From: Bacteroidia bacterium
Lineage (GTDB): Bacteria > Bacteroidota > Bacteroidia > Cytophagales > Cyclobacteriaceae
DNA length: 64,000 nucleotides
Direction: 5' to 3'
Assembly: GCA_030426345.1 (NCBI GenBank)
Contig: JAUHYU010000013.1
Span: 1,286-65,285 of the forward strand
Below are positions 1 through 64,000 of the stretch, in pieces. The notes beneath the pieces are model-generated. The model did not search any database. It was not told where the DNA came from and was given only the letters and a program-made list of their open reading frames with translations. Position 1 is the stretch's first letter. Each line of letters starts with the position of its first letter. A program made the position numbers and the translations under genes.

Positions 1-984
1 TGGTTCCACGAGGTACTGGTTTTGCGCATAGGAAAAGAGCAATCCGACTTCCGTTTTTCCTTCTTCTCCCTTCTTAGAAATATCATAATTCAAATATCCT
101 TGTATATCCGTAAATCGAGGTTTATACTCCCCTTTCGTTTCCAGGGTATTCAAGAGATACGCCGATGATTTTAATCTGGCACCCACGAGATATGTAAATT
201 TTTGGTCTTTAGAAATTCCTTCCAGATGCGCCGACCCTCCAAGCAACCCAGCTTGAAGTGATCCAGAAAATTCGGTTGGTTTTTTATAATTGATGTTCAA
301 TACTGAAGCGAGACCATCCCCATATTTTGTTTCCCACCCACCAGAAGAAAATTCTATTCCACTTACCAAATCTGTATTCACAAAACCTAACCCTTCCTGT
401 TGGCCGGAGGTGATGATCTGGGGCCGATAAATTGGAATATTATTTACATAAACTAAATTTTCATCAAAATTGCCACCACGAACGGAATACCCGGAGGAGA
501 ACTCATTATTGCTAGAAACTCCCGGCAAGGTAACGAGCAGCGCACCAATGTCTTGAAATGGGGATGCCATGAATTTGGAATTGATAGGGTCTAACCTGTA
601 GGTGCTAGCAGGCTCATGGAGTTCGTCCACCTTTTGATCGGTAACATTCACCTGCTCCAATAAACGCAATGAATCTTCTAAAACGATGATCAATTGCTTT
701 CCATCCTGGGGGAAATCAGCGATGGGAACTTCTATATCCGCATACTGAATATGCCTAAAAACCATGACTCCATCCAAATCCTGCTGCTCAACTTCCATGG
801 AAAAATTACCCTTTTTACCTGAAAAAGACCCTTGTCGCGTACCGTCTATCGTGATGTTGACATTAGGGATTGGCGTATCATTAGAATCCACAATTTTTCC
901 ATGAATAGTATGCGTATTATCCTGCGCAAAAATTTTGGCTGAAAGGCACAGAACAAGAAAAAACAGAAGAGAGGTTGATTTCAT
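1..984 (-). CDS. TonB-dependent receptor, N-terminal part (gene runs off the left edge)
   Basis: My own reverse-strand translation from the ATG at 984 stays open to base 1. It gives a signal peptide MKSTSLLFFLVLCLSAKIFAQ, a CarboxypepD_reg-like IHGKIVDSNDTPIPNVNI, then a plug-like GVSSNNEFSSGYSVRGGNFDENLVYVNNIPIY. It is missing from the ORF track because it is truncated. Confidence 0.8.
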   Translation of the reverse strand, partial: MKSTSLLFFLVLCLSAKIFAQDNTHTIHGKIVDSNDTPIPNVNITIDGTRQGSFSGKKGNFSMEVEQQDLDGVMVFRHIQYADIEVPIADFPQDGKQLIIVLEDSLRLLEQVNVTDQKVDELHEPASTYRLDPINSKFMASPFQDIGALLVTLPGVSSNNEFSSGYSVRGGNFDENLVYVNNIPIYRPQIITSGQQEGLGFVNTDLVSGIEFSSGGWETKYGDGLASVLNINYKKPTEFSGSLQAGLLGGSAHLEGISKDQKFTYLVGARLKSSAYLLNTLETKGEYKPRFTDIQGYLNYDISKKGEEGKTEVGLLFSYAQNQYLVEP

Positions 985-1004
985 AATAGACCTTTACATC
1001 GGTA

Positions 1005-1664
1005 CTATTGTGTTTTTGATTTCAGTTCGGCTATGGATTTTAGAGGGTTTTCAGCATTAAAAATAACGCTCCCTGCCACCATCACATCTACCCCGCAATT
1101 GGAAAGTTTGGCAGCATTGTCGGCGGAAACCCCACCATCTACCTGAATTAAAGTATCCAACTTATTATGAGTCAAAAATTGTTTCAGTTCCTGTACGCGA
1201 TCGTAAGTTGCCTCTATGAATTTTTGTCCACCAAACCCCGGGAAAACAGACATCACCAGGATCATATCCACATATTCTGCAAGGTCAAATATTTTATTTA
1301 TTCTGGTATCAGGATTGATAGCGATGGCCGGCTTGGCGCCTGATGCCCTTATTTCATTTAAAATAGCAATCAGATTTTTGTCCTTGCAGGCTTCGAAATG
1401 TACATTGATAATATCGGCCCCAGCTTTTCTAAAACCTTCAATATATTTTTCAGGATGTACGATCATCAAATGAACATCCAATGGTTTTTTAGTGGTTTTT
1501 TTAGCCGCTTCTACTATTGGGATACCGAAAGATATATTGGGAACGAACGACCCGTCCATCACATCTAGGTGAATCCAGTCTGCTTCGCTTTCATTGATCA
1601 TTTGAATGGTTTCTCCCAGCTTTAAAAAATCTGAGTTGAGTATAGAAGGTGCGATTAAAGCCAT
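1005..1664 (-). CDS. rpe: ribulose-phosphate 3-epimerase
   Basis: 219-aa ORF with RPE hallmarks HLDVMDGSFVPN, DVHLMI, PGFGGQKF and VDGGV. Confidence 0.93.
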   Translation of the reverse strand: MALIAPSILNSDFLKLGETIQMINESEADWIHLDVMDGSFVPNISFGIPIVEAAKKTTKKPLDVHLMIVHPEKYIEGFRKAGADIINVHFEACKDKNLIAILNEIRASGAKPAIAINPDTRINKIFDLAEYVDMILVMSVFPGFGGQKFIEATYDRVQELKQFLTHNKLDTLIQVDGGVSADNAAKLSNCGVDVMVAGSVIFNAENPLKSIAELKSKTQ

Positions 1665-1677
1665 TAAAAGATATAAT

Positions 1678-3330
1678 TTAAAGTACTACTAATTTAGATT
1701 TTTTCATTTCCCTGCCATCGTCATAAGTCAAGATATATGATCCGGGTCTCAAAAAGGATACATCTATCTCTACAGGGTCGATGGTGTTTTTTATATTCAT
1801 TGTTTTCGTCCTGAGAAAACTTCCTTTTAAATCATAAAAATTCAACTTTGTAGCTTTGTCAACGGTAAGCGTGTCTGTATAAAAATAGATGACGCGCTTG
1901 TTTGTCACGGGATTGGGAAAGACGACAAATTTATGGTCCAAATCTGTCTCATTGCCATTGGCTTTATTATATGCTTTGGAAAAGTTTGGTATCCCAAACC
2001 CAAGCAAAGTATCCGGACTATTTGCCTGGCTTGCAGTAATTTTTAAATACTGAATTACATCCATATTAGTCAATTCAGGAAAAGCCTGCCAAAAACCCGC
2101 TGCCAACCCTGCCACCATTGGAGCAGAAAAAGAAGTGCCGTTGGCAAGAGTTACTTCATTTCTGTATACAACTTTAACAGACGATCCAAGCGAAGCGATA
2201 TCGGGCTTTATCCTGCCATCGCTGGTGGGGCCAAAGGAACTAAAAGACGACCGTTTCATATCGTAGGTAGAAGCACCAACCGATAGTACGGAATCTGCAT
2301 CAGCAGGGGCATTTAAATATCTCCAAGTGGTATTTCCTTCGTTTCCGGCACTGCTTACCACCAACATTCCCTTAGAAGCTGCCAAGGTCGCCGCCCTTGA
2401 AATAACAGTTGTTTTCCCATCCATATCTTCATAGGAATAATCCATATTATCATCATCAAAATAAGAATAGCCAACCGAAGAGTTGATAATATCAACCCCA
2501 AGGCTATCTGCATATTCTGCTGCAAATAGCCAGTTGTACTCTTCTATCATGTATTCTGAGCCTATATCTTCTGTAACGCAAAGTGCCAAATTCACATTGG
2601 GAGCAGTTCCCGAATATTCCCCTGCATTGTATGCGCTAATGCAAGAAAGCACCTTAGATCCATGATTATCATATTGAAATACGTTTGATGAACCCCTCAC
2701 AAAGTCCTTTGTTCCCTTAATTCTATTTTCATTAAAAAGATGCGTGAAGTATGACGAATTATCAACGAATTCATACCCCGAATCAAAAATTGCCAAGAGG
2801 ATTCCATCTCCTAAGTAACCCGCGTCATGCATGACCCCCACACCAATAAATTCATTTTGAGCTTGAGATTCATTGTCATTTGCAGCACCTAGCTCTACCA
2901 CTTTCTTTTTTTGACTTTTCCTACCGCCATTAGAGTCGGAGTTAATCAATTTACTGCCCAATGCCACATAAGCTACATCACTCACAAAAGACAGAGATGC
3001 TACATCATCAACCAATGATTCTTCCATTTCTACCAAAACTCCATTCATCCATTTGGTAGGGAAATACACGTCAACATCATGTAGCAACTCAAGGGCGGTA
3101 AGATAACCCTCGGAAACAGGTAAGTCATTGGCATTAATATCGATATTTTGATTTCTTCTACGCTCAAGTGCTTTCGCCGATAAAAATTCCTCAGGCTTTT
3201 CTATGGTATATGCACTTCCATTCTTATCCTTAAAAAAAACCATATAGCGATTGACGCCGCCCATAGCGGGCATTGACAAAACAAAAAATAACAGAAGTGT
3301 ACTTAGTGTACTTAACTTATTCTTCCCCAT
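1678..3330 (-). CDS. S8 (subtilisin-like) serine peptidase with T9SS C-terminal sorting domain
   Basis: 550 aa with a signal peptide. Triad contexts are AIFDSGY (Asp), DNHGSKVLS (His) and GTSFSAPMVAG (Ser). The last ~80 aa (FVVFPNPVTN...KLVVL) look like a type-A Por/T9SS CTD. Confidence 0.88.
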   Translation of the reverse strand: MGKNKLSTLSTLLLFFVLSMPAMGGVNRYMVFFKDKNGSAYTIEKPEEFLSAKALERRRNQNIDINANDLPVSEGYLTALELLHDVDVYFPTKWMNGVLVEMEESLVDDVASLSFVSDVAYVALGSKLINSDSNGGRKSQKKKVVELGAANDNESQAQNEFIGVGVMHDAGYLGDGILLAIFDSGYEFVDNSSYFTHLFNENRIKGTKDFVRGSSNVFQYDNHGSKVLSCISAYNAGEYSGTAPNVNLALCVTEDIGSEYMIEEYNWLFAAEYADSLGVDIINSSVGYSYFDDDNMDYSYEDMDGKTTVISRAATLAASKGMLVVSSAGNEGNTTWRYLNAPADADSVLSVGASTYDMKRSSFSSFGPTSDGRIKPDIASLGSSVKVVYRNEVTLANGTSFSAPMVAGLAAGFWQAFPELTNMDVIQYLKITASQANSPDTLLGFGIPNFSKAYNKANGNETDLDHKFVVFPNPVTNKRVIYFYTDTLTVDKATKLNFYDLKGSFLRTKTMNIKNTIDPVEIDVSFLRPGSYILTYDDGREMKKSKLVVL

Positions 3331-4009
3331 ATTCCTTCAAATGCTGAAAATAGCGAATTCCTGACTCCACTTTTTCCAAACCGTAATCATCTCCTTGCTT
3401 GTAATTTAATATAATATTTTCTTTGTACACCAAACCAATGTTTTTAGCGTAAACTTCCTTTTGCGAAATGGTCTTTACCAATACATCCGGTAATATTTCC
3501 TGAATTACCGTAATGGTTTCCGCAAATGCTTTGTAAACTCCTTCGTAAGAATATCCAACGTTAATCATTTCATATTCATCTGCATTCATTCCACTTAGCC
3601 TATTGCCGTCCCATGTTTTACTTTCAGAAACAGGAAATGATAATTTCACTTTAGGAACGTTATTTTCAACCATCACAGCCGCAAACTCATCCTTTCTAGC
3701 GATCCAGATTGAGTCAATTTCCCATGAATCCGCTTCATCCGATTTCTTCTCTCTCAAAATTTCATAGGAGATTCCGGCAGCTAGGTTCTCAAAGGTATCA
3801 GCTGCGCTTTCCCGTAAAAAGCATGAAAATTCCATGCTGTCAGTCGAAGAAATATACTGCGTTCCCTCCACCCGATAAATTCTATATTCTCCAGTCTTTA
3901 ATGGGAAATAATGCGATCCCAACTCTTGAGGATTTACCTCTTTTGTCTCGGTGCATTGCCAGAAAAATACTGTGGTAATCGCCAAAAATATAAAGACACT
4001 AAACCGCAT
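3317..4009 (-). CDS. hypothetical lipoprotein
   Basis: The ORF track gives 3317..4051, but that start overlaps the mnmA 3' end. The internal ATG at 4009 yields MRFSVFIFLAITTVFFWQC, a lipoprotein-type signal. The stop overlaps the S8 peptidase start by 14 nt. No family recognised. Confidence 0.6.
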   Translation of the reverse strand: MRFSVFIFLAITTVFFWQCTETKEVNPQELGSHYFPLKTGEYRIYRVEGTQYISSTDSMEFSCFLRESAADTFENLAAGISYEILREKKSDEADSWEIDSIWIARKDEFAAVMVENNVPKVKLSFPVSESKTWDGNRLSGMNADEYEMINVGYSYEGVYKAFAETITVIQEILPDVLVKTISQKEVYAKNIGLVYKENIILNYKQGDDYGLEKVESGIRYFQHLKEYGEE

Positions 4010-5114
4010 ATTCCTTCTTTCTGAAACTCGACATGATCCATCCGCCACCAATCACATCATCGCCTTCGTAAAAAACGGCAGCTTGTCCTGGAGCTATGGC
4101 ATTAACTCCATTACCAAAAAACACCTTCATAACATCTCCGGTTTGTTCGATGATCGCGGGATGACCTGGATCATTGTATCGGACTTTAGTAATGGTGTCC
4201 ATTTTATCCGAAATAAAGGGCTGTTTTCCCATGATTAGCTTGTTTACGTACATGCCATCACGTGACAACTCATCGAAAGTTCCCAAAACCACGCGATTTG
4301 TATCTTTCTGTATTTCTGTGACATATACAGGATAACCTAAAGCAATTCCTAAACCTTTCCTCTGTCCAACTGTATAGAAAGGATAGCCCTCGTGTGTACC
4401 GACCACGGTACCATCTTCCAACACAAACTCCCCTCCTTTTACTTCATTTTCGAGTTCGGGCACACGGCGTTTCAAGAACCCGCGATAATCATTATCAGGC
4501 ACGAAACAAATTTCATAAGATTCCGATTTGGTTACCAACTCGGTAAATCCCCGTTCAGTTGCCATTTCATATATTTCTTTTTTTGTTAAATCACCTAGCG
4601 GAAATATTGTCCTGCTGAGGCTTTGTTGGGAAACTCCCCACAAGGCATAAGACTGATCTTTTAAATGATCTTTCCCTTTAGAAATGATATATCTATCATT
4701 TTCATGACGAATATTGGCATAATGTCCTGTGGCGATAAACTCACATCCAAGCTTGTCCGCCCGCCTCAACAATGCATCCCATTTGATATGGGTATTGCAC
4801 AGCACGCAGGGGTTTGGCGTACGCCCAGCGATGTATTCGTCAGTAAAATAGTCGATGACAAAATCTCCGAATTCATTGCGGATATCAAGAATATAATGTG
4901 GGAACCCAAGGCTTACGGCAATATTTCTGGCATCATTTATAGAATCAAGACTGCAGCAGCCTGTTTCCTTTTTGGATGAACCAGAAGATGCATAATCCCA
5001 TGTTTTCATGGTCATGCCAATGACCTCATATCCTTGTTCGTGCAGTAAAACCGCAGCTAGAGAGCTATCGATGCCCCCACTCATTGCTACTAAAACCCTT
5101 CCTTTCTTGCTCAT
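3999..5114 (-). CDS. mnmA: tRNA 2-thiouridine(34) synthase MnmA
   Basis: PP-loop VAMSGGIDSS plus CCS...NPCVLCN and the conserved C-terminal barrel. The ORF-track start at 5195 is probably an over-extension. The ATG at 5114 (MSKKGRVLVAMSGG) or at 5129 is more plausible. Confidence 0.9.
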   Translation of the reverse strand: MSKKGRVLVAMSGGIDSSLAAVLLHEQGYEVIGMTMKTWDYASSGSSKKETGCCSLDSINDARNIAVSLGFPHYILDIRNEFGDFVIDYFTDEYIAGRTPNPCVLCNTHIKWDALLRRADKLGCEFIATGHYANIRHENDRYIISKGKDHLKDQSYALWGVSQQSLSRTIFPLGDLTKKEIYEMATERGFTELVTKSESYEICFVPDNDYRGFLKRRVPELENEVKGGEFVLEDGTVVGTHEGYPFYTVGQRKGLGIALGYPVYVTEIQKDTNRVVLGTFDELSRDGMYVNKLIMGKQPFISDKMDTITKVRYNDPGHPAIIEQTGDVMKVFFGNGVNAIAPGQAAVFYEGDDVIGGGWIMSSFRKKEYAV

Positions 5115-5300
5115 TTTTCCTTTTTTCATCAGGTTGAATGCCTGACTTTTAAGACAATCTACACAGCCTTTGCACAGATTTAGAATAAAACGCAAAAATA
5201 CCTGTAATAGCCGATATTGAGAAATGAAAGTAGATAATATTCATAAATTACTGTTTTTCCTTAGAGCCCTTCTTATCTTTCATTGATCGAAATAGTCTCA

Positions 5301-5320
5301 AAAGCCTTAAAAACCCATGA
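5301..5320. repeat. single copy of window-wide motif (AAAGCCTTAAAAACCCATGA)
   Basis: Read directly from the sequence. Lies in the mnmA/acnA divergent intergenic region. Confidence 0.8.
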
Positions 5321-5383
5321 CTATCAGAACACTATCAGCTATGATTAGTTTATTATAATACGACTATCAAACCAAATGTAATT

Positions 5384-8176
5384 ATGCCTAACGATCCGTT
5401 CAAAGTAAAAAAATCATTAAAGACTAAAACTGGAAGCCATACTTATTATAGCCTTCCGGAACTACAAAAACAAGGTTATAATATCAGCCAACTCCCTTTT
5501 TCCATTAGAATCCTATTGGAAAACGCCTTGCGCAACTATGATGATTTTGCAGTGACCAAGGAAAATATTGAAACACTTTTGAATTGGACGCCAAAGGGAT
5601 CGGACAAGGATATACCATTTAAGCCCGCTCGGGTTTTGATGCAGGATTTTACGGGTGTGCCAGCCGTAGTTGACATTGCATCGCTTCGCGCAGAAGTAGC
5701 TAGAAAAGGGAAAGACCCAAATGGTATAAATCCTCTCATTCCTGTGGATTTGGTTATTGACCACTCGGTGCAGGTAGATTATTTCGGCACACGATATGCG
5801 TACAAACGTAACATGGAGACCGAATACGAGCGGAATACCGAACGCTATCAATTTCTGAAATGGGCTCAAAAATCCTTTGATAATTTCAGTGTAGTTCCTC
5901 CGGGAATGGGCATTTGCCATCAGGTTAATTTGGAATATCTTTCTAAAGGAGTTGTGGAAAGAGATGGGGAGATTTTTCCTGACACGCTAGTGGGAACTGA
6001 CAGTCACACACCCATGGTCAATGGTATCGGAGTGGTGGCGTGGGGCGTTGGTGGCATCGAGGCTGAGGCTGCGATACTTGGTCAGCCCATCTACTTTACC
6101 ATGCCTGAAGTCATTGGTCTCAAACTCACAGGAAAGCTTCCATTGGGATCGACCGCTACGGATTTGGTGCTTAATATTGCTGATTTGTTGAGAAGGCATG
6201 GTGTTGTAGGAAAATTTGTGGAAGTGTTTGGCCCAGGCCTTGATCATCTTTCTGTTCCTGACAGAGCGACCATTGGAAATATGTCTCCTGAATTTGGTTG
6301 TACCATTACTTATTTCCCGATTGACGGTAAAACGCTGGAATACATGCGCAAAAGCAACCGTTCTGAAGAACAAATTGAACTGGTAGAAACCTATTGCAAA
6401 GCCAATATGCTTTGGCGCGAAAATGAGGATAAAATCCATTACACCACTGTTTTGGAATTAGATGTTGCCAGCATCGAACCGACCGTAGCAGGCCCAAAAC
6501 GCCCTCAGGACAAAATTTATCTGAAGAACTTCAAACCTAAATTCATAGATTTATTGGGTCAGTCATTTGGTAGAAATTATATAGAACAAAAAAATAGGGA
6601 GGTAGATCAATCCATCAAACGTATGCAAGGTGAAGGTGGTGATCAGCCCGTTGTCCAACCGAGACATTCCATTCATGGGGAAGAAATTGAAACTGAAGAA
6701 AGGGGCGGATTAAAGACGGTTTGGATCACACAGGATCAAGATAAATTCATGCTTTCTGATGGATCTGTTGTCATTGCAGCTATCACTTCATGTACCAATA
6801 CTTCCAATCCCTTTGTGATGGTCGGGGCTGGATTAGTAGCCAAAAAAGCCAGAGAACGCGGCATCGACATTAAGCCATGGGTAAAAACATCGCTGGCTCC
6901 TGGCTCCAAAGTAGTGACTGATTATCTGGAAAAAGCAGACCTGATGAAAGATTTGGAAGCTTTGCAATTTCATTTGGTAGGATACGGCTGTACTTCTTGT
7001 ATTGGCAATTCCGGTCCGCTCCCTCCCCAAATAGCCAAAGCAGTCGAGGATCATGATTTAGTTGTGGCATCTGTGCTTTCCGGAAATAGGAATTTTGAAG
7101 CACGAGTACACCCGCAAGTGAAAATGAATTTTCTGATGTCTCCTATGTTGGTGGTTGCTTTTGCCATTGCCGGTAGGGTGGATATCGATATGATCCATGA
7201 TCCTATTAGTTTTGATAGAAATGAACAACCTGTTTTCTTAAAAGACATATGGCCAACGGATGATGAGATCAACGAAGTATTGAGTAGGGTGTTGTCACCA
7301 AAAGATTTTGCCAAGAATTACGGTGAGATATTCGAAGGCAATGAGATCTGGAGAAACCTAAAAGTCCCGGAAGGTAAATTATATAAATGGAATTCTGATT
7401 CGACCTACATCAAAGAAATTCCTTTTTTTCATGGAATTTCGGCCCATTCCGAGCCCCTGAATGACATCAATGAAGCAAGGGCTTTATTGGTTTTGGGAGA
7501 TAGCATTACGACAGATCATATTTCACCAGCGGGTTCTTTCAAAGAACATTCTGCTGCAGGCCAATATCTAGTCGGTCGTGGAGTAAAAAGGGAAAATTTC
7601 AATTCATACGGATCCCGACGAGGAAATGACGAAGTTATGGTTCGGGGCACTTTTGCCAACGTCCGGATTAAAAATAAATTGGCAGAAAAAGAAGGTGGAT
7701 ATACCCGTTATTTGCCTACGGGTGAAGAAATGTCTGTTTATGATGCATCGGTAAAATACCAAGCCACGCAGACTCCATTATTGGTTTTGGCAGGAAAAGA
7801 ATATGGCAGCGGCTCATCTAGAGACTGGGCCGCCAAAGGCACATTTCTTTTAGGAATAAAATGTGTACTGGCAGAAAGCTATGAGCGCATCCACCGCAGC
7901 AACTTAGTTGGTTTGGGAGTGCTGCCATTGCAATATAAGCCTGGTGAAAATGCAGCGATCTTAGGAATTACTGGTAAGGAAAAATTTACATTCACTGGCA
8001 TTTCAGAAGGGATCAAACCGCAAAAGGAAATTCAGGTCACTGCCAAAAATGAAGATGGGAAAGAGATAACATTCGAAGTGATAGCGCGACTTGATTCGTT
8101 GATTGAAATTGAATATTACCGCAATGGCGGGATTTTACAATACGTACTGCGCCAGTTTCTTGCAAAGGATAATTGA
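5384..8176 (+). CDS. acnA: aconitate hydratase AcnA
   Basis: 930 aa of the aconitase/IRP family with DSHTPM, SCTNTSNP, GCTSCIGNSG and GSSRDWAAKG. Confidence 0.95.
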   Translation: MPNDPFKVKKSLKTKTGSHTYYSLPELQKQGYNISQLPFSIRILLENALRNYDDFAVTKENIETLLNWTPKGSDKDIPFKPARVLMQDFTGVPAVVDIASLRAEVARKGKDPNGINPLIPVDLVIDHSVQVDYFGTRYAYKRNMETEYERNTERYQFLKWAQKSFDNFSVVPPGMGICHQVNLEYLSKGVVERDGEIFPDTLVGTDSHTPMVNGIGVVAWGVGGIEAEAAILGQPIYFTMPEVIGLKLTGKLPLGSTATDLVLNIADLLRRHGVVGKFVEVFGPGLDHLSVPDRATIGNMSPEFGCTITYFPIDGKTLEYMRKSNRSEEQIELVETYCKANMLWRENEDKIHYTTVLELDVASIEPTVAGPKRPQDKIYLKNFKPKFIDLLGQSFGRNYIEQKNREVDQSIKRMQGEGGDQPVVQPRHSIHGEEIETEERGGLKTVWITQDQDKFMLSDGSVVIAAITSCTNTSNPFVMVGAGLVAKKARERGIDIKPWVKTSLAPGSKVVTDYLEKADLMKDLEALQFHLVGYGCTSCIGNSGPLPPQIAKAVEDHDLVVASVLSGNRNFEARVHPQVKMNFLMSPMLVVAFAIAGRVDIDMIHDPISFDRNEQPVFLKDIWPTDDEINEVLSRVLSPKDFAKNYGEIFEGNEIWRNLKVPEGKLYKWNSDSTYIKEIPFFHGISAHSEPLNDINEARALLVLGDSITTDHISPAGSFKEHSAAGQYLVGRGVKRENFNSYGSRRGNDEVMVRGTFANVRIKNKLAEKEGGYTRYLPTGEEMSVYDASVKYQATQTPLLVLAGKEYGSGSSRDWAAKGTFLLGIKCVLAESYERIHRSNLVGLGVLPLQYKPGENAAILGITGKEKFTFTGISEGIKPQKEIQVTAKNEDGKEITFEVIARLDSLIEIEYYRNGGILQYVLRQFLAKDN

Positions 8177-8205
8177 TATTTGTTAATACACAACTAAGTA
8201 TTTTC

Positions 8206-8553
8206 ATGGAAAAAATAGGCATTAAGCGCATTTATGATGAGGTCGATGGTAAAGATGGCTACCGGATTCTAGTTGACCGAATTTGGCCCAGAGGCCTCAA
8301 AAAAGAAGATGCCCAGGTTGATGAATGGAACAAAGATATTGCCCCATCGACCGAATTGAGAAAATGGTTTGGCCACGAGCCCAAAAAGTATGGCGATTTC
8401 TCTAAGAAATACCGAAAGGAATTAGATAGCAAATCCGAAGAACTCGAACAAATTAGAAATGTGGCAAAAAGACAAAAAGTCACTTTGCTATATGCTGCGA
8501 AGGACAAGAAACATAATCAAGCCCTAGTGCTACAGGAAGTACTAGAATCATAA
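8206..8553 (+). CDS. DUF488 (YeaO-like) family protein
   Basis: YRILVDRIWPRGL and DIAPSTELRKWFGHEP are typical of DUF488. The ATG is at 8206. The ORF-track start at 8173 is a non-ATG codon overlapping the acnA stop. Confidence 0.75.
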   Translation: MEKIGIKRIYDEVDGKDGYRILVDRIWPRGLKKEDAQVDEWNKDIAPSTELRKWFGHEPKKYGDFSKKYRKELDSKSEELEQIRNVAKRQKVTLLYAAKDKKHNQALVLQEVLES

Positions 8554-8579
8554 AAGCTTGTGACCATAAATAAAATACG

Positions 8580-8627
8580 AAAGCCTCTAAAATCCATGGA
8601 TTCATAATCATGGATTTTAGAGGCTTT
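8580..8627. repeat. inverted pair of the motif (19-bp perfect arms, 10-nt loop), terminator-like
   Basis: AAAGCCTCTAAAATCCATG (8580-8598) and CATGGATTTTAGAGGCTTT (8609-8627), followed by TTTTA. Lies downstream of the DUF488 gene. Confidence 0.9.
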
Positions 8628-8704
8628 TTACTGACGAATTTTGTCAAAATAATCCCAACCCAAACTATGGGCATATTCCCTTCTGTCTTACCTTTGCGCC
8701 CGAT

Positions 8705-9757
8705 ATGAGAGAACAGCTTGTTTCCACACGTACACGCCCGGTAGCCATCTGGTTGCTGGTCGGCGTTTTTATGATTATGGTTCAGGTTTTACTTGGCGGA
8801 ATTACCCGGCTCACAGGCTCGGGATTGTCCATTACCGACTGGGCACCGATCATGGGGGCGATCCCTCCGCTCAATCATGCCGACTGGCTAGAGGTTTTTC
8901 ACAAGTACCAACAAACGCCACAATCTCAGCTGCTTAATTCCCATTTTATGCTAAGTGATTTTAAATCCATCTTTTTTTGGGAATGGTTCCACCGCTTTTG
9001 GGGCAGGATGTTGGGAGTCGTTTTTATGATTCCATTTTTTATCTTTTTGGCTCAAAAACGCTTTACGCGTGGAATGACAAAGCCCATGATCATCCTTTTT
9101 CTGCTAGGTGCTCTTCAGGGCGTCGTAGGATGGATCATGGTAAAAAGTGGATTGGTGGACAACAATATCAAAGTAAATCATATCAAGCTGACCATCCATT
9201 TCATGGCAGCAATGGTATTGTTCTGTTATACGGTATGGTTTGCGCTGAAGGTGCTCATAAAAGATGGGCAAAAGACCGTCGCTCCTCGTTTATGGAATTT
9301 TACGCTTTTTATTCTGGTAGTACTGACTATTCAATTAATTTATGGCGGATTTATGGCAGGGCTGCGTGCCAGCCTTGCCGCGCATACTTGGCCTGACATC
9401 AACGGGATGATCATCCCTACAAGCATGCTCAGCCTCAGTCCAGCGCTGGTCGATCTGACAACCAATTCCATAACCGTGCAATTTATCCACCGAGGCTTAG
9501 CCTATATGCTCATCATATTTGTGGCCATTTGGTGGTGGCAAGCCCGTAAAACACAAAAAGATAAATTATTCTACCGCCTGTGTTGGTTGCCAATAGCGGT
9601 AGTCCTTTTGCAGGTTCTTTTAGGAATCCTCACGGTTATAAACAGCCATCTCCATATTCCAGTCGAGTTGGCGACGGCACATCAATTTGTTGGAATGTTG
9701 CTGTTAGGTGTAATCTTTGTTATGCTTTTTTTAATCCGGAAAAAACTAGCATCCTAA
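8705..9757 (+). CDS. ctaA: COX15/CtaA family heme A synthase
   Basis: 350-aa polytopic protein with paired His-containing helices (WFHRFWG, HFMAAM, FIHRGLAY, TAHQFVG). Confidence 0.8.
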   Translation: MREQLVSTRTRPVAIWLLVGVFMIMVQVLLGGITRLTGSGLSITDWAPIMGAIPPLNHADWLEVFHKYQQTPQSQLLNSHFMLSDFKSIFFWEWFHRFWGRMLGVVFMIPFFIFLAQKRFTRGMTKPMIILFLLGALQGVVGWIMVKSGLVDNNIKVNHIKLTIHFMAAMVLFCYTVWFALKVLIKDGQKTVAPRLWNFTLFILVVLTIQLIYGGFMAGLRASLAAHTWPDINGMIIPTSMLSLSPALVDLTTNSITVQFIHRGLAYMLIIFVAIWWWQARKTQKDKLFYRLCWLPIAVVLLQVLLGILTVINSHLHIPVELATAHQFVGMLLLGVIFVMLFLIRKKLAS

Positions 9758-9778
9758 AGAAGGTTTCGTTCTCTTCAA

Positions 9779-9798
9779 AAAGCCTCTAAAACCCATGA
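9779..9798. repeat. single copy of motif (AAAGCCTCTAAAACCCATGA)
   Basis: Lies between the convergent ctaA and nucleoside-transporter genes. Confidence 0.8.
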
Positions 9799-9806
9799 AA
9801 ATAATA

Positions 9807-11096
9807 TTACGAAAGCAAAACCCCAGCCAACGTTCCGGTGAGCATTGTGGCCAATGACGCCCCGAGCAAAGCCCGAAGCCCTAGTTTTGAAATGTCCCCC
9901 TGTCTATTTGGAGCCATCCCTCCTATTCCACCTATCTGTATCGCTATGGAACTGAAATTGGAGAATCCGCACAGTGAAAATGTGGCAATGATCATGGATT
10001 TTTCATTCAATAAACCTGCGGCATTCATCTTGGCAAGGTCAAGGTAAGCCACGAATTCATTGATCACAGTTTTTTGACCAAGCAAACTTCCGACTTGCAA
10101 TGTCTCACTCCAATCCACGCCCATTGCGTAAGCAAAAATCCTAAATATGTTTCCCAATACATACTGCAACGAAAATCCATCAAATGTGCCATTGGTGGAC
10201 GTGGCAATCAAATCATTCAATCCTGTAAATTCACCAATTACATCTTTCAAAACATAATTGATCGCTGCAATCACAGCTATAAAGGCCAACAGCATCGCCC
10301 CGACATTCAAAGCCAGTCTAAGTCCATCAGAAGCGCCTCGAGCCAAAGCATCAATCAGATTCACCCCCACTTTTTCATTGTTGATTTTCAACTTATGATC
10401 CAGCTTTTCGTAATTATTTTCAGGAATGAGCAACTTAGCCATTATGATCGCAGCAGGAGCATTCATCACCGATGCGCTCAAAAGAAAAGTGGCGTACTTT
10501 GTTTGTTGTTCGGGATCACCACCCCCTAAAAAAGCTACGTATCCTGCCAAAACTCCTCCTGCTATTGTAGCCATTCCGCCTGTCATCAGGCACATGATTT
10601 CCGATTTGGTCATATCGGGAATAAAGGGGCGCACCAAAAGAGGAGCTTCCGTCTGTCCGAGAAATATATTTGCTGCAGCTGATAAACTTTCCGCCCCTGA
10701 CAATTTCATGGTTTTTGACATGATCCAAGCAAATCCATATACAATTTTTTGTAGTATGCCCAGATAGTACAAGCCTGCCGAAAGCGTGGAAAAAAAGATG
10801 ATCGTGGGAAGCACGTTCAAAGCAAAGATAAATCCATGCTTTTCACCATCGATTAAATTTCCAAATAGAAATGAAGAACCTTCATTCGTAAAATCTATGA
10901 TTTTTACAAAAAATTTACTGGCAAAAACAAATCCGGCATTCACTACATCGACTTGCGTGATGAGCATGCCAAGCGTGACCTGCAGCAGCAAGCCACCGAT
11001 TACGAGTTTCCAGTAGATGGATTTTTTGTCTTCCGAGAATACCCAAGCAATGCCAATAATAAAAATAATACCTAAGCATGCCTTGAGAATTTGCAT
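9807..11096 (-). CDS. NupC/NupG-family concentrative nucleoside transporter
   Basis: 429-aa polytopic protein with CNT-like GAESLSAAANIFLGQTEAPLL and TGGMATIAGGVLAGY. Confidence 0.85.
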   Translation of the reverse strand: MQILKACLGIIFIIGIAWVFSEDKKSIYWKLVIGGLLLQVTLGMLITQVDVVNAGFVFASKFFVKIIDFTNEGSSFLFGNLIDGEKHGFIFALNVLPTIIFFSTLSAGLYYLGILQKIVYGFAWIMSKTMKLSGAESLSAAANIFLGQTEAPLLVRPFIPDMTKSEIMCLMTGGMATIAGGVLAGYVAFLGGGDPEQQTKYATFLLSASVMNAPAAIIMAKLLIPENNYEKLDHKLKINNEKVGVNLIDALARGASDGLRLALNVGAMLLAFIAVIAAINYVLKDVIGEFTGLNDLIATSTNGTFDGFSLQYVLGNIFRIFAYAMGVDWSETLQVGSLLGQKTVINEFVAYLDLAKMNAAGLLNEKSMIIATFSLCGFSNFSSIAIQIGGIGGMAPNRQGDISKLGLRALLGASLATMLTGTLAGVLLS

Positions 11097-11108
11097 CAGC
11101 AGTAGGCG

Positions 11109-11705
11109 CTAATTTCGCTTATTGATCTCATCACGGATTTTTGCTGCTTTTTCATAGTCTTCCTCGGCTATGGCTTTATCAAGCATTTCGTTCAGCTTAT
11201 CCATCTTGGCATCTTTTAGTTTTTCTTTTTCAGGAGCGGGCTCTTCTTTTTTAGGCTGAATTTGTTCCGTGATGTCAGACTCATCCTCGTCTTCGTTAGA
11301 AAGCTCGATGCCGGCTTCCGACAAGATGGTTTCAAAAGTATAAATAGGGGCGTTAAATCTCAGTCCGATGGCGATGGCATCAGAAGGTCTCGAATCGATT
11401 TCTATGGTTTTTTCACCGTTTTCACATACAATTTTTGCAAAAAACACTCCCTCCTTAAGGTCAGAAATAACAATCTCCTTGATTATATAGTCAAAGCTCT
11501 CTGCAAATGTCTTGAACAAATCATGGGTCATCGGCCTATTTGGAATGATCTTTTCAATTTCGATGGCAATAGCCTGGGCTTCAAACATTCCAATGATGAT
11601 TGGTAATCTTCGTTTACCCAGTTTTTCGCCCAAAACCAATGCAAATGATCCACTTTGTGATTGACTTGATGAAAGTCCCAATATTTCCAATTTAATTCTA
11701 TCCAC
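11109..11705 (-). CDS. bifunctional nuclease (DUF151) with C-terminal UVR motif
   Basis: RRLPIIIGMFEAQAIA, RPMTHDL and DSRPSDAIAIGLR, plus the UVR-like AIAEEDYEKAAKIRDEI. Confidence 0.8.
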   Translation of the reverse strand: MDRIKLEILGLSSSQSQSGSFALVLGEKLGKRRLPIIIGMFEAQAIAIEIEKIIPNRPMTHDLFKTFAESFDYIIKEIVISDLKEGVFFAKIVCENGEKTIEIDSRPSDAIAIGLRFNAPIYTFETILSEAGIELSNEDEDESDITEQIQPKKEEPAPEKEKLKDAKMDKLNEMLDKAIAEEDYEKAAKIRDEINKRN

Positions 11706-11712
11706 TAAAAAT

Positions 11713-12678
11713 CTACTTTAATGATTTTACTTTTTCAGTTAACCTTGGTACTACGTCAAAAGCATCTCCTACAATGCCATAATCAGCAGCCTTAAAAAAC
11801 GGCGCATCTGGATCTATGTTTATAGCTACCAATACTTTAGAGGAATTGACTCCGGCCAGATGTTGAATCGCTCCTGAAATTCCGATGGCGATATACAAAT
11901 TCGGGCTGACCTTCACTCCTGTTTGTCCTACGTGCTCATGATGCGGGCGCCAACCTTGATCCGACACGGGCTTGGAGCAACCGGTAGCTGCGCCCAGAGC
12001 TTTTGCCAAATCTTCGATCATGTCCCAATTTTCAGGCCCTTTTAGACCTCTTCCTCCAGATACAACAATCTCTGCATCATCCAATAGCACATCGCCTTCA
12101 GCCTTTTCACTTCCAGTTATTTTTTCATGGAAATTTAATGCATTTGGAAGTGGGATTTGCTCGATCACTGCTTTGTCATCTGTTTGATTTACTTCAACAG
12201 AGTTTCTTTTCACCAACAATATTTTCAGCCCTTCCGGCATAGAAACAGTAGCAAATGCTTTTCCCGTAAATATACTTTTTCGCACTTCAAACTCTGAGGA
12301 AACATTTGGCAAAGCAACAACATTTGAAACTATAGATGCCCCGGTTTTCCCGGCTATTCGCCCTCCAATGTTATCACCAAAAGAGGATTTACTCATAATT
12401 ACCAAATTCGCAGATGTAGTTTGAACCAATTCTGCAAATATTTCAGAATACACCCCGATTTGGCTCTTATCTAGTTTTTCATCGTTTACATGAATGACTT
12501 TTGTCGCACCATAGTTTCCCAAATTTTCTAAAACAGCGGTATCATAACTTCCCAAAGCAACTGCTATTACTTCCTCATCTCCAATGATTTTTCCTGTCTC
12601 AGAGGCATAATATACTGCCTCAATAGATGTTTTCTTTATAATTCCTTCGTCGCCTTCTATACAAACTAATATGGACAT
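11713..12678 (-). CDS. etfA: electron transfer flavoprotein subunit alpha
   Basis: 321 aa with SGGRGL and the FAD-binding PNLYIAIGISGAIQHLAG. It sits directly downstream of etfB. Confidence 0.92.
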   Translation of the reverse strand: MSILVCIEGDEGIIKKTSIEAVYYASETGKIIGDEEVIAVALGSYDTAVLENLGNYGATKVIHVNDEKLDKSQIGVYSEIFAELVQTTSANLVIMSKSSFGDNIGGRIAGKTGASIVSNVVALPNVSSEFEVRKSIFTGKAFATVSMPEGLKILLVKRNSVEVNQTDDKAVIEQIPLPNALNFHEKITGSEKAEGDVLLDDAEIVVSGGRGLKGPENWDMIEDLAKALGAATGCSKPVSDQGWRPHHEHVGQTGVKVSPNLYIAIGISGAIQHLAGVNSSKVLVAINIDPDAPFFKAADYGIVGDAFDVVPRLTEKVKSLK

Positions 12679-12701
12679 GATCGCTCTTTGTTTTTTGGTT
12701 G

Positions 12702-13439
12702 TTACAATACTTTGGCTTCGTTTTTCAACAGATCAATTAACTCCTCCGCATTTTCAGCAGGAATTAATTTCACCGACCCTTTTGCTGGTAACTTTTCATA
12801 ACTTAATGTACTCGTGATTTTGTCACAAGCCACAGGCTCAATTACTTTCAGTGGCTTGGTTCTGGCAGACATTATCCCTCTCATATTAGCAATTTTCCAC
12901 TCCGCTATTGGCTCTTGGCATCCTGCAATCACTGGAAGCTGTACTTCAATAAATTCCTGTCCTCCTTCGATCTCTCTGGTCATTTTAGCCGTCTCCCCTT
13001 CAATTTCCAACTTCATCACTGGAGAAACAGAAGGTATATCAAGTAAGCTACCTACGATTCCATGAACCACTCCACTATTAAAATCTATAGATTCACGCCC
13101 CATCAATATCAGATCGTATTGATCCTCTTTGGCAATCGCAGCAATTTGCTGAGCTACAAATACTGAATCCGTTGGATTTGCATTTACCCGGATAGCATCA
13201 TCAGCACCGATGGCCAGAGCCTTGCGCATAGTCGGTTCCACATTGACTTCCCCAACACACAGTACTGTAATATTTCCGGAATTCGATTCTTTTAATTCAA
13301 CTGCCTTTGCCAACGCATAATCATCGTAAGGACCAATAATAAATTGAATTCCTGATACGTCAAACTTTGTATTATTGTCAGTAAATGCAATCTTTGATGT
13401 GGTATCGGGCACATGCGTGATACAAACTAATATCTTCAT
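12702..13439 (-). CDS. etfB: electron transfer flavoprotein subunit beta
   Basis: 245 aa with MKILVCITHVPDT... and DLILMGRESID, typical of ETF-beta/FixA. Paired with etfA. Confidence 0.92.
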   Translation of the reverse strand: MKILVCITHVPDTTSKIAFTDNNTKFDVSGIQFIIGPYDDYALAKAVELKESNSGNITVLCVGEVNVEPTMRKALAIGADDAIRVNANPTDSVFVAQQIAAIAKEDQYDLILMGRESIDFNSGVVHGIVGSLLDIPSVSPVMKLEIEGETAKMTREIEGGQEFIEVQLPVIAGCQEPIAEWKIANMRGIMSARTKPLKVIEPVACDKITSTLSYEKLPAKGSVKLIPAENAEELIDLLKNEAKVL

Positions 13440-13526
13440 TTTTCAACAGATTATTGTAACTATTTGCTGTGTGTTAAGTGGGCCAAGTTAGTATTAAAAT
13501 CAAAAAATAAAAACCAATACCGCGAA

Positions 13527-13847
13527 ATGAACTCCGACCGTCTCGAACAACTTTTAGAATTTTATAAAGAAGACCCAAACGATCCATTCAACATCTATGC
13601 ACTAGCCACTGAATACAAATCATCTGCTCCTGAAAAAGCCCTGGAATTCTACGAATTGTTAATTGCAAACCATCCTGACTATGTAGCTACGTACTACCAC
13701 CTTGGGCACTTATACGAAGAAATAGGTGAAGATGACAAGGCCAAAACTACCTACGAAAAAGGAATTGAAGTGGCAAGCACACAAAAAAATAGCTTGGCAT
13801 TACGTGAACTTAAAAGCTCCTATGATGAATTTATGATGGATTTTTAA
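13527..13847 (+). CDS. tetratricopeptide-repeat protein (small)
   Basis: The ORF-track start at 13464 is a TTG. The first ATG, at 13527, gives MNSDRLEQLLEFYKEDPNDPFN. TPR-like helices follow (ALEFYELLIANHPDYVATYYHLGHLYEEIGEDDKA). Confidence 0.6.
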   Translation: MNSDRLEQLLEFYKEDPNDPFNIYALATEYKSSAPEKALEFYELLIANHPDYVATYYHLGHLYEEIGEDDKAKTTYEKGIEVASTQKNSLALRELKSSYDEFMMDF

Positions 13848-13908
13848 TGATTTCGGTTTAGCTCCCATCCCCTTGCCTCCGTTTTTTTTATAAAAAACCT
13901 CCATTTTA

Positions 13909-13948
13909 CATGTTAAATAAATAGTTTAATATTGAGTTATTTAACATG
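13909..13948. promoter_or_regulatory. 12-bp perfect inverted repeat, candidate operator
   Basis: CATGTTAAATAA-N16-TTATTTAACATG, about 140 nt upstream of the FadL-like gene. Confidence 0.35.
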
Positions 13949-14086
13949 ATAAGTTAGGTAATGCTGAGATTAATTCATTAAATTAGTAACAAACCAGTGC
14001 CATTAGTGTTACTCTTAAACTATGGATTAATTCCTAAAAACAGCAAATACTAATGCAAAAGTACGATGATCTAAAGCAGAACATAA

Positions 14087-15388
14087 ATGAAAAAACTACT
14101 TACGACTAGCTTGTTGATTGTATTTTTGATACCGTTATCTTTTGGGTCTGGATATCAGGTTTTGTTGCAGGGAAACAGGACTATTGGCATGGGCAATTTA
14201 GGAGTGATGATGCATGCAGATGCTTCTAGTTTGTTTTTCAATCCGGGAGCGATGGGATTTATGGATCATAACAGTGTGATGATAGGGTTCAATCCTATTT
14301 TTGCAGGAAACACCTATTGGGATTCTCAAACGGAAAATAGCCATTACGAGGCCAATACCGACAATCCAACAGGCACCCCTTTTTATGCATATGGAGTTTG
14401 GGGTCTGAAAGAAAGCAATTTTAAATTCGGGATTGGGGTAGTTACCCCCTTTGGTTCTGGAGTGAACTGGGGCAACTCATGGGCTGGACGCGATTTATTG
14501 AGTGAATTAACCCTAAGGGTCATCCAGATTCAACCGACGGTGGCTTATAAAATCAACGATAAGCTTTCCGTTGGTGGTGGTGTGAATGTGAGTCTGGGAA
14601 GTGTAAAGTTGATAAGGACAATTCTACTTGAGCAAAGAAATGAGGGTAGTAATTATAGTGAAAGCTCAGTGACATTGGATGGAAACGCAACAAGTTCATT
14701 TGGCTATAATATCGGTTTGCTTTATGCCCCTTGTCAAAAAATAGATATCGGAATAAGTTATCGATCAAAAGTAGACATGAAAATTGAAAATGGCAGTACA
14801 GAATTTGATGTCCCTTCTTCACTTGCTCCATTTTTCCCTGAAGGAAATACTTTTGACGCCAGTTTACCCTTACCTTCTGTTTTCAGTACCGGGCTTAACT
14901 ACCACTTCAATGACCAGTTGGATGTTGGGGTTCAGTTTGATTGGGTTGGCTGGAGTGCATATAAGTCACTGGATTTTGATTTTAGGGAAAATACACCTCG
15001 ATTGGAAGACACCAGCTCACCAAGAAACTACGAAGATTCGTGGGTTTTGCATTTTGGTGGGGAATATAAATTAGAAAGTAATATTCAGCTAAGGGCAGGA
15101 ATATATTTTGACACCACTCCAGTACAAGATGGCTATATGACAGCCGAAACCCCTGATAACAATCGAATAGGAATGACCACAGGAATTGGATACAGCCCGA
15201 ATGATCATCTACAGATTGATGTTTCCTTTTTGTACATAAAAGCTGCAAAACGAGAGCAAACCATAGCACAAACGATTGCCGCAGGAACATATAATCCTGA
15301 CCCAAAAGATGGATCTAGGGATGTATTACCTGGAAGTTATAAATTGAATGCCTTTATACCTGGTTTTTCCGTAGCGTATAAATTTTGA
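14087..15388 (+). CDS. outer-membrane transport protein, OMPP1/FadL/TodX family
   Basis: 433 aa with a signal peptide, alternating beta-strand pattern, a GSGYQ start to the mature protein and a terminal aromatic residue (VAYKF). Confidence 0.75.
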   Translation: MKKLLTTSLLIVFLIPLSFGSGYQVLLQGNRTIGMGNLGVMMHADASSLFFNPGAMGFMDHNSVMIGFNPIFAGNTYWDSQTENSHYEANTDNPTGTPFYAYGVWGLKESNFKFGIGVVTPFGSGVNWGNSWAGRDLLSELTLRVIQIQPTVAYKINDKLSVGGGVNVSLGSVKLIRTILLEQRNEGSNYSESSVTLDGNATSSFGYNIGLLYAPCQKIDIGISYRSKVDMKIENGSTEFDVPSSLAPFFPEGNTFDASLPLPSVFSTGLNYHFNDQLDVGVQFDWVGWSAYKSLDFDFRENTPRLEDTSSPRNYEDSWVLHFGGEYKLESNIQLRAGIYFDTTPVQDGYMTAETPDNNRIGMTTGIGYSPNDHLQIDVSFLYIKAAKREQTIAQTIAAGTYNPDPKDGSRDVLPGSYKLNAFIPGFSVAYKF

Positions 15389-15402
15389 TTTTAAAAAACA
15401 GA

Positions 15403-17037
15403 ATGATGAAATTTTGGATAAAAAACATCATATATCTATTATCTACTTTGGTTGTGCTAAGTGGGTGCAACCCGGAAATAGAAGTTCCAGTACCTAGCAA
15501 AGGAAGCGTAGATTTTAGCAACTACGTAGCGGTCGGCAACTCGCTTACAGCCGGCTATTCTGATAATGGCCTATATGCCGATGGGCAGTCTCAATCCTTC
15601 CCAAGTCTGATTGCGGGCCAAATGCATGAAATTTCCATGATTGAATTTCGACAGCCGGATATTCCCGGCAATGGATCTGGCTATGTTTATGTCTCCTCGC
15701 TTGATCTAACTACCAACCCTCCTGCTGTTTCATTTGGACAATTTACCGAAGATCCAAATTGGTTGAATCAAATAGATGGTCCTTTTAACAACATGGGAGT
15801 TCCGGGCATCCGGGTTAAGGATATTACAGTTAATGGATATGGAGCCATTCCCCAACTCAATCCATATTTTTATAGAATGTTGGGTGGGAAATCGGCTACT
15901 ACTTCATATTTGGAAATGGTTCAAGAAAATCCTCCAACTTTTTTCACCAGTTGGCTGGGTAATAATGATGTGTTGGGATATGCCAGTTCTGGAGGTGTTG
16001 CCGGAATAACAGGAGCACCGATTACAGGCCTAGGTGGATTAACAAACCCAACAACGGAATTCAAACCTTCATATGATGCATTGATTGCAGCCCTTACCTC
16101 AAGCGGGGCAAAAGGAGTAGTAGTGACTATCCCTGATATCACATTGACACCTTTCTTTACTAGAATTCCTTGGAACGGTCTTGTATTGGATGCCCCCACC
16201 GCAGCATTGGCCAACCAATTCTATCAAATATCCATTGATACTACTGTGCAAAAAGGTGTTGAACAGCAAGTGATTTTTGGTGCAGCCACCCAACAGGTTT
16301 ATGAATCTGCTTATCAACAAGCAATAGATAGTGGGGCTTCAGATGGGGAAGCCACGGCCATCGCAGAAAATTTTGTTGCTAGCGAAGATGGCCAGTCAGC
16401 AATCGCTGAGGCAAATGATATTATTTCACTTTCATATTACGGACTTACGGAAGATCAACGCCCCAACCATCCGTTATATCCTGCCATACAGCAAAACAAA
16501 ACAGCCATCATGGCACAACTGGATGCAGCGGGGTTGATTCCAGAATTCAATGAAGGGCCTAATCCATTTGTAATTGAAGTACCTATAACACAGGAAAACC
16601 CATTGGGTCTACGTCAGATGGCGGCAGGTGAACTCGTATTATTATCAGCACAGTTAGGTGGACAGCTAACTGGACAAGCAGCACTTTCTCCAAAACCAGA
16701 TCAATATATTTTAACCACAGAAGAAGTCAAAAACATCAATGATTACACTGCTGATTTTAATGATATTATTCGAGATTTTGCTTCCTCTAATCCTGATATA
16801 GCATTACTAGAATCCAATGAGGCACTCGAAGATGTTCGCGATGGTCTATGGCAAGATGGTGTAAACGTGACCGCGGATTATTTGACAGGTGGTGCCTTTT
16901 CTTTGGATGGGGTACACCTGACACCTAGAGGTTACGCCATTATAGCCAACAGAATCATTGAAGTTATTAATGATAATTTTGATGCTACAATTTCACCGGT
17001 AAATATTAATAATTACAGGGCAGTGGTCTTACCATAA
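15403..17037 (+). CDS. SGNH/GDSL-type hydrolase lipoprotein
   Basis: The ATG at 15403 gives MMKFWIKNIIYLLSTLVVLSGC, a lipobox; the ORF-track start at 15385 is a TTG. Block I is VAVGNSLTAGY and block V is DGVHLTPRGY. Confidence 0.75.
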   Translation: MMKFWIKNIIYLLSTLVVLSGCNPEIEVPVPSKGSVDFSNYVAVGNSLTAGYSDNGLYADGQSQSFPSLIAGQMHEISMIEFRQPDIPGNGSGYVYVSSLDLTTNPPAVSFGQFTEDPNWLNQIDGPFNNMGVPGIRVKDITVNGYGAIPQLNPYFYRMLGGKSATTSYLEMVQENPPTFFTSWLGNNDVLGYASSGGVAGITGAPITGLGGLTNPTTEFKPSYDALIAALTSSGAKGVVVTIPDITLTPFFTRIPWNGLVLDAPTAALANQFYQISIDTTVQKGVEQQVIFGAATQQVYESAYQQAIDSGASDGEATAIAENFVASEDGQSAIAEANDIISLSYYGLTEDQRPNHPLYPAIQQNKTAIMAQLDAAGLIPEFNEGPNPFVIEVPITQENPLGLRQMAAGELVLLSAQLGGQLTGQAALSPKPDQYILTTEEVKNINDYTADFNDIIRDFASSNPDIALLESNEALEDVRDGLWQDGVNVTADYLTGGAFSLDGVHLTPRGYAIIANRIIEVINDNFDATISPVNINNYRAVVLP

Positions 17038-17103
17038 TGATATCATAGTATTTGATACTCACGTCTTTTTGTTTAGAATCTAAGTTAGACGTTTTCAAAA
17101 ACA

Positions 17104-17586
17104 TCACTTCTTCAGTTCATACCATTCTATATTGGTAAGCACTTCTCTTCGTCCTTTTTTCTTTGGTGGATAATTGGTTACGAGATAATTTACTATAACC
17201 TCTTCATTGTCACCCAAATCCCATAGATTTTGGGTTTTCTGCATCCATCGGATAGTAGATATCCAACGTTCTTTGCTCATTCTATTCTGAATCACCAATT
17301 TAGCTGAATGGCAAGTGGTACAATTATTTACAGTTGCCATTAACCCTGGGGCATCTATTAGGCCTGTCCTTACGTGAAGACCATTTTCAACTTTATTATA
17401 CTCATCCATATCCCCTGCTGCTTCCACTAATTCAGAATCTTGCCCGGAATTTTTAAAATAGGACAAATCAGGATCGTTATAAAGATAGATTCCACCTAGC
17501 AAAATAATAACTACTAAAGCAATAATAATTAAAACGAGGCGGTAGGCTCCGCTTGTTTGCTGTTCAAATTTATCTGGGTTCTTCAT
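17104..17586 (-). CDS. membrane-anchored monoheme c-type cytochrome (SorB-like partner)
   Basis: 160 aa with one TM helix and a single CxxCH (CTTCH). Its start abuts the stop of the upstream molybdoenzyme gene with no gap. Confidence 0.7.
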   Translation of the reverse strand: MKNPDKFEQQTSGAYRLVLIIIALVVIILLGGIYLYNDPDLSYFKNSGQDSELVEAAGDMDEYNKVENGLHVRTGLIDAPGLMATVNNCTTCHSAKLVIQNRMSKERWISTIRWMQKTQNLWDLGDNEEVIVNYLVTNYPPKKKGRREVLTNIEWYELKK

Positions 17587-18810
17587 CTACGATACTTTTA
17601 CAGCGATCCTATGACAGGCATTATTCAGATAACCTTTAGGGTTCCAACCCGGCAAAAGCATTGGCTGCGAAACTCCTTTGGAATCTGTTGCCCGAGCCCA
17701 TATTTCATAATATCCAATTGTTGGAAAACCCACTTCAGCAGAAAAATGTTGCCAAGCCAAGCGGTTTACAGGTTTTTCTACCGCGCATTCTTTCCAGGTA
17801 GACCCAAAATCAATAGAAAATTCCATCTTTGAAACTTCCAATTCTCCGGCCCAGGCATGTCCGCGAATCTTTAATTTTTGTCCCTTAGCTATGATTGCAC
17901 CTGATTTTGGATAGGTAATCAACGACTTCACCGGCATGGATTCTATAATGCACATTTCCGACTCAGGCACTTCTTCACCCGCCGCAACTGGATGACACGG
18001 CACACGATAGGCAGTACCGTTCATTTTTTCACCGTCATGAATTTTATTCCGGATACTGATTCGCTGGAGCCACTTTCCTGAAACGGACGCCGGCCAGCCT
18101 CCCGCAACCAATCGCAAAGGAAACCCGTGTGCCAAAGGAATATCATTTCCATTCATTTGGAAAGCGAGAATTGTTTCATCTTGCAAAGCTTTGGCCATAG
18201 GAGCACCACGGGAAATGGGCTCTTTATTTGGATCTCTACTCAAATGCATATCAGCTGCGTGATAACCTATATAAACCGCATCACTCTTTATACCGGCATC
18301 TTCTAAGACATCCCGGAGTCTTACGCCAGTCCAATTGGCACAATATACTGCGCCTATCGTCCATTGATTTCCTTTTGCAGGTGGGTCAAATTCACTTCTC
18401 CCGTTGCCGCCACATTCTAGTGTTAGTTGGTAGGTATGCTGCTTGAATTTGGATTTTAGCTCTGCAAGGGTATATTTTTTCTGCTGTTTTACAGATTCTC
18501 CATCTATGGTCAAAGTCCAGTTTTTTTCATCGACTTTTTCTGGGATCAGGCCATTATTTCTAATGAAAATGTATTCATTGGGAGTTACCTTATCATCTAA
18601 TAAGTGAGCCTGTGCTTCCATATTCCACGGCTTGTCGTTAAGCACTACCATTTCCGTGTCTTTGTGGAATAGCTTAAATGGATCGGAATCCTGCAACGCT
18701 AAGGGCTGATAGCCTTCCGGCATTGTTGCGCCAAATACTATATCGGCACCGATGATCCCAGCCATGGCAGATAAAGCTGCTTTTTTTACAAAAAATCTTC
18801 TTTTCATCAA
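17587..18810 (-). CDS. sulfite-oxidase-family molybdopterin oxidoreductase (SorA-like)
   Basis: Tat-like MMKRRFFVKKAAL, the Mo-ligand Cys context LECGGNGR, and HGFPLRLVAGGW...GKWLQRI. Confidence 0.8.
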   Translation of the reverse strand: MMKRRFFVKKAALSAMAGIIGADIVFGATMPEGYQPLALQDSDPFKLFHKDTEMVVLNDKPWNMEAQAHLLDDKVTPNEYIFIRNNGLIPEKVDEKNWTLTIDGESVKQQKKYTLAELKSKFKQHTYQLTLECGGNGRSEFDPPAKGNQWTIGAVYCANWTGVRLRDVLEDAGIKSDAVYIGYHAADMHLSRDPNKEPISRGAPMAKALQDETILAFQMNGNDIPLAHGFPLRLVAGGWPASVSGKWLQRISIRNKIHDGEKMNGTAYRVPCHPVAAGEEVPESEMCIIESMPVKSLITYPKSGAIIAKGQKLKIRGHAWAGELEVSKMEFSIDFGSTWKECAVEKPVNRLAWQHFSAEVGFPTIGYYEIWARATDSKGVSQPMLLPGWNPKGYLNNACHRIAVKVS

Positions 18811-18973
18811 ATTTTCAGGTGTATCTTAAAAATTTAAATTTATAATTTTTTTATGAAATACTGGGAATTTATAACCAAAAACGGATTAAGCGCTTGAAAA
18901 AGTATTCCTATTGCAGCAAATACATTTGGGGTATATTCTTTTTTGTTGAACCAAAAATAAATATCAACTTTAC

Positions 18974-21424
18974 ATGACATGCCAGCACAATGATCCAATG
19001 AAAATAATTCGATTCATAATCTCATTTTCTATAACTGCTACCGTGGTCGTTGCCATGAATATTAAAATTGGGCCCATGCCTCCTTTGGGGAAGTTTATGG
19101 ATCCATTTCATGGATTTTGGGCCACTTCTACGGCTGCGATGGACATACCGGAACAAATTTATATGGAGGGACTTCATCAACCGGTTAGGATATTATATGA
19201 TGATATGTTGGTGCCACACATTTTCGCAGAAAACGACGATGATCTTTACCAAGCAGTTGGGTACGCACATGCCTTTCATCGGTTGTGGCAGATGGAATTC
19301 CAGACTCATGCAGCGGCGGGCAGGCTTTCTGAAGTCGTCGGCAATATCACATTGGATATGGACAGAGGCCAACGGAGGAAAGGATTGGTATTTGGGGCTG
19401 AAAATTTCGTGAATAATTTGGATGAAGATGCTGAAAGGATTTTAAATAATTATACCAAAGGCGTAAATGCATACATAAATCAATTGGACTATGCTGATTA
19501 TCCTTTTGAGTACAAATTGTTGGATTATGCTCCGGAGCCATGGACTCCATTAAAAACTGGCTTGCTATACAAATACATGTCTGACATGCTCAATTCAGGC
19601 GAGCGAGATATAGAAAACACAAATTTCAGGTCGATATATGGTAAAGAATTGCTGGACTTGATCTACCCTGATGTTGACAGCTACATCGACCCTGTAGTTG
19701 ACCTCCCCGGAGGTTGGGGTTTTACTCCTATCACCAAAAGACTTGATGAGTCAAAAGACACAGAAAAGGATGTTATTTCCATGAAACTTCTAGATCAGCC
19801 ACACCGGAATAATGGAAGCAATAACTGGGCAGTTGGTCCTGAAAGATCTGCCACCGGAAATGCATTCCTTGCTAATGATATGCATCTAAGCCTTTATTTG
19901 CCTTCGCTTTGGTTTTACAATCAAATGCATACAAAATCCATGAACGTATTCGGGCATAGCCTGCCGGGCATTCCATTTGTGATCACCGGGTTTACAGATT
20001 CAATCGCATGGGGGTTTACCAATGCACAGCGAGATCTTGTCGATTGGTACAAAATTAAATTTGAAGATGAAGGTAGAAGCAGATACCTACTTGACGGAGA
20101 ATATGTAGCAACTCAAAAAAAAGTTGAAAAATTTCATATTCGAGGTGCAGACACCTTTTACGACACGGTGGTTTATTCCGTCTTTGGGCCGGTCACTTAC
20201 GACAATTCCTTTCATGGGAAATCAGGCAAAAACGGCTATGCCCGACGTTGGATAGACCATGATGCATCTACCGGATTTAATATGTTTTATCAAATCAATA
20301 GAGCCAAAAACTTCGATGATTACATGGCTGCTCTTGACCAATTCACCTCCCCTGCTCAAAATATTGTCTTTGCATCGGTACAGGGTGATATTGCTCACAG
20401 GGTACAGGGAAAGTATCCATTAAACAATAAAGAGGAAGGCAAATTCGTAAAGGATGGCACAAAATCTTCCAATAACTGGACGGAGTATATTCCCAATGAA
20501 CAAAATCCCTTTTGGAAAAATCCCACGAGAGGATTCGTATCCTCAGCCAACCAGCAGCCTGCTGATTCCACCTATCCATATTATATTACATCCAGACAAT
20601 TTGAATCCTACAGAAACAGGCGAATCAATGATTTGTTGCGAGCAGATAGCAGCATTACTTTAGCGGATCTAAAAAAATTACATTTTGATAATTATGGTCT
20701 CAAAGCATCAGAAAGTTTGCCATTTATGATCCAACAATTAAATGGTGCCAACCTCTCTGCACAAGAACAGGATATCATCCAGCAATTAAAATCATGGGAT
20801 TTTTACTATAATATGGACACTAAAGCTGCTGTATACTACGATATCTGGTATAATAACTTATACGAAGGAATTTGGGATGAAATCGACAGCGCTCAAAATC
20901 AGAATATTGCCCTATTCTACCCAACAGATTTTTCTACCATCAAACTGATGCAGCAATTTCCCTCCTTGCCATTTTTCGATAACGCTGCAACACCACCTGA
21001 GAAGGAAACTGTAAAAGACCTTGCGCTTTCTTCGTTCAGAGGAATGATTCAAAAAGTGTCTGAAATCCATGATAAGGGAATTGATTCCTGGTCGGAGTAT
21101 TCCGCAACTGAGGTGAACCATCAATTGCGGATTCCTTCACTTGGCTACAGCTACATTGCCACAGGTGGCAGTGGAGATGGCGTAGTCAACGCCACGGGTA
21201 CTAACCATGGCCCCAGTCAGCGAATCATTGTCGAGTTGGACCCCAAAGGAGTAAAAGCCTGGGGACATTACCCCGGAGGACAATCCGGAAATCCGGGAAG
21301 TAAGTTTTATAACGACATGGTTGAAGCATGGGCCGATGGCACTTATTTCGACCTGCTTTATTTAGATCACATCGATTCGTCGAATGAGCGGGTTATTTTT
21401 TCACAAACGCTAAGTCCTAATTAA
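18974..21424 (+). CDS. penicillin acylase family Ntn-hydrolase (possible acyl-homoserine-lactone or beta-lactam acylase)
   Basis: 816 aa. The nucleophile context NNGSNNWAV sits after a spacer, with alpha/beta chain architecture. An alternative start at 18998 (MKIIRFIISF) gives a cleaner signal anchor. Confidence 0.8.
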   Translation: MTCQHNDPMKIIRFIISFSITATVVVAMNIKIGPMPPLGKFMDPFHGFWATSTAAMDIPEQIYMEGLHQPVRILYDDMLVPHIFAENDDDLYQAVGYAHAFHRLWQMEFQTHAAAGRLSEVVGNITLDMDRGQRRKGLVFGAENFVNNLDEDAERILNNYTKGVNAYINQLDYADYPFEYKLLDYAPEPWTPLKTGLLYKYMSDMLNSGERDIENTNFRSIYGKELLDLIYPDVDSYIDPVVDLPGGWGFTPITKRLDESKDTEKDVISMKLLDQPHRNNGSNNWAVGPERSATGNAFLANDMHLSLYLPSLWFYNQMHTKSMNVFGHSLPGIPFVITGFTDSIAWGFTNAQRDLVDWYKIKFEDEGRSRYLLDGEYVATQKKVEKFHIRGADTFYDTVVYSVFGPVTYDNSFHGKSGKNGYARRWIDHDASTGFNMFYQINRAKNFDDYMAALDQFTSPAQNIVFASVQGDIAHRVQGKYPLNNKEEGKFVKDGTKSSNNWTEYIPNEQNPFWKNPTRGFVSSANQQPADSTYPYYITSRQFESYRNRRINDLLRADSSITLADLKKLHFDNYGLKASESLPFMIQQLNGANLSAQEQDIIQQLKSWDFYYNMDTKAAVYYDIWYNNLYEGIWDEIDSAQNQNIALFYPTDFSTIKLMQQFPSLPFFDNAATPPEKETVKDLALSSFRGMIQKVSEIHDKGIDSWSEYSATEVNHQLRIPSLGYSYIATGGSGDGVVNATGTNHGPSQRIIVELDPKGVKAWGHYPGGQSGNPGSKFYNDMVEAWADGTYFDLLYLDHIDSSNERVIFSQTLSPN

Positions 21425-21786
21425 TGAATACCCTAAAAGTAATTATCAAAATTGGGCTCACGGTTTTATTGGCCTTTTTGTTGCAATCCATGTTCCCTTG
21501 GTGGACCGCCGTAATTGCTTGTTTCCTGATCAATTTGATTATTTCTTCTCACAGTTTATCCTCGTTTGTGAGTGGTTTCTTGGCTATAGGATTTTTATGG
21601 TTTGCCATGGCAACGGTTGCAGACCTCAAAACTGGCTCGATTCTCACAGCAAAAGTTGCTGAGATATTTTCTCTCCCTAGTAGCCAGATCTTAATTATTG
21701 TCACCGCAACAATAGGCGGGATTGCTGGTGGATTTGGTGCATTATCGGGGTGTGACTTGAGAGGCTGGATTATGCCTGTTGAGTAA
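21424..21786 (+). CDS. small integral membrane protein, unknown function
   Basis: 120 aa with about four hydrophobic helices. Its ATG overlaps the acylase stop (TAATG). Confidence 0.55.
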   Translation: MNTLKVIIKIGLTVLLAFLLQSMFPWWTAVIACFLINLIISSHSLSSFVSGFLAIGFLWFAMATVADLKTGSILTAKVAEIFSLPSSQILIIVTATIGGIAGGFGALSGCDLRGWIMPVE

Positions 21787-21805
21787 ATGATAAAATCAGA
21801 AGAAA

Positions 21806-21825
21806 AAAGCCTTCAAAATCCATGA
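21806..21825. repeat. single copy of motif (AAAGCCTTCAAAATCCATGA)
   Basis: Lies between the convergent genes ending at 21786 and 21857. Confidence 0.8.
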
Positions 21826-21856
21826 ATCATACTTTCGTAGTTCTTTAATGGCTACT

Positions 21857-22597
21857 TCAGTTGGCATCGTTTAACGCCCAATCGTAAGTATAATAACTCA
21901 GTTTTATATTTGGATCTAATGGATCGCGGCGATATTTATTGATAAACTTCAGAATGCCGGAATCACTATTTTCAAAATCATTTTTGTACCATTTAAAAAT
22001 CTCCGATATTTTAATTACCTCGGAAGATTCTTGGATAAAAACCGGATCATTTAGCGCCAATTTCGTTTGCTGATCCAACTGGGCATCCAAGACATCAGGT
22101 TTATAGGCATGATTGGCAATTTTAGGACAACTCATAGCGGCACATACTAAAACAAAATGTACTCTAGGATCATCGTAAACAGTTCGTATTTTTTTATTTT
22201 CGACGTCATTTAAAGTTAGATATTCCCCGGCCACCAAATGCTTCTTGCCATCAAAAAAAGATTCTATTTTCATCGGTGACTCCACAGGGTAGTTGTCAAG
22301 GATGCCCCCAATAACTAAAAGGTTGTAGGCATTGATGTAAAAGGCCTTCTTTTCCGTGGCGGTGTAATCATTTATGTTGACCTGATGTACAAATGATAAA
22401 AGTTGGCCTAATGGATTTTCATTGGATTTTATTTTTTGATACTCCACCAATCCATCCTCAGTGACATTTATAGAAAAAAAGAGATCAGCACGCTCAAAAA
22501 AGGCTTCTTTTTCCATAGAATACACAGAGGAAGTCCACAAAATTATAATAAATGTAGAAAAAAGATATTTCACCATATTGATTCGGTTATTTAGCAC
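21857..22597 (-). CDS. DUF547 domain protein
   Basis: RVHFVLVCAAMSCPKI and AFYINAYN are characteristic of DUF547. Has a signal peptide. Confidence 0.7.
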   Translation of the reverse strand: MLNNRINMVKYLFSTFIIILWTSSVYSMEKEAFFERADLFFSINVTEDGLVEYQKIKSNENPLGQLLSFVHQVNINDYTATEKKAFYINAYNLLVIGGILDNYPVESPMKIESFFDGKKHLVAGEYLTLNDVENKKIRTVYDDPRVHFVLVCAAMSCPKIANHAYKPDVLDAQLDQQTKLALNDPVFIQESSEVIKISEIFKWYKNDFENSDSGILKFINKYRRDPLDPNIKLSYYTYDWALNDAN

Positions 22598-22706
22598 ACC
22601 ATCTAGTAATTGAATATTAGAACTGGAATACTTCCGTTTAGGTTATAGTGTCCTTGCCAAGACAGCAATTTTATCGAAGCCAATCAATATTACAGTTTAT
22701 ACTAAC

Positions 22707-23261
22707 ATGATTATATTTCAGAATATGCGTTCAGCGACTATAATGATGCTTATTATGATCGTGATTTATGCCAAAGCCAGAGAGCCAATTGATGATATCA
22801 AATCGTATCGACATGAGGTATTTGAGCTAAACAAAGATTCGCGAAAAGCCAGGGAATTTTACAATAAAATGGAAAATTCAAACAATCTCCCTGCTATTTT
22901 GGTGGCTTATAAGGGAGTATCCGCGGCCCATATTGCCAAATATTCATCGAATCCATTCGAAAAATGGTCAATGCTTCACACAGCAAACAGACTTATTGAA
23001 AAAGCAGAAAAAATGGATCCAAATAATATTGAAATTCGATTTTTGCGGTATGCCTTTCAAACCCAAATCCCCAAAATACTGGGGATGAGTGATGATATTA
23101 GAGAAGACAAAAAATACATCATCGACAATTATAAAAGGTTTGATTGGTATGATATTGAAAAGGATATTTGTAGATATATTTTTGATTTTATGATATCCAA
23201 CGGTGGATGTAACGATGAAGAGAAAAGAATGCTAAGGGAATACGCAATTAATAACTTCTAA
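22707..23261 (+). CDS. hypothetical protein with N-terminal signal/anchor
   Basis: 184-aa ORF with a clean ATG and a hydrophobic N-terminus. No family recognised. Confidence 0.45.
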   Translation: MIIFQNMRSATIMMLIMIVIYAKAREPIDDIKSYRHEVFELNKDSRKAREFYNKMENSNNLPAILVAYKGVSAAHIAKYSSNPFEKWSMLHTANRLIEKAEKMDPNNIEIRFLRYAFQTQIPKILGMSDDIREDKKYIIDNYKRFDWYDIEKDICRYIFDFMISNGGCNDEEKRMLREYAINNF

Positions 23262-23305
23262 TCGTCTAAGACATGCACATTTACACTCAATTTATTAAAA
23301 ATACT

Positions 23306-23848
23306 TTACAAATAAGCGGACTGTTCGAGTTCCTTCCTTATGGATTTTTTGGCAATTACCAGTTGGTTTTTGACAGTATTTAGCTTTATATCTAATTTTT
23401 CAGCTATTTCTTTATATGACATACCTCGTTCATAGTTCAACTTAATTATCTCCTTTTTTCTTGCTGATAGATTTTCAACTGCTTCTTTAATTCTATCCAA
23501 TCGCTCCTCTTTAACTTCCTTTTCTGCACAATGGGCATCAAGAATCATCTCACGAAACCTTTCATTTATGGAGTCATTTTTTAAGGCCACCTTTCGATGA
23601 TCATATGCATGATTTCTAACAATGGTAAAAAGGTAAGAGATAAAATTACGATTTGGGTTTAGCAATGATCTTTTATACCAAATCTTTAAAAAAACATCCT
23701 GAACGATGTTTTCAGATTCGTCGATATCTTTCAAAATAGAAACACAAAAATGCAATGCCGGTTTTCTGAATTTTTTATAGAGTTCTTCATAGGCCTGGTA
23801 TTCTCCGTCTCTAAACCTTACTATCAACTCACTATGAACATTACACAT
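23306..23848 (-). CDS. ECF-type RNA polymerase sigma-70 factor (no adjacent anti-sigma)
   Basis: 180 aa. Region 2 is ENIVQDVFLKIWYKR...FISYLFTIVRNHAYDHRK. Region 4 HTH is MSYKEIAEKLDIKLNTVKNQL. Confidence 0.85.
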   Translation of the reverse strand: MCNVHSELIVRFRDGEYQAYEELYKKFRKPALHFCVSILKDIDESENIVQDVFLKIWYKRSLLNPNRNFISYLFTIVRNHAYDHRKVALKNDSINERFREMILDAHCAEKEVKEERLDRIKEAVENLSARKKEIIKLNYERGMSYKEIAEKLDIKLNTVKNQLVIAKKSIRKELEQSAYL

Positions 23849-23982
23849 GTTAATCTATAAAAATTAGTTGCTAAATTCTTTAAAAATCAACCCTCGTCAG
23901 AGAGCGGTATTATCTCTAAATATTTGTGTCCTTTACTGAAGTTTATTGATTGATGACTGATAATTGTCTAAAAAATAATGAA

Positions 23983-24017
23983 GGTATGGGAGAATAATAA
24001 AACTAAGCTCCCATACC
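23983..24017 (-). terminator. rho-independent terminator after the SusD gene
   Basis: 10-bp stem GGTATGGGAG/CTCCCATACC. On the minus strand it is followed by TTCATTATTTTTTAG. Confidence 0.7.
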
Positions 24018-24049
24018 CTCATGGCATTATTTATTTGATCACTGCAAGA

Positions 24050-25735
24050 CTACCAAGGCTTACCTGTTCCTTGCAACAACCACATTTTGGAATAATGATG
24101 GTCTTTGCTCTGTCCGGTAGGAACATTTGGTGTTGCTTCAAGTCTTTCAACTGCCGCACTATAATTTGCAAGGTATTTTGGATCTTGATTTGGTGACGGA
24201 TACATAAACCTAATAGGAAGGTTATCACCATAAAGAGCTACAGGTCCTGTCTGTAAATCAGGATATCCAGTTCTTCTCCAATCAAACCATGATTCAATTC
24301 CCCACCAGTGGGACAACCACTTTTGCTCCAGTATCCTTTCCAATTCATTGGGTGCATCTGACAACTTCACATCCGAATTGTTATAATATCCATCGAAATC
24401 GAAACCTCCAACTGCTTCATCAACATTGAAGTCATCAAAAGATGCCATTATGCCATTTTTATAATGGCCTTCAGCACTTCCTGAAACACTAAACCCTCCA
24501 AGAGAAGCAGCTTCGGCCAAGATAAATTCTACTTCGCTGTAGGTCATCAATTTCACGTTTACATATTCATTGGCATCCACATAATAATTTTCACTGATAA
24601 ATGAAACAAATGGATTTTCTTCTGATGGATATTCATTTACATCCTCTCCTTTATTATAATCGAGCGCAATACTTCCTGCAAGTCCCGGAGGTAATCCAAC
24701 ATAAAGCGAAGTATCGACTTGATCTGGTGTAGATGTCGGTGTGTAGATGACAACCTGTGATCTACCAAACATATCAGTAACTGTCTTTTCTGTTTCAGAC
24801 GCTACATTAACATCCCATTTACGGAGCACTGGGCGAACCCATCGATATAGTCTAGGATCATCCAATGACTTCAACTTCCCAACAAGTGTTTGGCTTGGCT
24901 TATTAGAATATCCTGGATTTGCTGAATTTAGTGGACCCCCTGGGGCTGAATTATTAGGCGAAATGCCCAAAAATTCCATAACAGCATTATCATCGGTGCT
25001 CTCAAAAGCAAAACTGCTTGCAGCATTAAACTCACTAACGATGTTCACGCCAATAGCATCCATGTCAGATTGCTTATGGTACAATCTCATGCAATATCTC
25101 ATCCTCAGTGAATTGGCTAGTTTTCTCCATTTCACAGGATCTCCGGCATAAATAACATCAGAAGCAGTAGGGATTGGATTTATCCCCACGTCAACATTTG
25201 CTAACAGAGCATCCGCAGTTTTCAGGTCTTCGAGTATCCCTTTATAGATATCTTTTTGCTCATCATACTTAGGGAAATATACGTCTTCATTTGCCTGTAA
25301 ACTTTCTGAATAGGGAGCATCTCCATATAAATCCGTGATAAGACCAAAGATCATAGATTTCATCACAAGCGAAACACCCTCATAAAATGGGTGTTCATCC
25401 TCTACTGCCTTATTATAAATTATTTCATTATTTCTCAGTAAGCCATAGTAGTTACTCCAACTTTCATTAGACCAATCGTAGCTATTTACTCTTAATGCAT
25501 TGAAATCCGTACCACGTTGGGTATACTGCATCGCTCCAGAGATATTCTCGGCATCTTCACCTAAGTTATTATATGCCTTCGAAAATTGAGTTTGTACGTA
25601 TGTGAGAATAAAAGCTGAAGAAACTTCTTGTGGGCTATTTGGACTCACATTCAACTCAGTTAGATCATTACATGATTGTAATGGAAGTAATGCCCAAACA
25701 GCTAATATTAATATGATTATATATGATTTTTTCAT
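24050..25735 (-). CDS. SusD/RagB-family outer-membrane lipoprotein
   Basis: 561 aa with lipobox LLPLQSC. It lies 11 nt downstream of a SusC-like gene and has SusD-like helical/TPR content. Confidence 0.85.
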   Translation of the reverse strand: MKKSYIIILILAVWALLPLQSCNDLTELNVSPNSPQEVSSAFILTYVQTQFSKAYNNLGEDAENISGAMQYTQRGTDFNALRVNSYDWSNESWSNYYGLLRNNEIIYNKAVEDEHPFYEGVSLVMKSMIFGLITDLYGDAPYSESLQANEDVYFPKYDEQKDIYKGILEDLKTADALLANVDVGINPIPTASDVIYAGDPVKWRKLANSLRMRYCMRLYHKQSDMDAIGVNIVSEFNAASSFAFESTDDNAVMEFLGISPNNSAPGGPLNSANPGYSNKPSQTLVGKLKSLDDPRLYRWVRPVLRKWDVNVASETEKTVTDMFGRSQVVIYTPTSTPDQVDTSLYVGLPPGLAGSIALDYNKGEDVNEYPSEENPFVSFISENYYVDANEYVNVKLMTYSEVEFILAEAASLGGFSVSGSAEGHYKNGIMASFDDFNVDEAVGGFDFDGYYNNSDVKLSDAPNELERILEQKWLSHWWGIESWFDWRRTGYPDLQTGPVALYGDNLPIRFMYPSPNQDPKYLANYSAAVERLEATPNVPTGQSKDHHYSKMWLLQGTGKPW

Positions 25736-25746
25736 CAGTCTTTAAT

Positions 25747-28700
25747 TTAAAATTCAACATTCAATTTAAACCCTAAAGAACCAATCCACGGCAGAGCATT
25801 GTAATATTCAATCCCTTGCGTCCAACTACTTCCTCCCTTAAATGCTCTTTCCGGATCAAAATCAACACCTGCTTCTGTCCATTCAAAAATATTCTTGGCA
25901 ATCACAGAAACCGATGCTTTCTGCATTCCAATCTTACTAACAAAAGACTTGGGCAGATGATAAGCCAAAGCCAGCTCACGAATTTTGATATAGGTAGCAC
26001 TATACAAATTATTATCAGCTATAGTCCTAACTATCTCCTTGTTGGCAGTAAATGGTGTCAGCCAGATGGTACCGGGGCCACCAAGATTTTCAACATAAGT
26101 TTTATCACCATTGCCATCTACAACTTCTCTAACTCCAGGGTGAAAACTTGCGTCATTCTCTCTACCAAGAGAAGCATCTTCCCATGCAAAGCCTCCATAT
26201 TCACCAGTTCTTCCTCCTACCCAATCTCCAAAGTAATTTTCAGGGTTTTCCTTGATTTGCTCTTCTATGCTTCTACTCGGATCATAGTCAGCTCCAGAAA
26301 ACGTGCTTTCTAACTGACCGTTATTGCTTAAGAAAACCATTGTTCTTGAATAGAACTCTCCACCTTGTCTCCAATCTAGGTTGGCATATAAAGAGAACGA
26401 CTTATAAGTAAAAGTCGGCTGAATTCCCATAATGAAATCAGGGTTGAAATTACCTATCTTTTCCATATGGGCTGGATCGTTGTCTTCATGAATTACCCCT
26501 CCATTTGATATAATCGGATACCCATAATACTGAGATGCTTCATCCTGAACAGTAAGTAACGGTTTTTGATATATATCACCTATGGTTTCGCCTACGTACG
26601 TACGGACGAAAGCAGTTCCTTCACTTCCAAACTGAAAGTATTCTATTCCATCAGCAAGCTCTTTTATTGAAGTTCTGTTTCTGGAGATATTAAAGTTCAA
26701 ATCCCATCTAAAATCTTTGGTAAGAACTGGGGTAGTAATAACTCCCAACTCCCAACCTTTGCTTTCGATAAGTCCTGCATTAATCTGTTTGCTACTCGCA
26801 CCAGACTCGATCGGCAAACCAATATTCAATACCTGATTTTCATTCTGAACATTGTAGTAAGTAGCTTCTAAGCCAATTCTGTTATTCAAAAATTTCAAAT
26901 CAAACCCAACCTCTTGAGAAGTGGCGATTTCAGGGATTAGGCTTGTATTTCTCAATACCCCTCCCATGTACATTTGCTTGGCAGTGCCCCAATCTTCGTA
27001 TGTAGAAAAATATTGTTCCAATTGATATGGATCTACATCGTTACCAACTTGAGCCCAACCTCCCCTAAGCTTAGCAAAAGTAAACCACTCGGGCATATCA
27101 AGCATTTCAGAAAGCAGCACACTCAATGAAGCAGATGGATAAAAATAAGAGTTGTTTTCCTCAGGTAATGTACTAGACCAATCATTTCTGGCGGTCAGAT
27201 CAAGGTAAATCATATTGTTAAAACCAATAGATGCCATACCATATATACTGTTGACCCTTTTCTCATTCCAAAAACTACTGTAGCCAACTGTTCCAGGAAC
27301 AGCATTGGAAATAGTATATAGAGCAGGAATCACTAATGATGAAGCTTCGTTGCTTATGGATTTACCATAGTTATATCTGGTATTTCCCCCAACCATGGCA
27401 CTAATATCCCATATTTCATTATAATTTTTGTTATAGGACAACATCAGATCGTAATTACTCTCCTTTTTATATATTGTTCCTGTCTCGTAGCCACCTTCCC
27501 ATTGTCCATAGGTACTAAATGCATGTTTTGCTTCTCTATTTTCGGTATATCCATCCCTTGTATGTCGACCTGTAAGGGTCAAACCGTCCATGATATCCCA
27601 GTCAAATTGCAACTTGGCTACAGTCCTATCCCTTTGGAATCCTATTGTGTTTTCATAGGACAAAAAGTAAGGGTTGTTCTGCTTATGCTTATATTTTAAT
27701 TGCTCAAGATCCTCAAAACCTGGTATCCAATAATCTTTGAGATCATCAATATTTACATGGGCAGACATTTCATATACACTTCTTACCACAGTATTTCTTC
27801 CTGCATCCACGACAGGTCGATTGTCAGAACCAGATTCAATCAAGCCCATGCTTGCCTGTACTCTAAAATTAGGAGCAAGTTTATAGGATCCGTTGAGATT
27901 TACTGTTTGTCTTCTAAGGTCGGTATTGGGAACAATGCCAGTATTTCTCATGTCACCGATAGACAGTCTAAAATCTCCATCTTCGTTATTTCCATTTAAA
28001 GAAACATTGTTCGTAAACGTAATTCCAGTCTGGTAAAAATCAGTTAACCTGTTATCATAAGATACTAAAGGTGCCTTTTCTCCATTTGTATTCCATTGTA
28101 TCCATTCCTCCCCGGCATCCAGTCTTGGACCCCAGTTTTCATTTTCCGCTTCTTCAAATACATGAGCACCAGCTTTTCCTGGTCCAAATTCCGTCTGATA
28201 GTCGATATAATTATATGGCATATCAAAAGTCACGGCAGAATTTAAGTCAACGCCAAGTCCCTTTTTAGCACTGCTTCCTGATTTGGTAGTTATAAGGACT
28301 ACTCCATTTCCTGCTCTGGAGCCGTACAAAGCCGCTGCACTAGGCCCTTTAAGCACTGAAACACTTTCAATATCATCAGTATTCATATCTGATATTGGAT
28401 TCCCCATGTCTGCTCCTTTGTAAAAGTTGTTTAAGCTGTTGGCTACTGGCACACCATCAATCACAAACAACGGTTGGTTGTCTGAATTGAGAGATGATGC
28501 TCCCCGAATGACCATACTTACAGATGATCCAACCAATCCATCCATTTGGGAAATGGCAACACCTGCTACTTTTCCAGAAAGCGAATTCAGAACATTTTCC
28601 TGGGGCGTGTTTTTCAAATCCTCCCCATCCACTTCTTCAATAGAATATCCGAGTGACATTTTTTCTCTGGAAATTCCAAGAGCCGTAACCACAACTTCAT

Positions 28701-29355
28701 TTAATGAGGTAACATCCGGAGACAATGAAAAATTAATAAGGGTTTGATTGCCTACGACAACTTCTTCTTTGAGATAGCCGACTGAGCTAAAAACCAATAC
28801 TGTTTCTTTGCTAGGAACTTCCAACGCATAATTTCCCATAACATCCGTAACAGTCCCTTGAGTGGTGCCTTTTACGATTACGTTTACCCCAGGAAGTCCT
28901 TCATTATCTTCTGATGAACTCACCTTACCAGTAATGGTAATTCCCTGAATGATAACTTCGATCGACTCAGGTTGCTTAACATCAGACTTTCTTTTTGTGA
29001 TGTGTATATTGTTGTTTACCTGCCTAAATTTAAGGTCAGTTTGCTTAGATATTTCCAACAACACATCAGCGACGCTACCTTTAATATAATTTCCTGAAAA
29101 ACGAAAATTAGGATCCAAATCTTCCTTTTTATAGGAAAATTCGTAATTGGTCTTGTTTTCTATATTCCGAAGGACATGCGCTAAATCTGCATCATCGATC
29201 TTCAGTTTGATTGCGACATCTTTCACACTTTTTATTTGCTGCGCATTTAAATCACTTGCATATAGGGCACCTATTAGCATGCAATTAATGATCAGGGCTT
29301 GAAGCGTTCCTTTAGACATCTTAAATATGATTTGACGTAGTAATTTAAAATTCAT
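25747..29355 (-). CDS. SusC/RagA-family TonB-linked outer-membrane protein with N-terminal STN signalling domain
   Basis: 1202 aa. STN-like N-terminus (DLAHVLRNIENKTNYEFSY...), then CarboxypepD_reg (GLPGVNVIVKGTTQGTVTD), plug and barrel. C-terminal residue is F. Confidence 0.9.
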   Translation of the reverse strand: MNFKLLRQIIFKMSKGTLQALIINCMLIGALYASDLNAQQIKSVKDVAIKLKIDDADLAHVLRNIENKTNYEFSYKKEDLDPNFRFSGNYIKGSVADVLLEISKQTDLKFRQVNNNIHITKRKSDVKQPESIEVIIQGITITGKVSSSEDNEGLPGVNVIVKGTTQGTVTDVMGNYALEVPSKETVLVFSSVGYLKEEVVVGNQTLINFSLSPDVTSLNEVVVTALGISREKMSLGYSIEEVDGEDLKNTPQENVLNSLSGKVAGVAISQMDGLVGSSVSMVIRGASSLNSDNQPLFVIDGVPVANSLNNFYKGADMGNPISDMNTDDIESVSVLKGPSAAALYGSRAGNGVVLITTKSGSSAKKGLGVDLNSAVTFDMPYNYIDYQTEFGPGKAGAHVFEEAENENWGPRLDAGEEWIQWNTNGEKAPLVSYDNRLTDFYQTGITFTNNVSLNGNNEDGDFRLSIGDMRNTGIVPNTDLRRQTVNLNGSYKLAPNFRVQASMGLIESGSDNRPVVDAGRNTVVRSVYEMSAHVNIDDLKDYWIPGFEDLEQLKYKHKQNNPYFLSYENTIGFQRDRTVAKLQFDWDIMDGLTLTGRHTRDGYTENREAKHAFSTYGQWEGGYETGTIYKKESNYDLMLSYNKNYNEIWDISAMVGGNTRYNYGKSISNEASSLVIPALYTISNAVPGTVGYSSFWNEKRVNSIYGMASIGFNNMIYLDLTARNDWSSTLPEENNSYFYPSASLSVLLSEMLDMPEWFTFAKLRGGWAQVGNDVDPYQLEQYFSTYEDWGTAKQMYMGGVLRNTSLIPEIATSQEVGFDLKFLNNRIGLEATYYNVQNENQVLNIGLPIESGASSKQINAGLIESKGWELGVITTPVLTKDFRWDLNFNISRNRTSIKELADGIEYFQFGSEGTAFVRTYVGETIGDIYQKPLLTVQDEASQYYGYPIISNGGVIHEDNDPAHMEKIGNFNPDFIMGIQPTFTYKSFSLYANLDWRQGGEFYSRTMVFLSNNGQLESTFSGADYDPSRSIEEQIKENPENYFGDWVGGRTGEYGGFAWEDASLGRENDASFHPGVREVVDGNGDKTYVENLGGPGTIWLTPFTANKEIVRTIADNNLYSATYIKIRELALAYHLPKSFVSKIGMQKASVSVIAKNIFEWTEAGVDFDPERAFKGGSSWTQGIEYYNALPWIGSLGFKLNVEF

Positions 29356-29395
29356 AATTTAGAGTGTTTTATTAAAAGAAAATGTTTCGTTTTCG

Positions 29396-29431
29396 GCCTA
29401 TGTGATGCTGTAACATCCATAGGCTTTTTTT
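29396..29431. other. hairpin in the anti-sigma-to-susC intergenic leader
   Basis: GCCTATG(T)GATG-CTGTAA-CATCCATAGGC followed by T7 on the plus strand. Both flanking genes are on the minus strand. Confidence 0.6.
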
Positions 29432-29445
29432 AGGCTTTTAGATTT

Positions 29446-30474
29446 TTACATAGGCATCTCGTTTTTATTATCAGCATATATTTCTACAGTATCTCCCTTT
29501 ATTTTGAATTCGAAATTGTGGACAAAAGAAATTCCATTCAAAACATCTTCCAGGGTTTCATTTTTAAAATTTCCACTATAATGGAAACTATTCTCTAATA
29601 CGTCGGATGTGACGAACTCAACTCCATACCAATCTTCTAATTTCACAATGATCTCTTTCAACGAATTATCATTAAATACTAGAGTTCCATCCTTCCAACC
29701 AACTTTATTCATGTAGTCAAATTCCTTAATTTCCAAAATGCCCTTCCGATCCATGACAGCAGCCTTGCCAGGATTTAAAATAACAAATTGCCCATTGGTT
29801 TCCTCTACTTTTACCTGCCCGGTAACTAGCGCAACCTCTATACGGTTGTTTTTACTATTAACATTAAAACTTGTACCAAGTGCCGTTGTAGAAACTCCAT
29901 TGGCAATAACTCGGAATGGATTCAACGAATCTTTCTTTACCTCAAAAAATGCTTCTCCTTCTAATTGAACCAGCCTTTCATTGCCTTCGTATGAAGTTTT
30001 ATATTTGATCTTACTTTGTGAATTCAATATGACCTTAGAGCCATCCGGAAGATAGACCGTGAGCTTTTGTCCTTTTGGGTTTTCCTTCACCATTTCATGG
30101 GCCAACTCTACTTGTTGTACTTGTTCACCTGGATTATTCATAAAGTACAACAGACCGGCAAACGTAAAGAAAACTATAAAAATTGCTGCGACCTTGCCCC
30201 AGTTGGATTTCCGGGCTCTGCTAATTTCATGGATTTTGACCCCTTTTTCAGCTAAGTTTCCTTTTGATCTCGACTTTAACTTGGCATATGCGCTTTCAAC
30301 ATCCTTAGACTCCACCTTCAACTGGCTGGATTCCCAATAACTTTTTATTGATTCAAAAATGGCTTTGTGATCTGGATTTTCATTCATCCATTCTCTGAGT
30401 ATTTCAATCTCATTGGTGGTGGCATCTCCTTGCAAAAAGGCCAAAATGACATTGTCTATATTTGGATGTTCCAA
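29446..30474 (-). CDS. FecR-family anti-sigma factor
   Basis: 342 aa with a single central TM helix. The FecR core is LPDGSKVILNSQSKIKY...LEGEAFFEV, followed by a C-terminal DUF4974-like domain. Confidence 0.88.
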   Translation of the reverse strand: MEHPNIDNVILAFLQGDATTNEIEILREWMNENPDHKAIFESIKSYWESSQLKVESKDVESAYAKLKSRSKGNLAEKGVKIHEISRARKSNWGKVAAIFIVFFTFAGLLYFMNNPGEQVQQVELAHEMVKENPKGQKLTVYLPDGSKVILNSQSKIKYKTSYEGNERLVQLEGEAFFEVKKDSLNPFRVIANGVSTTALGTSFNVNSKNNRIEVALVTGQVKVEETNGQFVILNPGKAAVMDRKGILEIKEFDYMNKVGWKDGTLVFNDNSLKEIIVKLEDWYGVEFVTSDVLENSFHYSGNFKNETLEDVLNGISFVHNFEFKIKGDTVEIYADNKNEMPM

Positions 30475-30583
30475 TTATAAATAGTTTTTAGATAATTTCA
30501 GTATAAGGACGAAGCGGATGCAAAAAGTACCTATTCACCTTTGGAATAATATTGTACTTTTCAAAAAAACACCCATTAATGGT

Positions 30584-31195
30584 TCACAAGAAAAATAAAA
30601 AGCTTCGTAAGATCATGAATCCGGGACTCCGACGGTCATTAGAAAAGTAATTCGTCACGTTTGATCTTATGGATTTCATGGCACTTAACAACTGATTGTT
30701 TATGGTTTTTACAGACACCCCTAAAAGATCCGCGACTTCTTGGTATTTCAGCCCGTCTTCTTTTATTAGTCGATAAACTAATCTCGTTTTTTCGGGAAGA
30801 TTTAAAACTGCTTGATCTATAACCTCCATCAATTCCTTATTGAGTAGGCGCTGTTCCGGATTTTGGTGAGTAATAAACTCTTCATAGTGAGACTCCCCAA
30901 AACTGGCATTGAGCATTTTGGAGTTTCGTCTGTGATAATCAAGAGTTTTATTTTTAGTGCAGACATACAAGAAGTTCTCAAATCTATCAATATGACTCAA
31001 TTTCATTCTTTTTTCCCAAATAGAATGAAGAACTTCTATCACAATATCTTCTGCGGACTCATGGTTTTTGACAATAACAAAAGTATAATTCAGTAATCTT
31101 GGATAATAACGATTGAACAATTCTTTAAATGCAGACTCGTCAGATTTCGCTATCCGTTTTACCAAATTGTCAATACTGGCCTTATTTACCTCCAT
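30584..31195 (-). CDS. ECF-type RNA polymerase sigma-70 factor
   Basis: 203 aa. Region 2 is AEDIVIEVLHSIWEKR. Region 4 is LKYQEVADLLGVSVKTINNQL. Confidence 0.88.
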   Translation of the reverse strand: MEVNKASIDNLVKRIAKSDESAFKELFNRYYPRLLNYTFVIVKNHESAEDIVIEVLHSIWEKRMKLSHIDRFENFLYVCTKNKTLDYHRRNSKMLNASFGESHYEEFITHQNPEQRLLNKELMEVIDQAVLNLPEKTRLVYRLIKEDGLKYQEVADLLGVSVKTINNQLLSAMKSIRSNVTNYFSNDRRSPGFMILRSFLFFL

Positions 31196-31301
31196 CTTAC
31201 CATCAATATCACATCAGAATCGTGATTATTTTTTAATTTCCTAAAAATGGCTAAGTTATCATTAATAAACAACTAGACAATTGCACAAAAAAGGCTGTCT
31301 C

Positions 31302-31333
31302 ATTCTTATTATTGAGACAGCCTAATCTAATCA
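31302..31333 (-). terminator. rho-independent terminator after the SusD gene
   Basis: 11-bp stem AGGCTGTCTCA/TGAGACAGCCT with a 10-nt loop. On the minus strand it is followed by TTTTTGTG. Confidence 0.75.
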
Positions 31334-31350
31334 TGACCTTAATACCTGAT

Positions 31351-33111
31351 TTAATAGCCAGGATTTTGTTTTAATTCTGCCTCAATGTTTTTTTCTATTT
31401 CGCTAAAAGGAATTGGCCATAAATTATTGTGGTCATGATAGGTATCCCCATCATGAGGATTGTTTTTTCGTGTTGTTTCCACTAACATACCTAAGCGTGT
31501 TAGTGTTAGCAGTCTAAATTCCTCAAGATACAATTCTCTAGCTCTTTCATCAAGCAGATAATCAATATCCACGTCAGCAGGATCTACTGCGGGGGCTTGA
31601 GCCCTGCTTCTAACCACATTGATATCATTGGCAGCCATTTGTTCATCACCAGCCCCAAGGTAGGCTTCCGCACGGAGAAGGTAAGTCTCTGCTAAACGAA
31701 TTGCATATACATCTCTGAAGGCCACATGACTGAATGAAAGCCCTCCTTCAACTATTGGGTTTTCCAGAAAAGCCTCTGGCGGTTGTTTTCCGGGTGTTGA
31801 GGTTTTTGTAATCCATGGATACATATTTCGGGTTGTATCGTTCAAACTTGCCATGCTAATTGGTAAATTATCCTTAAAAATCCATTTTCCATTATGGTCG
31901 CTATCCGGATTTCTCACTATAAAATCCCGTACGATATTGGCATCAGAGTTTCTAATATCCTGATCGTATCCGCTTTTCTGCCAAAGCGTTTCAAAGAAGT
32001 AATAAGTTGGTCTTATAAACCCCGAACTTCGACCTGCTGTATAGGCATTAGGATTTGGCACTAAGGTGCTGCTCGAACCATCATTGTTTGCGATTTTAGC
32101 CTGCCAGGCTCTCGGAGCAAATGTTCGTTCCAACTCAGGGCCTCCTCCACCATCTCTAGTTGAACCGCCACCAGTGACTTGCCAAGCAAACTGCAGCACC
32201 CAGATTGCCTCATTGTTTCCTGAAGAACGATTTTGATTTCCTTGTCTAAACAAATCCCAATATACATCTGTATCATATTGGGGTATCAGAAACTTTTCAT
32301 CTTTTCTTGAGCCAAAACGTTCGGTCATCAGGGCCGTATTCGGATCATCGATTACGGCTGAAGCAGCATCTATCGCATCCTGCCATTGACCCAATGAGAT
32401 GTACACCTCTGACAACACATGAAGTGCTGCTAGCCGGTTTAACCTGTGATCAGCTACCTCATGAATTTCACCTAAGACTTCAGAAGCATCTTTCAAATCA
32501 GCGGCCGCCTGTTGATAAACTGCTTCTCTAGCGGCCTTAGTAAAATCTCTTATGGGTGATTTTGTTTCTTCTAAAACAATTGGAACACCTCCATATAGAT
32601 TAGCCAGCATTTTATAAAAATACCCCCGAAAAAACTTTGCTTCTGCAGTAAACAAGTTCTTTTCCTCTTCCTTCAATTCATTGTCCTCAGAATTTGCCCT
32701 TTCGATGATCGCATTGGCATCAAAAATAATTTGGTAGGCAGGTCTCCAAAGCGCTTCATAAACCATACTGCTGTTGGTGGGAAATAAGACGGATGACATA
32801 TCTGAACTAAATCCGATATTCTTGTGCAAATGAAAGAGATCAGTCGCCTGCATTCCAGCTGATGGAAACTCATTTTCGCTATCACTTGAGAAGAATCCGT
32901 CCCTTACCTCTTTATACATTCTTGCCACGGCTGCGTCATAGTCCGCTGCCGTCACATAGGAATTGCTTGGAGAGTAAAAATCTATTGGTTCGGTTTCCAG
33001 AAATTTTTCTTCATTGCAAGATGCTAAAATAAGGCATATGAATACTCCCAACAAAAGTGTCCTATATGCCTTCTGGATTCTTTTTATATTTATTTTATTT
33101 ATTGAATTCAT
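31351..33111 (-). CDS. RagB/SusD-family outer-membrane lipoprotein
   Basis: 586 aa with lipobox LILASC. It lies 11 nt downstream of a SusC-like gene and carries the typical C-terminal ERARELYLEEFR...RKNNP motif. Confidence 0.9.
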   Translation of the reverse strand: MNSINKINIKRIQKAYRTLLLGVFICLILASCNEEKFLETEPIDFYSPSNSYVTAADYDAAVARMYKEVRDGFFSSDSENEFPSAGMQATDLFHLHKNIGFSSDMSSVLFPTNSSMVYEALWRPAYQIIFDANAIIERANSEDNELKEEEKNLFTAEAKFFRGYFYKMLANLYGGVPIVLEETKSPIRDFTKAAREAVYQQAAADLKDASEVLGEIHEVADHRLNRLAALHVLSEVYISLGQWQDAIDAASAVIDDPNTALMTERFGSRKDEKFLIPQYDTDVYWDLFRQGNQNRSSGNNEAIWVLQFAWQVTGGGSTRDGGGGPELERTFAPRAWQAKIANNDGSSSTLVPNPNAYTAGRSSGFIRPTYYFFETLWQKSGYDQDIRNSDANIVRDFIVRNPDSDHNGKWIFKDNLPISMASLNDTTRNMYPWITKTSTPGKQPPEAFLENPIVEGGLSFSHVAFRDVYAIRLAETYLLRAEAYLGAGDEQMAANDINVVRSRAQAPAVDPADVDIDYLLDERARELYLEEFRLLTLTRLGMLVETTRKNNPHDGDTYHDHNNLWPIPFSEIEKNIEAELKQNPGY

Positions 33112-33122
33112 GATCCTACAAT

Positions 33123-36100
33123 TTAAAATGTGACATTTAATCCTAATGAATAACTTTCCATAACAGGTCTACCACTTTTAGTGATGCCCTCTCCGGTTTC
33201 TGGATCCCAACCTTCCCAGTTTGTTATGGTAATAAGGTTTCTTCCGCTTAATGTAATTCTGAGGTTTTCAATAAATTTCAGTTTATCTACATCAAAATTA
33301 TAGGCAAGGGAAATATCCCGCAATCGAACAAAACTCCTAGGAGAGTATCGTGTACCGGCTATTCCACCAGAACCTTTTATACCAGGCCGTTGGTATTTTG
33401 CATCAGGATTTTCCGGTGTCCAATATTCGATATTATTTGGAAACGAAGCATTAAAGTGTGTTTCATTATTAAAAATATCAAAATCGTACATGGTATCTTC
33501 ACCCAAATATCTTTCATTTCCTCCCTGAATAGAGTTTATAAAAAATCTTAATGTCCAATTATTATAGCTCAATACATTATTGAGACCCCACCTATAGGCC
33601 GGTAAGTCATTACCAACAATGGTTCTGTCATCCCCGTCGCGTACACCATCATCATTGAGATCGAGTACTTTATACGATCCAAACTCATAGCCGCTGGGGA
33701 TTTCATCATCCAATTGCCATATGCCATCTATTTGAAAGTCATAAATCACACCTAGTGATTCTCCTATAAACAATCCTTCAGAAGTCAAATCGTCCTCGTT
33801 TCCATCCCCATCAATATCGAAACCAAGCAAAGACTTAATTTTGTTCCTGTTTCGCGAAAAGGTCAGATCTGATGACCATGTAAATCCATTCTTTTTAATA
33901 TTTACTGAAGATAGCAGAATTTCAAGTCCTTCATTATGTATTTCACCCAAGTTATCGGGGAATATTTCAAATCGGTTAATTCCTGGAATATCCACATTAT
34001 AGAGCAGGTCAGTTGTATTGCTATTGTAGTATTCGATTGATCCGTTTAGTCTTTCTTTAAGCAATCGAAAATCGAATCCTAAATTAATGCCAGTAGTTTT
34101 TTCCCATTTTAAGTCTGGACTTTCCAGCCCACTGATCCATTGGGTATATAGCGAAGATTCATCGGCCGAAACATATCCAAATTCTCCAGACACTTCAGCT
34201 AGTGTTTGATAACGGCCAATGGTTCTGTTACCTGTGGTTCCATAAGATCCTCTCAATTTGAGCCAATTAACCCAGTTTGGGGCATTTCCTAAAAATGATT
34301 CTTCTGACAGAACCCAACCTACAGCCACAGATGGGAAATTACCATACTTGTTATTTTCACTAAACCCGGAAAACCCGTCTCTTCTAATTGTTCCATTGAT
34401 CAAGTAGCGGTTGAGTAGCTTGTATGAAATTCTAGCCATGCCGTAGGTACTTGATTCTTTCCATCCTCCAGAAGATACTCTTTGCTGATCTGCTGCTGCT
34501 GCCTGAAGCCGATCGAAGCCAAGAGCGTAATTGGCGAAATTGGAACCTTCAGCTCGCGTAAAGCGATTATTCCTTTCTTCCATCCCGTACAGAAGTGTCG
34601 CATCGATCTGATGAATGCCTTTAAACTCCTTACTGTAGGTTAGTATGTTGTCGAGGCTATAGGTATATTGATTCTCATTCTCCTTATATCCAAGACCTGT
34701 GAAATTGGCGTCAAACGAACCAAAATAATTGTTATCCGATTGAATGTAATTGTTTCCGAATCTCAACTGATATTTTAATCCTTCAAGAGGCAAGTAAACC
34801 GTGCCGGTAATATTTCCATTTAATGTAAGTCGTTTGTCATCAACAATTGCAGTAGCCTCTATGATCGGATTGACAGGATTCCCGTAAGGTCGTAATTCCA
34901 ATTCGCCATCCTCATTATAGGGAGTGGCAAACGGTTCAATGTATCTATCATTGGTATTATATGTTTGAGGGCCGTAGTCACTGGTCGTTAGAAAAGTTTG
35001 AATGTCGATATCCAGCCATTTGGTGACCGTAGTAAAAAGGTTTATCCTTCCATTAATCCGCTTATAGGATTCATCAATCATATAGCCACTTTGATCTGTA
35101 TAACCAATTGCCGCATAATAATTATTGTTTTTTGTTGAATTGGAGAGGGATATGTTATGACTTACCGTGAACGGATTATCTCTTGCGATGTGGTCATACC
35201 AGTCAAAAGATCTCCCTGCATTAAATTGTCTGATTTCATGACTGGTTTTAAAGTTAGTAGTTTCATCCCAATCTGGATTTCTATCTAAATAGCCAGATGA
35301 AGGAATTCTGCTTTGCAGTATATCCGAATGTTCGATTTTCAACATAAATTTGTCCTGATTTACCTCGGCCCGAAGTTCGTGATTAGGTCTTTGGAATGAG
35401 TACATGCCGGAGTAATTAATAATTGGTTTTCCATCTGCTTGATTTCCAGAATTTGTTGTGATCAACACTACACCGTTTGCGGCCTGTGAGCCATAAATTG
35501 CAGAAGCACTTGCATCCTTCAGTACGTCAATGGACTTTATATTTCCTGGATTGATATCAACCAAGGCACCGCGATAAATTACTCCATCCAAAACAATTAA
35601 CGGATCCTGTTCACCGGAGATCGATGTACGCCCTCTAATGGAAAGAGTAGGGCTCTCACCTGCCACATCTACCTGGCCAACGTTGAGCCCAGGGACAGTT
35701 CCTTGTAATCCCTCTAAGAAAGATACATTTGGCTGAGTGTCCATAGATTCCATATCAGCACTCGAAATAGCACCGGTAAGATCACTTTTCTTTTGAGTTC
35801 CATAGCCGACAACCACGATTTCATCCAAGGCTGTTACATCCGCTGTTAGGATAATATTTATGACAGATCTGTTGCCTACTGTCTCTTCATTTTCTATGAA
35901 ACCAACTGAGCTAAAAACCAAAACAGCACCATCCTCTGGCACCTGTAAGGTGTAATTGCCTTGTACATCAGTAACCGTACCTTGACTTGTGCCCTTCACG
36001 ATCACGTTTACCCCGGGAAGGCCTTCTTCATCATCATCTGAAGTAACATAGCCTGAAATTTCCCTTGTCTGCAGACTAATATTGGAACTCACAATTTCAG

Positions 36101-36482
36101 TAACTGACGATTGAAGCATTTTCCTTTTACTAACGAAAATATTGTCATCAATTCGTTTAAAATTTAGTTTGGTGTCTTTGGCGAGATTCCGCAAAATATC
36201 TCCCAGAGATCCTTTGGTAGCTATGGGAGAAACTTTTTCATTCAAATTGATAACTCCCTGGTTGTAACTAAAATTGAAATCGGTTTTGGCTTCCAATTCC
36301 GAAAAAACTTCTTTTAGAGAGGCATTTTCCAATTGAACACTCAAAAAGATCTCATCGATACTTGTACTCTGACTAGCGGCATCTTCTGCAATCAGCAGGC
36401 CGGCAAACATGCACTGTAGTACAACAGCATAAAATGCAAATTTTGACATGGTCACAATTTGTCTAAGTAGTAATAATCTCAT
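33123..36482 (-). CDS. SusC/RagA-family TonB-linked outer-membrane protein with N-terminal STN signalling domain
   Basis: 1119 aa with the same architecture as 25747..29355 (GLPGVNVIVKGTSQGTVTD, plug, barrel, terminal F). Confidence 0.9.
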   Translation of the reverse strand: MRLLLLRQIVTMSKFAFYAVVLQCMFAGLLIAEDAASQSTSIDEIFLSVQLENASLKEVFSELEAKTDFNFSYNQGVINLNEKVSPIATKGSLGDILRNLAKDTKLNFKRIDDNIFVSKRKMLQSSVTEIVSSNISLQTREISGYVTSDDDEEGLPGVNVIVKGTSQGTVTDVQGNYTLQVPEDGAVLVFSSVGFIENEETVGNRSVINIILTADVTALDEIVVVGYGTQKKSDLTGAISSADMESMDTQPNVSFLEGLQGTVPGLNVGQVDVAGESPTLSIRGRTSISGEQDPLIVLDGVIYRGALVDINPGNIKSIDVLKDASASAIYGSQAANGVVLITTNSGNQADGKPIINYSGMYSFQRPNHELRAEVNQDKFMLKIEHSDILQSRIPSSGYLDRNPDWDETTNFKTSHEIRQFNAGRSFDWYDHIARDNPFTVSHNISLSNSTKNNNYYAAIGYTDQSGYMIDESYKRINGRINLFTTVTKWLDIDIQTFLTTSDYGPQTYNTNDRYIEPFATPYNEDGELELRPYGNPVNPIIEATAIVDDKRLTLNGNITGTVYLPLEGLKYQLRFGNNYIQSDNNYFGSFDANFTGLGYKENENQYTYSLDNILTYSKEFKGIHQIDATLLYGMEERNNRFTRAEGSNFANYALGFDRLQAAAADQQRVSSGGWKESSTYGMARISYKLLNRYLINGTIRRDGFSGFSENNKYGNFPSVAVGWVLSEESFLGNAPNWVNWLKLRGSYGTTGNRTIGRYQTLAEVSGEFGYVSADESSLYTQWISGLESPDLKWEKTTGINLGFDFRLLKERLNGSIEYYNSNTTDLLYNVDIPGINRFEIFPDNLGEIHNEGLEILLSSVNIKKNGFTWSSDLTFSRNRNKIKSLLGFDIDGDGNEDDLTSEGLFIGESLGVIYDFQIDGIWQLDDEIPSGYEFGSYKVLDLNDDGVRDGDDRTIVGNDLPAYRWGLNNVLSYNNWTLRFFINSIQGGNERYLGEDTMYDFDIFNNETHFNASFPNNIEYWTPENPDAKYQRPGIKGSGGIAGTRYSPRSFVRLRDISLAYNFDVDKLKFIENLRITLSGRNLITITNWEGWDPETGEGITKSGRPVMESYSLGLNVTF

Positions 36483-36581
36483 AATTTTAACATGTTTTGT
36501 TGAACATTTAGGTTTAACACAATTGAAATCCTCAAAAGGGCTGTATCACGCCAATGAATGAAACCCTTCTGAGAATAGGAT

Positions 36582-36600
36582 GGCCGGCCTTGTGCCGGCC
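36582..36600. other. GC-rich hairpin in the anti-sigma-to-susC intergenic leader
   Basis: GGCCGGC-CTTGT-GCCGGCC. It sits in the same relative position as the hairpin at 29396. Confidence 0.6.
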
Positions 36601-36644
36601 CTTTTAGGATGAATTTGGCTTCATGGTTATTTGATGCATTTTGA

Positions 36645-37682
36645 TCACTTTATTATTACTTTATCCCCATGAATCTCATAATCAAACTCACACGACTCAT
36701 GGATACCCATTAGTATTTCTTCCAGAGATTGGTCATGGAATTCACCCACTATTCCTTTTTTGATGGTCTCTTTCCGCTTTACCTGAACTTCCACACCATA
36801 CCATCGTTCGATCTTTGATATAAATTCGTCCATGTGAGCGCCATCGAAATACAGCGTACCATCACTCCACCCCAATACTTCCTTTGGATCATAACCAGAA
36901 ACAGATATTTCATGAGTCTCTAGCGAATATGTAGCCATTTCTGAATGCGACAACATCATGGATTTTGGAGGCTTTTCAGAGGATTTTTGGCTTATGTCCT
37001 CTACCAATACCTGTCCTGATCTTACCGCCACACTAATTGTGTTATCTGTAGAATATGCTTTTATGTTAAATGAAGTGCCAACGACTTTTGTTTTCATGGT
37101 TACTGTCTTCACGACAAATGGTCTGGCCTTATCCGGTGTCACATGAAAAAATGCTTCCCCTTCCAATTCCACAATGCGTTGATTTTTTCCAAATGGTTTA
37201 GCATACTTGATGCTACTTTCCGAATTGAGGATAACTTTAGAACCATCCGAGAGAAAAACTGTCAGCTTCTGGCCCCTTGGAATTGTTTTTTCGATGATCT
37301 GATGAGCTAATTTTGGCTGTGGCTCTGTTGCCTGTCGGTAAAAAACAAAAAGCACCGCTGCTATAATAAATGGAACCAATACTGCTGCGACTTTAAGCAA
37401 CTTCCATGGATTAAATTTGTTGGAATCCATGGATTTTCCATGCTTTGCCTCCATTTGAATTTCATCCCACAGCTTTGAGACTTCTTCTTTATTGAAAGAC
37501 TTATCTTGAAACGAAATCATCTGTATTATTTTTTTGGCCTCCTCGACATCAGCTTGCTGATCAGGGTGATTTTTTAAATATCCCTCCCAAAACTCCCCAT
37601 CTTCTGTTGATGGATTTTTCACCCATTTGTGAAAGGATTCATCCATGATGAAGTCACCCAACTCATATTTTTCAAAATCCAT
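36645..37682 (-). CDS. FecR-family anti-sigma factor
   Basis: 345 aa with a central TM helix. Core motif is LSDGSKVILNSESSIKY...LEGEAFFHV. Confidence 0.88.
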   Translation of the reverse strand: MDFEKYELGDFIMDESFHKWVKNPSTEDGEFWEGYLKNHPDQQADVEEAKKIIQMISFQDKSFNKEEVSKLWDEIQMEAKHGKSMDSNKFNPWKLLKVAAVLVPFIIAAVLFVFYRQATEPQPKLAHQIIEKTIPRGQKLTVFLSDGSKVILNSESSIKYAKPFGKNQRIVELEGEAFFHVTPDKARPFVVKTVTMKTKVVGTSFNIKAYSTDNTISVAVRSGQVLVEDISQKSSEKPPKSMMLSHSEMATYSLETHEISVSGYDPKEVLGWSDGTLYFDGAHMDEFISKIERWYGVEVQVKRKETIKKGIVGEFHDQSLEEILMGIHESCEFDYEIHGDKVIIK

Positions 37683-37772
37683 GTATCAATAATTGAAGTA
37701 TGCTTTTATTGATAAGGAAGAGAGAATTGAAAATATACCCTTCGAAACAGAAAAAATAAGTGTGTTTTTTCG

Positions 37773-38387
37773 TTATACCAAATATCCCCAAACGGAAAGC
37801 AGCAAAAAGGCCTTAAAACCCATGGTTTTTCTCAAAGTTTCCAGAGCCCTGTAAACCATATTAAGGACAGATTGATGACTTATTTCCATGAACTCTGAAA
37901 TTTCTGTACAATTCAAGCCACCATAGAAGCGCAAAAATAAGGCTTCCTTTTGGCGTGGTGGAAGCTCTTCAAGCTGTTGATTGAGTTGATTTATTTTTGC
38001 TTGCTCCATTTCCGCATGGATGATGGAAAGTTCATGGGAAAGCGTAAACCCCCCGTTGTAAATTTCACCTTCCGATGAATGAGATTGTATTTTTTTTGCA
38101 GCTATGATTTTCTTTATGAGGTTTCGACGATAGGCTTTTAGTAAATAAAATTTAATGGAATCCGTTTTATTTAGGTTATTCCTACTTTTCCATAAATCAA
38201 CGAACATGTCCTGAATAGCATCTTTTACCATTTCAGGATCCTCGCACATCCTCTTGCCGTAGTTAGCCAAAACACCAATATGCCTTTCGTATATTATTTC
38301 AAATGCATTAGGGTTCCCCTCTCTAAATTTATCCCAAATAAATGAATCAGATGCATTATAAAACTCTACAAAACCCATGGACATCAA
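37773..38387 (-). CDS. ECF-type RNA polymerase sigma-70 factor
   Basis: 204 aa. Region 2 is VKDAIQDMFVDLWKSR. Region 4 is NCTEISEFMEISHQSVLNMVYRAL. The last ~15 codons run through a copy of the window-wide repeat. Confidence 0.85.
   Translation of the reverse strand: MMSMGFVEFYNASDSFIWDKFREGNPNAFEIIYERHIGVLANYGKRMCEDPEMVKDAIQDMFVDLWKSRNNLNKTDSIKFYLLKAYRRNLIKKIIAAKKIQSHSSEGEIYNGGFTLSHELSIIHAEMEQAKINQLNQQLEELPPRQKEALFLRFYGGLNCTEISEFMEISHQSVLNMVYRALETLRKTMGFKAFLLLSVWGYLV
37806..37825. repeat. motif copy (AAAGGCCTTAAAACCCATGG) inside the 3' end of the sigma-factor ORF
   Basis: On the minus strand it encodes ...MGFKAFL... of ORF 37773..38387. Confidence 0.7.
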
Positions 38388-38443
38388 TAGTCACAAAATA
38401 CACTTTAAGGTAAAAAAAATTTATCATTTTCATAGCTATACAA

Positions 38444-39688
38444 TTATAATACTGCATCTAAATCTTTTAAATCGGTATTTAAAACTTTTTGTATGATAGG
38501 CTCCAATTCCTTTACAGAACCTTGAATGTGCAGGGTAGTATGTGTGTGGGTCATGGATTTTTGAGGCTTTAGAAACGCGGCAGGAGAAGAACTCTCCAAC
38601 TCATAAAACGGCCCCATAGCTTTTCCGTCAACCGGGCCATCATTGTAAGAATTTGCAGCGTCACCGGCAAAAGGTGCTTCCTGCAGTTCCCACATGGAAT
38701 TCACATAGTCTGTGACGCCCTCAGGCTTTGAAAAATGTACAAGGGTCAACACTTCATTTTTGGCATCATAGCTTCCCATAAATGGCAAAGCCCTTTTTGG
38801 GTTCAACCCAATCTTGCTGCGGTATTTGCCATCGCCACTAAAAAACAGAACGCCATCGCCAATGATCAGCCTGTCTTCTGGAACCTTACCAAAATAGGTG
38901 TCATTGACAGTCGGGCCAAGTTCTGACTCATCTCCTTCGACAAAAGGAATGATGATCTTAGTCTCAGGAGATGGATTGTACATCCCAAGAATCCAAATGG
39001 ACAACGCGCCTGTTTCTTTGTCCCATGGATTTTGACCCGTATTTGTAATCGTATTTTCAGATTGATAGGCAACCATGTTCAAGTCTTTCGACAGATCAAG
39101 CCCCAACTGACCAGCCACTTCTTTCATGGATAAAAGACGGATTTTACGATCTACTTTTATATTAAAGCCTGTACCACTATAATTCTCAATTTCAAATTCC
39201 TTTTCAAAAACTACTTCCTTATTATTTTTTGAAACAACATCAAAAGGTTCAGAATCAATAACTGCCGGCGTTTGCCAATCATCAAAAACAAACTCGCTCC
39301 CCGGTTTGAAATAAATGGAAAATTGTCCTCCTTCCGGTCCAAGCCAAAATCGATCTTCACCGCCGACAGGATTGATGTGCGGAAGGTTTTCCCCAGATTC
39401 AATCAAATCATAATTGAGCCAGCCGTAGCTCAACCCGGCTTCTCCACCCGAACTGCTCGTCATTACCCGGCCTTGATATGCCGGGCAAATGGCCAACTGA
39501 GCATCACCATCCTTGAGCAGTATGGTTTCCTGATGTTTGGATAAAAATTCGGCATCATAACCAAAAGTACCTTTGGCAGGAGCAATAGATTGTTCTTTAT
39601 CCTTTTTCGGTTGGCAACCAAAAAATACCACAACACTCAATAGTACGACCAACACTGTTTTGCCTTTATACAAATACATATTTTTCAT
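38444..39688 (-). CDS. hypothetical lipoprotein, family not recognised
   Basis: 414 aa with lipobox VVFFGC and a conserved-looking GGEDRFWLGPEGGQFSIYF. The start lies 2 nt after the sulfatase stop, so the two are probably co-transcribed. Confidence 0.55.
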   Translation of the reverse strand: MKNMYLYKGKTVLVVLLSVVVFFGCQPKKDKEQSIAPAKGTFGYDAEFLSKHQETILLKDGDAQLAICPAYQGRVMTSSSGGEAGLSYGWLNYDLIESGENLPHINPVGGEDRFWLGPEGGQFSIYFKPGSEFVFDDWQTPAVIDSEPFDVVSKNNKEVVFEKEFEIENYSGTGFNIKVDRKIRLLSMKEVAGQLGLDLSKDLNMVAYQSENTITNTGQNPWDKETGALSIWILGMYNPSPETKIIIPFVEGDESELGPTVNDTYFGKVPEDRLIIGDGVLFFSGDGKYRSKIGLNPKRALPFMGSYDAKNEVLTLVHFSKPEGVTDYVNSMWELQEAPFAGDAANSYNDGPVDGKAMGPFYELESSSPAAFLKPQKSMTHTHTTLHIQGSVKELEPIIQKVLNTDLKDLDAVL

Positions 39689-39690
39689 TT

Positions 39691-41466
39691 TTAATTTGAT
39701 ACAATTTTAACCAGTTCTAGCCCTTTTACCTCCCCTACTGCTCCATTGGAAATTTGTCCGGCCCTCAAAACAATCCTTTGGTTTCCTTTTAGTACTGCCA
39801 GTTTTCCCAGATCCAGTTTGGCCCATGGTTTTTCATATACTTCTATGCGTTTTATCCTGTCAGGGCTAGGCAGGTACTCAGGATCATACGCCTTTTGAAT
39901 TTGCCCATGCGCACTGGAACCTAAAGTACTAACCTCCAGATCGGCCCCTAAATTTTCTTTCGGGCAACTGTACAACAAGTGCAACCTATACTCCGTGGGC
40001 TGATCTACCACCACATCCCAATAAATAGAATCCGAAGTATTTACCCAATTGACCAGCCAGTCATGCGCCCAGCCATGCCCTTCCTTAAATCTTATATCAC
40101 CCGAAAACCCAGACTCATGCGCCGGCAAATATGTGTTTTTTTCAGCATCAAAACCAATTTGAATTGCATCATCCGGCTTATAATCTTTGGTTACACCATC
40201 AATCCAATTACCATAAGCGGTCGCCAATGATCGCATCATTTCTTTGTTTTTCATGGAAATATCATGCTTTTGGCCTGGATCATTTTGCATATCAAACAGC
40301 ATGGTGTCGCCATTTTCTATCACCATTCTATATTGATCAGATCGAGTGGCACCATCCGGAATGATCACTTCTCTTGACTTTTTCGAAAAGAATAATCGCT
40401 GTGGAAAAGCCATTGAATCTCCATGAATCAAGGGGCTCAAATCCCTACCATCCAATGGCAGGGTTTCGGGAGGGTCGAGATTGCACAAGCTCACCAATGT
40501 TGGCAAAATGTCAATATGGCCAGCGATCTGGGATATGGATTTTTGAGGGATTTTACCCTCCCAATTGATGAAGCAAGGCACACGCACGCCTCCTTCGTGA
40601 ATGCTTCCTTTCACACCACGCATACCGCCATTGAAACGTTGTCCATTCGGCCCGTTGTCCGTCATGAAAATCACGATCGTGTTTTCCTCCAATTGAAGCT
40701 CCTTCAGCTTTTCATGGATTTTACCCACATTATCATCAATATTTTCACACATACCATAGACTGCGGCATCCTTATCATTAAAACCCAACTTTTTGTATTT
40801 GTCAAAATACTGATCCGGCACCTGAAACGGCCCGTGCGGTGCATTGAAAGGAATGTAGCAGAAAAAAGGATCGTCCTTATTTTTCTCAATAAAATTAATG
40901 GCCTCCCTTGTCAATACATCTGTGATATATCCATCGGTAGGAAATGGCTCACCGTTGTGTTCGAGTGTGGTAGAAAAATAGTTGTTCCAATGCCCAGCGC
41001 AGAAGCCAACAAACTCCTCAAACCCCTGCTGGTTGGGATGCTGAGGATAATGTGCGCCATTATGCCACTTGCCAAAACAGCCGGTTTTGTAACCCTGCGA
41101 CTGGAAAATTTCTCCGAGTGTAATTTCGCTTGGGTTCATATTTTCCAGACCTTTGCTTACCCATGATGTGCCTGTTCGAAGGTAATACCTTCCTGTCAGC
41201 AAACTGGCTCGGGTTGGCGCGCAAAGCGGACTGACATAGAACCGATCAAACTGAATACCCCTTGCTGCCATCTGATCGATATTTGGGGTAGAAAGCCTCT
41301 CATTTCCATGAATCCCCAAATCCCCCCATCCTTGGTCATCGGTGAGAATGAGGACGACATTTGGCCGATTTGGTTTTAGAGTGTTATCAGGTTTTGGGCT
41401 GTTGCAGCCAATATAAAGGCCAACAAAAAACATGATAAAAAGGGTGTTGAACAATGGATTTGTCAT
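39691..41466 (-). CDS. arylsulfatase-family (S1) sulfatase with extra C-terminal domain
   Basis: VVLILTDDQGWGD and the FGly motif SPLCAPTRASLLTGR. The ORF-track start at 41550 is an over-extension; the ATG at 41466 gives MTNPLFNTLFIMFFVGLYIGC. About 130 extra aa follow the catalytic domain. Confidence 0.88.
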   Translation of the reverse strand: MTNPLFNTLFIMFFVGLYIGCNSPKPDNTLKPNRPNVVLILTDDQGWGDLGIHGNERLSTPNIDQMAARGIQFDRFYVSPLCAPTRASLLTGRYYLRTGTSWVSKGLENMNPSEITLGEIFQSQGYKTGCFGKWHNGAHYPQHPNQQGFEEFVGFCAGHWNNYFSTTLEHNGEPFPTDGYITDVLTREAINFIEKNKDDPFFCYIPFNAPHGPFQVPDQYFDKYKKLGFNDKDAAVYGMCENIDDNVGKIHEKLKELQLEENTIVIFMTDNGPNGQRFNGGMRGVKGSIHEGGVRVPCFINWEGKIPQKSISQIAGHIDILPTLVSLCNLDPPETLPLDGRDLSPLIHGDSMAFPQRLFFSKKSREVIIPDGATRSDQYRMVIENGDTMLFDMQNDPGQKHDISMKNKEMMRSLATAYGNWIDGVTKDYKPDDAIQIGFDAEKNTYLPAHESGFSGDIRFKEGHGWAHDWLVNWVNTSDSIYWDVVVDQPTEYRLHLLYSCPKENLGADLEVSTLGSSAHGQIQKAYDPEYLPSPDRIKRIEVYEKPWAKLDLGKLAVLKGNQRIVLRAGQISNGAVGEVKGLELVKIVSN

Positions 41467-41543
41467 ATGGCAGTAGTGAATAAAAATAATATCCAAATTG
41501 CAAATAACAAAGCACAAACAAACATCAAGGCTCAAAAAAACAA

Positions 41544-41587
41544 AACACAAACCTTAGTCAGCTTGGCAGCTGACTAAGGTTTGTGTT
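41544..41587 (-). terminator. very strong hairpin plus U-tract (intrinsic terminator)
   Basis: 17-19-bp perfect stem CACAAACCTTAGTCAGC/GCTGACTAAGGTTTGTG with a 6-nt loop. On the minus strand it is followed by TTGTTTTTTTGAG. Confidence 0.8.
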
Positions 41588-41832
41588 AATGTTTACCTAT
41601 CTGAAACCGCCACTTTGCTGTTTGCTCAACATCACACCAATTTGCATCTTATAGAAGAAACCGGAAGCCTTGGTATGAAAAAAGTGCAGGGAATTATTAT
41701 GGTGGAATACTGCTAACAGTCAGTATATGAAAAATAGGCGATTTCGAAGCATTAACCTTTCGGTGAAGCACACAGTATGATAAGAGCTAAAAACCTTGAT
41801 TTCATTCATATTTGACCTATTTTATCTATAAA

Positions 41833-42939
41833 TTAGCCATCTGGCATTTCTTTTATGTTGTATTGAATGTCCATTATTTTCAATCTTAACCAAGTCCATT
41901 TACCATTCTTCAATTTCCAACTTGCTTCGCACTCAATAGGTATTTTTATTCCATTCCTTTCTCTGGTTTTGGTGGCGGTTACAGTCCATTCGGTAGGTTC
42001 GGCATCATTTGAATCTTTATAACGCATTGCTACAAATTTTTCAAAATTTCCGTTTTCGTCAAAATGAAATTCGCCTGAACCTTTAGTTCCTTTATATTCC
42101 ATTATTGCTCTGGCAGAATGATCGCCTATAGTCTCCCAGTTTATATATTGGCTCAAAGAAGCTGAAGGAAACCAAACGATTTCTGCCAAATATCGTTGCA
42201 ATGTGGCTTGATTTGCCTTTTCGTCATTTTTTGCATTTGCAACTGGAATAAGCGAAAGAAGTTTAATTATCATCTCGCCTTTACCATCTTCAAATTTGTC
42301 TCTACCTACTACACTCAATATTGAGTTCATTTCAGTATTGATATTCCAATTGAACGCTGGCGGTTGAATAGTAAAATATTGCTCCGCCGTACCATTGTTC
42401 CAACTTGTTTGTTCAGGTTTTAGTTTGAGCTGAAGTTCTTGAACTAAATGTACGTTGGAAACCAATTGTTTACCGATTATCCCGCTATTGGTCAACCATT
42501 TTTGAACAATTGGTGGTAAATCAATCAATGCTTTTTCGGTAACAATTTCTTGGTTTTTGAGTTGCGAATTTTCGAATAGAGTGATTCTTTCTCCTTTGAT
42601 TTTGTGCTTAAAGTTGAAACTTGAATATCCAATAATTGTCGCTAATAGAATAATTACGTTTGCTATTGTACCAAATTTTGCATCAGACCAATAGTTAAAA
42701 ATCAATACCTGTGAAATAATCACAGCCAAAAAACCACTTAACCACCAATAATCCAGATGAACAAGTATTAAAATGATTGTAATGGCAAAAAGTAGAAAGG
42801 TCAAGAACCAAAATATTCCGTAAGTTTTTGAAATCGGTTGTGAAATCGCATTAAATTCAGATATGCCGAATGCTTTGAAAAATCCGAATAAATGGATAAT
42901 TCCGTGTACTCCTATCAATATGGTCAAAGCTATTCGCAT
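41833..42939 (-). CDS. membrane protein with C-terminal soluble domain (possibly DUF6544-like)
   Basis: 368 aa with four N-terminal TM helices (GVHGIIHLFGFFKAFG...), then LPPIVQKWL...LQRYLAEIVWFPSA. The family name is from recollection only. Confidence 0.5.
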   Translation of the reverse strand: MRIALTILIGVHGIIHLFGFFKAFGISEFNAISQPISKTYGIFWFLTFLLFAITIILILVHLDYWWLSGFLAVIISQVLIFNYWSDAKFGTIANVIILLATIIGYSSFNFKHKIKGERITLFENSQLKNQEIVTEKALIDLPPIVQKWLTNSGIIGKQLVSNVHLVQELQLKLKPEQTSWNNGTAEQYFTIQPPAFNWNINTEMNSILSVVGRDKFEDGKGEMIIKLLSLIPVANAKNDEKANQATLQRYLAEIVWFPSASLSQYINWETIGDHSARAIMEYKGTKGSGEFHFDENGNFEKFVAMRYKDSNDAEPTEWTVTATKTRERNGIKIPIECEASWKLKNGKWTWLRLKIMDIQYNIKEMPDG

Positions 42940-43168
42940 TGCCCTTTCTGCTTGTGGCTAACGGTTACGGCCATGTGTAGTGCGGGACTTTGAAACACTT
43001 CACTTTCAATACCACACTGAACCAATTCATTTATTCATATCTTCTTTTTTTATGCCAATCATCAAAGGCATATTGGCGGTGTTGCAACGAAGAACTGTGG
43101 TTGAATTACCCCGCTAAAACCCACATTGCATTTACACTTTGTCCTGCGGTCGTATTTTATTTCCAAAT

Positions 43169-44305
43169 TTAAAAACCATCAAATTTCTCAAAAGTTTTCC
43201 CATTAAATTTATAAATGTATCCAGCTGTATTCATCCCCGAGCAAAACCATAATTCTCCTTTACTATCTTTATAAATAATTTCAATTGAATTTTCGTGTAA
43301 TCCGTCCTTTGAAGTATAATTAATCATGTTGCTTCCATCATAAACCCAAACCCCCGAATTAACTGTTCCAAACCACATTCTGTCTTTATTATCTTGTTGT
43401 ATTGCCCACACTTGTGATAAGTTACCAGTCGTCAACGAAGTAAGATAGTTTGGATTATCAAGTTTTTTTTCTGCAGAAAAATTCTTCATATCCTTGCCAT
43501 CATAAAAATAAACACCACCACCATTGGCACCAAACCAATAGTTTCCATCTTTATCTTGAAAAAGACTACGAGTTGTTCCAGAACCAAATTTATTGGGATT
43601 AAAATAGGTGAAATCCTTTCCGTCAAACCCAACAACACCTCTGTTAAAAGTTCCTATCCAGACTTTATCGTCTTTGTCAGTATAAATTCTTGTAAACGGC
43701 AAATAAACCATAGGCGGAATATCGTCTCTTTCATATATATTGTCGCCATTCGGTATTGGAATGGCTAAGTAGTCAAGTTTTGTACCGTCATATCTTATGA
43801 TACCATTATTTCTTGCCTGAAAGTATAGGTAATTTGGACTGATTTTCCATTTTGCAGAAGAAGGAGTATTGAAATTTTCTTTGTTTTTCAATCCATCCCA
43901 TTCATCATTCATTTCAAAATTAGTGAATTTCAATCCATCAAAAAGGCAAATTCCACTGCCTGTTTGCATAAGTATATTTCCGTTTTTATCTTCCTGGATA
44001 TCTTGAACTTGATTGTAGGGTAATCCATCTGTTTCTGTAAAATAAGTGTAATTATTTCCATCAAATTTGCAAACACCATTTTTCTTCGTTCCAAACCAAT
44101 AATTTCCTTTACTATCTTCAAAAAATGAAATAATTCCGTTTTTGAATTGAAAGGTATCTGTTGTTCTCCCAAGGTTAGTTTGTGTCTCTATTTCTTCTTT
44201 AGTTTCCTTGTTTTCGTTGGTGTTCTTGCAAGAAAGTAAGCCGATTAGTAAAAAGAATATAAAGTTTATGGTCATAATTCTTTGATGAAAAAATGTCTTG
44301 CTCAT
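43169..44305 (-). CDS. stand-alone beta-propeller lipoprotein with two-component-regulator propeller (Reg_prop-like) repeats
   Basis: At least six repeats of the form G(N/K)YWFGT..GV..(F/Y)DG. Lipobox is LIGLLSC. The likely start is the ATG at 44305 (MSKTFFHQRIMTINF...). No kinase or HTH domain. Confidence 0.65.
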   Translation of the reverse strand: MSKTFFHQRIMTINFIFFLLIGLLSCKNTNENKETKEEIETQTNLGRTTDTFQFKNGIISFFEDSKGNYWFGTKKNGVCKFDGNNYTYFTETDGLPYNQVQDIQEDKNGNILMQTGSGICLFDGLKFTNFEMNDEWDGLKNKENFNTPSSAKWKISPNYLYFQARNNGIIRYDGTKLDYLAIPIPNGDNIYERDDIPPMVYLPFTRIYTDKDDKVWIGTFNRGVVGFDGKDFTYFNPNKFGSGTTRSLFQDKDGNYWFGANGGGVYFYDGKDMKNFSAEKKLDNPNYLTSLTTGNLSQVWAIQQDNKDRMWFGTVNSGVWVYDGSNMINYTSKDGLHENSIEIIYKDSKGELWFCSGMNTAGYIYKFNGKTFEKFDGF

Positions 44306-44576
44306 TATGTTACTTTGTTTGATAGTGTGCTTCATATGAAGCACAACGCTTCAGCGATGAACAGTACTGGAGCAAACTAGTATTTGCTTTCCGCCACTCA
44401 CATAGCAAAATCTTTTTGTTTTTTTCTTTGTCCCGCTTAAAAGCGAAACCCAAAAGATTTTGTAGACTTCATAAAAATACACAAACCTTTCGATTAAGCC
44501 CGAAACCCGTATTGTTTATGGGTGTTGTTTTGGGTAGTATTTTCATACATCTAGCAGACTTTTATTTTAAGGTTAA

Positions 44577-44960
44577 TTACTTTTCTGACGAAGACTTCTT
44601 ATTAAAAAATAAAACAACTATCGCATAGATTATACAAAAAGGAAATACTAACATAATCATTGGAAGTCCAGCAGCTAAAGGGTCTTTAGCCAGAAATACA
44701 TTTAATAACCCTAAGCCAATAACAGCTGGATATAGCCAAAACACCCAATTTTTATATTTCTTTAAGTGCTTATTCAATGTTAAAACAATTGCTGGGGCGA
44801 TAAGAGGAATTTGAGTACTAATTACTGTTATAAGCTCTGGAAGTAAAGATTCAGCAAAAGCAAATCCTTTGCTGATTCGAATAGCATGATAGATGCCATA
44901 TACAAGAAAGGTTAAGGACAAAAGGCCTCCAAAGATGCCTGCTATTTTGTTTTGTTGCAT
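44577..44960 (-). CDS. small integral membrane protein, unknown function
   Basis: 127 aa with about four hydrophobic helices. No family recognised. Confidence 0.45.
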   Translation of the reverse strand: MQQNKIAGIFGGLLSLTFLVYGIYHAIRISKGFAFAESLLPELITVISTQIPLIAPAIVLTLNKHLKKYKNWVFWLYPAVIGLGLLNVFLAKDPLAAGLPMIMLVFPFCIIYAIVVLFFNKKSSSEK

Positions 44961-45000
44961 AGCGATTCCATTTAGTTTTTATATTAACTACAACATACGA

Positions 45001-45020
45001 CTAAACCCAATTGGGTTTAG
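45001..45020. repeat. short palindrome CTAAACCCAATTGGGTTTAG, a degenerate relative of the motif
   Basis: 8-bp perfect arms. The arm sequence resembles the CTAAAACCCATG variants. Confidence 0.5.
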
Positions 45021-45080
45021 CTACATTATATCTTTCATTCACTAGTCTATGGAATAATTTCAAACATTTCGAGTCGCTTT

Positions 45081-45119
45081 CATGGATTTTAAGTGCATTA
45101 AAGCCTTCAAAATCCATGG
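45081..45119. repeat. inverted pair of motif (CATGGATTTTAAGTGC...AAAGCCTTCAAAATCCATGG)
   Basis: Lies immediately downstream of the DUF418 stop at 45120. Confidence 0.8.
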
Positions 45120-46379
45120 TTATTTGAAACTATTGTAGGTGAGTTTTCTCCACAGCCATTCGAGCGGGCCTTGTTTATATCTTTTCATCCAAAGCCAGCT
45201 AAGGGTAATTTGAATTGTCCAGATGATCACGACAATCCCCAACAATTCAAACCTCGAATAGTGATTGAATTTGGCCAATCCATAACCATAAAATATCAAG
45301 CCCATCAAAATATTTTGAAAAATGTAATTCGTAAGTGCCATTCTGCCTATGGTAGAAACAATCTTAAACTGGACGCTCTGCAGATACTTTTGATAAATGC
45401 CATTAAAAACCATGATATAGGCAATTCCTAAAATCTCCTTTGGAAATGTGAAAATCCACCCTTTCCAAATGCTCAGAACCGGATCGAAATATGCATAGGT
45501 CCATTGATAATATCGGAAATAGTTTATCGTCAATCCGAGGGTCAATAGTCCCAAACTTATGAACCAATAGTATTTCCAAACATGGTAATCTGCAAAAATC
45601 CCCGACCTGTAAAGCACAATGCCCAGAATCATGGCGATCAATGATGGAAACAGTAACCCCTGATAATATAAAAGCCCCTTGTGCGCACTGGCGTGTTCAT
45701 ACGTCTCTTTGAGACCGGATAGATAGGTTTCCTTCGGCATAGCGACCTGAGAAGTATCTGGTGCTTTTTTGATCAACTTGTCCTGCCAAAATTCAATTTT
45801 CTTGATATCCTCCGCTGCCCTCATATTTTCGGGAATTTTACTTGCACTGACAAATTCTTTCAGCCAACCTTGTTTGCGCATGGTCAGTTCATAGGATTTA
45901 ATCAATTGGAGGGAACAAAGCAAAACAACTACCAGGAGCAGGTTTTTATTTCCAATAGACCGAAAAGGAAATAACAGCAGGCCGCAAATGGCATAATGAT
46001 AAAGAACATCTCCCGACCAAATAAAATAAGCGTGAACAATGCCAATCACGAAAAGCCAAAGCAATCTTCTTGCATAGATATCCATGGCTTGTAGTCCTAT
46101 ATTCTTTTTCTCCAGGCGTTCCAAAAAAATGTAAAAACCAACCCCAAACAGCAAAGCAAACATATTATAGAATTTCCCCTGGGTCAAAAAATAAACCCAG
46201 AACCGGGTAGCATGATCAATCGAACTGTCAAACCCGAACTTCCACGGGCTCCATGGATCAGGATAGGCAAAACTCTCGATATTGATAAACAGTATGCCAA
46301 GTATGGCTATTCCCCTCAGGAAATCCAGTGATGGGATCCTTTCTGACTTTTGGGTGGGTTTTATGGAATTTTGAGGCAT
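45120..46379 (-). CDS. DUF418 (YeiB-like) membrane protein
   Basis: RIPSLDFLRGIAILGILFINIESF at the N-terminus, polytopic, with the C-terminal GPLEWLWRKLTY typical of DUF418. Confidence 0.8.
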   Translation of the reverse strand: MPQNSIKPTQKSERIPSLDFLRGIAILGILFINIESFAYPDPWSPWKFGFDSSIDHATRFWVYFLTQGKFYNMFALLFGVGFYIFLERLEKKNIGLQAMDIYARRLLWLFVIGIVHAYFIWSGDVLYHYAICGLLLFPFRSIGNKNLLLVVVLLCSLQLIKSYELTMRKQGWLKEFVSASKIPENMRAAEDIKKIEFWQDKLIKKAPDTSQVAMPKETYLSGLKETYEHASAHKGLLYYQGLLFPSLIAMILGIVLYRSGIFADYHVWKYYWFISLGLLTLGLTINYFRYYQWTYAYFDPVLSIWKGWIFTFPKEILGIAYIMVFNGIYQKYLQSVQFKIVSTIGRMALTNYIFQNILMGLIFYGYGLAKFNHYSRFELLGIVVIIWTIQITLSWLWMKRYKQGPLEWLWRKLTYNSFK

Positions 46380-46451
46380 TTTAATTGTTTACGAATGGTT
46401 AGGTCTTTTAAGCCACATGAAATTGATTACATATCGTTGGAAGTCCTAGTT

Positions 46452-47216
46452 TCATATTCTAATTTCATCCAAAATAAACGAGTTTTTTGATTTTGTCAGT
46501 TTAATTAATTCTACATTTCTATAGTTTAACTTTAGAAGTCTATTTTTTATAGCATCAGAATTAATTGGACAATTACACCCAAGGATAATTTCAGAAACAC
46601 TATCAGGATGAATTGATACAATTCCATTGCAATCAATAGAAGAAGTTTCTTCGAAGGTTCTCAAACGAATCTCTTTTTCATATTTCCAAATCTTGGATTT
46701 TGTATTGATCAAATACTCCAATGCATCCATCTCGTTCTTGCAATAATCCTTTTTATTGAAATTCTTTTTATACTTTACTTCAGAAGGACTAAAACCAAAT
46801 GTCTTACGAAGTCCATTGTAATTAAAACCAATACAAACACCTTTATGGAAATTAGCATAATGTGACCACATTAAATTTTCCTTATATGTTTTACTAAAGC
46901 ATGATATCCATAGTGTTTTTATTGCTGCATCAAAAACCGATTTTGTGTCTTTATTATCAAATGTATAAGTGTTTTTCTTCAAAGAATCAATTAATTCTGG
47001 TGTCGACGATTCCCTTTCTGATTCATCCAACATTAATATTCGTTTGTCTAAATGCTCTTTTAAAAACTCCTCAGTAACTTCAAACTTTAACAATTCTTCA
47101 TAACAATCAAAAGGGTCATTAAAATCTTGAGGATGAGAAAATTTTAAGGTCTTATTCAGGATTACTCTTAAGGCATCTTTTACTGGTAGGTATTTATAGA
47201 TGATGATATTTTTCAT
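46452..47216 (-). CDS. DUF2971 family protein
   Basis: YKYLPVKDALRVILNKTLKFSHPQDFNDPFDC matches the DUF2971 N-terminal signature as I recall it. The gene is visibly AT-richer than its neighbours. Confidence 0.65.
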   Translation of the reverse strand: MKNIIIYKYLPVKDALRVILNKTLKFSHPQDFNDPFDCYEELLKFEVTEEFLKEHLDKRILMLDESERESSTPELIDSLKKNTYTFDNKDTKSVFDAAIKTLWISCFSKTYKENLMWSHYANFHKGVCIGFNYNGLRKTFGFSPSEVKYKKNFNKKDYCKNEMDALEYLINTKSKIWKYEKEIRLRTFEETSSIDCNGIVSIHPDSVSEIILGCNCPINSDAIKNRLLKLNYRNVELIKLTKSKNSFILDEIRI

Positions 47217-47343
47217 TGAAATTGTCTGATGTTTTCTATCTCCCTAATAATTGAATACAGGAGTATTTACCTGTGTCATAACCAATTCAAATCTATGAAA
47301 TAATCCTGTGGTCGGACAGGCATAAAAGGATATTTCACTCCTA

Positions 47344-47363
47344 AAAGCATCTAAAATCCATGA
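47344..47363. repeat. single copy of motif (AAAGCATCTAAAATCCATGA)
   Basis: Lies in the divergent region between the DUF2971 gene and sulfatase 47493. Confidence 0.8.
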
Positions 47364-47492
47364 ATGTGTAGTAAGCTAAAATTTATACCGAAGAGAAACA
47401 ACATAAAATGCAATGATGAATCTAAAGCCTATTCAAGGTTTGAAAGCATATCAATTCGGCTTAAATTGTCTCCCATCACAAATTAAAGACCT

Positions 47493-49025
47493 ATGACTAC
47501 TAAAAATATTCCTGTTAACTTATTATTTATCCTTCTTGTTGTTCTCAGTTTTTCTTGTTCGCAAAAGGCAGACAATTCCACAGGAAAAGAGGCACCTCCA
47601 AACTTTATCCTTTTAATGGGCGATGATCATGGTTGGGATGAAGTGGGGTATAATGGTCATCCACATATCAAAACACCGGTACTAGACGAGATGTCCACAG
47701 AAGGCTTGCGATTTGATCGTTTTTACTCAGGCCACCCATCGTGCTCACCAACGCGAGGTAGTTTCATGACTGGGCGACATCCTAACCGCTACGGTACCTT
47801 TTCACCCAATTGGTCGATCAGGCCTGAGGAAATAAGTATTGCTCATATCTTAGGTGAGGCGGGGTATGCAAGTGCACATTATGGAAAATGGCATATAGGG
47901 CCAGTAAAAAGAGATTCACCAACAAGTCCTGGTGCGATGGGTTTTGATGAATGGCTTTCGCACGACAATTTCTTTGAGATGAATCCTGTTCTTTCTCGCA
48001 ATGGAGAGGATCCTCAGGAATTCAAAGGAGAAGGGTCTGCAATAATTATTGATGAGGCAATTTCATTTATCGAAAAGAGTACTGAAAATAATCAACTATT
48101 TTTTGTGGTCGTTTGGTATGGTTCTCCACATGAGCCATATAGTGGATTAGCAGAAGATTTATCCATTTACGATGATATTGTACAACAGTATGAGGATCAA
48201 ACAGTCAAACTTACCTCCAACGAAACTGGAAAAAGGGTAGAGCGTCCATTGGGCGAGGTATTGCGCGAAAGATATGCTGAAATCACAGCCATGGATCGGT
48301 CGATAGGAACATTGCGAAACTACCTAAAAAATGCCGGACTCCGGGACAATACGCTGTTGTGGTATTGCGGTGACAACGGGACGCCTGCGAGTGCAGCTCG
48401 TACAGGCATGACTTTGCGCGGGCAAAAAGCCACCATGTATGAAGGAGGAATACGTGTTCCTGCTGCCCTAGAATGGCCAGGTCGTATTAAGGCAGCAAAA
48501 GTCACAAATGTCAATTCCGTGACCAGCGATTTTCTGCCTACACTTTGTGAATTGGCAGGAGCACCATATCCAAATCGACCCCTGGACGGCATAAGCCTTG
48601 TTGCGACCATTGATGGGGACCAGCAGGTTCGCGACAAACCAATTTTCTTCTGGAGCTTTGAGACAGGAAAGGTGTTTGATGAATCATCGCAGCCTTACAT
48701 TGATCCTATCTCGCAAGAGGGCACGACACCGCTTGCCAAGATAATGGCTGGAAAATATACCCGTTCCTTTAAAAACTACAAATATCCAGAGATTGACATG
48801 AGCCACATCGGTGGTGCCAGAGTGATGCTAGACAATCAGTACAAATTGGTGTTGGATGAAAACTCAGAAACAAAAACAGGCGTGGAATTATTTGACATCA
48901 TCAATGACTCGGCAGAATCTAAAAATTTAATGGAGCAACGGCCGGAAGTTGTTTCAACCATGCAGAAACAACTGCTAGATTGGCAAAAAGAAGTGCTAAC
49001 GAGCCTAACAGGAGCTGATTATTGA
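47493..49025 (+). CDS. arylsulfatase-family (S1) sulfatase
   Basis: Lipoprotein-type signal (VLSFSC), LLMGDDHGWD and the FGly motif HPSCSPTRGSFMTGR. Confidence 0.9.
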   Translation: MTTKNIPVNLLFILLVVLSFSCSQKADNSTGKEAPPNFILLMGDDHGWDEVGYNGHPHIKTPVLDEMSTEGLRFDRFYSGHPSCSPTRGSFMTGRHPNRYGTFSPNWSIRPEEISIAHILGEAGYASAHYGKWHIGPVKRDSPTSPGAMGFDEWLSHDNFFEMNPVLSRNGEDPQEFKGEGSAIIIDEAISFIEKSTENNQLFFVVVWYGSPHEPYSGLAEDLSIYDDIVQQYEDQTVKLTSNETGKRVERPLGEVLRERYAEITAMDRSIGTLRNYLKNAGLRDNTLLWYCGDNGTPASAARTGMTLRGQKATMYEGGIRVPAALEWPGRIKAAKVTNVNSVTSDFLPTLCELAGAPYPNRPLDGISLVATIDGDQQVRDKPIFFWSFETGKVFDESSQPYIDPISQEGTTPLAKIMAGKYTRSFKNYKYPEIDMSHIGGARVMLDNQYKLVLDENSETKTGVELFDIINDSAESKNLMEQRPEVVSTMQKQLLDWQKEVLTSLTGADY

Positions 49026-49081
49026 ATTATTTTAGGGAGGGAATACTTTGGCTTTTTGTGGGGTTTAAAAGTGACTGAAAC

Positions 49082-50167
49082 CTATTTCCTTTTTCTCCGG
49101 TAGCTGTGTTTGTCGATTCCCAGGCCGGGCAATTCATTGGGATAGATAACGCCTTTCTTCAAATGAAATAATCCCGGGTAGGGATCATGGGTAAAATCCA
49201 AATGGCTGTCCAAATCAGCAAATTCGATATTGCGGCGGCTGAGGGCGAAATGCAGCCCTGCAGAAATACCCAGTTGGCATTCGTCTAGGCAACCCACCAT
49301 CACTTCATAGCCGGCTGATTTGGCGACTGAATTGATATTCAAGCCTTCTTGAATACCGCCCACTTTCATGAGCTTGACATTGATCATATCGACCCGGTTG
49401 TTTTTTGCCAACCGAAAAGAATCCTTGAGGGTTTTTAAACTTTCATCGGCCATCACAGGTTGCTGAATCTGATCGGTCAATTCGCTGAATTTATGTTCAT
49501 GTCTGGTTGCCATGGGCTGCTCAAAAATTTCAATGTTGACATCCCCTATTTCTGTAGCAAAATGGATTGCCTCTTCCAATTTATATCCCTGGTTTCCATC
49601 AAACCTCAATCGGATTTTTGGGTATTTTTTTCTGACGATCCTGAGTTTCTCAATGTCCTCTTCCATATCAACTCCTCCTTTGAGTTTGATGATGTAGAAT
49701 CCCTGTTCTATAAATTGATCGGCTTTTTGAATCGTTTCCTCCAATGGTAAAATACCAATGGTTACGCTCGTAGGGATACTCTCGCGGAATCCCCCAAGGT
49801 ATTTATAAAGCGGGACACCGGCATATTTGGCCACAAGATCAAACAATGCATTATCCACCATATTGAGTACAGAAGATTTGATAGAATCCTCCATCCTAAG
49901 CTCATGAATGATGCGGTTATAATTGAAAGGGTCTCTGTCTTGCAATAACGGTTTAAGCACATCCTCGAATTGACGCTGTACGTCATCGGGCGTTTCACCC
50001 GTCACCGGAACATCGGGTGCAGCACATCCAAAACCCTCAATCTTGCCCTTATCGGTTTGAAGCCGGAGCACAAAGTTGGTAGCGGAGGATATGGTTTCAT
50101 AAGCGATCGTGTACGGTTCACTTAGCTCCAAATCGTACCTTTCCAACTCCAGCCCAGTTATTCTCAT
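49082..50167 (-). CDS. enolase-superfamily MLE-subgroup epimerase/racemase (dipeptide epimerase or N-acetyl-D-Glu racemase DgcA-like)
   Basis: KxK motif IIKLKGG, metal ligands in RFDGNQGY, FEQPM and VMADES, and a second catalytic Lys in INVKLMKVGG. Confidence 0.8.
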   Translation of the reverse strand: MRITGLELERYDLELSEPYTIAYETISSATNFVLRLQTDKGKIEGFGCAAPDVPVTGETPDDVQRQFEDVLKPLLQDRDPFNYNRIIHELRMEDSIKSSVLNMVDNALFDLVAKYAGVPLYKYLGGFRESIPTSVTIGILPLEETIQKADQFIEQGFYIIKLKGGVDMEEDIEKLRIVRKKYPKIRLRFDGNQGYKLEEAIHFATEIGDVNIEIFEQPMATRHEHKFSELTDQIQQPVMADESLKTLKDSFRLAKNNRVDMINVKLMKVGGIQEGLNINSVAKSAGYEVMVGCLDECQLGISAGLHFALSRRNIEFADLDSHLDFTHDPYPGLFHLKKGVIYPNELPGLGIDKHSYRRKRK

Positions 50168-50186
50168 TGAATTGTTGTCATCCGGT

Positions 50187-51263
50187 TTACTTCTTTATTT
50201 TGTCTATCAGCAGTTGCGCCAAATCATCTGCACCAAATTTTAACACATCAAAACAGGGCAATCCGGTTTCTGCGGTTACATCCTTGCAGGCAGATTGGAT
50301 TTGATCATCCCGAAGCAATTCATGATTCAATGTAATGGCCAATACATCCTTGCCAGAAATCACTTTTATGGCATTGATTTGTTCATCTATCGGATGCAAT
50401 GGGTACCCCGGGAAACCATCATATTCTTTTCTTGTAGGGGCATGTTGCAAAATGACAAAATCCGGCCTTCCGGCAGCCAAAATTTCAAAACCACCGGGGT
50501 AAGCAGGGTTCATCAAACTCCCCTGTCCTTCTATGACGATCAAATCCGGTTTTTTCTCTTGATAGGCATTGACCACGGCATGCTCTATTTCACCAGAAAC
50601 AAAATCATTGATACAACTGTCCATAATCATGGAATACTGCGCTCCCTGCATCCAGGCTGTTTGACCGGTACCTACCATTTCGGCTTTATATCCTGCTTTG
50701 CGCACAGCATGTACGATAAGCCAGGCCGTTGTTCTCTTTCCAATAGCAGAATCAGTACCAAGTACAGCAATTTTCAGACAATTTACTTCCTCTATATCAC
50801 CTGTAAAGAAATGTAGTTGATCCCGATCAGGCGTTTTTCGCACATCCCGGATTGTACAATCATTTTCTTTGGCCAAAGCCACCAGCACAGGGTCGTTGGT
50901 GAGAAAGTCGTGAAGACCTGAGTCAACGTTCAACCCAATCTGTAATGCTTCCTTGATCTCAGACTTCGCTTCAACAGGTAGCCGCCCTCCGTCGGGGGCG
51001 AGCCCAATCACGAATTGCTTCGGCTGCACGTTTTTTTGTTGGCATGTTTCCATTGCCTTAGCGAAACTGTCAACAATCGGAATGCCATTGGCTTTACCGT
51101 CTAGCACTAGGCCGGCATCCTGACCTGAATATTTACCGTCAATGACAGCTTCAACTTGGTATCTTTCTGTAAACCGCACCAGTCCATGTGCAGTTTTCCC
51201 ATTGGGTGTATTAAAGGCCCCATCGCAATAAACGATGGCTGACCCATCTAATTTTTTACTCAT
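50187..51263 (-). CDS. DUF1611 family protein (DgcN-like putative N-acetyltransferase)
   Basis: 358 aa. The P-loop-like VLGTDSAIGKRTTAW is typical of DUF1611. Its ATG overlaps the stop of the upstream PLP-enzyme gene (TAATG). Confidence 0.7.
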   Translation of the reverse strand: MSKKLDGSAIVYCDGAFNTPNGKTAHGLVRFTERYQVEAVIDGKYSGQDAGLVLDGKANGIPIVDSFAKAMETCQQKNVQPKQFVIGLAPDGGRLPVEAKSEIKEALQIGLNVDSGLHDFLTNDPVLVALAKENDCTIRDVRKTPDRDQLHFFTGDIEEVNCLKIAVLGTDSAIGKRTTAWLIVHAVRKAGYKAEMVGTGQTAWMQGAQYSMIMDSCINDFVSGEIEHAVVNAYQEKKPDLIVIEGQGSLMNPAYPGGFEILAAGRPDFVILQHAPTRKEYDGFPGYPLHPIDEQINAIKVISGKDVLAITLNHELLRDDQIQSACKDVTAETGLPCFDVLKFGADDLAQLLIDKIKK

Positions 51264-52330
51264 TATTTTGTATTTTTTGCAGTTAGAATAGCTACATAAC
51301 GGTCAGGGGCAAAGGAAAGTTGCTCATGTTGTTTGAGCAACCCTATCAGTCCTGCTGTAGAAGCCGGAAGTATGTTTTTAGATTCTTTAGCCATTAAGTA
51401 TTTGGCGGTAATTTTCATTTCCTGATCATTGACGTTGTAAGCACTTCCGCCACTTTGTCTGATGGCATACAAAGCCTCCTCTCCATCGAAACTGTGCCAG
51501 TTGACAAGCGGTTCGTTCATAACAGTTTCTTTGATCGACTCAGGCTTTAAGTCTACACATTGGCTCAATCCTTTATTAAACGAATATACGATAGGGTTTT
51601 TACCGACGGACGAAGCCCCGAGCATAAATGGAATTCGAGAGGTTTTGCCCCTTTTGTATAAAGTCACAAAGCCCCTATAAATCCCAGCCAATAAAGTACC
51701 GTTGGAAATCGGAACTGCACAGATTTTTGGTGCATCACGCAATTGATCATAAATTTCGTATGCAATCTCGCTATAGGCTTGTATTTGCAATGGTGTATTG
51801 GCCCCTCCAGGGTTGGCATCATACCATTTGTTTTCTTTGGCCAGTTGGCTGCTCTCTATCACATTGTCTTCGTAGGTGCCTTTGAACCTGATAATCTCAC
51901 TTCCAAAGTCTTCCATTTCTTTGATGCGTACTGTATGGTAAGATTCCGGTATGTAAACTTTGCATTTGATGTTCGCAAGGCTAGCTGCATAGGATACTGC
52001 CGAACCATAATTGCCACATGTCGCCAAACTGATGGTGTTGTATTTTCGGCGCATGGCATCATAAACCTGCGCAAATGCAATCCTATCCTTTTGTGTTCCT
52101 GTAGGGTTGTCGCCTTCTGTTTTCAGATAAAGCTGCCTAATGTCATAATCGCGCTCCATACTTTTGGCCCTGAGCAAACTGGTATCACCGACTTCAAGAT
52201 TGATAATGTCTTCCAGAGATTCCAGTCGGTCAATGAATCGATTTTTTTTATTCTTGACGAATTCACTAAGCTCCAGTGTTTCTTTACTGAATTTATACTC
52301 AACTGTTTTTGTTAAATCCCTTATGTTCAT
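51263..52330 (-). CDS. PLP-dependent enzyme, tryptophan-synthase-beta/threonine-synthase-like fold
   Basis: 355 aa with the PLP-lysine context EGDNPTGTQKDR and a Gly-rich phosphate loop. Specificity unknown. Confidence 0.75.
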   Translation of the reverse strand: MNIRDLTKTVEYKFSKETLELSEFVKNKKNRFIDRLESLEDIINLEVGDTSLLRAKSMERDYDIRQLYLKTEGDNPTGTQKDRIAFAQVYDAMRRKYNTISLATCGNYGSAVSYAASLANIKCKVYIPESYHTVRIKEMEDFGSEIIRFKGTYEDNVIESSQLAKENKWYDANPGGANTPLQIQAYSEIAYEIYDQLRDAPKICAVPISNGTLLAGIYRGFVTLYKRGKTSRIPFMLGASSVGKNPIVYSFNKGLSQCVDLKPESIKETVMNEPLVNWHSFDGEEALYAIRQSGGSAYNVNDQEMKITAKYLMAKESKNILPASTAGLIGLLKQHEQLSFAPDRYVAILTAKNTK

Positions 52331-52480
52331 GATTAATTGAAAATCAGATTAAACGATAAATTAATTGACATTCAAATATTAAAATAGACAATCGCTATTA
52401 TATTTTTGTACTTACGAATCTATGGAATAATACCATAGTTGGTTATGAATAGCGGATTATTTTCATAGATTTCTTATTTC

Positions 52481-52522
52481 CTAAAAAGCCTTTAAAATCC
52501 ATGGATTTTAAAGGCTTTTTAG
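52481..52522. repeat. perfect 42-bp palindrome made of two motif copies fused at CCATGG
   Basis: CTAAAAAGCCTTTAAAATCCATGGATTTTAAAGGCTTTTTAG. Lies 30 nt downstream of the TonB-receptor stop. Confidence 0.95.
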
Positions 52523-52551
52523 GATTAAATCGGGTTCATGGGGCTTATGGC

Positions 52552-55056
52552 TTAAAACTCCTTCTCGCCAAATTCACTTTTTATAAATTTAGCACTGTTT
52601 TTTAGCTTGTTAAATTTATAGCTGAGGTTGATGATGACCATATCTACTTCATAGACATAGTTGGTGGTGGTGTAAAAAGCCTTTCGGACATTATCTGCAG
52701 GATCGATATATTCGCCGGAAGTCGTGATCCGCTGTTCGTTGGTATCCAGCAATCCCATATCCATGTTGAGCCATTGTCCGGTAACGGTAAACCTGTCGTC
52801 GAAAAAGGATTTTTTTACCGTCAAGTTTGGCGAATAAAAACGCGTGTCCACTCCCTGAGCGGTGATGCGATCGGAAAGGTAATTGAGCGTCCACTGAATG
52901 CTTAAGGTAGAAGTCACATCAAAAGTAGTATTGATATTGAAAGAATGCTGCCAAGCACTTGTATTGATTTCTGAAACGTTAAACATTCCATCAATGGCAT
53001 AATGATAAATATTACCACCCACATTTAACTTCCACCAATCGCTCAGTTTTAAGTCAGCCCCTAATTCCAAACCAAAGGCCTCACCATTCCCTACATTGGT
53101 ATATATCCTATTGAGCACCGTGTCGCTATCCACAGTATTCACACGGTTAATCACGTTTTGGGTATTTCTATAATATACATTGCCAAAAACGGAATGATCT
53201 TCAAAATCCTTGATAAAGCCAAACTCCACGAGGTCGATAAACTCCGGCAACAGGTTGGCATCGCCCTGTTCGAGCGTTTCCGAATGTTCCTTTTCCTTAA
53301 ATGGATTCATTTTAAATGTCGTGGTGCGCTCCACGCGTTTGCTATAGGCAGCTTTCAGTTTCAGGTCGTCCTTTACAGTGTATTGCAAATTGGCAGATGG
53401 AAATAATTTAACATAGTCGTAATTCAACACCTCGGTTTGAGATCCGGGCACGCTGCTGAGAAAATCTAGTTGCCTGTCCATGGCCTCAATCCGCAGCCCC
53501 GCACCATAATTCCATTTCCCCTTTTCACCCGCAAAATCCAAATACCCTGAGTGAATCTTTCTTTTCAAATTGAGATTGCTCGAATATTCATAGACAGTTT
53601 CCCATTCGTCTGTATCAAAGTTGTAGGCTTCATACAGAAAATCCCCTTTGTGATCAAGGTTTCGATATTGATATCCCATGGATAATTGACCCATTTCCCA
53701 TGGTTTCCATTCGTAGTCAATATTAAACCTGGTTCCATGAAGTGGGTTGTCGTTGGTATTGTATTCGTCATTATATATTTCTTGGCCTTCAGGCCAATCA
53801 TAGTCCAGGTTTTGACTTGTAGTAGGCCCTCCTAGAAGCGTATATTCATATAAGTAAGAAGCAGAAAGTTTTGATTTATTTTCAAAAGTGTGTGCATAGT
53901 CAATACTTCCCAACACAAAATCACCCGTTCTTATCCGAAGGTTATGATTATAATAATCGAACGACCCAATCTGTTCTCCGCCTGGTAATCGATAGTTAGT
54001 ATTGTTATAGTAAATATCTGCCAAACGATCCTTTGACCTTTTACCGGCATAGAAGCCAAAGTTAAAATCGTTATTTTCATCGGGATGAAAACCAATAGCG
54101 AGCCGGCCTGAATAATTGGTCTCAACAAAACTTCTTTCCCCGTCAGACGGAAATTGCGTACGCTTATCCCCTATTTCCGTCCACACATCACCTTCCCTGC
54201 GTCCTGACAAATCATTTCTTTGGTAACTTCCTCCAAGCGAAAGATCCCACTTGTCTTTGCGATAGTTGATCGTGAAGTCGCCACCGTATCGAACGGGGTT
54301 TTCCTTGTTGTCGTACGGCTCGATGCTAGGCATACCAATTTTGGCATTCACCTGTGCAAATACGCCATCTGTGGCATTTCGAGTGGTTATGATGTTGATG
54401 ATGCCTGCCTTGCCTTCAGAATCATACTTGGCCGATGGGGCAGTGATCACTTCAATATTTTGAATGGCATTGGCAGGCAACTGATTGAGCAGCATCGATA
54501 CATCAGACTGGATCGGCTTACCATTGAGCAAGACCACAAAACCAGTAGCCCCTCTTACCATGATTCCACCTTCAGAATTCATACTTACTGAAGGCAAATT
54601 GCGGAGTACATCAGTTGCGGTACCTCCTTCGCTGCTTTGGTATTGGGAGGTTTCATAAACCTGCCGATCTACCTTGTGCATGGTCGTGACGCGCTCACCC
54701 GAAATCTCCAGCTCTTCTAAAAGTTTCTCATTGGCATACATAACTATGGATCCCAAATCTAAAGTCTGTCTTTTGGATAAGCTGATGCCCTCAACTTTTT
54801 CAGTGGCAAAACCCATGAATTGCGCTTCCAAATAATAATTTCCCGGCTTTATATCCTTTAACTCAAACTTGCCTTGTTCATTAGATACCACTCCGGCAAT
54901 AAGAGTACTATCACTTATATCATACAATGCCACGCTGGCAAATTCAATGGGTGACTTTTCAGAATTGTCAACTAGTTTCCCTTTTATAATAGATTGGCCA
55001 AATACAAATGATGTTATTAAGAATAAAAAGAATAGGATAAATGGTCCTTTCATCAA
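52552..55056 (-). CDS. TonB-dependent receptor (CarboxypepD_reg + plug + barrel, not SusC-type)
   Basis: 834 aa with a signal peptide, IKGKLVDNSEKSPIEFASVAL, the plug motif ...MVRGATGFVVLLNGKP, and a terminal F. Confidence 0.88.
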   Translation of the reverse strand: MMKGPFILFFLFLITSFVFGQSIIKGKLVDNSEKSPIEFASVALYDISDSTLIAGVVSNEQGKFELKDIKPGNYYLEAQFMGFATEKVEGISLSKRQTLDLGSIVMYANEKLLEELEISGERVTTMHKVDRQVYETSQYQSSEGGTATDVLRNLPSVSMNSEGGIMVRGATGFVVLLNGKPIQSDVSMLLNQLPANAIQNIEVITAPSAKYDSEGKAGIINIITTRNATDGVFAQVNAKIGMPSIEPYDNKENPVRYGGDFTINYRKDKWDLSLGGSYQRNDLSGRREGDVWTEIGDKRTQFPSDGERSFVETNYSGRLAIGFHPDENNDFNFGFYAGKRSKDRLADIYYNNTNYRLPGGEQIGSFDYYNHNLRIRTGDFVLGSIDYAHTFENKSKLSASYLYEYTLLGGPTTSQNLDYDWPEGQEIYNDEYNTNDNPLHGTRFNIDYEWKPWEMGQLSMGYQYRNLDHKGDFLYEAYNFDTDEWETVYEYSSNLNLKRKIHSGYLDFAGEKGKWNYGAGLRIEAMDRQLDFLSSVPGSQTEVLNYDYVKLFPSANLQYTVKDDLKLKAAYSKRVERTTTFKMNPFKEKEHSETLEQGDANLLPEFIDLVEFGFIKDFEDHSVFGNVYYRNTQNVINRVNTVDSDTVLNRIYTNVGNGEAFGLELGADLKLSDWWKLNVGGNIYHYAIDGMFNVSEINTSAWQHSFNINTTFDVTSTLSIQWTLNYLSDRITAQGVDTRFYSPNLTVKKSFFDDRFTVTGQWLNMDMGLLDTNEQRITTSGEYIDPADNVRKAFYTTTNYVYEVDMVIINLSYKFNKLKNSAKFIKSEFGEKEF

Positions 55057-55079
55057 TGTGCAAATTTAATTTTTGCACA
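55057..55079. promoter_or_regulatory. 8-bp inverted repeat abutting the TonB-receptor start codon
   Basis: TGTGCAAA-N7-TTTGCACA, starting 1 nt upstream of the ATG whose first base (minus strand) is at 55056. Confidence 0.35.
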
Positions 55080-55138
55080 AAAGTCCGAATTGGATTATTT
55101 AAAATACGGTATTAATTCATGGATTCATGGTGCATTTT

Positions 55139-55948
55139 TCAATGCGATGCAGACCTGTACTCCATGGGTGTCATGGCGGTGAGTGATTTAAAAAATTTAT
55201 TGAAGTTGGAAGCATCGCTAAAATCCAACTGATAGGCAATTTCTGATATTGTGAGGCTGGTATGGGAAATGAGATTTTTAGCCTCAATAATTATGCGCTC
55301 TTTAATGATGTTTTGTGCGGAAGATTGCATCACTTTTTGGCATATAGTATTTAGTCTGTGTGTGCTGATTTTCATCAAATCTGCATAATCTGAAACCTTT
55401 CGTAGCTGCAAAAAGTGCTTGTCAATTAGCTTTTTAAAAGTATTAAAATCCGCAAGAAGAAAATCATCTATCTGTGATTCACCACCCTCAAGGGAAATCG
55501 TCTTTATGATAATGAGATTGAGATATGCACTTAGAATTTCATGGGATTCACCTGCTTTGAACAACTTATAAAATCGTTCTACAAGATGAATGAGTTCTCC
55601 ATCTCCAGAAAACTCAAAAATCTTTGAAAGCTTAAAGAGGCCATTCAAAGTAGTTGGATAGTTGTTCAAAAAATCTTCTTTAAAAAGTATTACAAATCCA
55701 TCGGGAATCTGGGAAAAATCCCAACAATGCACGCTTCCCGGACTTAGGTAAAATCCATCAAACGGTTTAACTTCAAACAACTTGTCATCAACTGAATGAG
55801 TACCAGAACCTCTCGACAGATAAATCAGTTCATGGTATCCCGCATGTTTATGGGGTTTGGTCGGTTTGATCACAGGCTTCATCCGTGAAACCTTCACCAG
55901 CATATCCTCATCTAATTTCTTCTTCAATCCGATCGATCCCGATGACAT
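55139..55948 (-). CDS. AraC-family transcriptional regulator with cupin-like sensor domain
   Basis: N-terminal cupin-like HKHAGYHELIYLSRGSGTH...GSVHCW. C-terminal double HTH ...ISEIAYQLDFSDASNFNKFFKSLTAMTPMEYR. Confidence 0.9.
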   Translation of the reverse strand: MSSGSIGLKKKLDEDMLVKVSRMKPVIKPTKPHKHAGYHELIYLSRGSGTHSVDDKLFEVKPFDGFYLSPGSVHCWDFSQIPDGFVILFKEDFLNNYPTTLNGLFKLSKIFEFSGDGELIHLVERFYKLFKAGESHEILSAYLNLIIIKTISLEGGESQIDDFLLADFNTFKKLIDKHFLQLRKVSDYADLMKISTHRLNTICQKVMQSSAQNIIKERIIIEAKNLISHTSLTISEIAYQLDFSDASNFNKFFKSLTAMTPMEYRSASH

Positions 55949-56078
55949 AATTATTTCTAATGTTTAATTTTAAATACATACCGAAAATCCAGTATTCTAA
56001 AGGCAAAGCTACGACTTTGACAGAAACTTGTTGTGAAGTACACTGACCATTTCCCTCGTCCTGATTTTACCTGTAAAA

Positions 56079-57563
56079 CTAGGCCAAAATATCCTTGACT
56101 ACGTGTCCGTGTACATCTGTGAGCCTATAGCGACGGCCTTGATGTTTAAAAATTAGCTTCTCATGATCTACGCCTAGCAAGTGAAGTAAAGTGGCCTGAA
56201 AATCATGGACATGAACACCATTGTTGACAATATTATAACTAAAATCATCTGTTTTTCCATAGACCGTGCCAGGCTTGATGCCTCCACCGGCCATCCACAT
56301 GGTAAAGCATCTTGGGTGGTGGTCACGACCATAATTATCATGTGTGAGCTGTCCTTGAGAAAAACTTGTTCGTCCAAACTCCCCTCCCCAAACCACAAGT
56401 GTATCCTCCAACAATCCACGCTGTTTGAGGTCCTTTACCAAAGCCGCAGAGGCCTGATCACTCGATTTTGCGAGGCGTTGGATATCGGATGGCAAATTAC
56501 CATGTTGGTCCCACCCCATGTGATAGAGTTGGATAAACGGCACGTCCTTCTCTGCCAGTCGTCGAGCCAGTAAGCAATTGGCAGCGTAACTGCCGGGCTT
56601 GCGCACATCAGGTCCATACATATCTAGAATACAATCAGGCTCATTTGAAATATCCGTAACCTCGGGAACACTGGTTTGCATACGATAGGCAAGCTCATAT
56701 TGATTTAATTTAGAATCCATCTCAGGGTCACCCCAAACAGATTTTTGCTCCTTTTCAAGTTTCTCTAGATAATCCAACTCACGACGGCGACTTTGCATAT
56801 CAATTCCATCAGGATTAGATAAATAAAGCACAGGGTCAACACCAGATCTAAACCTCACACCCTGATGATGAGATGGAAGAAAGCCATTGTTCCAAATCTG
56901 CATATTCAGATTTTGTGTATCCGGCTTGCCCCTGGACAACAGCACGATAAAAGCCGGCAGGTTTTTATTTGGGCTACCAAGTCCATAGCTCATCCACGAA
57001 CCGATGCATGGTCGGCCTACCTGCTGAGAACCGGTCTGTAAAAATACGATGGCCGGTTCGTGGTTGATGGCTTCCGTGTACATGGAATTTACCACACATA
57101 TATCGCTAGCGATGGAAGAAATATGAGGAACAAGGCTACTAAAATACCCTCCAGTTTCGGGATGTTTCTTAAAATCAAATTTAGATCCAACAAGCGGAAA
57201 ACTGGACTGCGCAGCAAGCATCCCTGTGATCCGTTGGTCACCACGAACGCTATCCGGAATTTCTTCACCCCATCGCTTCGTGAGTTCCGGTTTGTAATCA
57301 AACAATTCAATCTGGCTGGGGCCACCGCTTTGAAAAAGATAGATGACCCGCTTGGCTTTTGGGGCATGATGCAATGCCCTTGAGATTTCACTCTCCGCCA
57401 TACTGTTCATTTGAGATCCAGAAACCATCGATTTTCCATGAACCATATCCGGGAAAAACATAGATCCCAGTGCCATTGCTCCCAACCCTTTGCTCGTCGT
57501 CCTGATAAACTCCCGTCGGGTTTTTAGATAGTTGGCGTTTTGTATATCAAATGAATTTTTCAT
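56079..57563 (-). CDS. DUF1501 protein (sulfatase-fold, Tat-exported)
   Basis: Tat-type RREFIRTTSKGLGAMALG. About 490 aa, with GGEFGRT and GRDHHP near the C-terminus, typical of DUF1501. Confidence 0.8.
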   Translation of the reverse strand: MKNSFDIQNANYLKTRREFIRTTSKGLGAMALGSMFFPDMVHGKSMVSGSQMNSMAESEISRALHHAPKAKRVIYLFQSGGPSQIELFDYKPELTKRWGEEIPDSVRGDQRITGMLAAQSSFPLVGSKFDFKKHPETGGYFSSLVPHISSIASDICVVNSMYTEAINHEPAIVFLQTGSQQVGRPCIGSWMSYGLGSPNKNLPAFIVLLSRGKPDTQNLNMQIWNNGFLPSHHQGVRFRSGVDPVLYLSNPDGIDMQSRRRELDYLEKLEKEQKSVWGDPEMDSKLNQYELAYRMQTSVPEVTDISNEPDCILDMYGPDVRKPGSYAANCLLARRLAEKDVPFIQLYHMGWDQHGNLPSDIQRLAKSSDQASAALVKDLKQRGLLEDTLVVWGGEFGRTSFSQGQLTHDNYGRDHHPRCFTMWMAGGGIKPGTVYGKTDDFSYNIVNNGVHVHDFQATLLHLLGVDHEKLIFKHQGRRYRLTDVHGHVVKDILA

Positions 57564-57575
57564 CGCTTACCACTT

Positions 57576-60500
57576 TTAATTTTTATAATACCCTTCAGTA
57601 GAATTCAGGATGGTATTGGCCAGCCTAGCCATAGCCGCCAGTTCTGGTTTTGGGATCGAAGCATTTGGAACTGCCCTGCCAATATCCAAATAAGCCTCGT
57701 TGTTTTTTTGATTCATTTTAAAATAGTTCAACTCCTCCACAAATTGTTCATTTAAAATTTGCTCTTCTCTCTTCGTAGGATACCTGCTAGTCAATGATCG
57801 AAAAACATTTGTGATGGCTTTCTGTTGATTTCCATTGGTCTCTTTCCATTCCTTTTCTGCCAGCACACGGCAACCTTCTATCATTTGTGGGTCATTGAGC
57901 AGTGCCAAAGCTTGCAAGGGAGTGCTGCTTCGCTGTCGTCTTACCTGGCATTCTGCTCGGCTGGCAGCATCAAAGATCAGCATGTTTGGCGGGGGCATAT
58001 TTCTTTTCCAGAAAGTATAAATACTCCGACGATACAATCCGTTGTCATAATCAACCTCATATTCGGGAAAAAACTTATGAGCCATTACTTCTTTCCAAAG
58101 TCCTGGGGGTTGGTACGGAAATACAGATATTCCTCCAATTTGATTATCCAATAAACCACTAGTTGCCAATATATTGTCCCTGATCATTTCAGCCGAACGG
58201 CGATATCTTGGCCCCCTTGCCAATAATTTGTTGTCAGGATCGATCTCTTTCAGTTCAGGCCTGATCACTGATGATTGTCGATAAGTTGCCGATAGCACCA
58301 TCTGGCGAATAAGCCTCTTCATGTCCCACCCATTTTTTTGAAAGTCAATCGCCAGCCAATCCAGCAATTCTGGATGCGTTGGAAGTGCACCCTGATTGCC
58401 AAAATCCTCCACTGTTTCTACAATGCCCCTGCCAAACATCAGGTACCAAGCCTGATTAACTGCTACCCTTGCAGTTAGTGGATTGTCAGGATGCACCATC
58501 CATTTTCCCAATCCATATCGGTTTTTGGGCAGGTTTTTTGGAAATGCAAAAATGGATTCCGGCACATTGCTTTGCACTTCTTCCCCTGCCGCATTATACA
58601 CCCCACGGTTCAGTATGTAAGTTGGACGCAGTTTTGGAAAATCTCCCATCACCATAATTTCCTGTGTCGTATCCATCAATTCGATTTCACGGGCCTGAAC
58701 TGCTCTCAATTGTTCACGGCCTTTTTCCAGTTCCTGATCTATAAAAAGGTCATAAAATTCATGAAGTTGTCGATCATTCTTTTTCAGTGCTTCGGCAAAT
58801 TCCAATTTTCCATTTTCCTTATCATAAAGATATTTGGCAACAAAATCATCTGCTTCTTTATTGAGAATTTGTACTTCATCGAGCATGCCTCCAGTAAAAT
58901 CCTGATCATAATGACGGTTGCCAATGATCAAACCATTGTAACCCATATAGACAGTTGCCTCGGCATTCAGGTATGGTTTAGATGATCTGTAAATATAATT
59001 CCGTTCAATTTCCATGGGAATTTGCTCCCCATTTTGATATACCTTCATTCCTTTTGCATTGCTCGATCCATCATAGGTCCATACAAAATGTACCCATTCA
59101 TTTAGCGGCAGCGGCTCAGGTGTGCGGATATCCAATGATTGGTACGGATGCGCATGGTTCAGCCGAAAATGTACCCGTCCCGAATCGAGCATGACATCCC
59201 ATCCTCGGTATCCTTGTATCCTGTTGTTGCCATTATAGATCACATGAGCTTCGTCAAAAGTCTTCGGGGTATTGATCCAAAAACTGACTGTGTATGGTTC
59301 CATTCTTTCGAAAACAATCCTACGGCCATCAGCGACAAGTTTTCCATTGGCATCGCTGCGCACTGCATGGCCTATTTTGCCTGGGACTGGGGCAATATTG
59401 CCGGAATAGCTTGCTGATTCTGCCCCTTTTGCTAAATCCGTCGTTTTTCCATCTACCATGTCATCAAAAGTAAGATGGGTAACCGTGGCACTTTCTACTC
59501 TTTCATCTAAAAGACCGTCGCCTTTTTGCGTTTTCAGCCATTGCCGAAAATCAGGTTCATTTATTTTTTCATGCTTTCGCAAATCGTTTTGCATACTATC
59601 GATCCTATGCAATAGATATTCACGTATGGCTTCTGTCTCCTTAGCCACTAATGGCAAAACTGGCCCTGAATTCATTGAATATTTATTGGGCACTTTCTGT
59701 CCATATTCTATGGCGTTTAGGCTAAATATGCCATCGCCCCGTTCGATGGTGGAATTGAAAAAGCCATACATCTGATAATAATTTTCTTGGCTGATCGGGT
59801 CGTATTTGTGGTCATGGCACCTGGCACATCCTACCGTCAATCCCAAAAATGCCGTGCCTACCGTATTGGTTCTATCCACATTATACTCAACCCTGAACTC
59901 CTCGGGGATAATACCGCCTTCTGAATTTTGCTTATGATTTCTGTTGAAGGCCGTAGCCAAAATTTGTTCTTGAGTGGCATTGGGAAACTGGTCACCCCCA
60001 ACCTGCCATGAAATAAATTTGTCGTAAGGTAGGTTCTCATTGAACGCTTTGATCACCCAATCCCGATATGGCCAAAAAGTATGGTGAAAATCATCGAGAT
60101 ATCCCTCGGAATCAGCAAACCGAGCCACGTCCAACCAATGGGCCGCCATTCTTTCTCCATAAGCAGAAGTGTTCAAAAGACTATCTACCAACCTTTCATA
60201 GTACTTTTCATTTTTGTTATCTACCCAATGATCCAAATCATCCAATGAGGGAGGCAAGCCGGTGATGTCAAAGAATACGCGCCGAACGAGTTGCTCTCGG
60301 TTGGCTTCCGGCGCAGGTTTTAGATCATGATTTTCTAATTTTCCCGCTATAAAATGGTCAATTTCATTTATACCCCAATCGCCCTCTGCTTTCGGGACTT
60401 TGGGTTCCTTAGGTTTTATAAAAGCCCAATGTGGTGCGTATTTTGCGCCTTGTTGAATCCACTTAATCAGAATGGCTTTTTCAGCAACAGTGAGCATGAG

Positions 60501-60854
60501 GTTTGACTCGGGAGGTGGCATTATTATTTCCTTGTCCTCAGAAAGAATGCGCTGTACTAAATAGCTTTTTTGGATATTCTTCGGGACAATGGCATGTCCG
60601 TTGCCACTAGCGAGAGCGGCATAGGCGCTTTCTTCACTATCCAATCTCAGTTCTGATTTTTGCTGTTTGGCATCGGGGCCATGGCAAGCAAAACAACGGT
60701 CTGAAAGTATTGGCTTAACGTGGAAATTGTAATCTATGCGATCCGGTGCCCTGGATATTTCAGATGTTATTTCTTCAGAAAGCCCTGAACCGCAGGCATA
60801 GACCAATATTAGCAAACATATATGAAATAAATATTGGAAAGCATTCCATCTCAT
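57576..60854 (-). CDS. PSCyt / DUF1549 / LamG-like / DUF1553 multidomain protein
   Basis: 1092 aa. The N-terminal CFACHGPD is a planctomycete-type cytochrome c domain. DUF1549-like WLDVARFADSEGY and CARCHDHKYDP follow, then a ConA/LamG-like insert and a DUF1553-like C-terminus. It lies 12 nt upstream of DUF1501. Confidence 0.8.
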   Translation of the reverse strand: MRWNAFQYLFHICLLILVYACGSGLSEEITSEISRAPDRIDYNFHVKPILSDRCFACHGPDAKQQKSELRLDSEESAYAALASGNGHAIVPKNIQKSYLVQRILSEDKEIIMPPPESNLMLTVAEKAILIKWIQQGAKYAPHWAFIKPKEPKVPKAEGDWGINEIDHFIAGKLENHDLKPAPEANREQLVRRVFFDITGLPPSLDDLDHWVDNKNEKYYERLVDSLLNTSAYGERMAAHWLDVARFADSEGYLDDFHHTFWPYRDWVIKAFNENLPYDKFISWQVGGDQFPNATQEQILATAFNRNHKQNSEGGIIPEEFRVEYNVDRTNTVGTAFLGLTVGCARCHDHKYDPISQENYYQMYGFFNSTIERGDGIFSLNAIEYGQKVPNKYSMNSGPVLPLVAKETEAIREYLLHRIDSMQNDLRKHEKINEPDFRQWLKTQKGDGLLDERVESATVTHLTFDDMVDGKTTDLAKGAESASYSGNIAPVPGKIGHAVRSDANGKLVADGRRIVFERMEPYTVSFWINTPKTFDEAHVIYNGNNRIQGYRGWDVMLDSGRVHFRLNHAHPYQSLDIRTPEPLPLNEWVHFVWTYDGSSNAKGMKVYQNGEQIPMEIERNYIYRSSKPYLNAEATVYMGYNGLIIGNRHYDQDFTGGMLDEVQILNKEADDFVAKYLYDKENGKLEFAEALKKNDRQLHEFYDLFIDQELEKGREQLRAVQAREIELMDTTQEIMVMGDFPKLRPTYILNRGVYNAAGEEVQSNVPESIFAFPKNLPKNRYGLGKWMVHPDNPLTARVAVNQAWYLMFGRGIVETVEDFGNQGALPTHPELLDWLAIDFQKNGWDMKRLIRQMVLSATYRQSSVIRPELKEIDPDNKLLARGPRYRRSAEMIRDNILATSGLLDNQIGGISVFPYQPPGLWKEVMAHKFFPEYEVDYDNGLYRRSIYTFWKRNMPPPNMLIFDAASRAECQVRRQRSSTPLQALALLNDPQMIEGCRVLAEKEWKETNGNQQKAITNVFRSLTSRYPTKREEQILNEQFVEELNYFKMNQKNNEAYLDIGRAVPNASIPKPELAAMARLANTILNSTEGYYKN

Positions 60855-60907
60855 TTAGCAATTTAATCATTTTTGTGTATTGCCAAATGATGATTTCGAG
60901 AAGAGTT

Positions 60908-60928
60908 GATGGATTTTAGGGGGTTTTT
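60908..60928. repeat. motif variant GATGGATTTTAGGGGGTTTTT overlapping the stop of the HEAT gene
   Basis: On the minus strand it reads AAAAACCCCCTAAAATCCATC. The TAA stop lies inside it. Confidence 0.65.
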
Positions 60929-61458
60929 ATTTGGTTGTCTTCGATATAAGCCTCAAGATCGCTCAACATCTCTTCCACTTCCGTCTTGCGCAGTTCATAT
61001 ATCTCGTCCTGTTTAACGTTGTTAGAATAATGGTTCCAGTGCTTTTTGGCTTTTTTCAAAACCCTAGCGGTAATATCAAATTCTTTGAAATCAAGTAGGT
61101 TTTTAGCCAACGTGGATACCTTAAAACTTCCCGTAAGGTACAGTTTGAATATCGGCACATAAACCGTGCTTACATCAAATCCATCCAGTGCCATCAAAAG
61201 ATCACCTGCTATTTCCGCATTGCTTGGATCGTGAATGGCTTCCAAAAGTGGGGCCAATCCGTCTGAATTATTTTCTACCAATCCCAACGTTCGGGCCGCG
61301 ATGATCCTCGACTCCGGGTTAGGATGATGCAGCAATTCAATCATGGAATTTACAACACTTTCAGAGCCAATCCTGACCAAAGAATCAGAGGCTTTATATG
61401 CCCTGTCTTGAAGTTCCCCGGTGAGCTGCTCTACTAGATGAGTTATATCTACTGCCAT
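60916..61458 (-). CDS. HEAT-repeat protein
   Basis: 180 aa with HEAT-like helices (LLHHPNPESRIIAARTLGLV, LLEAIHDPSNAEIAGDLLMAL). Confidence 0.6.
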   Translation of the reverse strand: MAVDITHLVEQLTGELQDRAYKASDSLVRIGSESVVNSMIELLHHPNPESRIIAARTLGLVENNSDGLAPLLEAIHDPSNAEIAGDLLMALDGFDVSTVYVPIFKLYLTGSFKVSTLAKNLLDFKEFDITARVLKKAKKHWNHYSNNVKQDEIYELRKTEVEEMLSDLEAYIEDNQIKTP

Positions 61459-61564
61459 TTATTTATTAGGTAATCAATTTTCAATCTTTCTTTTCGCATT
61501 TCTAAATTGAGAAAAGTGCATGAAAACCATACAGCCAAATTGCGGCCAAGTGAAACAAACTTGC

Positions 61565-62035
61565 CTATTTCTCTATAATCGGTTTTAAGGCTGCCGGAGA
61601 ATATTTGATGGATTTTAGGGTTTTTTTGTCTCCTTTACGGAATACGAGGTAATGTCCATCCACTTCCTCATAATAGCTATCGACACCTTTGCTTTCTTTA
61701 TAATATTGAATGGTGGACTCAGCTTCGTCTACTGTCGCACAACTTTTACTCATATTCGACCGCTGCACTTCATCAAATAAATCCCTGAATTTCTCCCCTA
61801 AACCAAATTCTAAAACTGCACCGCTCAGAACGTACTGGATGTCGCACAAGGCATCGGCAACTTCCACGATGTCTTTATCTTTTATAGCTGCTTCCAATTC
61901 TTCTAACTCCTCTCTAATTAAAGAAACACGCAGCTCACATCTTTTTTCAGCAGGTATGGTAGGTTCCTTTTCTATTGGGTGTTTGAATGTGCGATGAAAT
62001 TCCGCAACTTGATTTAATGCATCTAAAACCTTCAT
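61565..62035 (-). CDS. MazG-like nucleoside triphosphate pyrophosphohydrolase family protein
   Basis: 156 aa with the all-alpha NTP-PPase signature LIREELEELEAAIKDKDIVEVADALCDIQYV. Confidence 0.7.
   Translation of the reverse strand: MKVLDALNQVAEFHRTFKHPIEKEPTIPAEKRCELRVSLIREELEELEAAIKDKDIVEVADALCDIQYVLSGAVLEFGLGEKFRDLFDEVQRSNMSKSCATVDEAESTIQYYKESKGVDSYYEEVDGHYLVFRKGDKKTLKSIKYSPAALKPIIEK
61607..61627. repeat. motif variant GATGGATTTTAGGGTTTTTTT inside the 3' end of the MazG-like ORF
   Basis: Shares the 14-mer GATGGATTTTAGGG with the copy at 60908. Confidence 0.65.
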
Positions 62036-62226
62036 GTAATGTTCTTAATTTTTGATTCTACCGCAATAATAATTAAAAGATTTAAGTAAGTCTGGAAAAA
62101 TGTACAGACCATGGTTTTTTATTACATTGACTCTCCGCACAAATCCCTCTCGATACCTCAACCAATTTTATAATATTGACTATTTTCAGTTAATTAGCTT
62201 AAGTTTTAAACAAGTATGAATAGAAT

Positions 62227-63051
62227 ATGAAATTATCTAAAAGAAGTATCTCCGCGTTTCTGTTTTTTATCTGCACGGTTGTGGTCGTGCAATCAGGGTT
62301 GGCTCAGAAGCCAGAGGCCGAAATAGAGCGCTTTATCAAGGATTACGCCAAGGCGTACGAAAACATCACCAAAACAAGAGATAAACAATCTGTTTTGGAT
62401 TTTGTGTCAAAGGACCTCTTCTCAACAATTATCAAATCCAATGTAGTTGATAATTTTGGTCTTATTCAAAGTTCCTATGCTGACTTTGACAATCACTTAG
62501 ATCAGCTAATCAATACCAATGGCATGGAGGTGAACTACGATATCAAAGACGTTTTGAGATCGAAAGTACGGGGAAAAACCGGAGTAGTCGTTTGTGAAGT
62601 AGCAGTTCAGATATCTTCTAAAGGTGAAATCTGGAACAAAGGAACGGAACTAACTACATATGTACTGAAAAATTTTAAAAGTGGATGGAAAATATTGAAC
62701 TTCAATGTTGTGAGCCTTGAAGAAGAGCAAAATAAAGGCACTTGCCTCACTGAAGTTTTCAAGGCTTCTACTGGAAGTTATATGGTAAAAACCATTGTCC
62801 CAAAGGGAAGTACTTACGAATCCAATGTTAATAACTTTGAGTTCAATCCCGGCAATGGTGTTGTTTATATAAACATTGATGGTGAAAGTGGTTATTCTTG
62901 GATCAAAGATGGCCCAATAACAAAACTTGCCCAAGGCAACCAACAGGAAAGAGTAATCGGACCTGCGATAGATGAGTACGAGGCTGTTTTGAATATCGTT
63001 AAGCTTGATCTTTATAAAAGCAATTGCTTAAATTTTAGGAATAAAAATTAA
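62227..63051 (+). CDS. secreted hypothetical protein (N-terminal half possibly NTF2-like)
   Basis: 274 aa with a signal peptide. No family firmly recognised. Confidence 0.5.
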   Translation: MKLSKRSISAFLFFICTVVVVQSGLAQKPEAEIERFIKDYAKAYENITKTRDKQSVLDFVSKDLFSTIIKSNVVDNFGLIQSSYADFDNHLDQLINTNGMEVNYDIKDVLRSKVRGKTGVVVCEVAVQISSKGEIWNKGTELTTYVLKNFKSGWKILNFNVVSLEEEQNKGTCLTEVFKASTGSYMVKTIVPKGSTYESNVNNFEFNPGNGVVYINIDGESGYSWIKDGPITKLAQGNQQERVIGPAIDEYEAVLNIVKLDLYKSNCLNFRNKN

Positions 63052-63075
63052 ATTTTCCTAAATCAGACATTGAAA

Positions 63076-63100
63076 AGGCCGGTAATACCGGCCTTTTTTT
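63076..63100 (+). terminator. rho-independent, potentially bidirectional terminator
   Basis: GGCCGG-TAATA-CCGGCC stem-loop flanked by AAAA upstream and TTTTTTT downstream. Lies between convergent genes. Confidence 0.85.
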
Positions 63101-63112
63101 GTTTTCTACCAA

Positions 63113-63147
63113 CCCTAAATAAACCCATGGATATTAGGGGCTTTTTT
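63113..63147. repeat. imperfect palindromic motif copy (…AAACCCATGGATATTAGGGGCTTTTTT)
   Basis: Lies between convergent genes, just after a GC-rich terminator. Confidence 0.7.
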
Positions 63148-63966
63148 CTAAAAATCAAACTGCATGGGGTCAGGATACTTAAACTCAAATTTCGTTTTGC
63201 TCAATAGATAACCTGATGACACTTCCTTGCCAAACGTATTATCTTTCTCGCTAAATATTGGTGGTGCAAGACTAATGGAATCAGCCATTTTCGTATAGAA
63301 ATCCGTTTTTGTGGGATGAACAGGTGCTACAACATTAAAAATTTCATTCTCGACAGTATTTTCCAGCATATAGGTAATAACTCCAATGGCATCATTGAGA
63401 TGAAGATAGTTGACAGGATGGGCTCCGGAAGATGACAACTCACGGCCAGCCAAAAATCGCCCCGGATGTCTTTCCGGCCCGGCCAACCCACCAAACCTCA
63501 AGATGACATGTGGGATCTTTGATTCCATTATTGCCTTTTCGGTTTCTAAGATAGCTTTTCCGGAAGATGTCTGAGGCTGTGGCGCTACTTTTTCATCGAC
63601 GAAAACCTCAGTGTTTCCATACACCGAAGTCGAACTGACAAACACAATTTTCTTTATGGATTTTACCTGCTTCGCGATGCGCAGTAGTTGCACGATTGAA
63701 TTTGGATAGTCTTCCCGAACATTAGGATTTTTACGGCCTGGTGGAATATTGATCACCAAGTAATCAGTTGAAAGCATCTCAAAATCCATGAATTCAGGGT
63801 CGGGAAACTTCAGCAAAAAAGGCATAATGCCAACATCCTGCAATTGCTGAATTTTTGTTTTGTTTGTAGTTGTTCCATGGATTTTCCACCCTTTTTTTAG
63901 CATCAGTCGACTTAAGGGCAATCCCAGCCAACCGCAACCAACTACACATAGTGTGCTACTTCTCAT
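63148..63966 (-). CDS. NAD(P)-binding Rossmann-fold protein (SDR / NAD-dependent epimerase-like)
   Basis: 272 aa with the N-terminal VVGCGWLGLPL dinucleotide-binding loop. Confidence 0.7.
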   Translation of the reverse strand: MRSSTLCVVGCGWLGLPLSRLMLKKGWKIHGTTTNKTKIQQLQDVGIMPFLLKFPDPEFMDFEMLSTDYLVINIPPGRKNPNVREDYPNSIVQLLRIAKQVKSIKKIVFVSSTSVYGNTEVFVDEKVAPQPQTSSGKAILETEKAIMESKIPHVILRFGGLAGPERHPGRFLAGRELSSSGAHPVNYLHLNDAIGVITYMLENTVENEIFNVVAPVHPTKTDFYTKMADSISLAPPIFSEKDNTFGKEVSSGYLLSKTKFEFKYPDPMQFDF

Positions 63967-64000
63967 TAGTATTTATATTATAAAAAAAGCGTTGTTTTTC

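Follow-up and report, generated by a model that had tools for sequence, protein, structure and literature searches.

The window analysed here (the whole stretch of 64,000 nt) carries on both strands, at ~0.8 arms per kb (about once per kb), a roughly 21-nt asymmetric motif, and we conclude that this motif is a lineage-specific "self" word acting at the level of double-stranded DNA. To our knowledge, such a genomic signature is so far known only from the DNA-uptake sequences (DUS/USS) of Neisseria and Haemophilus. By analogy with these, we tentatively propose that the motif may function in DNA uptake as a self-recognition tag.

Anatomy and abundance of the word

The initial annotation had taken an over-represented 10-mer, AAAATCCATG, as the unit. 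The true unit is longer: an arm AAAGC(C/A)TYN-AAAATCCATG-R-A (its consensus also written AAAGCCTYN-AAAATCCATG-RA), in which the 10-mer is the core. All 19 exact core copies reported earlier were found in place, and one overlooked copy (37674-37683, + strand) brings the number in the window to 20 over both strands. Among 100 dinucleotide shuffles of the window the core occurred on average 0.63 times (maximum 3), and Markov models of orders 1-3 gave an expectation of 0.7-0.9; models of orders 4-5 already take up some of the motif, yet gave 1.8-3.0, still far under 20. The earlier observation is confirmed and is stronger than first reported (20 against about 0.6-0.9 expected). Allowing at most one mismatch to the core, we observed 63 matches, against 15.0 expected and a maximum of 25 in the shuffles. 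The one-mismatch copies pointed out previously do exist; those at 37815, 60908 and 61607 were correctly placed, while those given at 5311, 9789 and 38375 actually start at 5310, 9788 and 38370.

The commonest 8-, 9- and 10-mers of the window are AAAATCCA (46 copies), AAAATCCAT (35) and AAAATCCATG (20). A 25-nt matrix retrieved 51 arms, compared with ~1.4 in Markov null sequences; these matrix counts are partly circular, because the matrix was trained on the window copies, whereas the exact and one-mismatch counts are free of this circularity. Arms occur within genes, at gene ends and in terminator hairpins (Table 1). They are unevenly spread, with 12 matches in 4.2 kb around the FecR/sigma/DUF6786 genes and ~10 kb of SusC/SusD genes nearly arm-free. 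The density recurs outside the window, as flanking DNA that had not been selected (L001, 3.9 kb) has three arm matches. The source is an uncultured Cytophagales-like bacterium, of which some 68 kb of sequence was covered; abundance genome-wide is an extrapolation, since a scan of GTDB gave no genome with many copies of the motif. The motif had no match in Rfam.

Table 1. Coordinates of arms, pairs and variant copies in the window
Feature	Position	Strand	Remarks
Variant arm TGAAAACCCTCTAAAATCCATAGCC, ribulose-phosphate 3-epimerase (RPE) C-terminus	1029..1053	-	24 nt before stop
Variant arm, core AAAACCCATG, intergenic	5298..5322	+	62 nt upstream of aconitase gene
Head-to-head full-arm pair	8577..8630		cores 8589-8598 + and 8609-8618 -
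Variant arm CAAAAAGCCTCTAAAACCCATGAAA	9776..9800	+	19 nt past COX15 stop
Coding copy, NupC nucleoside transporter	9990..10014	-	sense; GAA AAA TCC ATG = EKSM
Variant arm (AAAATCCATCATA), TPR gene 3' end	13832..13856	-	antisense
Coding copy, penicillin amidase gene	19106..19130	-	antisense
Coding copy, penicillin amidase gene	19921..19945	+	sense; upstream block AAATGCAT; 27.1 bits
Single full arm AAAAAAGCCTTCAAAATCCATGAAT, intergenic	21803..21827	+	17 nt past stop of + strand gene; 29.6 bits; partnerless
Coding copy, FecR anti-sigma gene 1	30225..30249	-	sense; 26.6 bits
Full-arm coding copy (TGAAAAGCCTCCAAAATCCATGATG), FecR gene 2 linker	36954..36978	-	sense; 27.8 bits
Coding copy, FecR gene 2	37425..37449	-	sense; position conserved in L160
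Variant copy (AAAATCCATCAAC), FecR gene 2	37606..37630	-	sense; position conserved in L160
Exact 10-mer across FecR start codon (ATG GAT TTT = MDF)	37662..37686	+	antisense
Full-arm coding copy, conserved DUF6786 domain	38549..38573	-	CTA AAG CCT CAA AAA TCC ATG ACC = LKPQKSMT
Coding copy, DUF6786 (CAA AAT CCA TGG = QNPW)	39021..39045	-	sense; L160 has CAA AAT ACA TGG
Variant copy (AAAATCCATA), sulfatase gene	40531..40555	-	sense; position conserved in L160
Coding copy, sulfatase gene	40710..40734	-	sense; position conserved in L160 as ...CCATC variant
Tail-to-tail pair	45078..45121		cores 45081-45090 - and 45109-45118 +
Single full arm, GCAT variant CTAAAAGCATCTAAAATCCATGAAT, intergenic	47341..47365	+	128 nt upstream of sulfatase gene; 28.9 bits
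Perfect 38-nt palindrome AAAAAGCCTTTAAAATCCATGGATTTTAAAGGCTTTTT	52482..52521		two overlapping arms, cores 52494 + and 52500 -
Weak variant arm	55115..55139	-	directly past AraC-family gene stop; 15.0 bits
Variant arm TAAAAACCCCCTAAAATCCATCAAC	60905..60929	-	overlaps HEAT-repeat gene stop codon; 27.6 bits
Variant arm CAAAAAAACCCTAAAATCCATCAAA, PRA-PH gene	61604..61628	-	39 nt before stop
Variant arm AAAAAAGCCCCTAATATCCATGGGT	63123..63147	-	directly past epimerase gene stop; upstream of separate GC-rich terminator
Coding copy, epimerase-family gene	63769..63793	+	antisense; GCAT-type upstream block
Coding copy, epimerase-family gene	63873..63897	-	sense; 25.7 bits

Copies inside genes

As had been noted before, eleven exact copies are wholly contained in ORFs and use all three frames (9 sense and 2 antisense); one more overlaps a start codon. 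Under a synonymous-codon null, 1.13 sense and 0.31 antisense exact copies were expected. The corresponding matrix matches of at least 14 bits were 22 sense (5.5 expected) and 11 antisense (2.4 expected), and those of at least 18 bits were 18 (2.05) and 4 (0.52). The coding enrichment over this null is ~4-9-fold and similar for both strands, and none of 500 codon shuffles reached the observed number of sense copies or matrix matches. With coding copies this far above the synonymous-codon shuffle, a protein motif is not the source of the excess, in agreement with the initial annotation. We concluded that the motif is a DNA-level feature, neither protein- nor RNA-level. The AAAG(C/G) upstream block described earlier is also real and is kept even by deep-coding copies, which have A at -9 and -8 in 13/16 cases and G at -6 in 11/16.

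Comparison with homologous genes shows that the coding copies originated in place by point substitution, without indels. At the NupC site, the relative L020 has GAA AGA TCC ATG (ERSM) and more distant relatives have DKSL or GKSL, with no indel. In the DUF6786 protein, whose Pfam alignment spans profile positions 1-374 of 376, a 12-homologue alignment had no indel at site 38549; the window protein reads KPQKSMTH there, and other family members read APNESMTH or ESGQSMEH. The DNA of this site is identical from CTAAAG to CCATGAC in the relative L160, while six flanking synonymous sites differ. At the RPE C-terminus the L022 orthologue reads GATGATCCTCTGCAAACCATT; the window arm differs from it by seven substitutions, each of which brings the window arm closer to the consensus, and both proteins are 219 aa long. 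Some new copies alter amino acids, chiefly where constraint is poor and at gene ends. The two copies in the epimerase-family gene (63769 + and 63873 -) are convergent, their cores being 85 nt apart. Two weak copies are explained by conserved peptides, FDGF of NupC (10160) and the UVR motif YEKAAKIRDE (11129), both of which are kept in motif-free relatives.

Gene ends and hairpins

Of the 51 arms, 13 are sense-oriented and no more than 50 nt from a stop codon, where 1.9 would be expected (p = 4e-8). Arms are maintained one by one, and single arms outnumber inverted pairs. The loops of the pairs are unrelated and 0-17 nt long, and both head-to-head and tail-to-tail geometries occur. Hairpins of the inverted pairs have folding energies of -29 to -35 kcal/mol (z = -7.6 to -9.8) and A-run/T-run flanks, and should act as bidirectional intrinsic terminators. 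Such a role is limited to the pairs, because single arms form no structure; ordinary GC-rich terminators are also used by this genome.

The pair at 8577..8630, situated 24 nt past the stop of the DUF488 gene, is predicted to form a hairpin with a 21-bp stem, an 8-nt loop and a T-run behind it (-30.5 kcal/mol when folded as RNA, z = -9.8). The palindrome AAAAAGCCTTTAAAATCCATGGATTTTAAAGGCTTTTT, 31 nt past the stop of the TonB-dependent receptor gene, looks like a bidirectional terminator (-28.6 kcal/mol, z = -7.6). In the tail-to-tail pair, which adjoins the DUF418 gene stop, the stem is built from the cores and the loop holds the upstream blocks (-17.8 kcal/mol, z = -5.7).

Distribution among relatives and other populations

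A relative with ~77-82% nucleotide identity, in which many of the coding copies hold the same positions, carries the motif at densities of 0.95 (L020) and 1.16 per kb (L160). Nine arms of the window are kept in position in L160 (77% overall identity), with a mean arm identity of 0.87 against a background of 0.78; the copies thus persist in place across about 20% nucleotide divergence. Relatives at ~70% nucleotide identity are essentially motif-free (L022, 0.05 per kb; L023, 0; L157, 0.16), and a motif-bearing contig of Ga0164315, another population from one metagenome, encodes a DUF418 protein 75% identical to that of the motif-free L023. The same arm and the same palindrome AAAAAGCCTTTAAAATCCATGGATTTTAAAGGCTTTTT are present in unrelated genomic contexts on the Ga0164315 contigs and on MAG contig L006; the unrelated metagenome contig L054 has an identical copy of this 38-mer. 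Intergenic single arms of Ga0164315 run in the direction of the upstream gene in 9 cases and opposite to it in 4, and on its contigs arms also form clusters of two to four between genes. In L143 and L072, arms have IS110 and DDE transposase genes nearby. The uneven spread in the window and the patchy range among relatives were both counted against a role in uptake.

Possible functions of the word

The parallel to DUS/USS that had been drawn earlier holds for the anatomy: copies stand alone, pair up in inverted orientation where genes end and lie in genes regardless of frame, and they match DUS/USS on the structural features testable here. By this analogy, the word would probably be read by a putative sequence-specific DNA-binding receptor. 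A competence receptor would favour word-bearing DNA fragments, recombination of the favoured fragments would push the word to high density (molecular drive), and selection would keep it to sites that tolerate it, while pairs would be taken into use as terminators. About half of true uptake sequences, and >90% of their inverted repeats, are in terminators; their reading frames are biased and dialects exist (bioRxiv 10.1101/2025.10.24.684340). Inside genes they show orientation and gene-terminus bias, e.g. 245 vs 123 (PMC2346458). Bacteroidota include naturally competent members, and Riemerella columbina prefers its own DNA, no motif having been found there (PMC7965970). In line with the initial annotation, our literature searches found no uptake sequence or other such element described in Bacteroidota, and a Pfam search of the window found no competence gene. 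Entire families share DUS and USS, unlike this motif with its narrow or patchy range, and its distribution is therefore atypical for an uptake sequence.

A somewhat unlikely alternative to uptake is that the word is the site of another abundant, lineage-specific, sequence-specific double-stranded-DNA-binding protein, such as a nucleoid-organising factor, a termination/3'-end factor or a self/non-self marker for a defence or repair system; selection for that function, and not uptake bias, would then keep each copy. Strand-symmetric enrichment, the build of core plus upstream block, the positional and slightly raised sequence conservation of copies and their local clustering are all consistent with it, as are the strong stop-codon enrichment and the orientation of arms with the upstream gene, also seen in Ga0164315. 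A protein gained only recently would also fit the narrow range of lineages. However, the unstructured single arms leave a terminator role for pairs only, beside the ordinary terminators, and we know of no bacterial DNA-binding protein, uptake receptors excepted, with a ~20-bp site at ~1 per kb in coding DNA.

We consider it rather improbable that the word is a REP/BIME- or MITE-like selfish palindrome that a RAYT, an IS200-like enzyme or a similar transposase has spread as one unit; single arms would then be halves left by decay, and coding copies would be near-matches due to chance. The pairs are often consistently imperfect, a GCCTTC arm facing a GATGC arm with conserved mismatches, as in strand-specific REP hairpins; the Ga0164315 clusters recall BIMEs, and the patchy distribution and nearby transposase genes point the same way. 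Against this, coding copies exceed the codon-shuffle null and arise by substitution, with no indels, in conserved domains, singles are more numerous than pairs, the loops differ from copy to copy without any relation, and arms pair in both geometries. The window has no GTAG-type REP head, target-site duplication or Y1 transposase (Pfam for genes), and no partner arm was found past the IS110 element in L143.

A by-product of methylation or very-short-patch repair at CATG/CCATGG, or restriction-modification pressure, is disfavoured and seems very improbable. The core includes CATG, CCATGG is present in 7/20 exact copies, and HIP-type palindromes of cyanobacteria are linked to methyltransferases. 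But CATG (278 vs 289 expected) and CCATGG (31 vs 35.5) are neither enriched nor avoided overall, and what is conserved is an asymmetric word of 21 nt, which in most copies reads CCATGA. The HIP1 analogy drawn initially thus fails, because the palindromic part is not enriched alone.

Still harder to credit is a polar motif of the chromosome, be it a Chi-like hotspot of recombination or a KOPS-like sequence that orients FtsK. Matrix matches number 31 on the - strand, the probable leading strand (base counts give a negative GC skew for the + strand), vs 20 on the + strand, but this skew is weak (61%) and is accounted for by gene orientation and the coding-compatible strand; sense and antisense fold enrichments are equal, with no residual strand association (Fisher p = 0.23-0.64). 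Moreover, Chi- and KOPS-like motifs are 5-8 nt long without inverted pairs, unlike these arms.

Finally, chance, codon usage, conserved peptides or assembly artefact, which account for a few weak matches (the two conserved peptides above), have a negligible probability and are refuted for the bulk of copies, as neither the 100 window shuffles nor, for sense copies and matrix matches, the 500 codon shuffles reached the observed counts, stretches of 9.8 kb (L024), 5.2 kb (L025) and 1.8 kb (L002) agree without any difference between independent assemblies of the same population, and copies are kept in a different species-level relative.

Abundance and anatomy of the word

The 10-mer AAAATCCATG was present in 20 exact copies on the two strands of the 64-kb window, against 0.63 on average (at most 3) in dinucleotide shuffles and an expectation of 0.7-0.9 from Markov models of order 1-3, so that it lies far above chance, as the initial annotation had claimed. 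That annotation had listed 19 copies by eye; all 19 coordinates were right, and one copy, at 37674-37683 on the + strand, had been overlooked. The one-mismatch copies that it reported are real, although three of their coordinates were 1-5 nt off. With up to one mismatch allowed, we observed 63 matches where 15.0 were expected. The commonest 8-, 9- and 10-mers of the window were AAAATCCA (46 copies), AAAATCCAT (35) and AAAATCCATG itself.

From the flanks of the 35 AAAATCCAT copies we obtained the consensus AAAGC(C/A)TYN-AAAATCCATG-(A/G)-A, an asymmetric unit of about 21 nt referred to here as the arm. Its upstream block had been noticed by eye inside genes as well, and it indeed persists in the copies lying more than 45 nt inside ORFs, with A at −9 and −8 in 13 of 16 and G at −6 in 11 of 16. 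Using a 25-nt scoring matrix, 51 arms were found in the window at 14 bits or more, compared with 0-5 (mean ∼1.4) in Markov-1 random sequences; the matrix was trained on the window copies and is partly circular, whereas the exact and one-mismatch counts are free of this circularity. The k-mer counts of the window also revealed TTTCCATGAA, AAAAACCATG and AAAATCCATCAA as secondary over-represented words, which are variant arms. Over ∼80 kb examined in all (window, flank and a relative), the arms occur on both strands at 0.8/kb in the window and at a similar density in the flanking DNA and the relative, comparable to the ∼1/kb of the uptake sequences DUS and USS.

Enrichment at the level of double-stranded DNA

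Eleven of the 20 exact copies lie fully inside ORFs and one more lies across a start codon; among the 51 arms, 35 are in ORFs or over an ORF boundary, several of them within conserved domains. These counts were compared with a codon null, in which synonymous codons were permuted within each of the 48 ORFs 500 times. The exact coding copies exceeded this null in both orientations, and a protein motif, as the initial annotation had maintained, cannot explain the excess. A few weak matches are conserved peptides only, namely FDGF of NupC and the UVR motif YEKAAKIRDE, both of which are also found in motif-free relatives.

Coding copies under the codon null (observed/expected; orientation relative to the gene containing the copy)
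Match class	Sense	Antisense
Exact 10-mer	9 / 1.13	2 / 0.31
One mismatch	23 / 9.2	15 / 8.7
Matrix, ≥14 bits	22 / 5.5	11 / 2.4
Matrix, ≥18 bits	18 / 2.05	4 / 0.52

The 9-mer shows a raw sense excess of 19:7 in genes, which had prompted an RNA-level reading. This reading was dropped, as the enrichment over the codon null was nearly equal for sense and antisense copies; the raw excess arises mainly because the A-rich word suits the coding strand better. The equal fold enrichment on both strands argues against a function at the mRNA level and for a feature of double-stranded DNA. By eye, the reverse complement of the motif does not fit the Bacteroidetes −7 promoter box (TAnnTTTG), and the motif ATGs that were inspected as possible start-codon contexts are out of frame or have immediate stops.

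Coding copies arise in place

We compared orthologous genes, as had been suggested in the initial annotation, and observed in-place substitutions in three of them. In NupC, the window reads GAA AAA TCC ATG (EKSM) and an 82% identical relative reads GAA AGA TCC ATG (ERSM); DKSL or GKSL stands at this site in more remote relatives, and every NupC compared is 429 aa long. The RPE C-terminus is GAAAACCCTCTAAAATCCATA in the window and GATGATCCTCTGCAAACCATT in L022, a nearly motif-free relative, with 219 aa in both; there are seven substitutions between them, four of which change the amino acid, all toward the arm consensus. In the DUF6786 gene the full arm, CTA AAG CCT CAA AAA TCC ATG ACC, is read as LKPQKSMT inside a domain aligned to positions 1-374 of the 376 of the Pfam profile; the site is indel-free in a 12-member alignment, where other members have APNESMTH or ESGQSMEH. 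These alignments indicate that substitutions in place gave rise to the coding copies. As with DUS and USS, then, copies in several frames have been made by substitution beyond what protein and codon usage account for, as judged from the codon shuffles and the indel-free orthologues.

The positions also persist. For nine arms of the window, L160, a contig of the relative GCA_019825925.1, has a counterpart at the corresponding position, with a mean identity of 0.87 against a background of 0.78. At 38549, the stretch of the arm from CTAAAG to CCATGAC is identical in L160, while the two sequences differ at six synonymous sites in the flanks. In the strain contig L001 (99% identity), we found one substitution in a weak arm (window 3822) and none in strong copies, a comparison that is uninformative on this point; three further contigs (L002, L024 and L025) show no difference from the window.

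Gene ends, hairpin pairs and local density

Of the 51 arms, thirteen are in sense orientation and no more than 50 nt from a stop codon, where 1.9 were expected (p = 4e-8). Most arms in the window are single; partner arms were sought for the single copies and none were found, nor any predicted fold. All three inverted pairs of the window follow stop codons and are predicted terminators, like the gene-end stem-loops of DUS and USS, and two of the three have A- and T-run flanks. An Rfam scan of the window gave no family at the gathering score. Conventional GC-rich terminators are also used in this genome; two of them are found alongside the arm-based hairpins, and an arm at 63123 lies directly upstream of a GC-rich terminator.

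Coordinates of features in the window and in comparison contigs
Feature	Position	Structure	Context	Predicted folding
Inverted pair	8577-8630	21-bp stem, 8-nt loop	24 nt past stop codon	−30.5 kcal/mol, z = −9.8
Perfect 38-nt palindrome	52482-52521	Flanks A5 and T5	31 nt past stop codon	−28.6 kcal/mol, z = −7.6
Tail-to-tail pair	45078-45121	Stem of cores only	After a stop codon	−17.8 kcal/mol, z = −5.7
GC-rich intrinsic terminators GGCCGGCACAAGGCCGGCC and AAAAAGGCCGGTATTACCGGCCTTTT	36560-36600 and 63060-63100 (− strand)
Low-GC block	41833-47216	GC 0.29-0.35
ECF-sigma genes	23306-38387	Three in series
Tandem duplication TAAGTACAC	3306-3314	9 nt	Near S8 protease gene start
TCGTAAGT	1201, 14105, 20202, 21882, 45329, 52417, 62819
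Diverged arm AAAAAGTCCCTAAATCCCATGATGC	L020:2538-2591 (reverse strand)	Single arm	Downstream of NupC
IS110-family transposase gene	L143:829-2064		∼290 nt from arms
DDE transposase gene	L072:260-1567		∼290 nt from arms
Unrelated repeat (…TCGTTCTTGTGTGCAACTAGGACAGGAGAGCATAGCATTTTATAATG…)	L093:2130-2822 (− strand)	∼45 nt, twice	Intergenic, between arms

The local density is uneven. A cluster of twelve matches occupies 4.2 kb at the FecR, sigma, DUF6786 and sulfatase genes (p = 2e-4), and two SusC/SusD pairs (∼10 kb) hold at most one weak match. Of the three ECF-sigma genes, two are each part of a full sigma / FecR anti-sigma / SusC / SusD locus, and the third adjoins a SusD gene and has no FecR gene of its own; both SusC proteins carry a FecR_C-like N-terminal domain. 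Arms are dense in the FecR and sigma genes at 36.6-38.4 kb and nearly missing from the SusC and SusD genes. The low-GC block has five genes, of which DUF6920, Reg_prop, a 127-aa hypothetical and DUF2971 are free of arms and the remaining one, a DUF418 gene of typical GC (0.40), has four matches. As its four low-GC genes lack arms, the block may have been acquired recently. Across the genes, arm density showed no link with GC content and a weak one with GC3.

According to Pfam, the window is ordinary Bacteroidota chromosomal DNA, with housekeeping genes (aconitase, ETF, RPE, MnmA, COX15 and NupC), three ECF-sigma genes, sulfatases and a T9SS-sorted protease. Cyclobacteriaceae and Cytophagales MAGs provide its nearest named homologues, and the same sequence was found in metagenome assemblies only. 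None of the 48 ORFs matched competence families (ComEC, DprA and others), with ∼68 kb of the genome covered.

Other carriers and phylogenetic range

A metagenome scan for AAAGCCTYNAAAATCCATG gave at least 120 loci. Among the matches listed, ∼23 were short contigs from two related JGI samples, Ga0164315 (21) and Ga0164313 (2), most of which carry at least two arms; three near-identical contigs from Ga0180433 and Ga0180437 have one arm each, and nearly all other loci listed have one isolated match, which is chance level. The Ga0164315 contigs have nothing in common with the window besides the element. They show single arms as in the window, direct pairs at 90-350 nt spacing, and inverted pairs in which the arms are conserved and the loops (0-17 nt) are unrelated; many of the pairs combine a GCCTTC-type with a GCATC-type arm, which results in two conserved mismatches. 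The 38-nt palindrome of the window is identical in one further contig (L054) and near-identical in L035, L079 and the MAG contig L006.

Matrix matches (≥14 bits) in the window and in comparison contigs
Contig	Relation	Matches per kb
Window	Reference	0.80
L001	Same species; includes 3.9 kb past the window with 3 matches	0.63
L020	GCA_019825925.1 relative, 77-82% nt identity	0.95
L160	GCA_019825925.1 relative, 77-82% nt identity	1.16
L022	∼70% nt identity	0.05
L023	∼70% nt identity	0
L157	∼82% aa identity in NupC	0.16

The word is thus common to the GCA_019825925.1 contigs, where positions are kept, and to the Ga0164315 population, and it is missing at ∼70% identity; the motif-free relatives L022 and L023 have neither a hyper-abundant word of their own nor shared hairpins. 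The DUF418 protein of one Ga0164315 contig (L119) shares 75% identity with its counterpart in motif-free L023. Carriers and nearly motif-free relatives hence fall in one family-level clade, and the distribution is narrow or patchy. In L020 the variant arm AAATCCCATG occurs, which may be a dialect. Downstream of NupC, L020 has a single diverged arm; in the window, the neighbouring DUF488 gene is followed by a complete hairpin.

A GTDB scan for the 19-mer gave 17 loci, near chance apart from L006 and L018; the representatives do not include the source species, and no many-copy genome was found among the GTDB species representatives. Two contigs of one MAG, Dive100_bin10.8, differ: L018 (JAJRQT010000235.1) has three exact copies in 8 kb and L022 (JAJRQT010000203.1) has none in 21 kb, which could result from mis-binning or a transferred segment. 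A scan of viral contigs gave 10 loci with one match each and no further arms, and hence no phage link.

Comparison with known systems and interpretation

The closest systems are the DUS of Neisseriaceae (AT-GCCGTCTGAA) and the USS of Pasteurellaceae (AAGTGCGGT plus flanks). In the literature, uptake sequences and sequence-selective DNA uptake are documented in these two proteobacterial families only. About half of the uptake sequences lie in terminators, as do more than 90% of their inverted repeats, and frame bias and dialects are described (bioRxiv 10.1101/2025.10.24.684340); in genes, one orientation is ∼2-fold as frequent, with a bias to the gene terminus (PMC2346458). Like these, the arm is a specific asymmetric word spread over genes and intergenic DNA, with coding copies where substitution is tolerated, biases of orientation, reading frame and gene terminus, singles beside variable-loop inverted pairs forming (here predicted) terminators, positions kept between related species, variant forms in relatives, and atypical low-GC genes lacking it. 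Unlike them, it is of unrelated sequence, longer (∼21 nt with an upstream block), from a host in Bacteroidota (Cytophagales-like) and much narrower or patchier in range, and it is known from sequence alone, not from competence, a receptor or an uptake preference.

Hyper-abundance, the ∼21-nt asymmetric unit, enrichment in double-stranded DNA, in-place origin by substitution, positional persistence of individually maintained arms, terminator-like hairpin pairs, gene-terminus bias and lineage restriction are each also documented for DUS and USS. By this analogy, we propose that the word may be read by a DNA-uptake receptor and would spread via biased uptake followed by recombination, a mechanism that we consider possible at somewhat less than an even chance. 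We remain cautious mainly because the range is narrow or patchy, because the local density is uneven and because the sequence examined amounts to ∼80 kb. Slightly more tentative is the proposal that it is the first DNA uptake (self-recognition) sequence outside Proteobacteria, a ∼21-nt self tag for a competence receptor in an uncultured Cytophagales-like member of Bacteroidota. Natural competence exists in this phylum, and Riemerella columbina favours its own DNA, though no motif was found there (PMC7965970).

It is unlikely, but deserves serious weight, that the word is the site of another abundant DNA-binding protein. If uptake is not involved, the upkeep of a 21-nt word at ∼1/kb within the conserved coding domains of so narrow a lineage would point to a strong and as yet unknown force acting on DNA, be it a binding protein or drive.

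A selfish palindrome of the REP or MITE kind is improbable. The REP/BIME elements with RAYT of Enterobacteria, Pseudomonas and others resemble the arms in being short, imperfect palindromes that are specific to a lineage and follow genes, with some clustering and a possible terminator or mRNA-stabiliser role. Nonetheless, REPs lie outside genes, are mobile as entire hairpins and have a conserved GTAG head, whereas arms are often genic, born by substitution and mostly single, with unrelated loops of 0-17 nt and no GTAG head; this explanation is contradicted by copies that sit in genes, lack indels and have variable loops. No cognate Y1 (RAYT) transposase was found in the window or in the comparison contigs examined. 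Neither was there an insertion relative to orthologues, and the varying arm spacing does not fit the fixed unit, TIRs and target-site duplications of a MITE.

Methylation-linked, polar-motif and chance explanations are minor. HIP1 (GCGATCGC) of cyanobacteria, to which the word had been likened, is also a hyper-abundant short word of coding and non-coding DNA, kept in place and of unknown function, but it is a short perfect palindrome, and the arm is long and asymmetric. CATG (278 vs 289 expected) and CCATGG (31 vs 35.5) are at expectation in the window, which speaks against methylation, restriction or a HIP1-type mechanism as the cause, and that analogy was abandoned. Chi and KOPS are over-represented oligomers within genes too; however, they measure 5-8 nt, show a strong skew to one replication strand and never form hairpin pairs. 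The matrix matches, 31 on the − and 20 on the + strand of a window that may not span a replication switch, fall short of the skew above ∼75% of such polar motifs. Replication- versus transcription-strand bias was not significant and was inseparable from gene orientation, with no residual association given gene strand, so that the weak skew is accounted for by coding and argues against Chi- or KOPS-type motifs.

Judged by its anatomy in sequence, the arm is a new, unrelated variant of the class of hyper-abundant genomic words, in a new phylum; a literature search for the 10-mer and 11-mers gave primer matches only and no relevant context. If it is an uptake sequence, free-living Bacteroidota would have sequence-selective natural transformation, uptake sequences would have an independent third origin, and motif-driven self-recognition would evolve repeatedly. 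To our knowledge, Bacteroidota generally lack type IV pili, and such an independent case would imply a new kind of receptor. It would also bear on the origin of uptake sequences and their build-up at terminators and gene ends, which are still debated, and would offer a handle for genetic manipulation and gene-flow tracking in uncultured Cytophagales.

Minor features of the window and comparison contigs

Another word, TCGTAAGT, occurs in seven copies against 0.9 expected (Markov order 3), with no common flanks. In the Ga0164315 contigs, transposase genes of two kinds lie close to arms (L143 and L072); a second arm beyond the IS110 element, as would follow from insertion into a hairpin, was sought in L143 and none was found, which leaves such an insertion unsupported. 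A third contig of this sample, L093, carries an unrelated intergenic repeat between arms. The 9-nt tandem duplication of the window is absent from the 99% identical L001.

Follow-up and report, generated by a model that had tools for sequence, protein, structure and literature searches.

A conserved PLP enzyme-DUF1611-epimerase operon and a neighboring AraC-receptor gene pair are probably two independent units in a Bacteroidia bacterium

Five genes lie next to one another on the minus strand at positions 49082 to 55948 of a 64,000-nt stretch of Bacteroidia DNA (here called the window) and raise the question of whether they form a single system. The original prediction described a single module that senses, imports, and converts a D-Glu-containing or related compound, with an AraC regulator as the sensor, a TonB-dependent receptor as the importer, and three enzymes for the conversion. 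Our analysis favors another reading, to which we assign a probability of roughly 60%: the region consists of two independent units that are adjacent by chance, and the three enzyme genes (here called the trio) encode a stand-alone pathway of acylation-linked epimerization whose substrate is probably not glutamate.

All five open reading frames were confirmed, and their close homologs number hundreds to thousands, identifying them as genuine genes. The predicted family assignments were upheld by Pfam domain matches. An AraC/XylS-family regulator with an N-terminal cupin sensor domain (55139 to 55948; HTH_18, Cupin_2, and AraC_binding) is followed by a non-SusC TonB-dependent outer-membrane receptor (CarboxypepD_reg, Plug, and OMP_b-brl_3/TonB barrel). 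The receptor gene had been placed correctly at 52552 to 55056, but its start is most likely the ATG at 55053 (MKGPFILFFLF...) and not the TTG at 55056, giving a gene from 52552 to 55053. The trio consists of a fold-type II PLP enzyme resembling threonine synthase in its fold (51263 to 52330; PALP), a DUF1611 protein with a Rossmann-like N-terminal domain and a P-loop domain (50187 to 51263; DUF1611_N and DUF1611), and an MLE-subgroup epimerase/racemase of the dipeptide-epimerase type (49082 to 50167; MR_MLE_N and MR_MLE_C). Its tight packing was found as predicted: base 51263 belongs to both the stop codon of the PLP gene and the start codon of the DUF1611 gene in a TAATG overlap (...AAATAATGAGT...), and the gap between the DUF1611 and epimerase genes measures 19 nt (50168 to 50186). 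The locus is present in metagenome DNA runs only.

We surveyed 80 related trio loci from other species. The PLP gene lies immediately 5' of the DUF1611 gene in all 80, and the epimerase gene lies 3' of it in 66; this constant linkage supports the proposal that the trio is a genuine functional unit. No other partner accompanies this DUF1611 clade as constantly as the PLP enzyme, which was regarded at first as an unusual addition. Clustering of the neighboring ORFs revealed five recurrent families, namely, PALP, DUF1611, MLE, a PP-loop protein of ~503 amino acids, and a creatininase-family protein. The sixth commonest family occurred at only 12 of the 80 loci, and no conserved transporter or regulator was found with the trio by this clustering. 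The creatininase-family amidohydrolase gene lies inside the operon at 32 of the 80 loci, and both it and a PP-loop ATPase gene are inserted in 26/80 genomes. The trio is spread over Bacteroidota, Balneolales, Calditrichota, Ignavibacteriota, Marinimicrobia, SAR324, and some Desulfobacterota. The PLP gene heads its unit in most of the genomes, mostly after a gap of at least 90 nt, and its 5' neighbor runs in the opposite direction in 39/75 cases.

The best sequence and structure matches of the PLP enzyme are threonine synthases such as Thermus thermophilus ThrC (1uim/1v7c), with which it shares the fold-type II PLP fold, the G-N loop, and the PLP lysine (K81, invariant). Foldseek matches reached a TM score of ~0.63 with a model of moderate quality (pLDDT, 68). 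Unlike ThrC, to which it is 24 to 28% identical, the enzyme always partners DUF1611 and not thrA/thrB. Threonine synthase positions T88, N154, S155, and R160, which we take to be phosphate-site residues, are Y, G, A, and Q in this enzyme. Although it scored 404 bits against NF004996, a model named "threonine synthase" (cutoff, 266), it reached only 100 bits against TIGR00260 (thrC; cutoff, 167), and with the phosphate-site residues replaced, assignment as a threonine synthase was rejected.

In the proposed pathway, the PLP enzyme would act on a free amino acid in a racemase-like or elimination/replacement-type step, not in threonine synthesis. The DUF1611 protein may then N-acylate or ligate that amino acid, by analogy with DgcN, the sole characterized member of its family, and the N-acyl-amino acid or dipeptide so formed would be inverted at its alpha-carbon by the epimerase. 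Where both are present, the creatininase-family amidohydrolase and the PP-loop ATPase could provide de-acylation and activation. We infer the reaction order from family membership. The acyl donor and substrate are likewise predictions, with a basic amino acid (ornithine or lysine, for example) as a possible substrate. In the sister clade of the window DUF1611 protein, formed by Vibrio and Ruegeria genes (41 to 43% identity), the DUF1611 gene overlaps an ornithine-racemase-like PLP gene (376 and 252 bits against the Orr model). This partner and the invariant AYET of the epimerase 20s loop were noted as substrate hints. An N-acyl theme is suggested by amidohydrolases in related clusters: in Haloferax, DUF1611 and a dipeptide epimerase occur together with a D-aminoacylase, a PLP paralog in Chondrinema adjoins an AstE/AspA-family deacylase, and the creatininase-family amidohydrolase accompanies the trio as described above.

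A similar acylate-racemize-de-acylate logic is used by the NSAR pathways of Geobacillus and Bacillus, in which an N-succinylamino-acid racemase, a succinyltransferase, and a desuccinylase convert D- to L-amino acids irreversibly. The racemase there is also of the MLE subgroup, but the acyltransferase is a GNAT protein instead of DUF1611, and no PLP enzyme takes part. PDB entry 2p88, which we take to be the Bacillus cereus N-succinyl-Arg/Lys racemase, matches the window epimerase at 6.5e-48 and has basic amino acids as substrates, as considered for the trio; unlike the window epimerase, it has ELT in place of the Asp-x-Asp motif.

Alternatively, the trio could be biosynthetic, with the PLP enzyme making or racemizing an unusual amino acid, the DUF1611 protein serving through its P-loop as an ATP-dependent ligase that yields a dipeptide or pseudopeptide, and the epimerase setting the D-configuration of a small metabolite, for example, a solute, signal, or envelope component. 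This would fit a cluster devoid of a conserved transporter or regulator, the very high cross-phylum conservation of the DUF1611 protein (70 to 77% identity among orthologs across FCB-group and other marine lineages), its invariant DTBS-like P-loop (GTDSAIGKRTT), the PP-loop ATPase of the extended operon, and the ornithine-racemase-like partner in the sister clade. DUF1611 is also found in NRPS and other biosynthetic clusters, so that its role as an acetyl-CoA-dependent acyltransferase is uncertain. However, the family's only biochemical precedent is a catabolic, acetyl-CoA-using enzyme, the amidohydrolases in related clusters (creatininase family, D-aminoacylase, and AstE/AspA family) fit de-acylation in salvage, and the biosynthetic reading comes with no known product candidate; we consider it rather unlikely.

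We judged it improbable that the trio, without the receptor, is the Bacteroidota form of the DgcN-DgcA pathway of D-glutamate catabolism (Yu et al. 2023, ISME J 17:537, as outlined in the citing papers PMC12363236 and PMC10845958); in that case the DUF1611 protein would acetylate an acidic D-amino acid such as D-Glu, and the epimerase would racemize the N-acetyl product. Genes of Bacteroidia, Rhodothermia, and Marinisomatia have already been counted as dgcN in a metagenome survey (PMC12363236). As in the DgcN-DgcA system, the window has an adjacent, tightly coupled DUF1611-racemase gene pair; the presumed logic, N-acylation of a D-amino acid followed by racemization of the N-acyl derivative, is the same; the epimerase has the Asp-x-Asp motif and catalytic lysines of DgcA; and the DUF1611 protein matches the DgcN model at E = 6e-46. 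Since the two window proteins share their families with DgcN and DgcA, the D-amino-acid or N-acyl-amino-acid theme of the original prediction is reasonable. Its equation of the two proteins with DgcN and DgcA and the choice of D-Glu as substrate did not hold. Against the NCBIfam equivalog models (cutoffs, 480 and 400), genuine DgcN and DgcA from Pseudoalteromonas reach 493 and 402 bits, whereas the window proteins missed the cutoffs by a wide margin, with 157 and 150 bits, about one-third of these values. Only residues 71 to 350 of the DUF1611 protein align to DgcN, and its N-terminal 70 residues do not. In phylogenetic placement, both proteins branched apart in separate clades (27 to 29% identity to genuine DgcN and 21 to 28% to genuine DgcA), and assignment as DgcN and DgcA was rejected. 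The epimerase 20s loop, PYTIAYET, is invariant among 66 orthologs; it reads AYET where DgcA has ISRGT and Bacillus subtilis YkfB has ALRTV, with the DgcA Arg replaced and an invariant Glu beside that position. Unlike the trio, genuine dgc loci carry the LysR regulator DgcR and have no PLP gene, whereas an obligate ThrS-like PLP enzyme heads the window operon.

A single module of all five genes would draw on their adjacency on one strand, on the DgcN and DgcA family ties of two enzymes, and on a possible common CCATAG/CCATGA-type motif in the regions upstream of the receptor and PLP genes. It is very unlikely and is largely refuted already by the conservation data. Co-conservation, named beforehand as a test of this idea, was not found: homologs of the window receptor or AraC regulator occurred at none of the 80 trio loci, and in 6/6 Cytophagales genomes the receptor ortholog had an AraC gene immediately 5', unrelated genes downstream, and no trio nearby. 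The missed DgcN and DgcA cutoffs, an epimerase that lacks the Arg for the gamma-carboxylate, and the LysR rather than AraC regulator of genuine dgc loci argue against it as well. The trio lies downstream of the receptor, as predicted, in position only.

A 221-nt spacer, not mentioned in the original prediction, separates the receptor stop (52552) from the PLP gene start (52330). A perfect 46-nt palindrome in it (52479 to 52524), flanked by A and T runs, forms an intrinsic-terminator-type RNA hairpin (21-bp stem, -28.6 kcal/mol, z = -7.5) that begins 27 nt 3' of the receptor stop and argues against the assumed joint transcription of the five genes. The palindrome is a multicopy, REP-like element: in three metagenomes its word depth was 7 to 9 times that of its flanks, with many different flanking sequences, and another metagenome contig carries an identical core, placed between convergent genes. 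The AT-rich 148 nt from the palindrome to the ATG of the PLP gene (52331 to 52478, minus strand) presumably contain the trio promoter, and no Rfam riboswitch was found in them. An inverted CTATGG-N7-CCATAG was observed there (52420 to 52438); it resembles ACCAT(A/G)-type repeats that recur 5' of receptor orthologs, so that the AraC protein may conceivably co-regulate the trio, but this motif was present in just 2 of 78 PLP gene upstream regions.

Together, the hairpin and comparative genomics suggest independent transcription of two units. The first (55948 to 52479) would comprise the AraC-type sensor/regulator and the receptor under its presumed control, with its own Bacteroidota-type promoter and a strong hairpin terminator at its end; the second (52330 to 49082) would be a stand-alone operon of the ThrS-like PLP enzyme, the DUF1611 protein, and the MLE-type epimerase. 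Promoter-like elements of the receptor lie in the AraC-receptor intergenic region (55057 to 55138, minus strand), where TTTG (55081 to 55078) and TAAATTTG (55068 to 55061) fit what we take to be the Bacteroidota -33/-7 consensus. The same region contains two tandem copies of CCATGAAT (55130 to 55115) and a palindrome, TGTGCAAA-N7-TTTGCACA (55079 to 55057).

Receptor orthologs (60 to 72% identity) were found in Reichenbachiella, Echinicola, Flexithrix, and Fulvivirgaceae. The window regulator is 55 to 56% identical to the receptor-adjoining AraC proteins of Echinicola and Flexithrix and 32 to 34% identical to those of Reichenbachiella. Neither a SusC-type match nor a SusD neighbor was found for the receptor, and sequence comparison yielded no relative of solved structure. 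AraC-regulated TonB-dependent receptors are known from the siderophore systems PchR-FptA, YbtA-Psn, and RhrA-RhtA. As in these, the window AraC gene is directly upstream of, and co-conserved with, a single non-SusC receptor gene; the regulator weakly matches the RhrA and Btr models, and a Fur gene lies downstream in one Reichenbachiella genome. Unlike in these systems, genes for siderophore biosynthesis or ABC uptake are absent from the neighborhood, and a metal chelate as the ligand is a weak guess.

The closest solved structure to the epimerase is that of YkfB (1jpm; 1.7e-61, 35% identity). Like YkfB (1jpm/1tkk) and Escherichia coli YcjG, which act in murein-peptide recycling, it conserves the KxK motif, the second catalytic Lys, the metal ligands, and the Asp-x-Asp motif (DLD); this last motif cannot separate dipeptide from N-acyl substrates, because genuine DgcA has it too. 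Least likely of all is that the enzyme is an ordinary L-Ala-D/L-Glu epimerase (AEE) for murein-peptide recycling with incidental neighbors, since it falls below every NCBIfam equivalog cutoff, including those of its best match, the AEE model NF041118 (229 bits versus 500), and of a second AEE model (89 versus 343), forms its own clade, has no peptidases around it, is linked to PALP-DUF1611 too regularly (66/80 loci) for chance, and has the invariant Glu at the position of YkfB Arg24, which presumably binds the Glu gamma-carboxylate (1tkk). The Methylococcus enzyme, which reportedly prefers cationic dipeptides, has Arg at this position, so that the substrate argument from Glu-for-Arg is only suggestive.

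The adjacency of receptor and trio in this genome is probably coincidental. The trio itself is a real, widely conserved, and uncharacterized operon of marine Bacteroidota-type bacteria.

All five minus-strand open reading frames of the region were recovered in the window at the positions originally assigned to them, and Pfam and NCBIfam searches agreed with the gene families named in the original prediction. The AraC regulator (55139-55948) combines a cupin with an HTH_18 domain and lies upstream of a TonB-dependent receptor (ending at 52552, with its start probably at the ATG at 55053) composed of CarboxypepD_reg, Plug, and an OMP_b-brl_3 barrel and lacking SusC features. The three enzyme genes encode a pyridoxal phosphate (PLP) enzyme of the PALP family (51263-52330), a protein with DUF1611_N and DUF1611 domains (50187-51263), and an epimerase with MR_MLE_N and MR_MLE_C domains, both above Pfam cutoffs (49082-50167). 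As predicted, the start of the DUF1611 gene and the stop of the PLP-enzyme gene share one base (TAATG at 51263), and a gap of 19 nt separates the DUF1611 and epimerase genes. The receptor has no SusC-family NCBIfam match, no SusD gene beside it, and no sequence relatives in the PDB. Being neither of the SusC type nor adjacent to a SusD gene, it does not belong to a SusC/SusD-type polysaccharide uptake system. Genuine SusC/SusD pairs are located elsewhere in the window (24050-36482), within two tandem sets of ECF sigma factor, FecR anti-sigma factor, SusC-like receptor, and SusD-like lipoprotein (24050-38387). Sulfatases (39691-41550 and 47493-49025) and a DUF6786 protein (38444-39688) are encoded nearby, and the stretch from 24050 to 38387 together with the sulfatases is a sulfated-polysaccharide utilization region. 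Directly upstream of the AraC gene (56079-60854) is a Planctomycete-type pair, consisting of a 1,092-amino-acid PSCyt1/PSCyt2/PSD1 protein with a Laminin_G_3 domain and a 494-amino-acid DUF1501 protein.

The DUF1611 protein has thousands of homologs, the best of which are 70 to 77% identical across families. A one-genome-per-species scan yielded 421 related stretches, and the best 80 of these were kept for comparison. They derive from Flavobacteriaceae, Saprospiraceae/Lewinellaceae, Balneolaceae, Calditrichota, Melioribacteraceae, Marinilabiliaceae, and Marinimicrobia as well as from SAR324 and Desulfobacterota metagenome-assembled genomes. Using tblastn on these best 80 of 421 loci, the PLP-enzyme gene was found directly upstream of the DUF1611 gene in 80/80 (one copy being cut by a contig end) and the epimerase gene downstream of it in 66/80, while homologs of the window receptor and AraC regulator were present in 0/80. 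Unsupervised clustering of 1,158 neighboring open reading frames from the 80 loci yielded no more than five families that recur, namely, PALP, DUF1611, MLE, a protein of about 503 amino acids (37 to 39 loci), and a creatininase-family protein of 266 amino acids (32 loci). The next most frequent neighbor family occurred in 12 loci, and no transporter or regulator was conserved with the three enzyme genes across the 80 loci. In orthologous loci, the PLP-enzyme gene is mostly the first gene of its own unit. These three genes form a real, widespread, uncharacterized operon.

The three-gene form seen in the window is the commonest architecture (37 of the 80 loci). A five-gene form, with the order PALP-DUF1611-503-amino-acid protein-creatininase-MLE, was found in 26/80 (e.g., locus L055, 11068-13369; also L010, L011, L056, L063, L079, and L082). 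The protein of about 503 amino acids carries an SGGKDS PP-loop and a weak local match to the ATP-dependent epimerase MurL; sequence relatives of it were not found in the PDB. Both the PP-loop gene and the creatininase-family gene are absent from the window. In a Eudoraea/Muriicola-type variant (loci L013, L020, L026, L038, and L040; about 11100-20800), PALP and DUF1611 are followed by a 160-amino-acid open reading frame, a PPDK_N/PEP-utilizing protein of 794 to 966 amino acids, and a class A beta-lactamase-like protein. In this variant, the PP-loop gene follows only after about another 8 kb, and there is no adjacent epimerase gene.

The regulator and receptor are conserved as a pair of their own. 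Receptor orthologs with 60 to 72% identity were found in Reichenbachiella, Echinicola, Flexithrix, Fulvivirgaceae, and Flammeovirgaceae, which makes the source of the window a probable Cytophagales relative of Reichenbachiella. In 6/6 Cytophagales genomes examined, the receptor ortholog is immediately preceded, on the same strand, by an AraC gene, so that adjacency of an AraC/XylS regulator and a TonB-dependent receptor is conserved throughout this set. In one Flammeovirgaceae genome (locus L100, 2680-5800), DDE transposase (IS) insertions have separated the AraC gene into a sensor fragment and an HTH fragment. The genes downstream of the receptor orthologs vary by genome and include Fur, another receptor, DUF3500, and C25 peptidase genes, among others; the three enzyme genes were found there in 0/6 genomes examined. 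Just upstream of the receptor start in the window are promoter-like elements (TTTG ... TAAATTTG), which we take to be the Bacteroidota-type promoter consensus. The upstream region (55057-55138) further contains two tandem copies of CCATGAAT and a palindrome, TGTGCAAA-N7-TTTGCACA, overlapping the -7-like box, and ACCAT(A/G) repeats recur upstream of the receptor orthologs. The repeats and the palindrome are candidate binding sites for the AraC regulator and/or a repressor.

According to the original prediction, all five genes make up one module that senses, imports, and converts its substrate. The data do not support such a module, because the two units in this region are each conserved without the other and are neighbors by coincidence: the receptor and regulator were found in 0/80 enzyme loci and the enzymes in 0/6 loci of the pair. 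Judged from gene order among the genomes compared, the two units appear to be joined only in the window genome. The position of the enzyme genes next to a receptor and a regulator on one strand is no evidence of a functional module here.

The receptor is separated from the PLP-enzyme gene by a 221-nt spacer, which had gone unmentioned in the original prediction. Beginning 27 nt past the receptor stop, it contains a perfect palindrome of 46 nt (52479-52524; TCCTAAAAAGCCTTTAAAATCCATGGATTTTAAAGGCTTTTTAGGA), and an AT-rich stretch of 148 nt lies between this palindrome and the ATG of the PLP-enzyme gene. As RNA, the palindrome folds into a 21-bp hairpin (-28.6 kcal/mol; z = -7.5 versus shuffled sequences) with A and U runs on its flanks. 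It has the predicted form of a bidirectional intrinsic terminator and would represent a REP-like element. A generic scan for sigma-70 promoters and terminators returned no more candidates than expected by chance and failed to detect the palindrome, since the T-run is part of its stem. All sequencing runs carrying the locus are metagenome DNA. In three source metagenomes, the palindrome is multicopy, with a word depth of 7 to 9 times that of the flanks exactly at this position and with many different flanking sequences, and an unrelated metagenome contig (L102, 1352-1392) carries an identical core in the gap between convergent genes. In all three runs, the short-k contigs end within the palindrome and hence do not independently confirm the junction between receptor and enzyme genes; read depth is equal on either side, and the palindrome is shorter than a typical read. 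In one metagenome (run X3), a low-depth contig joins 51279 to 49337 via 33 extra letters; strain variation or an error of assembly may account for this join, which affects the DUF1611 and epimerase genes. Upstream of the PLP-enzyme gene, an inverted CTATGG-N7-CCATAG element (52420-52438) resembles the ACCATAG repeats in receptor promoters of other genomes and was found in only 2/78 orthologous PLP-gene upstream regions. A riboswitch search covering the window and seven orthologous loci gave no match.

The original prediction had linked the DUF1611 protein and the epimerase to DgcN (D-glutamate N-acetyltransferase) and DgcA (N-acetyl-D-glutamate racemase). Placement against genuine copies, using reference loci of Pseudoalteromonas and Pantoea plasmids with PGAP-named dgcR-dgcN-dgcA genes, does not bear out an identity with this pair. 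The DUF1611 protein reached 157 bits on the DgcN equivalog NF041892 (cutoff, 480 bits), over residues 71 to 350 only, against 493 bits over the full length for a genuine Pseudoalteromonas DgcN. The epimerase scored 149.5 bits on the DgcA equivalog NF042940 (cutoff, 400 bits), against 402 bits for a genuine DgcA. Identities to the genuine copies are 27 to 29% for the DUF1611 protein and 21 to 28% for the epimerase, and each falls into a clade of its own. In a neighbor-joining tree, the DUF1611 clade of the window joins Vibrio/Ruegeria DUF1611 proteins that have an ornithine racemase (Orr)-like partner, apart from the DgcN clade, which includes 7xrj. Its first 70 residues do not align to DgcN and align instead to uncharacterized structures from Anabaena and Thermotoga (2obn and 2g0t); the family-wide P-loop of DUF1611 (GTDSAIGKRTT) is conserved. 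Gene order differs as well: the genuine locus L093 reads dgcR (LysR)-dgcN-dgcA, whereas the window has PALP-DUF1611-MLE and no LysR gene, and the AraC gene nearby belongs with the receptor. Furthermore, the 20s loop of DgcA reads ISRGT, with an arginine that would bind the side-chain carboxylate of glutamate, whereas the window clade has an invariant AYET with no arginine or lysine and a glutamate instead. The operon is related in logic and ancestry to the DgcN-DgcA and N-succinylamino-acid racemase routes and is a member of neither. A 2025 survey counts such genes of Bacteroidia, Rhodothermia, and Marinisomatia as dgcN (PMC12363236).

The epimerase has all catalytic features of the dipeptide-epimerase/MLE subgroup, namely KxK, the second catalytic lysine, three acidic metal ligands, and Asp-x-Asp (conserved motifs IIKLKGG, NVKLMKVGG, RFDGNQG, EQP, MADES, and ADLD). 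Its nearest solved relative is YkfB (35% identity), the Arg24 of which we take to bind the gamma-carboxylate of glutamate. This residue aligns to Glu23, invariant in 66 orthologs, and the loop reads ALRTV in YkfB versus AYET in all 66. The exchange argues against a glutamate substrate and would fit a basic or neutral one, although the 20s loop is suggestive only. Assignment as an L-Ala-D/L-Glu epimerase was rejected on this residue and on scores below both model cutoffs (NF041118, 229 bits against 500; NF011708, 89 bits against 343). The Asp-x-Asp motif was likewise discarded as a sign of a free-amine dipeptide substrate; it does not discriminate between substrate types because genuine DgcA carries it too.

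By sequence, the closest relatives of the PLP enzyme are threonine synthases (about 100 bits; 24 to 28% identity), and an AlphaFold2 model of moderate quality (pLDDT 68) searched with Foldseek showed a threonine synthase-like fold (TM of about 0.63). The PLP lysine is conserved. The enzyme scored 404 bits on NF004996 (PRK06381, "threonine synthase"; cutoff, 266) versus 100 bits on TIGR00260 (thrC; cutoff, 167) and fell far below the cutoffs of the remaining threonine synthase models. Orthologs are named pyridoxal-phosphate dependent enzyme by NCBI and threonine synthase by JGI and UniRef. In the Thermus thermophilus enzyme, T88, N154, S155, R160, and N188 presumably bind the phosphate of O-phosphohomoserine. 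Four of these five are replaced (T88 by Y108, N154 by G, S155 by A, and R160 by Q182) and N188 corresponds to N210; Y108, Q182, and N210 are invariant among the orthologs. Given the replaced phosphate-site residues, the enzyme is probably not a threonine synthase, although the curated models are divided on this. An invariant cysteine precedes the G-N loop (ATCGNYG), a position that, speculatively, we assume to hold the re-face base, a serine, in fold-type II serine racemases. A 60%-identical paralog without DUF1611 is encoded on a Chondrinema litorale plasmid (L099, 8974-12588), next to polyphosphate kinase 2, an AstE/AspA-family deacylase, and a 2OG-Fe(II) oxygenase.

Clues to the chemistry came from related clusters. 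The closest DUF1611 relatives outside the clade (41 to 43% identity over the full length) belong to Vibrio, Ruegeria, and other marine Proteobacteria. On Vibrio/Ruegeria plasmids (L090, 6869-9207; L091, 6878-9195), the DUF1611 gene overlaps a gene for an Alr-family PLP enzyme whose best match is Orr (376 and 252 bits). This enzyme is a second, nonhomologous PLP partner of DUF1611 and looks like a nonorthologous replacement, which would point to a racemase-type role and perhaps to a basic amino acid. Related clusters also contain amidohydrolases acting on N-acyl-amino acids, namely, a D-aminoacylase in Haloferax and the AstE/AspA-family deacylase in Chondrinema, and the creatininase-family enzyme of the five-gene form is a further amidohydrolase. 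A biosynthetic ligase role for DUF1611 is a possible alternative, because NRPS clusters and biosynthetic clusters of other kinds contain members of the family as well. A more far-reaching and tentative reading, to which we give a probability of roughly one in four, is that the PLP enzyme, DUF1611 protein, and epimerase constitute an undescribed pathway whose substrate is a D-amino acid or dipeptide that is nonacidic and may be basic (e.g., D-Orn, D-Lys, or D-Arg). In such a pathway, the threonine synthase-fold enzyme would have been recruited for a new, racemase-like or lyase-like reaction, always alongside DUF1611; in 26/80 genomes the operon also carries genes for a MurL-like PP-loop ATPase and for an amidohydrolase of the creatininase family. 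The pathway would be broadly distributed among marine FCB-group bacteria and miscounted at present in surveys as "dgcN" or "threonine synthase." A literature search, alternative family names included, found no account of this cluster.

In the scan of species-representative genomes, the clade turned up in at least 421 stretches. Surveys count its DUF1611 genes as dgcN, i.e., as D-glutamate catabolism (PMC12363236), and some pipelines give the PLP enzyme the name threonine synthase. For this clade, neither annotation is likely to be right. The strictly conserved, translationally coupled pair of threonine synthase-fold PLP enzyme and DUF1611 is a defined target for function discovery, and the proteobacterial pair of DUF1611 and Orr-like enzyme is a parallel one. 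Through work on both pairs, a new metabolic route for D-amino acids or N-acyl-amino acids might come to light in marine heterotrophs that are abundant.
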